A DNA stretch of 37,945 nucleotides, from positions 1 through 37,945 of the IMG/VR virus record IMGVR_UViG_3300009181_000169; one strand, written 5' to 3'. Source of the stretch: a virus. Taxonomy: Duplodnaviria > Caudoviricetes. The notes beneath the pieces were generated by a model. That model saw only the letters and a program-made list of their open reading frames with translations. It ran no database searches and was not told the DNA's origin. Below are positions 1 to 37,945 of the stretch, piece by piece. Position 1 is the first letter of the stretch, and each line of letters starts with the position of its first letter. The position numbers and the translations under genes are program-made.

Positions 1-603
1 AAACGATTCAACGAGGCCTTCATTCTCATCGAAATCAACAGTATCGGGCTTCAGGTTGCAGACATTCTCCACAATGAATTGGCCTATGAGAACCTTATCA
101 AGGTTCGAAATGCTAAAGGTAAAGCCGGGCAGCAGGTCACTCCAGGTTTCACTAAGCAGATGCAGTTTGGTCTAAAGACCTCAGTACAGACAAAGAAGAT
201 TGGTTGTGCGAACCTCAAATCTCTTATCGAGAACGACAAACTAATAGTAAATGACGAAGACACGATTATGGAACTAACTACCTTCTCAGCCAGCAAAGCT
301 TCTTTTGCGGCCGAAGAAGGTAACAATGACGACCTTGTTATGACGCTGGTGAATTTTGGCTGGCTTTCAGCACAGAAATACTTCAAAGAGAGTGTCAATT
401 CTGACATTCGCAGAACGCTACAAGAAGAACAACTGAGTATCATGGACAACGATATCGTACCTTTCGGTGCTATATCTGGCTATCAAGGATCAGCAGCGGA
501 AGAATCTGAACTGATAGATGGTGACCTCTGGGTGACCGATAGGTCTAAGTTTACCATGGAGAACATGGAATTTGAGACCCTTTCGAACAAGCACAGACTG
601 TAA
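1..603 (+). CDS. gp17: Terminase large subunit, C-terminal nuclease domain (5'-partial)
   Basis: Frame is open from base 1 (KRFNEAFILIEINSIGLQVADILHNELAYENL...). Motifs KKIGCANLKSLIE and FAAEEGNNDDLVM are typical of T4-like gp17; the gene lies directly before the tail sheath gene. Confidence 0.95.
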   Translation, partial: KRFNEAFILIEINSIGLQVADILHNELAYENLIKVRNAKGKAGQQVTPGFTKQMQFGLKTSVQTKKIGCANLKSLIENDKLIVNDEDTIMELTTFSASKASFAAEEGNNDDLVMTLVNFGWLSAQKYFKESVNSDIRRTLQEEQLSIMDNDIVPFGAISGYQGSAAEESELIDGDLWVTDRSKFTMENMEFETLSNKHRL

Positions 604-614
604 ATTGCTGTTTT

Positions 615-622
615 TCTAAATA
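615..622 (+). promoter_or_regulatory. Probable T4-type late promoter (TCTAAATA variant)
   Basis: One mismatch to TATAAATA, in the intergenic gap before gp18; SD AAGGAG follows. Confidence 0.6.
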
Positions 623-663
623 AACCAGAGAAAAGTAATCTTTTCATATAAAGGAGAAATACG

Positions 664-2343
664 ATGGCATATCAATTGTCACCAGGTGTTAATGTTTCAG
701 AAATTGACCTATCTACAATCATTCCAGCAGTAGGTTCTACTCAAGCCGGTTTCGTAGGTACGTTCAGTTGGGGGCCAGCAGATGTTATTATGAACATCTC
801 AGATGAAATTGGTCTCGCCAGCACATTCGGTACACCAACCGCAAATACTTACGAATCATTCTTTACGGCCGCTAACTTCCTTGCTTATGGTAATAGCCTA
901 AGACTTCTACGTTCTGTAGGCGCAACATCAAACAATGCGGTGTCTGCAAACAGTGGAATACAGATTAAGAATAGAGACGCTTACGAATCTACATATTTGA
1001 ATGTTAAGTCAAATGCAAACACATATGGTATGTTTGCGGCTAAGTATCCAGGTGCTCTTGGAAACAGCTTGAAGGTTGCAGTTTGTGCTACAACAGCTGG
1101 TTTTGCCACATATAACTACGCTTCTCAATATAACAGCGCACCAGGCACATCTACATATGTATCAGGCGTTAGCGGTTCAAATGATGAAATGCACATCACA
1201 GTTGTTGACGAAGACGGTGTAATTACAGGTACAGCAAATACAATTCTTGAAAAGTTTGGGTATATATCAAAAGCTTCTGATGCTAAGAATGATGACGGTT
1301 CTTCAAACTACTTTGTAAACGTACTGAATGACCAGTCTAAGTATGTGTATGCCATGAATAATAGTGACAATGCTTCTTGGGGTAATACGGCACCAAACAC
1401 AACATTCGCATCAGCAAGTTCTACATATACATCATCACTAGCTAATGGTACAGATGTTTCTCCTTCAGATGGAAACCTACAGACAGGATATGATTTCTTT
1501 AAGAATTCTGATTCAGTAGATATCTCTCTAATCTTGACAGGCAGCTCTTCAAATGTTGTTTCTAAGTATGTTGTAGATAATATTGCAGAGACTCGTAGAG
1601 ACTGTGTGGTCTTCATCTCACCTAAATCAACAGACGTTGTTAATAAGAGTGGTAGTGAAGTAACAAACATCAGCGCAACAAGAAACGGTTTCAACGCTTC
1701 TTCTTATGCCTTTATGGATAACAACTGGAAGTATCAGTTCGACAAGTACAACAATGTCTATCGTTGGGTACCTTTGAACGGTGATATTGCAGGCCTCTGT
1801 GTTCGCACAGACTTTGAGCGCGATCCTTGGTTCTCACCGGCTGGTTACAACCGTGGGCAAATCAAAAACGTCACAAAGCTTGCATGGAATCCAACAAAGA
1901 GCAATCGCGATGACCTATACAAGATTGGTGTCAACTCTGTCGTAAGTTTCCAAGGTGATGGAACAATCCTTTATGGCGATAAGACAATGCTTACGAAGCC
2001 ATCAGCTTTCGACCGCATCAATGTACGTCGTCTATTCATCGTTCTTGAGAAGGCCATTGCAAGAGCATCCAAGTATTCACTATTCGAATTCAATGATGAG
2101 TTTACCCGCGCACAGTTCATATCACTAGTACAACCATATCTTCGTGATGTACAGGGTCGTCGTGGTATCTTTGATTTCCGTGTCGTGTGTGATACTTCAA
2201 ATAATACTCCTGAAGTGATCGATAGAAATGAATTTGTAGGTGACATCTATATCAAGCCTGCAAGAAGCATCAACTTCATTCAATTGAACTTTGTTGCTGT
2301 TCGCACTGGTGTGAACTTCGAGACTATTGTTGGTCGTTTCTAA
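664..2343 (+). CDS. gp18: Tail sheath protein
   Basis: N-terminal LSPGVNVSEIDL; WFSPAGYNRGQI, FDRINVRRLF, FEFNDEFTR, IYIKPARSINFIQLNF. Confidence 0.98.
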   Translation: MAYQLSPGVNVSEIDLSTIIPAVGSTQAGFVGTFSWGPADVIMNISDEIGLASTFGTPTANTYESFFTAANFLAYGNSLRLLRSVGATSNNAVSANSGIQIKNRDAYESTYLNVKSNANTYGMFAAKYPGALGNSLKVAVCATTAGFATYNYASQYNSAPGTSTYVSGVSGSNDEMHITVVDEDGVITGTANTILEKFGYISKASDAKNDDGSSNYFVNVLNDQSKYVYAMNNSDNASWGNTAPNTTFASASSTYTSSLANGTDVSPSDGNLQTGYDFFKNSDSVDISLILTGSSSNVVSKYVVDNIAETRRDCVVFISPKSTDVVNKSGSEVTNISATRNGFNASSYAFMDNNWKYQFDKYNNVYRWVPLNGDIAGLCVRTDFERDPWFSPAGYNRGQIKNVTKLAWNPTKSNRDDLYKIGVNSVVSFQGDGTILYGDKTMLTKPSAFDRINVRRLFIVLEKAIARASKYSLFEFNDEFTRAQFISLVQPYLRDVQGRRGIFDFRVVCDTSNNTPEVIDRNEFVGDIYIKPARSINFIQLNFVAVRTGVNFETIVGRF

Positions 2344-2349
2344 TACAAA

Positions 2350-2357
2350 CATAAATA
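2350..2357 (+). promoter_or_regulatory. T4-type late promoter (CATAAATA)
   Basis: ATAAATA core in the gp18-gp19 gap, upstream of SD TAAGGAG. Confidence 0.7.
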
Positions 2358-2377
2358 GAGATAAGGAGTAATATCAA

Positions 2378-2971
2378 ATGGCTTTCAATGTCCAACAGTT
2401 TAGATCACAGCTAACAGGTGACGGCGCACGCCCAAACCTGTTTCAGTGTACACTAACTTTTCCTACACTAGCTTCTTCAGGTGGTGCAACATCACCTGGA
2501 GGCGTTCAAGATAACGTAAACCTAACCGAGAAGTTTACGTTCATGGCAAGAGCAGCACAGCTACCAGGTTCTACTGTAAATCAAATTCCAGTTAACTACT
2601 TTGGCCGTGAACTCAAGTTTTCAGGCAACAGAACTTTCCCAGAGTGGACAGTAACCATCATCAACGATGAAGACTTCCGCCTTCGTAACGCATTCGAAAA
2701 GTGGATGCACGGTTTGAACTCTCATGTAACTAATACACGAGGCGCTTCATTCCAGAACTCACTTGATTATCAGCAAGATGCTGTAGTTACTCAGTTTGGT
2801 AAGGCCGGTAACATCATCAAGCAGTATCAGCTTGTAGGTATGTTCCCAATCGACGTATCACCAATCGAACTAGATTGGGGTTCTAATGATACCATCGAAG
2901 AGTATGCAGTAACCTTCGCTTATCAGTGGTGGGAAAGCAATACGACTGAGACTTCATTCAGAAATATCTAA
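2378..2971 (+). CDS. gp19: Tail tube protein
   Basis: GARPNLF, AAQLPGS, GNRTFPEWTVTIINDEDF, IELDWGSNDTIEEYAVTFAYQWW. Confidence 0.97.
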   Translation: MAFNVQQFRSQLTGDGARPNLFQCTLTFPTLASSGGATSPGGVQDNVNLTEKFTFMARAAQLPGSTVNQIPVNYFGRELKFSGNRTFPEWTVTIINDEDFRLRNAFEKWMHGLNSHVTNTRGASFQNSLDYQQDAVVTQFGKAGNIIKQYQLVGMFPIDVSPIELDWGSNDTIEEYAVTFAYQWWESNTTETSFRNI

Positions 2972-2982
2972 CATACATAAGA

Positions 2983-3014
2983 TAGTAGGGAGGATTCTCT
3001 CCCTACTACTTTTC
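2983..3014 (+). terminator. Stem-loop, probable intrinsic terminator after gp19
   Basis: TAGTAGGGAG / CTCCCTACTA 10-bp stem followed by CTTTTT. Confidence 0.65.
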
Positions 3015-3030
3015 TCGGAGTAGTTTATTA

Positions 3031-4728
3031 ATGGCAACCTTATTTGGTTTTGAGATCAGCCGTAAAAAAAATCAAGTACAACAAGACGAGCAAAGTAAGA
3101 CATTTGCTGTACCTCAGAATGATGATGGTGCAGTTACCATTCAGTCAGGTTCCTATTATGGCACCTATGTAGACCTTGATGGTGTTGTTCGTAACGAGAT
3201 TGAACTTATCACTCGTTATCGCGAAATGTCTATGCAGCCTGAGCTTGAAACTGCTATTGATGAAATCGTCAACGAAGCTATCGTCAACGATGAAAACGGT
3301 AAAGGTGTCGAGTTAAACACTGATGATCTAAAACAACCAGAGCAAATTAAAAAGAAGATCAGAGATGAGTTTGAGTTTATTCTCAAACTTCTCGACTTTG
3401 GTAATATGGGCCATGACCTATTCCGCCGTTGGTATATCGACGGGCGATTGTTCTATCACATCGTTATCGATGATAAGAGACCGACACTTGGTATCAAAGA
3501 AGTAAGATATATCGATCCACGCAGAATCCGTAAAATTCGTGAGATTCAAAAGACCCGTGATCCAGTAAGTGGTATGGATATCATCAAGCGTCAGAATGAA
3601 TACTATCTATATAACGAACGCGGTGTTGTCGGCGCTCACTCTAACTTGGGCGCTAAGATTGCCGTTGATGCTATCGTAAATGTCAATTCAGGGCTTATGG
3701 ATGCTAAGAGAGCGATGGTTCTTTCTTACCTACATAAGGCCATCAAGCCACTCAACCAGCTAAGAATGGTTGAAGACGCAACCGTTATCTACCGTCTCTC
3801 TCGCGCACCTGAGCGCCGTGTGTTCTATGTTGACGTTGGTAATATGCCAACCATCAAAGCTGAACAGTATCTAAAAGATATCATGACCAAGTATCGCAAT
3901 AAGCTGGTTTATGACTCAAGTACAGGTGAAATCAAAGACGACCGTAAGCACCTTTCTATGCTTGAAGATTTCTGGTTGCCTCGCCGCGAAGGTTCGAAAG
4001 GTACAGAAATCACCACTCTTGCTGGCGGTATGAATCTTGGTGAACTAGAAGACGTTAAGTATTTTGAAAAGAAGCTCTACAAGTCTCTTGGTGTTCCTAC
4101 TTCAAGACTAGAATCACAGCAAGGGTTTTCACTTGGCCGTTCTACAGAAGTAACCAGAGATGAGCTAAAGTTCAATAAGTTCATTCAGAGACTTCGCAAC
4201 AAGTTCTCTATTCTATTTGATGACCTTCTTCGTGTACAGCTAGTACTCAAGCGCATTTGTACCGAAGAAGAGTGGAAAGAATTCAAAGAAGACGTATGGT
4301 ATGACTTTAAGAAAGACAACAACTTCCAAGAACTAAAAGAAGCTGAGTTGATGACTAATCGTCTCACTCTCCTTCAGGTGGTTGATCCTTATGTTGGGCG
4401 TTATTACTCGATGGAGTGGGTTCGTAAGAATGTTCTTCAGCAATCAGATGATGATATTCTTGAGATTAACGAACAGATTGCCAAAGAGCAAGCATCGGCT
4501 GCACCTACAGGGCCGGTTGATGCTATGGGCAACCCAATCGATCCTAATGCACTACCACCTACAACCGCTCAGGCCGCCGCAGCTGGTGGGCCACCTCAAA
4601 TGAACCAAATGCCTGCTGGTGCACCTCAAGCAAAACAACTAGCACCACCAGATGGTTCAGTTCCATTACAAGAAGAACAACCTCCATCTAAGTTTGAACT
4701 TCAAGAAAATGAATTGGAATTTGCATAA
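3031..4728 (+). CDS. gp20: Portal vertex protein
   Basis: FRRWYIDGR, SYLHKAIKPLNQLRMVEDA, RAPERRVFYVDVGNMP, EDFWLPRREG, TRDELKF; Pro/Gln/Ala-rich C-terminal tail. Confidence 0.98.
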   Translation: MATLFGFEISRKKNQVQQDEQSKTFAVPQNDDGAVTIQSGSYYGTYVDLDGVVRNEIELITRYREMSMQPELETAIDEIVNEAIVNDENGKGVELNTDDLKQPEQIKKKIRDEFEFILKLLDFGNMGHDLFRRWYIDGRLFYHIVIDDKRPTLGIKEVRYIDPRRIRKIREIQKTRDPVSGMDIIKRQNEYYLYNERGVVGAHSNLGAKIAVDAIVNVNSGLMDAKRAMVLSYLHKAIKPLNQLRMVEDATVIYRLSRAPERRVFYVDVGNMPTIKAEQYLKDIMTKYRNKLVYDSSTGEIKDDRKHLSMLEDFWLPRREGSKGTEITTLAGGMNLGELEDVKYFEKKLYKSLGVPTSRLESQQGFSLGRSTEVTRDELKFNKFIQRLRNKFSILFDDLLRVQLVLKRICTEEEWKEFKEDVWYDFKKDNNFQELKEAELMTNRLTLLQVVDPYVGRYYSMEWVRKNVLQQSDDDILEINEQIAKEQASAAPTGPVDAMGNPIDPNALPPTTAQAAAAGGPPQMNQMPAGAPQAKQLAPPDGSVPLQEEQPPSKFELQENELEFA

Positions 4729-5597
4729 TGTTGAAGAAGTTTAACGAGTATCTCAGTGAAGATTTAGGTGGTGCTCTAATAGAACCAACATCTGATGCGT
4801 CTGCACAGGCTAAGAAGCTTGGTTTGCAGTATGTTGGATTTGGTCGCTACGAAGATCCAAAGACACAGCAGATTACACATATCGTACAGAACGAAAGATT
4901 AGTTCCATTTAGCAAGGCTGTCAAGAGCAATACATTCAAGGCGGCCAGTAAAGATGACTACGGTACATATACTAAACAGAAGATGCCTGAAATTGAGCAG
5001 ATGCAGAACTATCTGGTCGATTACTATAAGCCAGAGAAGTTTACAGAGCAAGAACTAGCAGCGGTCGAAGACTATACGGCCGAGAGCTTCTATGATATTA
5101 ATCAGAAGCTATACTCACTACCAACTGGTATCAAGGCTAAAGAGATTCAACCAGAAACAGAATATGATACTACACCACAAGAGATTGCTAACCTAGATAC
5201 CGCACTCGATAAGATGAAGACACCGGTAGAGTTTCTGAGCTATGTTGGATTAGGCACTAAGTATGATATCACCAACTTTATTCCTGGCAAGACATTCTCA
5301 TTCAAAGGTTATCGTTCAACGACAATCAATCCTAATATTGCATTGAACTATAACAGCCGAGTCAACAAAGACCTTCAGAGAAAACAGACAGTCATGCTAC
5401 AGATTCGTATACCTAAAGGTTCAAAAGGTTTGTTTGCAGAAGACTTCTCTGCTAATCCTGGTGAGTCTGAGTTTTTGCTACCAAGAGGATCGAAGGTAAA
5501 AGTGGTTGGTGGCCCAAACAAGCTAGTTGGCAGCAATGCTTACACCGGTGATGCTGGGCTTGAAGTGCTTTACTTTGATTGTATCCTCGTTAAATAA
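4728..5597 (+). CDS. ADP-ribosyltransferase (VIP2/Alt-like, R-S-E clade) with capsid-targeting-like N-terminus
   Basis: DYT...INQKL helix, GYRSTT (S-T-S-like), LQIRIPKGSKG, GESEFLLPRG (E-x-E). N-terminus MLKKFNEYLSE; start overlaps the portal stop (TAATG). Confidence 0.85.
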   Translation: MLKKFNEYLSEDLGGALIEPTSDASAQAKKLGLQYVGFGRYEDPKTQQITHIVQNERLVPFSKAVKSNTFKAASKDDYGTYTKQKMPEIEQMQNYLVDYYKPEKFTEQELAAVEDYTAESFYDINQKLYSLPTGIKAKEIQPETEYDTTPQEIANLDTALDKMKTPVEFLSYVGLGTKYDITNFIPGKTFSFKGYRSTTINPNIALNYNSRVNKDLQRKQTVMLQIRIPKGSKGLFAEDFSANPGESEFLLPRGSKVKVVGGPNKLVGSNAYTGDAGLEVLYFDCILVK

Positions 5598-5600
5598 ATA
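5593..5600 (+). promoter_or_regulatory. T4-type late promoter (AATAAATA)
   Basis: ATAAATA core overlapping the ART stop, ahead of SD AAGGAG at about 5615-5620. Confidence 0.65.
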
Positions 5601-5627
5601 TACCTAGTCACTAAAAGGAGCAGTAAA

Positions 5628-5777
5628 ATGCAAATCCAAGAAGCTATCAAAAACATCCGCGAGAAGAAGTTAGAGCAGATGAAAGAAAACTTCAATTCGG
5701 CTATCACATCTAAGGCTGTGGAAAAGCTAGAAGAGAAGAAGATTGAAATTGCTAAGAACTACTTTGGGCAAAAGTAA
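5628..5777 (+). CDS. gp67: Small prohead core protein, gp67-like (49 aa; not in the ORF track)
   Basis: Strong SD. MQIQEAIKNIREKKLEQMKENFNSAITSKAVEKLEEKKIEIAKNYFGQK matches the gp67 pattern (...LEE.KI.IA.N.F), in the expected position after the portal gene. Confidence 0.75.
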   Translation: MQIQEAIKNIREKKLEQMKENFNSAITSKAVEKLEEKKIEIAKNYFGQK

Positions 5778-5783
5778 TAGATC

Positions 5784-8126
5784 ATGAAAAAGATTGGACG
5801 AATCAGAGAAGATTACGACATCATCACCGAAAAAGATGATTCCGATACACGCAAGCTAACATCGCTTGTTCGTGCTGGTTTGTTCGATCAAAATAAACTA
5901 CCAATGCTTAAACGTGCATTGCAAAAAGATCCATCTAAGCTAACAATGGCAGAACGTAAAGGTCTGCTTGAGCTATTGGATTCTCTTATGTCGCAAGTAC
6001 TACACTCACAATCTGTTTACTCAAAGGTCAAACAGAATGTTGGTACCGATATGAATGAGGCTGTAAAAGACCACTATGGTGTAGACCCTCGTTTTGGTAA
6101 TTCTGCGGCCGTATCTGAGCGAGATATGCCAACCATCATTATCTTGAAGCGTAAGTCTATTCGTGTATATCCTGACAATCAGAAAGTTGGCCTTTATTAT
6201 TCACAGTATCTAGACCGCTATGTTGCTATTCCTTTTGGTATGTCTAAAAAGAATGCACCATTCACAGCTATCAATGAAGAACTAGATGAAGCTGTTAATT
6301 GGCACGCAGCAGCACAAGATTACTTCAAAGATAATCCTGAAGATTCTGATAAAAAGACAAAAGAAAAACTCAACATTCATCCATCTCAATTTGAAGATGA
6401 TGAAGATAGAGCAAAGCACATCGAAAAGTTAAAGAAGTTTGTTACACAGAAAGCTGCTCAAGGTAAAATTAGATCAATTCACTATTCTGGTGTCACATCA
6501 AAATATTTGGGTGGTGATGCAGAAAAGAGAAGCTTGAAGAAAACTGCTAATAAAGAGTTCAACAAATCATCTAGCTTTATGGATTATGCAGCAGGCCATA
6601 CAGGTGTTGCAGTAGGTAATGCTGTTCGTAAGGTCGCTCATGGTTTAAGAGATAAGATTAGAGCTATTAGAAATAAGCCAGTTGGTGATGCGAAGTATGC
6701 AAATGCACCAAAGATACCTAAGATAGAAGAACCTAAGAAAGAAGTACCAGCACCTGCTCAAGAACCAAAGAAGTCAGGATTTAACATGAAGTTAAAAGAT
6801 GTTAAACCGCCTAAAGTGCAAGAACCATCACAGGCACCAAAAACTCCTGTAACTTCTACATCAGGTAAAGCAACTGCCAGTTTTGGAGGTTCTATGTCTT
6901 CTCCTATTACAGCAAGAGTTTTAGCACCAGCTCAACAAACATCAACAACTCCTAAAGTAAAGCAAACACCTTCAAAACCAGAATCTAATAAAGAAAATTT
7001 GAGACCAATTCAACAGGCTCTAAAGAAAAAATGGCGCCCGTCTAAGCGTCGTGAAGAAGTTAATATCAAAGAATCATTTAGACGAAAGGTTGCTGAAAAG
7101 CGAAAGATTGAAGAAGTATCTCTTGGAGATGTGGCAGATACGGCCGCCGACATTGCAGTACCTTTCTACAGCGCAGCTAAAAATCTAAAACAAGGTAATT
7201 ATGGTAAAGCTGCGGTTGATGCCGCTATCGATGTTGGTGCTGGTCTCGCTACACCATTTACAGCTGGTGCATCGTGGGCCGCCCGCATGGGAGCAAAAAG
7301 TGCTATTAAGGCTGGCGAAAAAATTGCCGCTCATGGTGCTGAAACTGCGGCCGCCAAGGGTATAGAAAGAGGTGCGGTTAAGGCTGGTGAAAAAGCAGGT
7401 GAGCAAGCTGTAGTAAAAGATACTGAAAAGGCTGTTGCTAAACCAGCAAGCGTTGCTTCCAAAGTTGGTGGTACACTTGCTAAAGGTGCTGGCAAAACAT
7501 TGAAGCTTGGTGGTAAAATTCTCAAAGGCGCAGCATTAATTGGTGCTGGGCTTGCAGCAGGTGCTGGTTCATCATCAGCCAACGACGATAAGAAAGAGTT
7601 ATCACCAGCTAAATTTGGTATGAACGTCAAAACAAACAAACCAGAAGCTGCTGGTACCAAGACAGGTGTTGATACAAGAACATCAAATCTATACAGAAAG
7701 TCTTTTGAAGGTTCTATGAAAGAAGAGACGGCTAAAGATGATGAAGATAAGACTAAAACTTCAACACCTCGTCGTTTTTTAAAACCGGCCGCAGCTTCTA
7801 ATAGTAAAGTTAAAATCAGCGCACCTAAACCAGCTGGTGTAACCACTGGTGTTGATGCTCGTATGCGTAAGTATGAGCGTGACTTCTACGGGCAACAAAA
7901 CGAAAGTGTAATGTCACAGATTATGACCATGGTCAATGAAGATGTGACGGAAATGCAACTAAATATAGGTGAAAACACCTTGAAGATAAATAATACAATA
8001 GCTAAGAAAGTTGTTGGTGTCTACGAGTCGCTGAACACCGAAAACAAGAAGAAGATGGAAGATATGCTCAATGAGGGTACAACCGAATCTTTCATGAAGC
8101 TCATCAATTTCGCAGTAAGGCAATAA
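5784..8126 (+). CDS. Large putative internal head/prohead-core polyprotein
   Basis: 780 aa in the head cluster, with many (I/L/M)-x-E sites (IRE, ITE, MNE, INE, LDE, IKE, IEE, MKE), a Lys/Pro-rich linker, an Ala/Gly-rich segment and a C-terminal VYESLNTENKKKMEDML domain. Confidence 0.6.
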   Translation: MKKIGRIREDYDIITEKDDSDTRKLTSLVRAGLFDQNKLPMLKRALQKDPSKLTMAERKGLLELLDSLMSQVLHSQSVYSKVKQNVGTDMNEAVKDHYGVDPRFGNSAAVSERDMPTIIILKRKSIRVYPDNQKVGLYYSQYLDRYVAIPFGMSKKNAPFTAINEELDEAVNWHAAAQDYFKDNPEDSDKKTKEKLNIHPSQFEDDEDRAKHIEKLKKFVTQKAAQGKIRSIHYSGVTSKYLGGDAEKRSLKKTANKEFNKSSSFMDYAAGHTGVAVGNAVRKVAHGLRDKIRAIRNKPVGDAKYANAPKIPKIEEPKKEVPAPAQEPKKSGFNMKLKDVKPPKVQEPSQAPKTPVTSTSGKATASFGGSMSSPITARVLAPAQQTSTTPKVKQTPSKPESNKENLRPIQQALKKKWRPSKRREEVNIKESFRRKVAEKRKIEEVSLGDVADTAADIAVPFYSAAKNLKQGNYGKAAVDAAIDVGAGLATPFTAGASWAARMGAKSAIKAGEKIAAHGAETAAAKGIERGAVKAGEKAGEQAVVKDTEKAVAKPASVASKVGGTLAKGAGKTLKLGGKILKGAALIGAGLAAGAGSSSANDDKKELSPAKFGMNVKTNKPEAAGTKTGVDTRTSNLYRKSFEGSMKEETAKDDEDKTKTSTPRRFLKPAAASNSKVKISAPKPAGVTTGVDARMRKYERDFYGQQNESVMSQIMTMVNEDVTEMQLNIGENTLKINNTIAKKVVGVYESLNTENKKKMEDMLNEGTTESFMKLINFAVRQ
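7638..7862 (+). repeat. Two imperfect peptide repeats inside the 780-aa protein
   Basis: KPEAAGTKTGVDTR (7638-7679) and PKPAGVTTGVDAR (7824-7862); DNA core GCTGGT...ACWGGTGTTGAT. Confidence 0.6.
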
Positions 8127-8129
8127 AAA

Positions 8130-8630
8130 ATGGCAAATGTAATCAGAGAACAGAGACTTATTGATAATCAAAAGAGAACCCTTGTCAAGTATGTGGCCAC
8201 TCTTGATACGGCCGCAGCCAATACTATTTTGCTCGATACATCTTCTCTTAGATTCTCTCTCAATACTAGTGGTCAGGTCATGACCGCCAATACCAATATC
8301 AAAGGTAACTATAGAACAACTATCAAGCGCATCTATGGGCAAGCCAAGGCCAACGCATACTTTAAAATTTTGTGGCAAGGTTCAAATACAGCCGATATCA
8401 TCACCATCAATACAGGAAACTTCGACTATAGTTTTGATTCTATGGGTGATGGTGCGGTTATTGCTAATCCAGAAACAACCAGTAACGGTAACATTCTTCT
8501 AAATGTTGTTACACCATCTTCAGCAGATACTCTCACACTATTCATCGACCTTCGTAAAGATAACAGAGACTATGACGCCGGGCAGACAGCAGACCCTGTA
8601 GCATTCAATAGAGGGCCAGCAGCTCCATGA
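8130..8630 (+). CDS. Hypothetical virion/head-cluster protein
   Basis: 166-aa beta-rich ORF between the head core genes; no family recognised. Confidence 0.7.
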   Translation: MANVIREQRLIDNQKRTLVKYVATLDTAAANTILLDTSSLRFSLNTSGQVMTANTNIKGNYRTTIKRIYGQAKANAYFKILWQGSNTADIITINTGNFDYSFDSMGDGAVIANPETTSNGNILLNVVTPSSADTLTLFIDLRKDNRDYDAGQTADPVAFNRGPAAP

Positions 8631-9253
8631 AGCTAGTAGAAGCAATCGATAGTAAGAACTTCGAATCTGCAAATGATCTTCTTGCTGAAAAATTTCATAG
8701 TATTATGGAACGCAAGATGTTTGAAGTTAAGAAAATGGTTGCAGCAGAGATGTGTGGGCAAGGTTCAGGTTTTGCTCGCACCAAGAATGAAAAGCTAGTA
8801 GACCAAGATGTACTAGAAGAAGAACCTAGTACAGGCGAAGAGAGTTCAATGGCTCGTTCTGAGCTAGCCTCTATTGCAAAAAATGCCAAATCTATTATGG
8901 CTAAAGTTAAAGGCAATAAAGAGCTTGAAGCCTGGACACAATCAAAGATAACGAAGGCCGCTGACTATATGACTTCTGTATCTGACTATATGGATAGTGA
9001 AAAGTTAGATGAAGCTCGTGTTAATATTATCAAGGCTCGTATTCGTGGTGGTAAAATTCAACGCCGTAAGAGAGTATCAAACGTACCTGGGTTTACTCTT
9101 CGCGGTGGTAAGCTTACTCGTATGTCCGCTTCTGAGCGTAGACGCCGCAAGCTAGGTGCAAGAGTGGCCGCTAGAAAATCCAAACAGAAGCATTCACAGA
9201 TTCAGCGCAAGCGTAAACTGTCGCTAGTAAAAAGATCAAGATTAGGAATATAA
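8627..9253 (+). CDS. gp68: Prohead core protein gp68, fused to a gp67-like N-terminus and an inserted helical domain
   Basis: Arg/Lys-rich C-terminus (RMSASERRRRKLGAR...RKRKLSLVKRSRLGI) typical of gp68; immediately before gp21. Confidence 0.8.
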   Translation: MKLVEAIDSKNFESANDLLAEKFHSIMERKMFEVKKMVAAEMCGQGSGFARTKNEKLVDQDVLEEEPSTGEESSMARSELASIAKNAKSIMAKVKGNKELEAWTQSKITKAADYMTSVSDYMDSEKLDEARVNIIKARIRGGKIQRRKRVSNVPGFTLRGGKLTRMSASERRRRKLGARVAARKSKQKHSQIQRKRKLSLVKRSRLGI

Positions 9254-9254
9254 G

Positions 9255-9899
9255 ATGAAGCTTATAGCAGAAGAAGTACTAAACGTACAGTATCTCGTTG
9301 AAGAAAAGAACGGCAAGAAAGAACACTTCATCAGTGGTATCTTTATGCAGGCCGAAAAGAAGAACCGCAATGGGCGTGTGTACCCTTTCGATATCCTAAA
9401 TAAAGAAGTAAGTCGTTACAACAACGAGTATGTCAATAAGAACAGAGCTTTTGGTGAACTAGGGCATCCAGATTCACCAACTATCAACTTGGATCGTGTG
9501 TCTCACATGATTACGAGCCTACACCCAGATGGTAATAACATCATGGGCAAAGCAAAGATACTAGATACTCCAAATGGTAAGATTGTGAAGAGCCTACTAG
9601 ATGGCGGAGCCAGTTTAGGTGTGTCAACAAGAGGCGTAGGGTCTCTAAAGCCACACAATGGTTATCAACTTGTTCAAGACGATTTCCACCTTGCTACAGC
9701 GGCAGACATTGTAGCAGACCCATCAGCACCTGAAGCTTTCGTAAGAGGCATCATGGAGGGTAAAGAATGGATTCTTGATGGCACAGGTTGGAAAGAAGTC
9801 GATTACTACAGAGCTAAGAAACTGATTACCGAAGCTAGTAGGGCCGAGATTGAAGAGGTTAGTTTGAAGGTATTTTCAAATTTCCTCTCAAAACTTTAA
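9255..9899 (+). CDS. gp21: Prohead protease
   Basis: GIFMQAEKKNRNGRVYP, GELGHP, RVSH, GVSTRGVGS, DIVADPSAPEAFV. Confidence 0.98.
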   Translation: MKLIAEEVLNVQYLVEEKNGKKEHFISGIFMQAEKKNRNGRVYPFDILNKEVSRYNNEYVNKNRAFGELGHPDSPTINLDRVSHMITSLHPDGNNIMGKAKILDTPNGKIVKSLLDGGASLGVSTRGVGSLKPHNGYQLVQDDFHLATAADIVADPSAPEAFVRGIMEGKEWILDGTGWKEVDYYRAKKLITEASRAEIEEVSLKVFSNFLSKL

Positions 9900-9903
9900 G
9901 TAT

Positions 9904-9911
9904 TATAAATA
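9904..9911 (+). promoter_or_regulatory. T4-type late promoter TATAAATA
   Basis: Exact consensus in the gp21-gp22 gap. Confidence 0.85.
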
Positions 9912-9935
9912 GAAGATATAAAGGAGTATTCTAAT

Positions 9936-11207
9936 ATGGGTAAGTCACTTACTGAAACAGCAAAAGCGATTCTGATGAAAGAAGGTGTTGTACCTTCTGT
10001 CAGTTCATCTGGTAATAATCCAGATCGTGATACAAACGCATCAAATCCAAATATGGCCACTTTGCGCCCAGGTTCAATGGGTCCAGAAGGTCGTTTCTCT
10101 ACACCAGGTTCTACACCGCCAGTTGGTGGTGCAAGCGTAACCGTTGAGCAACCAATGGCACCAGGCGCTGGTGAAAATGTTGGCGCAAAGGTTTCTGCTG
10201 GTCAGAAGAAAGATACAACAATCAAGGGCGCCGGTAATGCTGGTGAGAAGTCTAAGAAAAAGGCCGAAGTTATGGAAGAAGATGCTGAGACTGAAGGTGA
10301 AGTAGTTGCTGAAGGTACACTTGACGAACAGATCGAAGCTTACATCGAACAGCTTGTTGCTGAAGGGCATGATGAAGACACAATCATGGAAGCTATCGAA
10401 CACTATTTCGGTGAAGCACTCGATGAAGAAACAGATCCAGGTTTCGTAGCCGAAGAAGAAGAGACATATCAGGTAGATATGTCTGAGCATATCGAAGCTC
10501 TCTTTGCTGGCGAAGAACTTTCAGAAGAATTCAAAGAAAAGGCTACAGCAATCTTCGAAGCTGCTGTATCACAGAAGATCCAAGAAGAAATTGCCGCTCT
10601 TGAAGAAGCATATGCTGAAACACTAGAAGAGCATATCGAACAGATTCAGGAAGAACTTTCTTCCAACGTAGACGACTACCTCAACTATGTTGTTGAGCAG
10701 TGGGTATCAGAAAACGAAGTTGCTATCGAAGCTGGTCTTCGCTCTGAACTAACAGAAGATTTCATCTCTGGCCTACGCAACCTATTTGCAGAACACTACA
10801 TTGACATTCCTGAAGACAAGGTGTCTGTAGTAGAAGAAATGGGTTCAAAGGTTTCCGAGCTTGAAGAGAAACTCAATGAAGAGATCGAGCGCAACGTACA
10901 GCTTACAAAGTATCTCAATGAGTCAAAGCATAACGAGATCGTTGCAGAGCTATGCGAAGGGTTGACTTCAACTCAAGCTGCAAAGCTAAGATCACTTTCT
11001 GAAGGGCTAGAATTCACCAGCGTGAATGAGTTTGCCCAGAAGGTAAATATTCTAAGAGAAAACTATTTTGCTGATGGTGTTAACTCTACCAATTCACCAC
11101 TAGATAAGGCAGAAGTAGTAACAGACGGCTCAGGCATGATTGCTGAAGAACTTCAGGGTCCAATGGCTGCATACGTCAGAACTCTTGGCAAGAAACTTCC
11201 TAACTAA
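9936..11207 (+). CDS. gp22: Prohead scaffolding (core) protein
   Basis: Acidic coiled-coil; LSEEFKEKATAIFEAAV, VDDYLNYVVEQW, LFAEHYIDIPEDK; between gp21 and gp23. Confidence 0.95.
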   Translation: MGKSLTETAKAILMKEGVVPSVSSSGNNPDRDTNASNPNMATLRPGSMGPEGRFSTPGSTPPVGGASVTVEQPMAPGAGENVGAKVSAGQKKDTTIKGAGNAGEKSKKKAEVMEEDAETEGEVVAEGTLDEQIEAYIEQLVAEGHDEDTIMEAIEHYFGEALDEETDPGFVAEEEETYQVDMSEHIEALFAGEELSEEFKEKATAIFEAAVSQKIQEEIAALEEAYAETLEEHIEQIQEELSSNVDDYLNYVVEQWVSENEVAIEAGLRSELTEDFISGLRNLFAEHYIDIPEDKVSVVEEMGSKVSELEEKLNEEIERNVQLTKYLNESKHNEIVAELCEGLTSTQAAKLRSLSEGLEFTSVNEFAQKVNILRENYFADGVNSTNSPLDKAEVVTDGSGMIAEELQGPMAAYVRTLGKKLPN

Positions 11208-11215
11208 TAGGATTG

Positions 11216-11223
11216 TATAAATA
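11216..11223 (+). promoter_or_regulatory. T4-type late promoter TATAAATA
   Basis: Exact consensus upstream of gp23. Confidence 0.88.
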
Positions 11224-11259
11224 CTAATACAACAGTAAGATTTTAAGGAGAAAATTCAA

Positions 11260-12600
11260 ATGTATCTTACAGAACAACTAGAAGCCAAGTGGTCACCAGT
11301 TCTTGACCACGAAGGCCTTGCAAAAATTAAAGACCCATACCGTCGTGCAGTTACTGCCATCATTCTTGAGAACCAAGAAAAGGCGATGGCTGAAGAAGGC
11401 CGTATGCTTAACGAATCTGCGCCAACCAACTCTGGTTTTGGCGCAGCAGGCGGCAACGCTGTAGCAGGATATGATCCAATCTTGATCTCTCTTGTTCGTC
11501 GTGCGCTTCCTAACCTAATCGCATACGATATCTGCGGCGTTCAGCCAATGAACGGCCCAACAGGGCTTATCTTCGCAATGCGTTCACGTTATAAGACACA
11601 GGCTGGCACAGAAGCTCTCTTCAACGAAGCTAATACTGCATTCTCTGGCACAAACGCCGGTGGTGTTGGTGGTAACGTATCTACTGGTTATGCTAACACA
11701 AACCCTGTATATGACCTTGCAACTGCTGGTTCTATCGGTGTTGGTTCTGGCATGACTACAGCTATTGCCGAAGCTCTTGGTGACGGCACCAGCGGTAACG
11801 CATTTGCTGAAATGGCCTTCTCAATCGATAAGGTTACAGTAACTGCAAAGAGCCGCGCTCTAAAGGCTGAGTACACAATGGAACTTGCTCAGGACCTTAA
11901 GGCTGTTCACGGTCTTGATGCTGAGACAGAACTTGCTAACATCCTTTCAACAGAAATCCTAGCCGAAATCAACCGTGAAGTTGTTCGTACCATCTACCGT
12001 TCAGCAACTGCTGGCGCTGCATTTGGCACAACAACTGCTGGTACTTTCGACCTTGACACCGACTCAAACGGTCGTTGGTCTGTTGAAAAGTTCAAGGGCC
12101 TTGTATTCCAGATCGAGCGTGAAGCTAACGCAATCGCCCGTGCAACCCGTCGTGGCAAGGGTAATACCCTTATCGTTTCTTCTGACGTTGCATCTGCTCT
12201 TGCAATGGCTGGCGTTCTTGATTACACCCCAGCACTTCAGGCTAACCTACAGGTAGACGATACTGGCAACACCTTTGCTGGTACTCTTCATGGCCGCATC
12301 AAGGTATACATCGATCCTTACTTCGGTGGTTCTTCAAACGGTGACGAACTCTGCACAGTTGGTTATAAGGGTACTTCTCCTTATGATGCTGGCTTGTTCT
12401 ACTGCCCATACGTTCCTCTTCAGATGGTTCGTGCTATTGGTCAAGACAGCTTCCAGCCAAAGATCGGCTTCAAGACTCGTTACGGCATGGTAGCTAACCC
12501 ATTCGCAACAACAAACGGTGACGGTGTTGTTGGTGAGCGTAATACTGCTGGTAACACCAACATTTACTACCGCATCTTCCGCGTTCGTAACCTAACCTAA
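11260..12600 (+). CDS. gp23: Major capsid protein
   Basis: KWSPVL, LVRRALPNLIAYDICGVQPM, SRALKAEYTMELAQDLKAVHGLDAE, FQPKIGFKTRYG. Confidence 0.99.
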   Translation: MYLTEQLEAKWSPVLDHEGLAKIKDPYRRAVTAIILENQEKAMAEEGRMLNESAPTNSGFGAAGGNAVAGYDPILISLVRRALPNLIAYDICGVQPMNGPTGLIFAMRSRYKTQAGTEALFNEANTAFSGTNAGGVGGNVSTGYANTNPVYDLATAGSIGVGSGMTTAIAEALGDGTSGNAFAEMAFSIDKVTVTAKSRALKAEYTMELAQDLKAVHGLDAETELANILSTEILAEINREVVRTIYRSATAGAAFGTTTAGTFDLDTDSNGRWSVEKFKGLVFQIEREANAIARATRRGKGNTLIVSSDVASALAMAGVLDYTPALQANLQVDDTGNTFAGTLHGRIKVYIDPYFGGSSNGDELCTVGYKGTSPYDAGLFYCPYVPLQMVRAIGQDSFQPKIGFKTRYGMVANPFATTNGDGVVGERNTAGNTNIYYRIFRVRNLT

Positions 12601-12627
12601 AAGAGTTAGGGTTAGCGGAAAGAAACT

Positions 12628-12653
12628 AGGCGGGGGAAACCCCGCCTTTTTTT
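12628..12653 (+). terminator. Intrinsic terminator after gp23
   Basis: AGGCGGGG-GAAA-CCCCGCCT followed by a T run. Confidence 0.9.
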
Positions 12654-12655
12654 GT

Positions 12656-12663
12656 TATAAATA
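12656..12663 (+). promoter_or_regulatory. T4-type late promoter TATAAATA
   Basis: Exact consensus just after the terminator, before gp3. Confidence 0.85.
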
Positions 12664-12678
12664 CCCTAGAGAGGGCCC

Positions 12679-13197
12679 ATGTCAAACGAATCACTTCTAA
12701 CATTGATACCTGAAAACACAAGTATGCTTCAATCTACGAAGTTCACTTTTATGTTTCCAAATCTTCCTTTTCTTAGATTCTTCTGCCAGACCGTAGAGAT
12801 ACCATCTGTATCAACTTCTGGCGTTGAAGTGGTTACACCATTTGTCAGTACATACAGACACGGCGTCCAGATGAAGTTTGAAGAGCTAACCATCAATGCT
12901 ATCATTGATGAAGAACTAAAGGTGTGGGAAGAAACATACAATTGGATTCGTGCGTTGACAAGGCCTACAGACTTTGCGGAGTATGTGAAGAGAATTACCA
13001 ATAACGGGCAAATCTATCACGATGCTATTCTGACTATCAATACCAATGCTAACATACCTAATGTTCGTATTCTATTCAAAGACTGCCATCCAATAGCTCT
13101 AGGTTCTGTTCGCTTCAACACAGCAGAAAACGCAGATACCATCCTCACCGCAGACATCACCTTTAGATACGATTATTTTGAGTTAGAACGCCTTTAA
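12679..13197 (+). CDS. gp3: Tail completion / tube terminator protein
   Basis: FFCQTVEIPSVS, FEELTINAIIDEELKVWEETYNWI, ADITFRYDYF; tail-tube-like pattern; conserved position after gp23 in distant T4-like phages. Confidence 0.85.
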   Translation: MSNESLLTLIPENTSMLQSTKFTFMFPNLPFLRFFCQTVEIPSVSTSGVEVVTPFVSTYRHGVQMKFEELTINAIIDEELKVWEETYNWIRALTRPTDFAEYVKRITNNGQIYHDAILTINTNANIPNVRILFKDCHPIALGSVRFNTAENADTILTADITFRYDYFELERL

Positions 13198-13200
13198 TGG

Positions 13201-13229
13201 TTGACAGGAACTAATTCTTCCTCTATAAT
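13201..13229 (+). promoter_or_regulatory. Sigma70-type early promoter
   Basis: TTGACA-N17-TATAAT exact consensus, upstream of uvsY. Confidence 0.85.
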
Positions 13230-13256
13230 TGATTACATTTTCATTATGGAGGAGTT

Positions 13257-13706
13257 ATGAAAGCACCTGTCAACATTGACGATCTGATGGAAGAATGGTC
13301 GGCCGACTCTAAGGTTGATGAGACTGAACCTGGTCGCGAACTAGCCAAGATATCTTCCCTTCATTCAAAATATCTCAGAGTACTCACCCATCATAGCTTA
13401 GTCTGTAAGAAATTACAGAACGAATATCTTCGTACAAAGAAGGTTAAGTGGGAGTACTACAGTGGTGATCTCAACAATCCAGAAGACCTTGAGACCTACA
13501 ATCTACCACCTCTGATGAAAAAAATACTTCGTCAGGACATACCTATATACCTTGATTCAGATAATGATTTGAATACGCTTCTGATGAAGAAGTCTTTACA
13601 TCAAGAGATCGTTGACTTCTGTGGGTCTGTATTGAAAGAGTTGAACAACAGAACCTTCCAGTTGAACAATCTCATAAAGTGGGAAATGTTTACAAGTGGC
13701 GGATAA
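13257..13706 (+). CDS. uvsY: Recombination mediator protein UvsY
   Basis: KISSLHSKYL, KWEYYSG, YLDSDNDL, LNNRTFQLNNLIKWEMF; directly before uvsW. Confidence 0.9.
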   Translation: MKAPVNIDDLMEEWSADSKVDETEPGRELAKISSLHSKYLRVLTHHSLVCKKLQNEYLRTKKVKWEYYSGDLNNPEDLETYNLPPLMKKILRQDIPIYLDSDNDLNTLLMKKSLHQEIVDFCGSVLKELNNRTFQLNNLIKWEMFTSGG

Positions 13707-15150
13707 GATTATCATATCAAACAAAGATGAAGTCTTTGTCAGAGTTTCTTGCTCAGAAGGTGCAGCGCAAGAGATACGAGAGTACTTCACATTTCAGGTA
13801 CCCGGATATCAGTTTACACCACAGTATAAGGCCAAACTTTGGGATGGCAAGATTCGTTTGTTCGATTCGAGAACAAGACAAATCTATCGTGGGCTTGTAC
13901 CTAACATAATCAAATTCTGTGAAGAACGAGACTATGATTGGGAGTATGATAATGAACTCTATGATGAAGAACTCTCACTCGCTGAGGCCGAACAGTTTAT
14001 CAAATCTCTCAACATACCATTAGAACCTAGAGACTATCAGATAGACGCATTCGTTCATGCTATCCGTTCTCGTCGTGCTTTGCTTCTTTCACCTACAGCA
14101 TCTGGTAAATCACTCATCATCTATCTAATCGTGAGGTATTTGAATGCGAGAAAAACTCTTATTATTGTGCCAACTATCTCTCTTGTTTCTCAGCTTGCTT
14201 CTGATTTTGCCGACTATGGTTTTGATTCAGATGTTCACATTCATCGTATATTTGGAGGGCAAGATAAATTCACAGATAGACCAATCACCATCTCGACTTG
14301 GCAGAGCCTATACACGTTACCTAAGGGATATTTTGAAGACTTTGACGTAATCATTGGTGACGAGGCCCATCTATTCAAAGCTAAGTCTCTTGCTGAGATT
14401 ATGACAGCACTCGTCAACGCAAAGTATCGCATCGGTACGACAGGTACTCTTGATGGTACAAAGACACATAAGCTGGTGCTAGAAGGTTTGTTTGGTCCAG
14501 TTCGAAAGGTCATAACCACAAAAGAACTTATGGATAACAAAGTTGTGGCTGACTTCCACATCAAGTGCTTACTTCTTAAGCATCCAGATTCTATATGTCA
14601 AGCTGCTAAAAACTTTTCGTATCAGCAAGAGATTGAGTATCTGGTACTGAACGAAAGACGAAACCAGTTCATCACCAATCTGGCCTTATCACTTGAAGGT
14701 AACACACTCATACTCTATCAGTACGTTGATAAGCATGGTAAAATTCTCCATGAGATGATAAATAAGAAAGCTGATGGGCGTAAGATTTTCTTCGTCTCTG
14801 GTGAAGTTGATGGTGATGCTCGTGAAGACATTAGACGAATTGTTGAAACTGAAACCGATGCAATCATTGTCGCATCGTTTGGTACTTTTTCTACTGGGAT
14901 CAACATTAGGAATCTTCACAATATTATATTTGCTTCACCGTCTAAGTCTCGTGTACGCAACCTGCAATCTATAGGTCGTGGGCTTAGAAAGTCTGAAACC
15001 AAAGACTCCGCAGTTCTATTTGATATAGCCGATGACCTGAGGTATAAGAAGCATGATAACTTCACCTTGAAACATTTTGCAGAGCGCATCAAGATATACT
15101 CTGAAGAAAAGTTCAAATTCAAAATCTACAAGATCGAGCTAAAAGGATAA
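13696..15150 (+). CDS. uvsW: SF2 RNA-DNA/DNA helicase UvsW
   Basis: WDGKIRLF, PRDYQ, SPTASGKS, GDEAH, LQSIGRGLR. Confidence 0.97.
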   Translation: MADKIIISNKDEVFVRVSCSEGAAQEIREYFTFQVPGYQFTPQYKAKLWDGKIRLFDSRTRQIYRGLVPNIIKFCEERDYDWEYDNELYDEELSLAEAEQFIKSLNIPLEPRDYQIDAFVHAIRSRRALLLSPTASGKSLIIYLIVRYLNARKTLIIVPTISLVSQLASDFADYGFDSDVHIHRIFGGQDKFTDRPITISTWQSLYTLPKGYFEDFDVIIGDEAHLFKAKSLAEIMTALVNAKYRIGTTGTLDGTKTHKLVLEGLFGPVRKVITTKELMDNKVVADFHIKCLLLKHPDSICQAAKNFSYQQEIEYLVLNERRNQFITNLALSLEGNTLILYQYVDKHGKILHEMINKKADGRKIFFVSGEVDGDAREDIRRIVETETDAIIVASFGTFSTGINIRNLHNIIFASPSKSRVRNLQSIGRGLRKSETKDSAVLFDIADDLRYKKHDNFTLKHFAERIKIYSEEKFKFKIYKIELKG

Positions 15151-15156
15151 GTCATA

Positions 15157-15576
15157 ATGGAAAATTCAGTGCAGTTCGTCCGTCTGAATACAGGTGAAGA
15201 CCTTGTCTCGGAAGTATCTGAGATCGAAAATGATGATAATAAGTTCTATGTACTTCATAATCCTATGAAGATCATCTATCAGATGAATATGAAAGGTGGT
15301 GGACTCACCATCTCTCTTATGCAATGGGTCTTTGCTCGTATCTGCGAAGACCAAAACTTCATGTTATATCCTAACGATGTTGTCACCATGAACAAACCAT
15401 CTGATGGATTAGAAGATTACTACTGGGAAACTGTAGAACATTTCACCAAGATGAAAGATAACTTGGCCAAGAAAACATCGTTTGACAACGATGTTAAAGA
15501 CGAGTCCGATTATCTCGGTGAACTACAAGAGATATTGACCACCTTCAGTTCAATCAACAAGAAGATATTACACTAA
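15157..15576 (+). CDS. Hypothetical protein, probable Sm-like fold
   Basis: VRLNTGEDLVSEV...LHNPMKI pattern typical of the small T4-like protein found between uvsW and gene 55. Confidence 0.6.
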   Translation: MENSVQFVRLNTGEDLVSEVSEIENDDNKFYVLHNPMKIIYQMNMKGGGLTISLMQWVFARICEDQNFMLYPNDVVTMNKPSDGLEDYYWETVEHFTKMKDNLAKKTSFDNDVKDESDYLGELQEILTTFSSINKKILH

Positions 15577-15620
15577 CGTATCCAACCAATCCAATGATTC
15601 ATATCATCGGGTACATAGAG

Positions 15621-15649
15621 ACTATATCACTCTGTCAACCCCATGTCAA
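15621..15649 (-). promoter_or_regulatory. Antisense sigma70-type promoter
   Basis: Minus strand reads TTGACA-N17-TATAGT with a TGn extended -10; a second TTGACA lies inside the spacer. Confidence 0.6.
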
Positions 15650-15660
15650 GAGGTAAGTGA

Positions 15661-16218
15661 ATGGAAAAACCTAAAAAAGTAAAAATACATTATGTAGACA
15701 ATAAGAAATTCTTCGAAGAGATTGTGGCCTACCGAGAAAAACTTCATATAGCTAGAGCCGCTGGGCTTGAAGACCCTCGTATTCCAAACTATATTGGTGA
15801 GTGTATCTACAAGATTGCTACCAAACTATCAACCAAACCTTGCTTCATGAACTACTCTTACCGTGAAGAGATGGTGTCAGATGGTATTGAGAACTGTATC
15901 CTTTACTTCAAAGACTATGATCCTTCTATTGGGCAAAACCCATTTGCCTATTTCACTCAGGTCATATACTATGCTTTCTTGAGGCGTATAGGTAAAGAAG
16001 AAAAGAATCGATATGCAATGTACAAACACTTCCAAGAAAACATCATCAATCAGCATGACACAAATTTGTTGAGAGATAGTGATGATAACCACTTGCTTCC
16101 TGCCCAGATGTATGATAATATAAACGACTTCATGAGCAGATTTGAAAAGAAGGAAGAAGCGAAGAAGTTGAAGCGCAAACAGGCCAAAGAAGGGCTGAAT
16201 CAATTTTATGAGGAATGA
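15661..16218 (+). CDS. gp55: Late-transcription sigma factor
   Basis: HYVDNKKF, IPNYIGECIYKIA, YSYREEMVSDGIENC, NPFAYFTQVIYYAFLRRIGKE. Confidence 0.97.
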   Translation: MEKPKKVKIHYVDNKKFFEEIVAYREKLHIARAAGLEDPRIPNYIGECIYKIATKLSTKPCFMNYSYREEMVSDGIENCILYFKDYDPSIGQNPFAYFTQVIYYAFLRRIGKEEKNRYAMYKHFQENIINQHDTNLLRDSDDNHLLPAQMYDNINDFMSRFEKKEEAKKLKRKQAKEGLNQFYEE

Positions 16219-16412
16219 CAATGAAAGACGATCTACCAGCAGGGCTACCTTTTCAGGTTACTGACCTTATCCAGAACATGTTGAACAAGCAAGACGGGCA
16301 TCATATTCGGAACAACTATCGAATGAGACTAGATGCTATCCGTGAAGCATGTAATATATCCATCAAGAAGTTCGATAGCGAAATGTCCTCGCCATTCAGA
16401 AGGTCGAAATGA
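16215..16412 (+). CDS. Hypothetical protein
   Basis: 65 aa, translationally coupled at both ends (ATGA overlaps) between genes 55 and 47; start could be 16221. Confidence 0.7.
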
Positions 16413-17482
16413 AAGTAGCACTTATCACGGACACCCATTGGGGAATCAGAAATGATTCTCCAGTTTTCTACGATTACTTCAAGCGTTCTCTCGAACAGTT
16501 CTTCAAGGTAATCGATGAGCAAAGCATCACTCATGTCATTCATCTTGGTGACTTGTTTGACCGTCGTAAGTATCTAAACTTTCAAACGGCCATGCGTTGT
16601 CGTATCGACTTCCTCGAACCACTATACGAGAGAGGTATCATTACGCATATCATTGCCGGTAATCATGACGAGTACTTTAAGAATACCCATGTCGTCAATG
16701 CTCTTGATGAAATCGTTGCCAACCGATATTACATGATTAAGACATACACTACCCCCGAACTAATCAACCTAGATGGCACTCTCATTCAACTTCTACCTTG
16801 GATTACGGAGTCTAATTATGACGAATCAATGGATGCCATTAACAACTCACCGGCTGAAATCCTTATGGGCCACCTCGAACTCAATGGGTTCGAAATGTTT
16901 CGTGGGACTGTTAGCGATCACGGTATGGATGCTCGTGTTTTGGGTCGGTATGATCGTGTTTACAGTGGGCATTATCATCATCGTTCCGTTAGTGGCAATA
17001 TTACTTATCTTGGAGCTTTTGCTGAATATACTTGGTCTGACTATAGTGACCCCAGAGGGTTCTCTGTGTTCGATACGGAAACTAGAGAAGTAACCTTCTA
17101 TCAGAATCCACACAACATCTTCATGATGCTTGCCTATGATGATGTGAAGCATCCTGATATCATGGAGAAGATTGCAGAGAGAGACTATAGTGTATATGCA
17201 GGTTGCTATGTCAAGGTAGTCTGTGTCAACAAGACTAATCCTTATGCCTTTGATATGATGCTCGACAAGCTATACAAGGTAGGCCCACTAGATATCTCCG
17301 TACTAGAAGATATCTCCGCTTTCAAAGACAATGAAGAAGAAGCTGAGATTGACCAAGCACAAGACACACAATCGATATTAGATACTTACATTTCAGGCTT
17401 GACATTGCCTGTAGATAATGATACTATGAAAACCTTCATGCGTGATATCTACACGGAAGCATTGTCAGTGGAGCATATATGA
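16409..17482 (+). CDS. gp47: Recombination nuclease, Mre11/SbcD-like
   Basis: [33 protein letters not shown]. Confidence 0.97.
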
Positions 17483-19194
17483 TTGTATTCTCAGTGATCC
17501 GTTGGAAGAACTTTCTTTCAACGGGTAATATCTTTACCGAAATCAAACTTGATGAGCCTTCAAACGCTCTTATCATCGGGGAGAATGGTGCTGGAAAGTC
17601 CACGATCCTCGATGCTTTGACATTTGCTTTGTTTGGTAAAGCATTCCGTAAGATCAATAAGCCAGGGTTAGTCAACTCTGTCAATGAGAAGAACTGTGTT
17701 GTTGAGATTGAGTTTGCAACAAACGGTAAGAAGTATAAAGTCATTCGTGGTATCAAGCCAAATGTGTTTGAGATCCATTGTGATGGTGTGCTTCTGAATC
17801 AAGACTCGGCCTCAAGAGACTATCAAGAACACCTTGAGAAGTTCATTCTGAAGATGAACTATAAGTCCTTCACTCAAATTGTTATCCTTGGTACTGCATC
17901 GTTTACTCCTTTCATGCAAATGTCACCGGCTGATCGTCGCACGGTAATTGAAGACTTGTTAGATATTCAAATCTTCTCGGTGATGAATGTGATTGCTAAA
18001 CAGCGCCTAGTTAGCAACAAAGAATTGCTGGAGAAAAATCGCATCGAACTGGCAGGCGCGGAAGATAAGAAGGTCTACATTGAAAAGACGATTGCCTCCC
18101 TCAAACAAAACAATGAAGAAAAGAAGGCGTCACTACAACAATCTTTGGTCGGCCACGAAGAGTCCCTTGACCACACGAAAACAGTCATTGATGAACTCGA
18201 ATATGAGAGGGACACTATCCTCAACCAGATCACCGAACATTCTTCCCTCAAGGAAAGACACCGTAAGCTTATTGCATATCAATCGAAAATGGAAACCAAT
18301 CTTTCCAGACACAACAAAGACAAGTCTTTCTACTGCGACAACGACAACTGCCCAACCTGTAGACAACCAATAGCTTCAGACTTCAAAGACGGTATCGTTA
18401 AAGAAACTGAAGAGAAGATTGTTGAGCTTGATGATGGGCTTACTAAGATAACAGAAGAGATTGATGCCTGTATCACCAAAATAACTGAGATTGAACATCT
18501 CTTGAAAAAGGTTGATAACATTCGCAATCTTATCACAGGGCAAAAATCTAAAGTGTCAACTATTGTTTCTATGATAAATGAGATTGAAGATCAGATTGAA
18601 CAGCTAGGGCAGGCTGATAAACTGTTGCAGGACAACCAAAACGAACTTGCGGTGTTGCAGGTGTTTCTCGATTTTCTAAACAGTGAACGGGCCAGATTAC
18701 TCATAGATAGGAAGCTGATTGATACAGCAGTTACTTTGCTGAAAGATGGTGGCATCAAGACCAAGATCATCAAGCAATACCTGCCTATCATCAACAAGCT
18801 AATCAACAAGTATCTATCTCAGATGGGTTTCTTCGTCAACTTCAATATCAATGAGTCCTTCGAAGAGACAATCAAGAGCCGCTATCGTGATGAGTTTTCT
18901 TATCATAACTTCTCTGAAGGTGAAAAGATGCGTATTGACCTGGCCTTGCTATTCACATGGCGTTCGATTGCTAAGATGCGTAACTCGGTAAACACCAATC
19001 TTCTTATCCTTGATGAAGTGTTTGATGGTTCACTTGACGGTAACGGTACAGATGAGTTCCTCAAGATCATGTGGTCTATGATTGGTGATACGAATACCTT
19101 TGTTATCTCACACAAGACTGATGCCTTGTTTGATAAGTTTCAGAAGGTATACAGGTTTGAAAAAAGAAAGAATTTCTCTTGCCTTGTGGCGTAA
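17479..19194 (+). CDS. gp46: Recombination ATPase, Rad50/SbcC-like
   Basis: [13 protein letters not shown] zinc hook, [22 protein letters not shown]. Confidence 0.97.
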
Positions 19195-19207
19195 GTTCTG
19201 CTATGAT
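19179..19207 (+). promoter_or_regulatory. Possible sigma70-type promoter
   Basis: TTGCCT-N17-TATGAT with TGn; same layout as 25305-25333. Confidence 0.45.
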
Positions 19208-19235
19208 CCATGACAATCAAAACTTAGGGCAAATC

Positions 19236-20528
19236 ATGACGGATGAAGTTGAAACAGAAGTTGAAGTGAAGGACCCTGATCTTGAACGCCAATGGAATGA
19301 ATGGCTCGCTAAGAATGATCCAGCTACCTTTGAAGCTGTTAATGATGATATCCTGCGTGATACTGTTATTAATGATCTGACTAATGTTTCGAAGATGACC
19401 GTTGAGGAGTACACATTGTTCCAGAAATGGTGTGAAATTCATGAGCGGTATCCTGTTCGTACAGTTTCTACTTTGTTTGGTGAAGAAATTCAGATGGTCG
19501 ATAAAGACCAAGAGATGTTCATCAAGCAAATCAAGGCCAACATCTGGTCACCTAAGGATGTTGATGACTATATGAACCTTCAGCCTGAGTTGATCTATAC
19601 TAAGGATGCTGAACTGTCTGAAACCTGGAATGCTATTCGTACATTCACTTCGACCATGAAAAACAATTCTAACATTGGTCGAAACCTGAATTACATTGTC
19701 ATCGATAGGGCCAGCGGCAAGTATCTCGGTGTTATGTGTATCTCTTCAGACTTCCTTGACTTGACACCTCGTGACCAGTATATCGGTTGGGATCGTGTGA
19801 ACAAGACACAAGGGCATATGATTAACTATACGGCCATTGGTTCTACGATTGTGCCGATGCAGCCTCTTGGTTATAACTATGTTGGCGGCAAGCTTCTCGC
19901 ATTGCTTTGCCTTTCTGATGAAGTGCAGTATCAGTGGAAGAAGCAATATGGTGATACTCTCATTGGTGTGACAACCACATCTTTGTATGGTAAGAACAAG
20001 CTGAATGGTTTGTCTCAGTATGATAATCTCAAGCATTGGAAGAAGATGGGTTTCTCTTCTGGTTCTGTGTCATATGAAACCACGAAGCCGACTGTGAACA
20101 TGATCCGTGATTGGTTGAAGAAGAACCATACACGCAAGTATTTCGAATGGTATCAGGCCAAGAAGCAGTCTGGGCAACCTTACAAGCGCGACCACAAGAA
20201 CCGTTCGTATAACTTCACATACTCGAAAATAAATATCCCAAAAGACCTGATTCGTTCAGAACATCAGCGTGGTATCTATTTTGCGCCACTATATACAAAT
20301 AGCACCGAATTTCTGTGTGGAAAGATTGAAGAAAATAAACTTGAAAAATCTTTCGATACTTCGTATGAAGCACTTGCCAATCTCTGGAAAACCAAGTATG
20401 CTTCCAAGAGAATACGGTCATTGAAGGAACAGAGTCGTGTCTCTACCGAAACTTTGTTCTACGATGATCTGATCTACTTGTCATGGGAAGATACCAAAGC
20501 TAAGTATCTCGCTCAAGTAGGTCGATGA
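19236..20528 (+). CDS. DUF4338 / Druantia DruA-like protein
   Basis: GRNLNYIVIDRASGKYLG, RDQYIGW, PLGYNYVGGKLLALL, TTTSLYG..SQY, GFSSG match the DruA/DUF4338 motif series as I recall it. Start placed at ATG 19236 (alternative 19203). Confidence 0.75.
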   Translation: MTDEVETEVEVKDPDLERQWNEWLAKNDPATFEAVNDDILRDTVINDLTNVSKMTVEEYTLFQKWCEIHERYPVRTVSTLFGEEIQMVDKDQEMFIKQIKANIWSPKDVDDYMNLQPELIYTKDAELSETWNAIRTFTSTMKNNSNIGRNLNYIVIDRASGKYLGVMCISSDFLDLTPRDQYIGWDRVNKTQGHMINYTAIGSTIVPMQPLGYNYVGGKLLALLCLSDEVQYQWKKQYGDTLIGVTTTSLYGKNKLNGLSQYDNLKHWKKMGFSSGSVSYETTKPTVNMIRDWLKKNHTRKYFEWYQAKKQSGQPYKRDHKNRSYNFTYSKINIPKDLIRSEHQRGIYFAPLYTNSTEFLCGKIEENKLEKSFDTSYEALANLWKTKYASKRIRSLKEQSRVSTETLFYDDLIYLSWEDTKAKYLAQVGR

Positions 20529-20607
20529 AAGATTCTAGGTTCTTAAATTAAAGGCCTAGATGATAAGCTGTTACACTTTAGTACAGCAAAATATGGAGAA
20601 CTAGACT

Positions 20608-21753
20608 ATGCACACAATGATAACAAGTAAAGATAACCATCTGTATGATGGTAATGTAAACCAAGAACTTCCTAAAATTGCAGGTGCGACTTATGTTGGA
20701 AGAAAGTGGGTTCTTTTTAAGAACATACATTTCACACCAACTTCTAACCCATGGCGAGTTTCTGGCGATGATCTAGCTCATATTCTAGAAGTTAAGTCTA
20801 GTCTTGAATATGGTATCGATTTCAAAGCCGACTTGCCGATATTATATGTACTTCCTTCTCCTAAAATAGATTCTAAAGGTGATGTGCAGGCCTATGGTTT
20901 GAATGCCGGTAATCATAGGTTAAAAGCTCTTGTAGCCTTAGGCTATGAAGGATATTGGTTTGATATCATCAAGGTCGGTGAAGAAGGATTTGGAGTTTTA
21001 AGAACTCTTACCGTCGTCAGTTGTAGAGAGAATACTAGTTTACCTAAAAAGAGGGCTGACAATGATGATATCATTTCAGCAGTCACCGATGTGGTAAATA
21101 ATAATCAGGTTAAGAATGATCTCTCTGCTATAAGAGAATATGTTGAAGAATGTTGCCCAACATTCTCTAAGACAAGAGTAACTACAATTGCCAAAGCGGT
21201 TGGCGCAAGAACTTTTTCAACAAACGACAAGTTTGTAAATTGGAATGGATATCTTAATCTAGAAGATACCATCAAGAAAAATTTCGATAGGGCTTCACAT
21301 GGTACTTTAGACACGAAGAGAGATGAATATGGTTTCACCATGCTTGACGGCGGATATCATATTAAAGGTATGTACCATGTTATGTCTAAGTTTTATGATG
21401 ATCGTAGGTCTTCATATATCATTGGTCATGTAAGAAATCCTGACAGCGAAGGATCTCTGGTCAAAAACAGGCTATCGTTTTTGAAGAACCTTGAAAATTT
21501 CGAAGAAATGTTGTTGACTATTTTTGAGTACTATGAAGAGAATAGAAAATTTCCTTGGTATGTTGAAGGGTTTCTTCCTCAAAATACAGGAAATGAAATC
21601 GATGCTATCAACAACGGTGAAATCTTAAAGTTCACAATCAAAGAACTTGAAAAGAATAAGGCCAAAATCGATGCCGATAGATTGAGTAAGAAACTTGGTG
21701 TCTCAACAACAAATGTTCTTCCAATCAAAGAAGACGAAGACTGCGACGCTTGA
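20608..21753 (+). CDS. Protein with ParB/Srx-like N-terminal domain
   Basis: PILY...LNAGNHRLKAL...EN resembles the ParB/sulfiredoxin G-x-H-R motif; SD GGAG; visibly AT-richer than its neighbours. Confidence 0.55.
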   Translation: MHTMITSKDNHLYDGNVNQELPKIAGATYVGRKWVLFKNIHFTPTSNPWRVSGDDLAHILEVKSSLEYGIDFKADLPILYVLPSPKIDSKGDVQAYGLNAGNHRLKALVALGYEGYWFDIIKVGEEGFGVLRTLTVVSCRENTSLPKKRADNDDIISAVTDVVNNNQVKNDLSAIREYVEECCPTFSKTRVTTIAKAVGARTFSTNDKFVNWNGYLNLEDTIKKNFDRASHGTLDTKRDEYGFTMLDGGYHIKGMYHVMSKFYDDRRSSYIIGHVRNPDSEGSLVKNRLSFLKNLENFEEMLLTIFEYYEENRKFPWYVEGFLPQNTGNEIDAINNGEILKFTIKELEKNKAKIDADRLSKKLGVSTTNVLPIKEDEDCDA

Positions 21754-21780
21754 TTTCCTTACATAGATAGCCTACAATAT

Positions 21781-21810
21781 AGAAGGTCGGGAGCAATTCC
21801 GACCTTCTTT
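21781..21810 (+). terminator. Intrinsic terminator
   Basis: AGAAGGTCGG(GA)-GCAA-(TT)CCGACCTTCT followed by TT. Confidence 0.75.
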
Positions 21811-21843
21811 CGTTATGTAACAAACTCTGTTACAAACATCTGG

Positions 21844-21871
21844 TTGACATACCCGCCAAATCCTCTATAAT
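21844..21871 (+). promoter_or_regulatory. Sigma70-type early promoter
   Basis: TTGACA-N16-TATAAT, with the shared TCCTCTATAAT block. Confidence 0.75.
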
Positions 21872-21899
21872 ATACATATGTTGAAGAGAGGTTCTAGGA

Positions 21900-24077
21900 A
21901 TGACGGTAATCGCAAGCCAATCCAAATCAGTGTTAGCCAAGCTGTTGGCTACGGAAAACATCACCATGCAAAAACTGGCTGGCGCTCAGACTGCATGGTT
22001 TGACGTTAAGAACCGCGTCCTCACTTTGCCTATCTGGCAAGGTATCTCAGATGACCTTGAAGACATGCTGGTCGTACATGAGGTCGGCCATGCTCTTGAT
22101 ACTCCCTGCGATGGCTGGACGAATGCCATCAAAGATATCGCCACTAAGATATATGGCACGACCAGCAAACAGAACCAGATGGCTGTCAAAGGTTTCCTCA
22201 ATGTGATCGAGGATGCCCGTATTGATAAGCGTCAGAAGCGTCGTTATCCTGGCGCTCGCCGCAATTACATTGTCGGCTACAAAGAACTCATGGACCGTGA
22301 TTTCTTCGGCACTGCAAACAAGGATATCAATTCTTACTCCTTCATCGACCGTGTTAACATCTACTTCAAAGGTGGTGTTGCGCTCGGTGTCAAGTTCTCT
22401 CCTGAAGAAAATGCCTTCGTAAAGCGTATCGATGCGGCCGAGACCTTCAAAGAGGTCGTCAAGATTACCGAAGAAGTCTTTGCATATGCCAAGCTTCGCG
22501 GTGAAGAAGACCAAAAGATCCAGATGGAAGCCGTTCGTTCTGGTGATGGTGACCAAGATGAGGGTGAAGACTTCGGCGATGATTTCGATGAATTTGAAGA
22601 TGATGATGAAGAAAGCGAAGGTTCGAAAGGTTATCAAGGCGAAGGTGATATCTCGGCCTCTGATGACCAGACCGATGATGAAGAAGACGGCGAAGGTGAT
22701 GACCAAGACCAGACCTCAAACGGCGCTGGTTCGAGTGACTTCATTCCTGAGTCCAAGACTGAGAAAGCTTGGGAACAAAAGCAGAGTGAACTGGTCGCAA
22801 ACGGTACCACAAAGTACCAGTATGTTGGTGTGCCTAAGCCTGTCGTTTCCAAGATTGTCGATGACTACAAGGTCTTCCTCAAAGAAAACTTCAATTATTA
22901 TAATGGGCATAATTCAGCCGACAGAAATTGGTTCCCTACAATTCAAGCTGAGGTGACCAAGTTCCGCACCGAAGAAAACGCATCAATCTCCTTCATGGTG
23001 AAAGAGTTTGAAATGAAGAAGTCTGCGGATATTTTCTCGCGGATTTCGATTGCAAAAACTGGTGTACTTGATACGAATAAGATCCATTCTTACAAGTATA
23101 ACGAAGACATCTTTCGTCGTCAGGCCGTTGTGCCTACTGGCAAGAACCATGGCTTCGTGATGATCCTTGACTGGTCTGGTTCGATGCACAGTTCTCTGAG
23201 AGATACCATCAAGCAGCTTATCAGCTTGACCTCTTTCTGTAAGCGTACACAGATTCCTTTTGAAGTCTACACTTTCCGCGATCATACTGTATCGAAAGGT
23301 TCTTCTTGGGAAATGCTTCGAGGCGATCTTCAGTTTGAAAATCTCACCATGCGGAATATCCTTTCGTCTCGCATGAATGTCACAGAACTGAATAATGCTT
23401 ATAACCTACTTTGGGCCATGTCGAAGTCTGGTTCTCACATGGAACCTATGGGTGGTACACCGCTCAACGGTGCTATCGTTGTGACCGAGCAACTGGTCAA
23501 CCAGTTCAAGGCTCGTAGCAAGGTGCAGATTGTGAATGTGATCTTTCTGACCGATGGTGGTTCGAACACCATCAAAGGTGTCACAGGTACAGATATCGGT
23601 AACCGCTGGACTGGTGATACCAAATATATCATCCAAGACAAGGTGATGAAGAAAGATTACTATCTCACAGATCATATCTATAGTTCTGCCAATGAGATTA
23701 CAATCAACCTTCTCAAGATACTCAAGGATCGTACTGGTTGCAACCTGATTGGCTTCTATCTGCATGACAGAAGTTCCAACCGTGTTGTCCATGAATTCTA
23801 CGGCTATGCTATCGAAGAAAAGTTTCGTGCTGCAATGGTGAAATCTTGGAATGAAAACAAGTTTATTCCTGTGACCAACCATGGTTATGATGATTACTAC
23901 ATCATCAATACTCCGGCCATGAAAGATACGGAAAACAAGCTTGAAGTCAACAGTACCATGACAAAAGCAAAGATTGCTAAGGAATTTATGAAGTTTTCTG
24001 AAAAGAAAGCTGTCAACCGTATTCTCCTGAAGCGGTTCATCGATAAGATCACCTCGGACAAGAAGCGGGTGGCTTGA
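21900..24077 (+). CDS. CobT-like protein: N-terminal HExxH metallopeptidase-like domain, acidic linker, C-terminal VWA domain
   Basis: HEVGH, NVIEDARI, D/E-rich linker, MIDAS motif LDWSGSM, GGTPL, FLTDG. Confidence 0.85.
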   Translation: MTVIASQSKSVLAKLLATENITMQKLAGAQTAWFDVKNRVLTLPIWQGISDDLEDMLVVHEVGHALDTPCDGWTNAIKDIATKIYGTTSKQNQMAVKGFLNVIEDARIDKRQKRRYPGARRNYIVGYKELMDRDFFGTANKDINSYSFIDRVNIYFKGGVALGVKFSPEENAFVKRIDAAETFKEVVKITEEVFAYAKLRGEEDQKIQMEAVRSGDGDQDEGEDFGDDFDEFEDDDEESEGSKGYQGEGDISASDDQTDDEEDGEGDDQDQTSNGAGSSDFIPESKTEKAWEQKQSELVANGTTKYQYVGVPKPVVSKIVDDYKVFLKENFNYYNGHNSADRNWFPTIQAEVTKFRTEENASISFMVKEFEMKKSADIFSRISIAKTGVLDTNKIHSYKYNEDIFRRQAVVPTGKNHGFVMILDWSGSMHSSLRDTIKQLISLTSFCKRTQIPFEVYTFRDHTVSKGSSWEMLRGDLQFENLTMRNILSSRMNVTELNNAYNLLWAMSKSGSHMEPMGGTPLNGAIVVTEQLVNQFKARSKVQIVNVIFLTDGGSNTIKGVTGTDIGNRWTGDTKYIIQDKVMKKDYYLTDHIYSSANEITINLLKILKDRTGCNLIGFYLHDRSSNRVVHEFYGYAIEEKFRAAMVKSWNENKFIPVTNHGYDDYYIINTPAMKDTENKLEVNSTMTKAKIAKEFMKFSEKKAVNRILLKRFIDKITSDKKRVA

Positions 24078-24102
24078 CAAAGCCACCCTACTCCTCTATA
24101 AT
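24074..24102 (+). promoter_or_regulatory. Sigma70-type early promoter
   Basis: TTGACA-N17-TATAAT, with TCCTCTATAAT. Confidence 0.8.
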
Positions 24103-24136
24103 ACTCCTATGATGATGAGAAAGACAGGAAAGACAG

Positions 24137-25315
24137 ATGCCTAAGATCACTGACCGTTCGCAGTTCATTGAAGCCGCCCGTAATGCTTACGGAAACATTG
24201 ACTCCATCACTCGCCCAATGGTGATTGAGCTTTGTGAATCACGCAACCTTGATTATCCGAATTGGCTGGTCAATGATAAGCAATACCGCATTGCTCGCGG
24301 TGTTTACAGTATCGCTTCTTTTGGTACTGCAAAGCCGGTAACCAAGCAGGCGCCGCCTGCACCCGTGATGCCTGAGATGGCGGTTGCTATGGCAGCCGCA
24401 GCGGTTCAGTTGAATGTGTCTGCGCCTGTTGACCTTGTGCCTGCTAAGGCCTCTGGCTATGTACCTTTCGGTAACTTTGCAGATGTTCGTACCATCGTGA
24501 AGTCCAACAAATTCTATCCCATGTATATCACTGGTCTGTCCGGCAACGGCAAGACCATGATGGTAGAGCAAGTCTGCGCCGCTGAAAAGCGTGAAATGGT
24601 CCGTGTCAATATCACCATCGAAACCGACGAAGATGACCTGATCGGCGGCTTCCGCCTGATCGATGGTCGTACCGTCTGGCAGAATGGTCCTGTTGTTGTG
24701 GCTATGGAACGTGGTGCAGTCCTGCTCCTCGATGAAGTTGACCTTGGCTCTAACAAGCTTATGTGTCTCCAGCCTGTCCTTGAAGGCAAGCCGATCTATC
24801 TCAAAAAGATCAACAAGGTTATCACCCCTGTTGCTGGCTTCAATGTGATTGCTACCGCAAACACCAAGGGCAAGGGTTCAGATGATGGGCGCTTCATTGG
24901 CACCAACGTGATGAACGAAGCCTTTCTTGAGCGTTTCTCCATCACCATGGAACAAGAATATCCTGCTCAGAAGGTAGAGCAAAAGATCCTGAACAATGTG
25001 CTTGGTGCTAACGGTATTGAAGATACTGGCTTCACCGATAAGCTTGTGCAGTGGGCCGACGTAATCCGCAAGTCTTTCTATGAAGGTGCTGTGAGTGAGA
25101 TTATCTCCACTCGCCGTCTCGTCCACATCTGCGAAGCCTTCGTGATCTTTGGGCAAAAGCGCGACAAGGCTATTGAGCTTTGCCTGAACCGCTTCGACGT
25201 TGATACCAAGACTGGTTTCATGGACCTCTACAAGAAGCTGGACGAGACGATCAATCCTCTTGATCCTGCTCAACAGATGAACGAACTCAAGAAGGCCGCA
25301 GAGGTTGCCTTCTGA
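24137..25315 (+). CDS. cobS: MoxR-type AAA+ ATPase (phage 'CobS')
   Basis: Walker A GLSGNGKT, DEDDLIGG, Walker B LLLDEVD, TANTKGKGSDDGRFIGTNVMNEAFLERF, ISTRRL. Confidence 0.9.
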   Translation: MPKITDRSQFIEAARNAYGNIDSITRPMVIELCESRNLDYPNWLVNDKQYRIARGVYSIASFGTAKPVTKQAPPAPVMPEMAVAMAAAAVQLNVSAPVDLVPAKASGYVPFGNFADVRTIVKSNKFYPMYITGLSGNGKTMMVEQVCAAEKREMVRVNITIETDEDDLIGGFRLIDGRTVWQNGPVVVAMERGAVLLLDEVDLGSNKLMCLQPVLEGKPIYLKKINKVITPVAGFNVIATANTKGKGSDDGRFIGTNVMNEAFLERFSITMEQEYPAQKVEQKILNNVLGANGIEDTGFTDKLVQWADVIRKSFYEGAVSEIISTRRLVHICEAFVIFGQKRDKAIELCLNRFDVDTKTGFMDLYKKLDETINPLDPAQQMNELKKAAEVAF

Positions 25316-25333
25316 GTTAAACTCCGCTATACT
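25305..25333 (+). promoter_or_regulatory. Possible sigma70-type promoter
   Basis: TTGCCT-N17-TATACT preceded by GC. Confidence 0.45.
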
Positions 25334-25385
25334 CCATCAAGGTGTTTCAGCCACTCACCTTGATGGACTTTTTTATCTAGTGGCT
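25333..25385 (+). other. Structured RNA: 12-bp hairpin with U-tract and potential H-type pseudoknot
   Basis: TCCATCAAGGTG/CACCTTGATGGA stem; loop AGCCACT (25349-25355) is the exact complement of AGTGGCT (25379-25385). Confidence 0.65.
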
Positions 25386-25404
25386 TATATTATGGAGAAA
25401 ATGA

Positions 25405-25617
25405 ATGTCTCAGTTGTCTAAGGTTGCAAAGCATCTTCGTCGTAACTCTACCGGGCCAGGCGTCACTGCTGCTAAGTTGGCCAAGCTTGCCGGTGTTTCG
25501 AAGGAGAGCGTTTACAAGCGCATCTACGACCTTCGCACTATTGAAGGTAAGGCTATCTACAGCAACTTCCGCATGGTCAAGGGCCAGCGCAAGATGTTTT
25601 ATCGCATTGCTGCCTAA
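25405..25617 (+). CDS. Small winged-HTH DNA-binding protein
   Basis: GVTAAKLAKLAGVSKESVYKRIYDLR HTH followed by a beta-wing; basic, 70 aa; SD GGAG. Confidence 0.75.
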   Translation: MSQLSKVAKHLRRNSTGPGVTAAKLAKLAGVSKESVYKRIYDLRTIEGKAIYSNFRMVKGQRKMFYRIAA

Positions 25618-25635
25618 AATTTTCAGGTAGCCTCA

Positions 25636-25671
25636 GAAAGGGACGCTATATAATAGTGGCGTCCCTTTTTT
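25636..25671 (+). terminator. Intrinsic terminator
   Basis: AAAGGGACGCT...GGCGTCCCTTT stem with T run. Confidence 0.75.
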
Positions 25672-25692
25672 GTCATAACTGGAGTGGTCATT

Positions 25693-26511
25693 ATGGAACT
25701 ATCAATCAATGTTGAAGAATTAAGAAAGAACAAGCTATTCATTGCAACACCTATGTATGGTGGGCAGTGCAATGGGCTTTACATGAAAGCCTGCCTTGAC
25801 CTTCAGGGTATCTGTCAGCAATACGGTATTGAAGTTAGGTTTTCGTTTCTGTTCAATGAAAGCTTGATTACTCGCGCACGAAACTATCTTGTCGATGAGT
25901 TTATCCGCTCTGGCTATACTCATCTTCTCTTCATCGACTCAGACATCCTTTTCAATCCTCAAGACGTTCTCGCTCTCCTTGCTCTCGACAAGGATGTGAT
26001 TGGCGGCCCGTATCCGAAGAAGTCTATCAACTGGCGTAACGTATTTGCTGGTGCAAAGCGTGTGCTTGAAGATCCAAACTTTGACATCACCAAGTTCAAT
26101 CCTGGTGAGCTTGAAGGTTTGACTGGTGATTATGTGTTCAATCCTGTTCCTGGTACAACCACGTTCCGCGTGAGTGAGCCGCTTGAGGTCATGGAGATTG
26201 GCACTGGTTATATGCTCGTCAAGCGAGCCGTCTTCGACAAGTTCAGAGATGAGTATCCGCATTTGAACTATAAGCCTGACCATGTTGGGCAACAGAACTT
26301 CGACGGCTCAAGGTACATTCATGCTTACTTTGATACCGTTATCGATCCCGACTCTCACCGTTATCTGTCTGAAGACTATATGTTCTGTCAGTACTGGCGT
26401 GCGATTGGTGGTAACATCTGGCTCTGCCCTTGGATGCAGACACAGCATGTTGGCACTTACGCCTTCCAAGGTAACATGCCCAAGATTGCAGAGTTAACAG
26501 GAAACCTCTAA
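25693..26511 (+). CDS. GT-A fold glycosyltransferase-like protein
   Basis: IATPMYGG, ESLITRARN, DxD motif FIDSD, IGTGYML, YLSEDYMFC, H-x-G; SD GGAG at 25681. Confidence 0.8.
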   Translation: MELSINVEELRKNKLFIATPMYGGQCNGLYMKACLDLQGICQQYGIEVRFSFLFNESLITRARNYLVDEFIRSGYTHLLFIDSDILFNPQDVLALLALDKDVIGGPYPKKSINWRNVFAGAKRVLEDPNFDITKFNPGELEGLTGDYVFNPVPGTTTFRVSEPLEVMEIGTGYMLVKRAVFDKFRDEYPHLNYKPDHVGQQNFDGSRYIHAYFDTVIDPDSHRYLSEDYMFCQYWRAIGGNIWLCPWMQTQHVGTYAFQGNMPKIAELTGNL

Positions 26512-26513
26512 AC

Positions 26514-27161
26514 ATGTTGATCGGCGTAGTTGGATTCGCCGGCTCAGGTAAGGGAACGATTGGTGATGTCTTAATTAGAGATTACCAATTCGTTCGCCTT
26601 TCTTTTGCTGATGCACTGAAAGATGCTGTCTCGGTTATCTTTGGCTGGGATAGGCAAATGCTTGAAGGTGATACCAAAGAAAGCCGTGACTGGCGTGAGA
26701 AGGTTGATCCTTGGTGGTCTGACAAATTTGGTTATCAGGTAACACCTCGTCTGATGATGCAGAAGATGGGCACTGAGGCCGGGCGCCAAGTCTTTGATGA
26801 TGAAATCTGGATTCATACTGTAGCAAAGCGATTGAAAGATCACAAGCATGTGGTTATTCCTGATGTTCGATTTCCAAATGAGATTGACTTCATTCGCAAG
26901 AGTGGTGGATACATCGTGCAAGTAAACCGAGGTAAAGCACCGAAGTGGTATGATGTAGCCGTGCAGGCTAACAAAGAACAGAATACCGACCTCATGGTAA
27001 ACTATCCGATCCATTATTCAGAATGGGCATGGGTTGGCTATCATCGTGACTACACTATCGAAAACAATGGAAGTTTGGTGATGTTAGAATCTGATCTTCT
27101 TCACATGATGAAGGTCTTTACAGGGCCAACAAACTCTGATATAATCAAATCTGTAGCTTGA
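26514..27161 (+). CDS. gp1: Deoxynucleoside monophosphate kinase
   Basis: P-loop GFAGSGKGT, SFADALKD, TPRLMMQKMGTE, VIPDVRFPNE, HYSE. Confidence 0.9.
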   Translation: MLIGVVGFAGSGKGTIGDVLIRDYQFVRLSFADALKDAVSVIFGWDRQMLEGDTKESRDWREKVDPWWSDKFGYQVTPRLMMQKMGTEAGRQVFDDEIWIHTVAKRLKDHKHVVIPDVRFPNEIDFIRKSGGYIVQVNRGKAPKWYDVAVQANKEQNTDLMVNYPIHYSEWAWVGYHRDYTIENNGSLVMLESDLLHMMKVFTGPTNSDIIKSVA

Positions 27162-27179
27162 AACTAAGGAGTCTATATT

Positions 27180-27836
27180 ATGAAGATGAATGAACGTACT
27201 CTAACTGTCTTGAAGAACTTCGCCAGTATCAACTCTGGTGTTGTCCTTCGCCCAGGTCTTATTCAAAAGACCGTATCTCCTGAAAGCACAATCCTTGTTG
27301 AGGCACATCTTGAAGATGACTTCACTGAGACTTTCGGCATCTATGACTTGAATCAGTTCCTCGGCAATGTCACGACCTTGAATAGCCCTGAATTGAGCTT
27401 CACTTCACAGTCTGTCATTATGAAAGATGCTGACCTTGAGTTGAATTTCTACTCTGCGTCTCCTAATCTCATCATCTCTCCGCCTGAAGGCAAGGATCTT
27501 GTGATGAAAGATGCTGACGTATCTTTCAATCTCACATACGCAACCTTGCAAAAGCTTCTTCGCTTGGCTTCAATGAATGATCTCTCCAATCTTTCTATCA
27601 TCGGTAAGAATGGCGGCATCTATCTTCAGGCCCATGAGTCGAAGAATGATACATCGAACTTCGCTTCTTCAAAGATCGCTGACCATGATGGTGCGGACTT
27701 TAGTGTGATGTTCAAGACTGAAAACCTGAAGCTGATCCCTGATGACTACAAGGTCGAAATCAAGATTGGTGGTTTCACCTGCTGGACTAACAAGAACGCA
27801 ACCCTCAAGTATTTCATCGCTCTGGAGAAGAAGTAA
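27180..27836 (+). CDS. gp45: DNA polymerase sliding clamp
   Basis: TLTVLKNFASINSG, FGIYDLNQFL, FKTENLKLIPDDYKV, YFIALE. Confidence 0.96.
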   Translation: MKMNERTLTVLKNFASINSGVVLRPGLIQKTVSPESTILVEAHLEDDFTETFGIYDLNQFLGNVTTLNSPELSFTSQSVIMKDADLELNFYSASPNLIISPPEGKDLVMKDADVSFNLTYATLQKLLRLASMNDLSNLSIIGKNGGIYLQAHESKNDTSNFASSKIADHDGADFSVMFKTENLKLIPDDYKVEIKIGGFTCWTNKNATLKYFIALEKK

Positions 27837-28126
27837 TGTCTATGATGGGTCACAACAAGCCTTTCGTCTCTCCTAATTCTCTTTCGAATGAGGAGAAGAA
27901 GAAGCTGAAGAATGTTATCTATGCAATCAATGACTCTATGACCCGTGTGGCTAGTGAACGTGACTTGCAAAAAGAAGCTATCAACGAAATCTGTGATGAA
28001 CTTGGTGTAGATAAGAAGTTGGTTCGTAAGATGGCTAAGGCTTACTTCATGGCCAACTATAACACTATCGTCGAAGAAGAGAAGAACTTCCAGGATTTCT
28101 ACGACAGTATCATTAAGGAGTCGTAA
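27836..28126 (+). CDS. dsDNA-binding protein, T4 DsbA-like
   Basis: Helical 96 aa: INDSMTRVASERDLQKEAINEICDELGVDKKLVRKMAKAYF, resembling the DsbA/GapR-type family. Confidence 0.65.
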   Translation: MSMMGHNKPFVSPNSLSNEEKKKLKNVIYAINDSMTRVASERDLQKEAINEICDELGVDKKLVRKMAKAYFMANYNTIVEEEKNFQDFYDSIIKES

Positions 28127-28127
28127 A

Positions 28128-28454
28128 CTGTATAATCAGGCGGCAATAAAATATGCCACAGAGTTGTTTAGGCTAAGGGCGCTAGAGTCTGAGATTCAAA
28201 ATAACATCGAAGACTTTTGCCCCGCTCCGTGGATCCCTAATGCTAATTGCGATATGCACAACAATAGGTCATCATCAGATTGGAATGATGATGACATTAG
28301 AAAGGTGCGTCGCAATTGGTTGTGGGGAATTTGCCCGTCTGAATGTGAAGGTTGTCAATTGAAGTTTACTTCAGATTTGGATCTCATCAAACATTATACT
28401 GATCCTGACGGATACACAAGACTCTCAATCGACCAAAGTAACATGATTGGATGA
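28128..28454 (+). CDS. Hypothetical Cys/Trp-containing protein (possible CTG start)
   Basis: The open frame fills the gap. SD TAAGGAG (28114-28120) lies 7 nt before an in-frame CTG; alternative start TTG 28164. Confidence 0.5.
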   Translation: MYNQAAIKYATELFRLRALESEIQNNIEDFCPAPWIPNANCDMHNNRSSSDWNDDDIRKVRRNWLWGICPSECEGCQLKFTSDLDLIKHYTDPDGYTRLSIDQSNMIG

Positions 28455-28457
28455 AAT

Positions 28458-28673
28458 ATGGCCTTTAATCCTTCAGAAAGAAGAAATCGCATGAAAGAAT
28501 TGATGAGGCCTATTGACAGGCAGATCATGTTGTGCGATGATGTACAAGACTTGTTTGCCTTAGCTTCTATCATGACCGTTACTTCGAAGAACATCTTCAA
28601 GGCACAGTTAGGTAGAGAAGGTGCAATTCAAATCTTTGAAAAGATTATGGAGGATCTTGAAAATGAGCGGTGA
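28458..28673 (+). CDS. Hypothetical protein
   Basis: 71-aa ORF overlapping the gp44 start. Confidence 0.7.
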   Translation: MAFNPSERRNRMKELMRPIDRQIMLCDDVQDLFALASIMTVTSKNIFKAQLGREGAIQIFEKIMEDLENER

Positions 28674-29601
28674 ATACCTGTGGGTAGAAAAGTTTAGGCC
28701 AAAGACTGTATCTGATTGTATTCTTCCTGATCGTATCAAGAAGGTCTTTCAGAGTTATGTAGACACTGCAAACATTCCAAATCTCATGCTTACTGGTAGT
28801 GCTGGTGTTGGTAAAACCACCGTCGCTATGGCTATGTGTGAAGAGATTGGTTTGAACTACATGTTCATCAACTCGTCAGAAGAACGTGGTATCGATATGC
28901 TGCGAACAAAGATTCGTGGCTATGCGTCTACAATCTCTCTGACTGGTGGGCGTAAGGTTATCATCCTCGATGAGGCCGACTATCTTACACCTGATGCACA
29001 AGCAGCATTGCGTGGTGCTGTTGAAGAGTATTCTGAGAATTGTTCTTTCATCTTCACCTGTAACTTCAAGTCTCGTCTACTTGATGCTTTACATTCTCGT
29101 TGTTCTGTGATTGACTTCTCATTGAAGGCTGATGAGAAGCCTCGTATGGCTGCACAACTCTTTCAGAGACTTTCGACTATTCTAATTAATCAGAAGGTAG
29201 AATATGACAAGCAAGTTCTTATCAAGATTGTCGAGAAGTTTTTCCCAGATTATCGTCGGACTCTCAACGAGCTTCAACGATATTCTTCTGGTGGTTCTAT
29301 TGATGCTGGCACTCTCGCTCAGATTTCAGATGTAAGAAAAATTGCCGACCTTGTTGGCTATCTGAAAGAGGGTAACTTTGCAGAGATGCGGAAGTGGGTT
29401 GTGACCAACTCTGACATTGAACCGTCGCGTATCTATCGTAAGGTCTACGATAGTTTGTATGAGTACTTTAAGCCGGCTAGCATTCCGCAGGCTGTTGTTA
29501 TCCTGGCTCGTTATCAATATCAGTCTGCATTCGTGGCTGACCAAGAGATCAACTTGGTGGCTTGTCTGACCGAGATTATGGTGGATTGTGAATATGTCTA
29601 A
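28663..29601 (+). CDS. gp44: Clamp loader ATPase subunit
   Basis: LWVEKFRP, GSAGVGKTT, IILDEAD, LHSRC, AFVADQEIN; start set at ATG 28663 after SD GGAGG. Confidence 0.97.
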   Translation: MSGEYLWVEKFRPKTVSDCILPDRIKKVFQSYVDTANIPNLMLTGSAGVGKTTVAMAMCEEIGLNYMFINSSEERGIDMLRTKIRGYASTISLTGGRKVIILDEADYLTPDAQAALRGAVEEYSENCSFIFTCNFKSRLLDALHSRCSVIDFSLKADEKPRMAAQLFQRLSTILINQKVEYDKQVLIKIVEKFFPDYRRTLNELQRYSSGGSIDAGTLAQISDVRKIADLVGYLKEGNFAEMRKWVVTNSDIEPSRIYRKVYDSLYEYFKPASIPQAVVILARYQYQSAFVADQEINLVACLTEIMVDCEYV

Positions 29602-30043
29602 GAGCATCGAAATGATGGGTCGTGCAGGTGAGACTATCATAGTCAACTACTGCACGGCCGCTGGCCAGAAGGTGACAGTATCTGAAGACCAATATGATAG
29701 TCAGAAAGATATGATTATCGACGGTCTAAAGATTGAAGTGAAGACGCAAGTACCTTACATATACAAGAATGCTTTCAGTTTCAAACCTAATCAGTTGCGT
29801 AAGTGTAAGAATGCTGACCGCGTAATCTTCATCTCGGTACCTAGCAAAGAGAAGCCGCATCATTCTGATGGTAAGGTTTATCTCATCAAGTCTGCTGAGA
29901 TGAAGCACTCTCCATACAAGACGAAAGACGGTAGAGATATGATTGCTGTGCCTATCAACCAAGAAAGTATGGATGAACTCTTTACTTTGAGTAAAGAACA
30001 GTGTATACTACTCCAGAGTTACTCAGTAAGCGGATGGAACTGA
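29594..30043 (+). CDS. PD-(D/E)XK nuclease-like protein
   Basis: GRAGE...YDSQKD...IEVKTQ fits E..D..ExK; inserted between genes 44 and 62. Confidence 0.65.
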   Translation: MSKSIEMMGRAGETIIVNYCTAAGQKVTVSEDQYDSQKDMIIDGLKIEVKTQVPYIYKNAFSFKPNQLRKCKNADRVIFISVPSKEKPHHSDGKVYLIKSAEMKHSPYKTKDGRDMIAVPINQESMDELFTLSKEQCILLQSYSVSGWN

Positions 30044-30465
30044 TGGTAGACCTGTTCAAAGATATCATGCCATCGATTCTTCAGACAAAGAAGAATGTGA
30101 TAGAAGACGAGAAAGATTATCCAGCATATATCGTCAACAAGGCGCTCTCCTTTCACAAGGATTGCGTCTTGTTTGCTAATGAGATGAACAAGGTGCCAAA
30201 CATCGACGGTCTCCTTCAATACCACTATTATCTAAATACCATACGGGCCTATAGAAGGCCATTCCAGAAGTGGCAGAAGCGAGAGACAATCGAGAACCTT
30301 GAAGCTATCAAAGAGTATTTCAACTACTCCAATGAGAAGGCCAAAGATGTTCTGATGGTTCTGTCCGATGGTCAAATCGATGATATAAAAAGAAAATTGA
30401 ACAAAGGTGGTTTGAATGTTAAATCTAAGCGAACTGATAGAGGTGACGCTACCAGAACCAGATGA
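30043..30465 (+). CDS. gp62: Clamp loader small subunit
   Basis: YPAYIVNKALS, FANEMN, QYHYYLNTIR, IKEYFNYSNEKA; start at the TGATG overlap. Confidence 0.93.
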   Translation: MVDLFKDIMPSILQTKKNVIEDEKDYPAYIVNKALSFHKDCVLFANEMNKVPNIDGLLQYHYYLNTIRAYRRPFQKWQKRETIENLEAIKEYFNYSNEKAKDVLMVLSDGQIDDIKRKLNKGGLNVKSKRTDRGDATRTR

Positions 30466-30820
30466 CTTTCTAAAGATCAGAGAAACACTCTCGCGCATTG
30501 GTGTCGCATCAAAAAAAGACAGGACTCTCTACCAGTCCTGCCATATTCTGCACAAGCAGGGAAAATATTATATCCTGCACTTTAAGCAATTATTCCTACT
30601 CGATGGTAAGAAGTCAGACTTCTCAGACGATGATAAGGGTCGACTAAATACGATTGCTAACCTATTGGCTGAATGGAATCTTCTAGCACTGGTCGATCCA
30701 GCAAAGAGCGAAGACCCCGTTTCACCACTTAGCCAGATCAAGATACTGTCACACAAAGAGAAGAATGACTGGATTCTGGTGACGAAATATAACATTGGCA
30801 AGAAACGCCGAGAAGACTAA
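30416..30820 (+). CDS. regA: Translational repressor RegA
   Basis: PDDFLKIRETLSRIGVAS, LYQSCHILHKQGKYYILHFK, WILVTKYNIG. Confidence 0.97.
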   Translation: MLNLSELIEVTLPEPDDFLKIRETLSRIGVASKKDRTLYQSCHILHKQGKYYILHFKQLFLLDGKKSDFSDDDKGRLNTIANLLAEWNLLALVDPAKSEDPVSPLSQIKILSHKEKNDWILVTKYNIGKKRRED

Positions 30821-30841
30821 CCTGAACTTTGGAGCTATATT

Positions 30842-31396
30842 ATGACACAGTTGAAAATCTTCAAGACTAATCCAGAAGTGGTTCTACCTACCTTTGGCAC
30901 ACAACAGGCCGCATGTTTCGACATTGCTTTCCAAGCATATGGTAAGTATGAGTATGCTGGCTACAGTGGTTTCAATTCACCTTTCACCAGAACACTTAAA
31001 GACGGTAGAGCGGTGATAATGCCTGGTGACCGTATCATGGTACCGACCGGTCTTATCTTTGATATCCCCGAAGGCTATTCACTTCGCATTCATCCTCGCT
31101 CTGGGCTTTCGTACAAGCAAGGATTGGTGCTGGCCAATCTTGAGGCGGTAATCGATTCAGATTACTTTCAAGAGACCTTCGTATTGCTCACCAATCACTC
31201 GGAGAATCCTATCTCTATCAGCAATGGTGACCGTATCGCACAAGCTGAATTGGTACAGAGTTTGAAGTATGCCCTTGTTGAGACGACCGAAACGCCTACA
31301 CAAAAGACTGACCGTGTTGGTGGGCTTGGTTCCACTGGTGTTGAAACACCAGCTGTTGAAAAGCGCGGGCGTGGCAGACCAAAGAAGGTTGCTTAA
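30842..31396 (+). CDS. dut: Trimeric dUTPase
   Basis: AACFD, PTGL, PRSGLS, VIDSDY, GDRIAQ, RVGGLGSTG. Confidence 0.95.
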   Translation: MTQLKIFKTNPEVVLPTFGTQQAACFDIAFQAYGKYEYAGYSGFNSPFTRTLKDGRAVIMPGDRIMVPTGLIFDIPEGYSLRIHPRSGLSYKQGLVLANLEAVIDSDYFQETFVLLTNHSENPISISNGDRIAQAELVQSLKYALVETTETPTQKTDRVGGLGSTGVETPAVEKRGRGRPKKVA

Positions 31397-31749
31397 TGTC
31401 TGACACCAACTATCACTATCATAAGGTTGAGTCAAGGCCTGCACTCATTGAAGTTGAAGGTGGTATCACCATTCGTATAGATGAAAACAACAACATCAAT
31501 ATCGATGGGCATAATGATATGAACTTCAACTGTAATGGTGACTTGAACATCAATGCCAAGAAGATAAATATGGTTGGTGATGATACGGTTCTTGTGGAGT
31601 CGAAAGCGCATCTAGTGCATTTGGCTCCACGCATCGACCTGAATCCAGATGAAGATGATGACAGGTATAAGGAACATAAGCAGTTGGTAGAGAAGTTTCA
31701 AAAAGAAAAGAAGATACCAAACTCTCCTCGTTTCTGTCACGGGAGCTAA
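31396..31749 (+). CDS. Short gp5/VgrG C-terminal beta-helix-like spike protein
   Basis: Repeats such as NINIDG, NFNCNGD and LNINAK end in APRIDLN, like T4-type gp5 C-termini; followed by gp5.1-like and PAAR genes. Confidence 0.6.
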   Translation: MSDTNYHYHKVESRPALIEVEGGITIRIDENNNINIDGHNDMNFNCNGDLNINAKKINMVGDDTVLVESKAHLVHLAPRIDLNPDEDDDRYKEHKQLVEKFQKEKKIPNSPRFCHGS

Positions 31750-31752
31750 CAA

Positions 31753-32235
31753 TTGGCTGTCGAACTTTATCCAAATACACTATCTAGTCAAGTATTCAGA
31801 ACTTACTTCTCCGATGAAGTATGGGTGCAGGCTAATAGTGGTAGCTCTAGTGCGAATGCCAATGTGAGAAATGTTACCGTCACATCTAACGTGGCTTTTG
31901 GTAACGTAACGATAAATGTATCCAATCATGTTATTCGTTTTTCAGGTTCTTATACAACCGGTTATTCAGATAATGTGAAATATACTTCGTTACAATCGAA
32001 CACTCAAAACTCGTACTATTGGCTGACGCCTTCAGTTACGGCTGACATGTATACGACACCGGCCAATGTGATTGTTTATGAAGTCAATTCTGATCCATCA
32101 ACAACGATGACATTTACATATAATTTGAACATACAATATACGGGTGGAGGATCAAACGATAATGTTTCAATCACCAGAACTGTGACCCGAGACTACACAG
32201 CACCCTACTATTATATAAAGAGTTTGTATCCATGA
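31753..32235 (+). CDS. gp5.1-like hypothetical baseplate-region protein
   Basis: TTG start with SD GGGAG; 160 aa; RFSGSY, TFTYNLNIQY and ITRTV recall T4 gp5.1; synteny with PAAR. Confidence 0.55.
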   Translation: MAVELYPNTLSSQVFRTYFSDEVWVQANSGSSSANANVRNVTVTSNVAFGNVTINVSNHVIRFSGSYTTGYSDNVKYTSLQSNTQNSYYWLTPSVTADMYTTPANVIVYEVNSDPSTTMTFTYNLNIQYTGGGSNDNVSITRTVTRDYTAPYYYIKSLYP

Positions 32236-32561
32236 GTCAACCAGTAACATTTATGGGAGCAGCAGATTTTCCACATTGTAGCCCAATGGTTCGAGCTGTT
32301 GGTTCTATGGATGTTTTTGTTAACAGTAAACCTCTCAGTCGGCAATATGATGTGAATACACCACATCGTGCAAATATTGGTACTGCATGTTTTGGAGCTG
32401 CATCTCCTATCCATGTTAGTCATATTGCAATTGGTAGTCTTACGGTTTTTACAAATGCCAGAGGATCTGGTCGTATGTTAGATGCTTTGATATCAATCGG
32501 TATTCCTACAACTTGTACATGGGTGGCCGTAGGATCACCAACAGTTTTTGCCGGTGGTTGA
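32232..32561 (+). CDS. PAAR-repeat spike tip protein (gp5.4-like)
   Basis: Three repeats GSMDVFVN, GSLTVFTN, GSPTVFAG with His/Cys metal ligands. Confidence 0.88.
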   Translation: MSQPVTFMGAADFPHCSPMVRAVGSMDVFVNSKPLSRQYDVNTPHRANIGTACFGAASPIHVSHIAIGSLTVFTNARGSGRMLDALISIGIPTTCTWVAVGSPTVFAGG

Positions 32562-32588
32562 CATTTCAAACCCGGTGTGATATAAATA
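32558..32588 (+). promoter_or_regulatory. Overlapping sigma70 and T4 late promoter
   Basis: TTGACA-N17-TATAAA with TGn; the -10 is part of an exact TATAAATA (32581-32588). Confidence 0.75.
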
Positions 32589-32622
32589 GTCTGTCAGATT
32601 GAGTAATGCGTTCTGACACTAT

Positions 32623-32697
32623 AGCGGAGTGGAGAAGTAGGATCTCGTTTGGCTCATACCCAAAAGATCGTCTGTGCAATTCAGACCTCCGCAACCA
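32623..32697 (+). tRNA. tRNA-Met(CAT), initiator (fMet)-type, CCA encoded
   Basis: Cloverleaf AGCGGAG TG GAGA..TCTC G TTTGG CTCATAC CCAAA AGATC GTCTG TGCAATT CAGAC CTCCGCA A CCA. The 1:72 mismatch and A11:U24 are initiator hallmarks. Confidence 0.92.
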
Positions 32698-32759
32698 ACT
32701 CTTTGCCTTATGGGAAGAGTTCTAACCCTAACTTGCTTAAAAGGAGTTAACTACACATG
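32697..32759 (+). promoter_or_regulatory. ROSE-like RNA thermometer in the hsp20 leader
   Basis: TAACTTGCT-TAAA-AGGAGTTA pairs UUGCU with the SD, leaving a bulged G; upstream hairpin AACTCTT/AAGAGTT. Confidence 0.65.
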
Positions 32760-33245
32760 TCTATCAACAAAATCCCACACTTCGATCCTTTCACCTTCAA
32801 TATCGCCGATATGACAAAGACTGCTATTGGATTTGATGACATCTTCAAAAAGATGAATCAAATTACCGAGAGTCTTCCTAAGATTCCTACCTATCCGCCT
32901 TACAACATCCGCAAGATTGACGATACCAAGTATGTCATCGAGGTTGCTGTGGCCGGTTTCGGTAGCCAAGATATTGAGGTCGAGATTGACGAAGGCACCC
33001 TTACCATTAAGGGTAGCACAAATGCTTCCACATTCCCTGCTTCTGAATACCTGTTCAAGGGTATTGCTGATCGTGCATTCACTCGTAAGTTCTCTCTTGC
33101 TGATACCATTATCGTCAAGGATGCGGACCTTATGAATGGTATGCTAAAGGTCATGCTAGAGCGTCTGATCCCTGAGGATAAGAAGCCTAAGAAGGTCAAG
33201 ATTAATGATGGTAGCGTTTCAGAAAAACAATTTTTGAAGGACTAA
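32757..33245 (+). CDS. hsp20: Small heat shock protein (Hsp20, IbpA-like)
   Basis: IGFD, YPPYNI, IEVAVAGF, YLFKGIADRAFTRKF, NGML. Confidence 0.96.
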   Translation: MSINKIPHFDPFTFNIADMTKTAIGFDDIFKKMNQITESLPKIPTYPPYNIRKIDDTKYVIEVAVAGFGSQDIEVEIDEGTLTIKGSTNASTFPASEYLFKGIADRAFTRKFSLADTIIVKDADLMNGMLKVMLERLIPEDKKPKKVKINDGSVSEKQFLKD

Positions 33246-33246
33246 C

Positions 33247-33426
33247 ATGATCTTTCTTACAGAAGAACTCACAGAGGCCTTTCAAGGTTTCTTTGATACG
33301 TTTCGTTTGCAGCGCAAGGCTGAATATGAACTGATGAAGCTTTCGAAAGAAGAACTGGAAGACCTAGACCTACAAAGACACGAAATCTATGGTGTCGTCT
33401 ACGAGGCCACCGAGAATTATAAGTAA
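33247..33426 (+). CDS. DUF1127 (YjiS)-like small protein (59 aa; not in the ORF track)
   Basis: MIFLTEELTEAFQGFFDTFRLQRKAEYELMKLSKEELEDLDLQRHEIY matches the R...EL..LS..EL.D.(G)L.R..I pattern; SD AAGGA. Confidence 0.65.
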   Translation: MIFLTEELTEAFQGFFDTFRLQRKAEYELMKLSKEELEDLDLQRHEIYGVVYEATENYK

Positions 33427-33430
33427 GAAT

Positions 33431-33460
33431 GAGAGGGGGAGAAATCTCCCTCTTGCCTTT
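33431..33460 (+). terminator. Stem-loop, probable terminator
   Basis: GAGGGGGA-GAAA-TCTCCCTC with a GAAA loop; weak T tract. Confidence 0.55.
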
Positions 33461-33479
33461 ATGTGGAGAATACTATACT

Positions 33480-33629
33480 ATGTGGAGACTGTGGGCTAAG
33501 GCTCTAGGTGAAAAGAACGGTAAGAACAACATTGAGGCTGATAGAGTCGCTATCATCCGAACGGTCATAATTCTCAGCTATATACTAACGAACATGTTTA
33601 TTATAGCTGGCGTGATAAGGCATTGGTGA
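33480..33629 (+). CDS. Small membrane protein
   Basis: MWRLWAKALGEK...ADRVAIIRT followed by one hydrophobic helix; SD-like GGAG upstream. Confidence 0.7.
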   Translation: MWRLWAKALGEKNGKNNIEADRVAIIRTVIILSYILTNMFIIAGVIRHW

Positions 33630-34384
33630 TGAAATACAACATAGTAACAGAACCCAAGACCGTAACGGTCATTACCCCCACAATCGGATCACCTAAGGTT
33701 CTTGATGCCATTTTGAGCATCAAGAATCAAACGTATGGTCATATCGACCATCTAATTGTCGTTGATGGTCCAGAACATCAAAAAAAATTCTTGCATAACT
33801 TCGCATACGATGATGATTTGCTAAATCATGTAACTCTGACAACATCACCATACAATACAGGTAAAGTTGGTGATGGTTTCTATGGTCACCGCATCTATGC
33901 AGCCTATCCACATCTAATCAACTCTGACTATATCTTCTTCCTCGATGAAGACAACTGGTATGCACCAGATCATGTCGAAAGCCTCGTCAAGGTATTAGAG
34001 ACAAACAAGTTTGCATACTCACTCCGTCAAATCTATGATGAGAATAAGAACTATCTCTGTGATGACAACTGTGAGAGCCTTGGTAAGTGGCCTATCTACT
34101 TCACACATGGTAATGAAGAAAGCTTTCTCATCGACACATCCTCATTTGCATTTCGCCGTGAGTTTCTAATCAAGGTGTCGCAGTTCTGGCATCATGGTTG
34201 GGGCGGTGATCGCAACTTCTTCTATAACGTCAAAGACCACTGCAAGTGGGATACGAATGGTAAGCATACACTTTGTTATCGTCTTGATGGCAATCCAAAC
34301 TCAGTAACAGCCAACTTCTTTGAAAAGGGAAATGAGAGTATGGCTGTAATCTATGGTAATGAATTTCCCTGGCTAAAGGCTTGA
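33629..34384 (+). CDS. Glycosyltransferase family 2
   Basis: VTVITPT, LIVVDG, FFLDEDNW, IDTS, WGGDR. Confidence 0.9.
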   Translation: MKYNIVTEPKTVTVITPTIGSPKVLDAILSIKNQTYGHIDHLIVVDGPEHQKKFLHNFAYDDDLLNHVTLTTSPYNTGKVGDGFYGHRIYAAYPHLINSDYIFFLDEDNWYAPDHVESLVKVLETNKFAYSLRQIYDENKNYLCDDNCESLGKWPIYFTHGNEESFLIDTSSFAFRREFLIKVSQFWHHGWGGDRNFFYNVKDHCKWDTNGKHTLCYRLDGNPNSVTANFFEKGNESMAVIYGNEFPWLKA

Positions 34385-34386
34385 TT

Positions 34387-35109
34387 ATGGATCTTGGTAA
34401 ACTAATTTACTCAATCAAAGAAGCATCAAACGAACAACTTCGCAATGATGAGTTGTTTCAGTTCATTGGCTTCTGTTTACAACATGCACATGAGAGTGAA
34501 GCACAGAGCTATCAAGACGTATGGGCTTTGTGGGAAACCAGAAACAACTATACTATGAAGTACTTTGTTGAGTTTGGTGCTACTGATGGTAAGACTAGTA
34601 GCAACAGCTATCTACTTGAACAGAAATACGGATGGTCAGGTATTCTTGCTGAACCTAATCCAATCTGGCATGAAGAACTGCATAAGAACCGTTCTTGTAA
34701 TATCACAGATATGTGTGTGTTCAGTGTAAGTGGTGAGACGCTAGACTTTCTTATGACAGATGCGGCCGACTTGGCTACCATCAAGGGATTTGGTCGTGAT
34801 GATGAATTCAAGTCCGAGCGTGAGAAAGCTAAGACAATCTCAGTTAAAACAATCTCACTCTATGATATGCTTGATGAACACATGGCACCAGAGGTTATCG
34901 ACTTCATGTCTGTTGATACCGAAGGTAGCGAATATGGTATTCTCAATGCGTTCTTTCAGAAGAATAATAGGTATGAAGTAAGATGTATCAGCGTTGAACA
35001 TAACTTTACCATGCGTGACAAGTTACATGAGCTTATGACTGCTAATGGATACAAGCGGAAGTTTATGGAGATTTCGCGCTGGGACGATTTTTTCGTGAAG
35101 GAGAATTGA
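34387..35109 (+). CDS. FkbM-family methyltransferase
   Basis: FVEFGATDG..SNS, GILAEPNP, IDFMSVDTEGSE, ISVEHN. Confidence 0.9.
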   Translation: MDLGKLIYSIKEASNEQLRNDELFQFIGFCLQHAHESEAQSYQDVWALWETRNNYTMKYFVEFGATDGKTSSNSYLLEQKYGWSGILAEPNPIWHEELHKNRSCNITDMCVFSVSGETLDFLMTDAADLATIKGFGRDDEFKSEREKAKTISVKTISLYDMLDEHMAPEVIDFMSVDTEGSEYGILNAFFQKNNRYEVRCISVEHNFTMRDKLHELMTANGYKRKFMEISRWDDFFVKEN

Positions 35110-35111
35110 TA

Positions 35112-35990
35112 ATGACTAAGGATCTGGTAATCGGTGGTGCATCTAACTATGACTGGGATCAGTTGAAGTTTTGGGTCAACTCTATCAAGCGCAGTGGCTT
35201 CGAAGGTGATATTGCTATCGTCGGCACTAATATGAAGAAGGCCACTATAGACAAGCTGACGAGTGAGGGTATCATTCTCAGCCTCTATGGTCGATTGAAT
35301 GCAGACGGTGATATGGTTGCACCAAATAACAATGCTCCGCATGTTGAGCGTTTCTTCTATCTCTGGAACTTCCTTGAGACAACCAAAGAAGAGTACAACA
35401 ACGTAATCACCACAGATGTTCGTGATGCAGTCTTTCAGAAGAATCCATCTGATTGGTTTGTAGATAGGTTTCACTTTCTCTATGCCTCGTCTGAAGGTAT
35501 GAGATATAAGAATGAACCTTGGGGTAATAAGAATCTGCTTGATACTTTTGGTCCATACTTTCACAACATTCTCAAAGAGAACCTCATCTATAATGTCGGC
35601 GTCTTGGCTGGTGAATTCAACACCATCAAAGGGCTTCTCTCTTTCATCTTTCATCTCAGTGTGAATCGACCTATTCAGATTGTCGATCAGGCCGTCTTTA
35701 ACTTCATCATCTCATCAGCGCCTTTCAAGTTTGATACCGACTTTATGACCAATGAAGATGGTTGGGCTATTCAGCTTGGCACAACTCTTGGTGCCGTTCA
35801 ATCTGGTAAAGGTGATCTCGGTCAAATTTTCATGAATGATCCAACTACATATAAAACACTTTATGAAGATGTTCAGCCACTCATTGAAGATGGTGTTGTA
35901 AAGACTCCTGCTGGTGAGCCATACTTTATTGTCCATCAGTACGACCGTGTTGATGGTTTGAAAGAACAGATTGAAAGGATTTACGCATGA
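35112..35990 (+). CDS. GT-A fold glycosyltransferase-like protein
   Basis: ERF, TTDVRDAVFQ..P, YNVGVLAG, DQAVFN, IVHQYDR. Confidence 0.75.
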   Translation: MTKDLVIGGASNYDWDQLKFWVNSIKRSGFEGDIAIVGTNMKKATIDKLTSEGIILSLYGRLNADGDMVAPNNNAPHVERFFYLWNFLETTKEEYNNVITTDVRDAVFQKNPSDWFVDRFHFLYASSEGMRYKNEPWGNKNLLDTFGPYFHNILKENLIYNVGVLAGEFNTIKGLLSFIFHLSVNRPIQIVDQAVFNFIISSAPFKFDTDFMTNEDGWAIQLGTTLGAVQSGKGDLGQIFMNDPTTYKTLYEDVQPLIEDGVVKTPAGEPYFIVHQYDRVDGLKEQIERIYA

Positions 35991-36526
35991 ACCCCGAATA
36001 TTTTGATATTGAGAATCTGAAGATTTTCGGAATGTGGCCTCACCAGAACTTTATCTCAAGAGGTATTGTTCCATACATCAAGCGAATCAGAAAAGATAAG
36101 GTCTATGTAGCTGTTATCGGTGATCTCAAGGGTGAATCGATTGTGGATATGCTTGAGACTACTGGTGATAAGATCGAAAAAGTTTATGTCATCAACAAGT
36201 ATGAGAGTGATGATGCCGATTTGATTAAGGCCGTCTTTGCTAAGAACACCAAGAACCTAAAAGGTAAGTTGGTGATGAAGAATGATATCGAAAGCTTGAA
36301 GAGCAAAGAAAGTTTGCCAGATGTTGTCTGTGTGAATGATATGACTTGCACTGTTGAGAATCTTATGCTATCATATGACATTACTCCAAGCGGCGGAATC
36401 TTTTGCGGTAATGGGCATGAGACAGTAAAGGTCAAGACTGCTCTTACCGAGTTTCGCAGGCAGAGTAAGATTGGAACACCTATTCAGGTATCCAATAGGG
36501 CAATTTGGTTCTGGACTAAGAGGTAA
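35987..36526 (+). CDS. Divergent class I SAM-methyltransferase-like protein
   Basis: VAVIGDLKGES and ITPSGGIFCGNG echo EIG..G.S and LKPGG...GHD, but key residues differ. Confidence 0.45.
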   Translation: MNPEYFDIENLKIFGMWPHQNFISRGIVPYIKRIRKDKVYVAVIGDLKGESIVDMLETTGDKIEKVYVINKYESDDADLIKAVFAKNTKNLKGKLVMKNDIESLKSKESLPDVVCVNDMTCTVENLMLSYDITPSGGIFCGNGHETVKVKTALTEFRRQSKIGTPIQVSNRAIWFWTKR

Positions 36527-36528
36527 TC

Positions 36529-37566
36529 ATGAAGACAGCACTTGTATTAGGAGCCGGTGGATTTATCGGCAATCACATGGTCAAGCGTCTCAAGGCTGAA
36601 GGCTATTGGGTTCGTGGCGTTGACTTGAAGTATCCGGAGTATGATAAGTCTGAGGCCGATCACTTTGTATTGCGTGACTTGCGTGATGCGAGAGAAGTGA
36701 GAGAGTTGATTGGTTTTGCCGGCTCTTGTCGTAATCCACATCAGATATGGGCGATGCAGTTCGATAAGCCGTTTGATGAAATCTATCAGTTTGCTGCTGA
36801 TATGGGTGGTGCTGGCTATATTTTCACGGGTGAACATGATGCAGATGTTATGCACAACTCTGCAAGCATTAACTTGAATGTGCTTGATGCTGTGAAAGAT
36901 ATCAATCATCGACACAAGACGAATATCACAAAGGTCTTTTACTCGTCATCTGCTTGCATGTATCCTGAACATAATCAGTTAGATCCGGAGAATCCAAACT
37001 GTGAAGAGTCGAGTGCATACCCTGCAAATCCAGATAGTGAATATGGATGGGAGAAGCTATTCAGTGAACGCCTATATCTTGCCTATAATCGCAATTACAA
37101 TATTCCTGTACGCATCGCTCGGTTCCATAACATCTATGGTCCCTTAGGTACATGGGATGGTGGTAAAGAAAAAGCACCTGCTGCTATGTGCCGAAAAGTA
37201 ATTCAGAGCAACGGTGTTGTTGATATCTGGGGTGATGGTGAACAGACACGTTCATTCCTCTACATCGATGATTGCATTGATGCGGTTCGAATGCACATGG
37301 AGTCAGACTTCATGGGCCCTGTTAACATTGGCTCTGAAGAGATGGTAACTATCAATGAGCTTGTTGGTCTCGTTTCTTTCATTGCGCTTAAAGACCCGAA
37401 GGTCAATCATATACCTGGCCCCACGGGCGTCCGCGGGCGTAACTCTGATAATCGTCTCATCGAAGAGAAGCTTGGATGGAAACCTAAGTACACACTCTTC
37501 AAAGGTTTGATTCCAACTTATGAATGGATCGAAGATCAAGTTGTCAAGAAAGAATCAATGATATGA
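36529..37566 (+). CDS. NAD-dependent epimerase, GDP-mannose 3,5-epimerase-like
   Basis: GAGGFIG, AADMGGAGYI, SSSACMYP, YGWEK, RFHNIYGP, GGKEKAPAAMCRK, GVRGRNSDN. Confidence 0.9.
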   Translation: MKTALVLGAGGFIGNHMVKRLKAEGYWVRGVDLKYPEYDKSEADHFVLRDLRDAREVRELIGFAGSCRNPHQIWAMQFDKPFDEIYQFAADMGGAGYIFTGEHDADVMHNSASINLNVLDAVKDINHRHKTNITKVFYSSSACMYPEHNQLDPENPNCEESSAYPANPDSEYGWEKLFSERLYLAYNRNYNIPVRIARFHNIYGPLGTWDGGKEKAPAAMCRKVIQSNGVVDIWGDGEQTRSFLYIDDCIDAVRMHMESDFMGPVNIGSEEMVTINELVGLVSFIALKDPKVNHIPGPTGVRGRNSDNRLIEEKLGWKPKYTLFKGLIPTYEWIEDQVVKKESMI

Positions 37567-37945
37567 AGTTATTGAGATTGGGTTTCACCGATACGTTCGG
37601 TGGTATTGAAAACTTCTTCACCAAGGTTTTGTCTGAGCGTTATGATATTGTTCGTGACGATAACAATCCAGACTATCTTATCTTTGGTGACAAAAACTTC
37701 GGTGGTGATAATATCAACTATGATGCGAAGAACTGTATCAAAGTATTCTACACGGGTGAAAATGCTCGACCGTGGGATTATCGTTGTCATCACTCAATCA
37801 CGTTTGACCACTTTGAGTTTGACGGGCAGAACTATCGGTTACCTCTATATGTCATCTACGACTATGATAACCACTTTAGAGATGTACCTAATACAAGCAC
37901 TATTAATAGAAGCGCAGCCGACCTTCTTCAACCAAGTGACTTCTG
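37563..37945 (+). CDS. GT10 alpha-1,3/4-fucosyltransferase-like protein (3'-partial; not in the ORF track)
   Basis: Translated by hand: ...NPDYLIFG...IKVFYTGENARP...SITFD...YRLPLY, matching the Helicobacter-type FucT N-terminal domain. Confidence 0.85.
   Translation, partial: MKLLRLGFTDTFGGIENFFTKVLSERYDIVRDDNNPDYLIFGDKNFGGDNINYDAKNCIKVFYTGENARPWDYRCHHSITFDHFEFDGQNYRLPLYVIYDYDNHFRDVPNTSTINRSAADLLQPSDF

Follow-up and report, generated by a model that had tools for sequence, protein, structure and literature searches.

The palindrome GGCC is spaced unusually evenly in the window, by which we mean the whole stretch of 37,945 nt (GC 42%) analysed from a freshwater T4-like phage, and selection very probably acts on the gap between sites, with a ceiling near 650-800 bp. 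Taken as a whole, the results are best read, with a probability that we put at about 45%, as GGCC being the site of a mark that is probably written by the host and checked by a reader that probably also belongs to the host. GGCC is likely a spaced signal because its spacing is regular in this phage while many close relatives avoid the word. Short palindromes are normally purged by phages, and a common restriction site that certain lineages keep within a maximum gap and sister lineages purge means that some machine must read the spacing. The word, the ceiling (~0.7-0.9 kb) and the paired even and avoiding relatives make that reader, whether it serves defence, priming or repair, directly testable, and the gap test itself is a cheap screen for spaced signals in any phage.

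Table 1. Features of the window discussed in the text
Feature	Position	Strand	Remarks
GGCC palindrome array	15..37420	.	109 sites at a mean gap of 346 bp; the longest gap, 925 bp, runs from 867 to 1792
In-frame GGG-C Gly junctions (53)	46..37827 (first 46, last 37824)	+	mostly from GGT-C, randomly spaced
DruA/DUF4338-like ORF	19236..20528	+	Pfam PF14236, E 1e-21
381-aa ORF with weak ParB_N-like resemblance	20608..21753	+	found only in the window's strain
Glycosyltransferase, FkbM methyltransferase, epimerase and FucT cluster	33629..37945	+	nucleotide-sugar gene cluster

GGCC occurs 109 times where ~69 sites are expected, about once per 350 bases; 105 of the sites lie in genes (70 as NNG-GCC, 22 as GGC-C and 13 as NGG-CC) and four outside. 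The first-pass annotation had described one frame-independent GG[G/C]C motif at nucleotide level and had called for a codon-preserving shuffle, which we ran on the 44 genes (12,019 codons). The shuffle confirmed an excess of GGCC (105 vs 64.4, z 6.3) and of GGGC (81 vs 51.9, z 5.3) and placed GCCC below expectation (29 vs 45.3, z -3.0); AAGA (z 13.6) stood above both raised words. Under a null that keeps each codon together with the next base, GGCC became the top 4-mer (105 vs 59.5, z 9.6), whereas GGGC was fully explained (81 vs 80.8). Over the window plus its 14 kb extension, the per-frame ratios were 0.86x, 1.86x and 2.00x for GGCC, and for GGGC 3.89x in the GGG-C frame against 0.97x and 0.60x in the remaining frames. 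The GGCC signal is real at the level of the DNA and distinct from GGGC, which amounts to a single codon-junction position, and the idea of one motif has to be given up. All coordinates quoted in the annotation were read correctly, and the rare AGG and CGG codons that it had pointed to before GC (9840, 18688, 30244) are indeed there, but all three are GGCC sites. It was also right that ACG, GCG, CCG and TCG recur before GCC (7/12, 6/16, 3/4 and 3/7, vs 3/43, 2/50, 4/30 and 1/38 before other Ala codons). Other words are purged from this phage: TGATCA, AGATCT, AACGTT, CTGCAG and ATGCAT are each found 0 times vs 10-15 expected, and GGGG is depleted in all frames (O/E 0.23).

The gaps between GGCC sites have a CV of 0.57 vs 0.98 under random placement, and the longest is 925 bp vs ~1740 (p 0.0005, the lowest value that 2000 draws allow). 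The 14.3 kb beyond the window, an independent repeat sample, gave a CV of 0.60 (p 0.0015). Among strand-merged 4-mers with at least 15 sites GGCC was the most even, the runner-up having a CV of 0.88. In 500 codon shuffles (n 68.6, mean CV 1.05) the CV never fell below 0.74 and the shortest maximum gap was 1653 bp, and 5000 draws from the 1014 synonymously possible sites reached a minimum CV of 0.81; since neither was ever as even as the phage, protein constraint is not the source of the spacing. Possible sites are filled at 5-8% if the gap stays below 700 bp, at 35% for gaps of 700-900 bp and at 56% for 900-1100 bp (by construction above 925 bp). The gap distribution is flat from 0 to 650 bp with a lag-1 correlation of 0.00, and a toy model with a gap penalty above ~650-800 bp matches the number of sites, the CV and the longest gap. 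The evenness and the lack of any gap above 925 bp are therefore most likely due to selection that penalises long GGCC-free stretches. The element is the exact 4-mer, a pure palindrome: no flank subclass was clearly more even than plain GGCC, and GGC alone (CV 0.97) and GCC alone (CV 0.89) were far less so. Sites of methyltransferases and Dnd systems are usually palindromic.

Comparison with sibling phages shows that GGCC turnover is compensated by nearby replacement. Sites found only in a sibling have a window-only site no more than 200 bp away in 33/59 cases vs 24.6 expected (p 0.012). Polarised losses number 0 vs 4.4 expected (p 0.013), a count that is valid only where flanks are unchanged because the sites do turn over; against L081, 44 sites are shared, 9 are window-only and 8 sibling-only. 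The annotation's proposal that such sites are selected as the target of a modification or a site-specific protein holds up for GGCC, given its even spacing, compensatory turnover and gap ceiling, and is not supported for GGGC. The even spacing, the strongest property of the word, had escaped the annotation.

Among 31 close relatives, which are non-independent by kinship, 19 carry at least 1.4 GGCC sites/kb, of which 13 have a CV below 0.8 and 9 reach p <0.05; 11 of the 12 others have an O/E below 0.7. Avoidance can be extreme (1 site in 11.8 kb in L217, 4 in 12.9 kb in L223, 4 in 15.3 kb in L091), and GGCC-even and GGCC-avoiding phages are intermixed on the gp23 tree and on a quick gp43 tree. 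Longer relatives are less even (G003, CV 0.80, longest gap 2642; G002, CV 0.88, not significant), and L092 (CV 0.96) and L093 (CV 1.33) are GGCC-dense without being even. Even GGCC was not seen in G006 and G007, which have short segments in common with the window's lineage. In 15 further records of 40-160 kb (G004, G005, G025-G029, G031-G034, G036, G040, G041 and G048) GGCC was never significantly even, two having too few sites, and no other comparable word stood out. The pelagiphage Mosig was rejected as an even case, its CV of 0.61 over 60 kb becoming 0.91 over 140 kb. Searches of open-licence papers on GGCC excess or spacing turned up no description of a phage with evenly spaced GGCC.

Of the genes of the window that had been suggested as the responsible enzymes, the DruA-like and ParB-like ones do not account for the pattern, and the glycosyltransferases are unsupported as candidates. 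The 78 loci related to the DruA-like ORF include GGCC-even and GGCC-avoiding phages, and a strong GGG-C signature accompanies only those of the same species. The ParB-like ORF is missing from L107, whose record G022 keeps even GGCC (CV 0.59, p 0.003), and a 149-aa ORF at 29594 was likewise rejected. The glycosyltransferase cluster differs between siblings and is likely to be concerned with cell-surface glycans; no link to the GGCC or GGGC signal was found.

In the reading that we prefer, a host system would accept DNA as self only if it meets a modified GGCC within a few hundred bases. We tentatively propose, as a joint pair of steps, that replication in the preceding host cell leaves GGCC methylated or phosphorothioated, and that a scanning nuclease or translocase destroys or blocks stretches that lack a marked GGCC. 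The mark would have to recur within less than 1 kb, and because unmarked stretches would be lost, extra sites would be beneficial, the opposite of type II restriction; hosts that simply cut GGCC would lead relatives to purge the word. The more specific version, in which a host immune system looks for marked GGCC every ~700 bp and eliminates DNA that lacks it, the phage having adapted to that spacing, is somewhat doubtful. If it is true, the gap statistics of phage genomes would reveal both the motif and the reach of an undiscovered proximity-sensing defence in uncultured hosts.

The nearest known system is Dnd (DndABCDE-DndFGH, G(PS)GCC type). GGCC is one of three double-strand phosphorothioate (PT) motifs (PMC12193691), the phage word being exactly GGCC out of GGCC, GATC and GAAC/GTTC; unmarked DNA is nicked by the Dnd system, and phage that carries PT is shielded from DndFGH in vivo (PMC12707154). 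However, the host mark is partial, at about one per 1-4 kb with gaps up to 10 kb (PMC6435447), and so sparse a mark is a poor fit to a sharp sub-kilobase ceiling. We found no literature on phage selection for spaced sites. The 7-deazaguanine that DpdA inserts in phage CAjan (motifs GA and GGC) likewise concerns a GGC-containing motif and blocks HaeIII, but GGC is not evenly spaced in our phage. queC was matched in 1 of 38 records, that of KVP40, which avoids GGCC (O/E 0.10), and neither in the lineage fragments nor in the complete G003.

No gene for a GGCC reader or writer was found in the records searched. The scan for methyltransferase and que genes that the annotation had advised gave no match to m5C, N6/N4, D12, Vsr, QueC or phrog_799 in the lineage records (~60 kb of a genome of ~165 kb), nor to PF00145, PF01555 or PF02086 in the same records, each of which is 13-23% complete. 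phrog_799 is present both in the GGCC-even G055 and in the GGCC-avoiding G056. G003, a complete genome with even GGCC, carries genes for a type II R-M pair of its own and for one further methyltransferase, so that a phage-made mark is possible there. An Hsp20 search of genome contigs for the host yielded one distant match.

An unlikely alternative is that GGCC is the priming site of the clade's gp61 primase, which Okazaki-fragment initiation would require on either strand at intervals of a few hundred bases. In T4, the zinc domain of gp61 recognises 5'-GTT or 5'-GCT (PMC10359460, PMC4488733), and GGCC would resemble these sites as a word needed with regular spacing along both strands in a T4-like phage. 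A GGCC template would yield a pppGC primer, as a GCT site does, and a sharp ceiling suits a motif that is fully read. The gp61 zinc domain of G003 also has residues unseen in the other aligned primases, but G003 is the only clearly even genome with gp61 on record, the window's own gp61 being absent from the contigs examined. The T4 words are asymmetric trinucleotides, whereas a 4-mer would be palindromic by chance in only 1/16 of cases, and GGC and GCC alone lack the evenness of GGCC. The near-absence of the word in close relatives would moreover require repeated specificity switches in a core enzyme.

It is also improbable, and slightly more so, that GGCC serves as the methylation signal of strand-directed repair, as the palindromic 4-mer GATC does for Dam and MutHLS, and is kept within repair range. 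E. coli mismatch repair reaches ~1 kb from GATC (PMC5014478), close to the ceiling, and in the Vibrio phage KVP40 GATC is somewhat even (CV 0.82 over 80 kb), a weak effect against ~650 words tested. Here the word is another one and GATC is depleted (O/E 0.68). Third-position divergence between siblings did not rise with distance from GGCC in 3/4 pairs, a test of limited power as all distances are <500 bp. There was no Vsr match above the cut-off, the lineage has an active transversion hot spot, and the benefit would be second-order.

A palindrome would suit a dimeric protein, of the phage or of the host, that binds GGCC at regular intervals so as to pack, eject, nick or organise the DNA, but we consider such a role quite improbable. 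HIP1 of cyanobacteria (GCGATCGC) is an over-represented and conserved periodic word for which a structural role has been proposed (PMC5861425). GGCC likewise is an over-represented palindrome that selection keeps in and between genes with non-random spacing. HIP1, however, is a chromosomal octamer with 10-90 kb periods, whereas here a phage 4-mer is under a sub-kilobase ceiling and avoided in sisters; CGATCG occurs 0 times vs 6.6 expected. The flat, uncorrelated gaps described above indicate a ceiling and not a period, comparison of the 197 ORFs of G003 with even and non-even genomes left only core or unnamed T4-like genes and no evident binder, and the patchy distribution speaks against a virion function. 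Neutral context-dependent mutation, with C-to-T spared after GG and visible where restriction does not purge, fits the C/(C+T) ratio at GGC[C] (70/132, equal to undepleted contexts) and the strong context effects of the lineage, yet it is largely refuted by the spacing tests, since it yields random spacing, as in GGGC and other 4-mers, and cannot yield a CV of 0.57, filling that depends on the gap, or replacement close by.

The excess of GGGC is unrelated to GGCC and reflects a T-to-G substitution bias at GGTC that is recent and specific to this context. Gly GGG is, as had been noted, used mostly before C: it makes up 53 of the 121 Gly codons before C vs 14 of the 625 other Gly codons (Fisher p 3e-34). 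The orthologous positions in relatives are mostly GGT-C. Siblings differ at T/G sites in the GGG-C context in 19/83 cases vs 55/2231 elsewhere, so that the sites, which had been suggested to be selected or protected from drift, in fact change faster. Polarised T-to-G changes (4/36 vs 10/1916, p 9e-5) and a stem direction of 17 to 2 show the change from GGTC to GGGC to be recent and ~20-fold faster. No rise is seen at positions 1 and 4 or in the GCC-C mirror, and the mirror HGC-CC vs HGT-CC stands at 20:0. The signature is weaker in four abundant structural genes (5/24 vs 74/141). It is present in 8/114 clusters, two of them from the window's lineage, and recurs in unrelated T4-like lineages independently of GGCC (rho -0.03); none of 12 cultured T4-like phages has it. 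It represents a lineage-switchable mutational signature of phages and is a caution that an enrichment at a codon junction can come from a mutation hot spot and not from a motif.

We think it fairly likely that the bias arises at a polymerase hot spot, through misalignment or misinsertion, and became fixed at synonymous Gly sites. It resembles the bacterial GnT (AC3+) hot spot, explained by misalignment, in that T after Gs becomes G, most often with a 3' C. GnT, however, needs at least 3 Gs and rises with run length, whereas here two Gs suffice, G-preceded sites are not raised (2/32, although GGGG itself is purged in all frames), the effect is lineage-specific and the +2 preference is for A instead of C or G as in Salmonella. 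It also speaks against this mechanism that AGG-GC is raised while its mirror is not. A modified or damaged adenine in GACC, or translational codon-context selection, is a less probable source that still deserves weight: GACC also loses its A to G (AGG-CC 5/11 vs 10/75), methylated bases are known hot spots (PMC13250602), and in G006 the signal tracks the coding strand in both gene orientations. Against this stand the same product arising from different start bases in one context (the T-to-C mirror), the lower effect in abundant structural genes and a weak non-synonymous echo (Ala vs Ser after NGG, OR 1.58, p 0.036; TGG alone not significant). Avoidance of GGTC/GACC, which is not depleted at other positions, was rejected as the driver, as was a gp43 proofreading change (FDIPY to FD[V/I]TY in the lineage), the clade L233-L244 having the signature with FDIPY. 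Nor does GGGC share or complete the GGCC array: GGSC and GSCC have CVs of 0.89 and 0.74, and the union of GGGC with GGCC has a CV of 0.79 vs 0.80 under the null.

The first-pass annotation had proposed a single, frame-independent GG[G/C]C motif. Its tallies are borne out, the glycine codon GGG being followed by C 53 times and by another base 14 times, and the codon-shuffle check confirms an excess of both GGGC (z 5.3) and GGCC (z 6.3); GCCC, however, is depleted (z -3.0), and GGGC is in excess in a single frame (3.89, against 0.97 and 0.60 in the others), which speaks against one motif independent of frame. GGCC is raised in two frames and in the third is high relative to other NNC-C junctions. 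Under a null that keeps the codon and the next base the GGGC excess vanishes entirely and GGCC is the top word (z 9.6), and the signals are uncorrelated across 114 of 178 phage clusters, those with at least 25 Gly-C sites. GGGC and GGCC are thus two separate signals, and the enzymes suggested as causes (DruA-like, ParB-like and glycosyltransferases) fail or are without support.

The window holds 109 GGCC sites; the gaps between them average 346 bp, with a coefficient of variation (CV) of 0.57, and reach at most 925 bp, compared with a CV of 0.98 and a longest gap of about 1740 bp for random placement (p 0.0005). The 14.3 kb added by the identical record G001, which carries gp43, UvsX and gp41, repeats the evenness (CV 0.60, longest gap 873). 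The evenly spaced word is exactly GGCC, no other strand-merged 4-mer having a CV below 0.88, and its gap distribution is flat to about 650 bp and then ends. Since even spacing of a word is beyond what mutation bias can produce, we hold firmly that selection acts on GGCC gap length; protein constraints, which were tested, do not account for the spacing. Potential sites are seldom filled beside close neighbours and often filled if the gap would exceed 700 bp. Sites turn over between siblings (44 shared and 17 differing in sibling locus L081) with density maintained, and replacement sites lie closer than chance (33 of 59, 24.6 expected). A toy model of random site gain and loss with a penalty on gaps above 650-800 bp, at neutral spacings of 600-900 bp, gave 123-156 sites, CVs of 0.51-0.66 and longest gaps of 700-860, to be set against the observed 144, 0.58 and 925; within the model such a penalty would be sufficient for the pattern, which is a statement of sufficiency only.

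Our comparison set included siblings whose nucleotide identity is about 77-96% and relatives whose amino-acid identity is close to 79%. The evenness recurs among them (CV 0.55 in L081, 0.69 in G008, 0.66 in L083, 0.59 in G022 and 0.65 in L118/L119) and is weaker in the complete 167-kb relative G003 (0.80). In the closest band, where 20 of the 25 non-redundant loci have enough sites, the pooled GGCC CV is 0.82 vs 0.96, and no control word falls as far under the null; the most distant band, too, stands at 0.85 (z -2.2), and one middle band at 1.28. The 31 close loci are two-sided, 19 being GGCC-dense (13 with CV <0.8) and 12 sparse (11 clearly avoiding). Even phages have avoiding phages as their sisters or near neighbours, as with L231/L232 and with L304, inside the window's gp23 group. 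None of 12 cultured T4-like phages checked has convincingly even GGCC. GATC in Vibrio phage KVP40 (L353-L356, 80 kb) is somewhat even (CV 0.82, longest gap 1093 bp), possibly a parallel and borderline after multiple testing. Avoidance of GTAC and GAATTC is seen in close relatives but not in the window phage, so their restriction landscapes differ. The palindromes TGATCA, AGATCT, AACGTT, CTGCAG and ATGCAT are all absent from the window, and GGA, AGGA and GAGG are strongly avoided on its coding strand genome-wide (AGGA 52 vs 167).

Bacterial chromosomes are known to carry short words that are spaced and under selection. Our search of the literature on GGCC excess and spacing found no report of evenly spaced GGCC in a phage, and PMC7544227 (in part) deals with the CAjan GA/GGC modification only. 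That a common restriction site is kept at gaps of less than a kilobase in some phages yet purged from sister phages is surprising, and it can be tested. A host system sensing modification at GGCC would select for spaced sites. We favour this reading tentatively, at a probability of roughly 0.45, on three grounds: GGCC is purely palindromic and one of the standard motifs of methyltransferases and of Dnd (PMC12193691, in part); the trait switches between close relatives in the manner of host-dependent traits; and DndFGH is an example of a system that can attack unmarked DNA while sparing marked phage (PMC12707154, in excerpt). No GGCC writer or reader was found in the roughly 60 kb known for the window lineage. 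Phosphorothioate itself matches the sharp ceiling poorly (PMC6435447, partial text), so a methyl mark written at every site is no less likely. GGCC may instead serve as a primase site (PMC10359460, PMC4488733), as a repair signal (PMC5014478) or in a HIP1-like structural role (PMC5861425; all in part), readings that stand as rivals to host sensing.

The GGGC excess is a substitution hot spot, T-to-G at GGT-C. Where GGG-C sites have orthologues (40 sites), the relatives' codon is in most cases GGT-C (97 of 192 aligned codons, as against 7 with GGG-C). The G:T ratio before A and before G is equal in the window phage and relatives, and before C is about 16-fold higher in the window phage (79:51 vs 62:658). 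Siblings differ by T/G at 19 of 83 GG[T/G]-C sites vs 55 of 2231 elsewhere, polarised T-to-G changes number 4 of 36 at GGT-C vs 10 of 1916 elsewhere, and the third position alone responds (113/269 vs 62/945). The opposite-strand mirror is present (20:0), abundant structural genes resist the signature, and its spacing is random; it recurs in 8 of the 114 clusters, and several of these eight avoid GGCC. The signature is similar to the bacterial GnT hot spot, 3' C preference included (Cherry bioRxiv 10.1101/2022.10.28.514265; PMC12344412; PMC13250602; all in part), although it acts here at two Gs, not at three. A misalignment or dNTP-pool effect (PMC3045583, in part) is likely behind it, with modified adenine or codon-context selection as the alternative.

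The window is a 23% complete fragment (37,945 bases, GC 42%) of a T4-like myophage, and its best-matching sequencing runs are freshwater metagenomes. Its genes, all on the + strand, include the terminase end, tail sheath and tube, portal, head genes, UvsY/UvsW, gp55, gp47/46, DruA-like, clamp and loader, RegA, dUTPase, Hsp20 and a sugar-enzyme cluster. Two phages with short segments common to the window lineage, G006 and G007, encode permuted tmRNAs, an alphaproteobacterial form, each with tag ANDNAPISYALAA.

Features of the window phage and of related phages
Feature	Location	Strand	Remark
Alt-like ADP-ribosyltransferase-domain ORF	window 4728-5597		directly 3' of portal gene; kept in close relatives
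149-aa ORF	window 29594-30043		between gp44 and gp62; D...EVK pattern; no Pfam match
gp43	L182:4039-6588	-	conserved ExoII-adjacent FDIPY is FDVTY/FDITY only in window lineage, among polymerases compared; FDIVY/FDVVY in one small clade
tRNA-Gly(TCC), window phage	L182:8312-8386		would read GGA and GGG
Permuted tmRNA, G006	L200:11068-11466
Permuted tmRNA, G007	L205:16319-16708
N6/N4 methyltransferase, G011	L292:14947-15822		PF01555, E 6e-32; GGG-C signature-positive phage, second clade

The 149-aa ORF pattern presumably resembles a PD-(D/E)XK nuclease; the ORF is missing from sibling G008, and G003 has a type II REase-MTase pair in the same slot. The relative G002 also encodes tRNA-Gly(TCC), plus tRNA-Gly(GCC), and G006 has about 30 tRNA calls, with the anticodons CTA and TCA assigned to Pyl and SeC.
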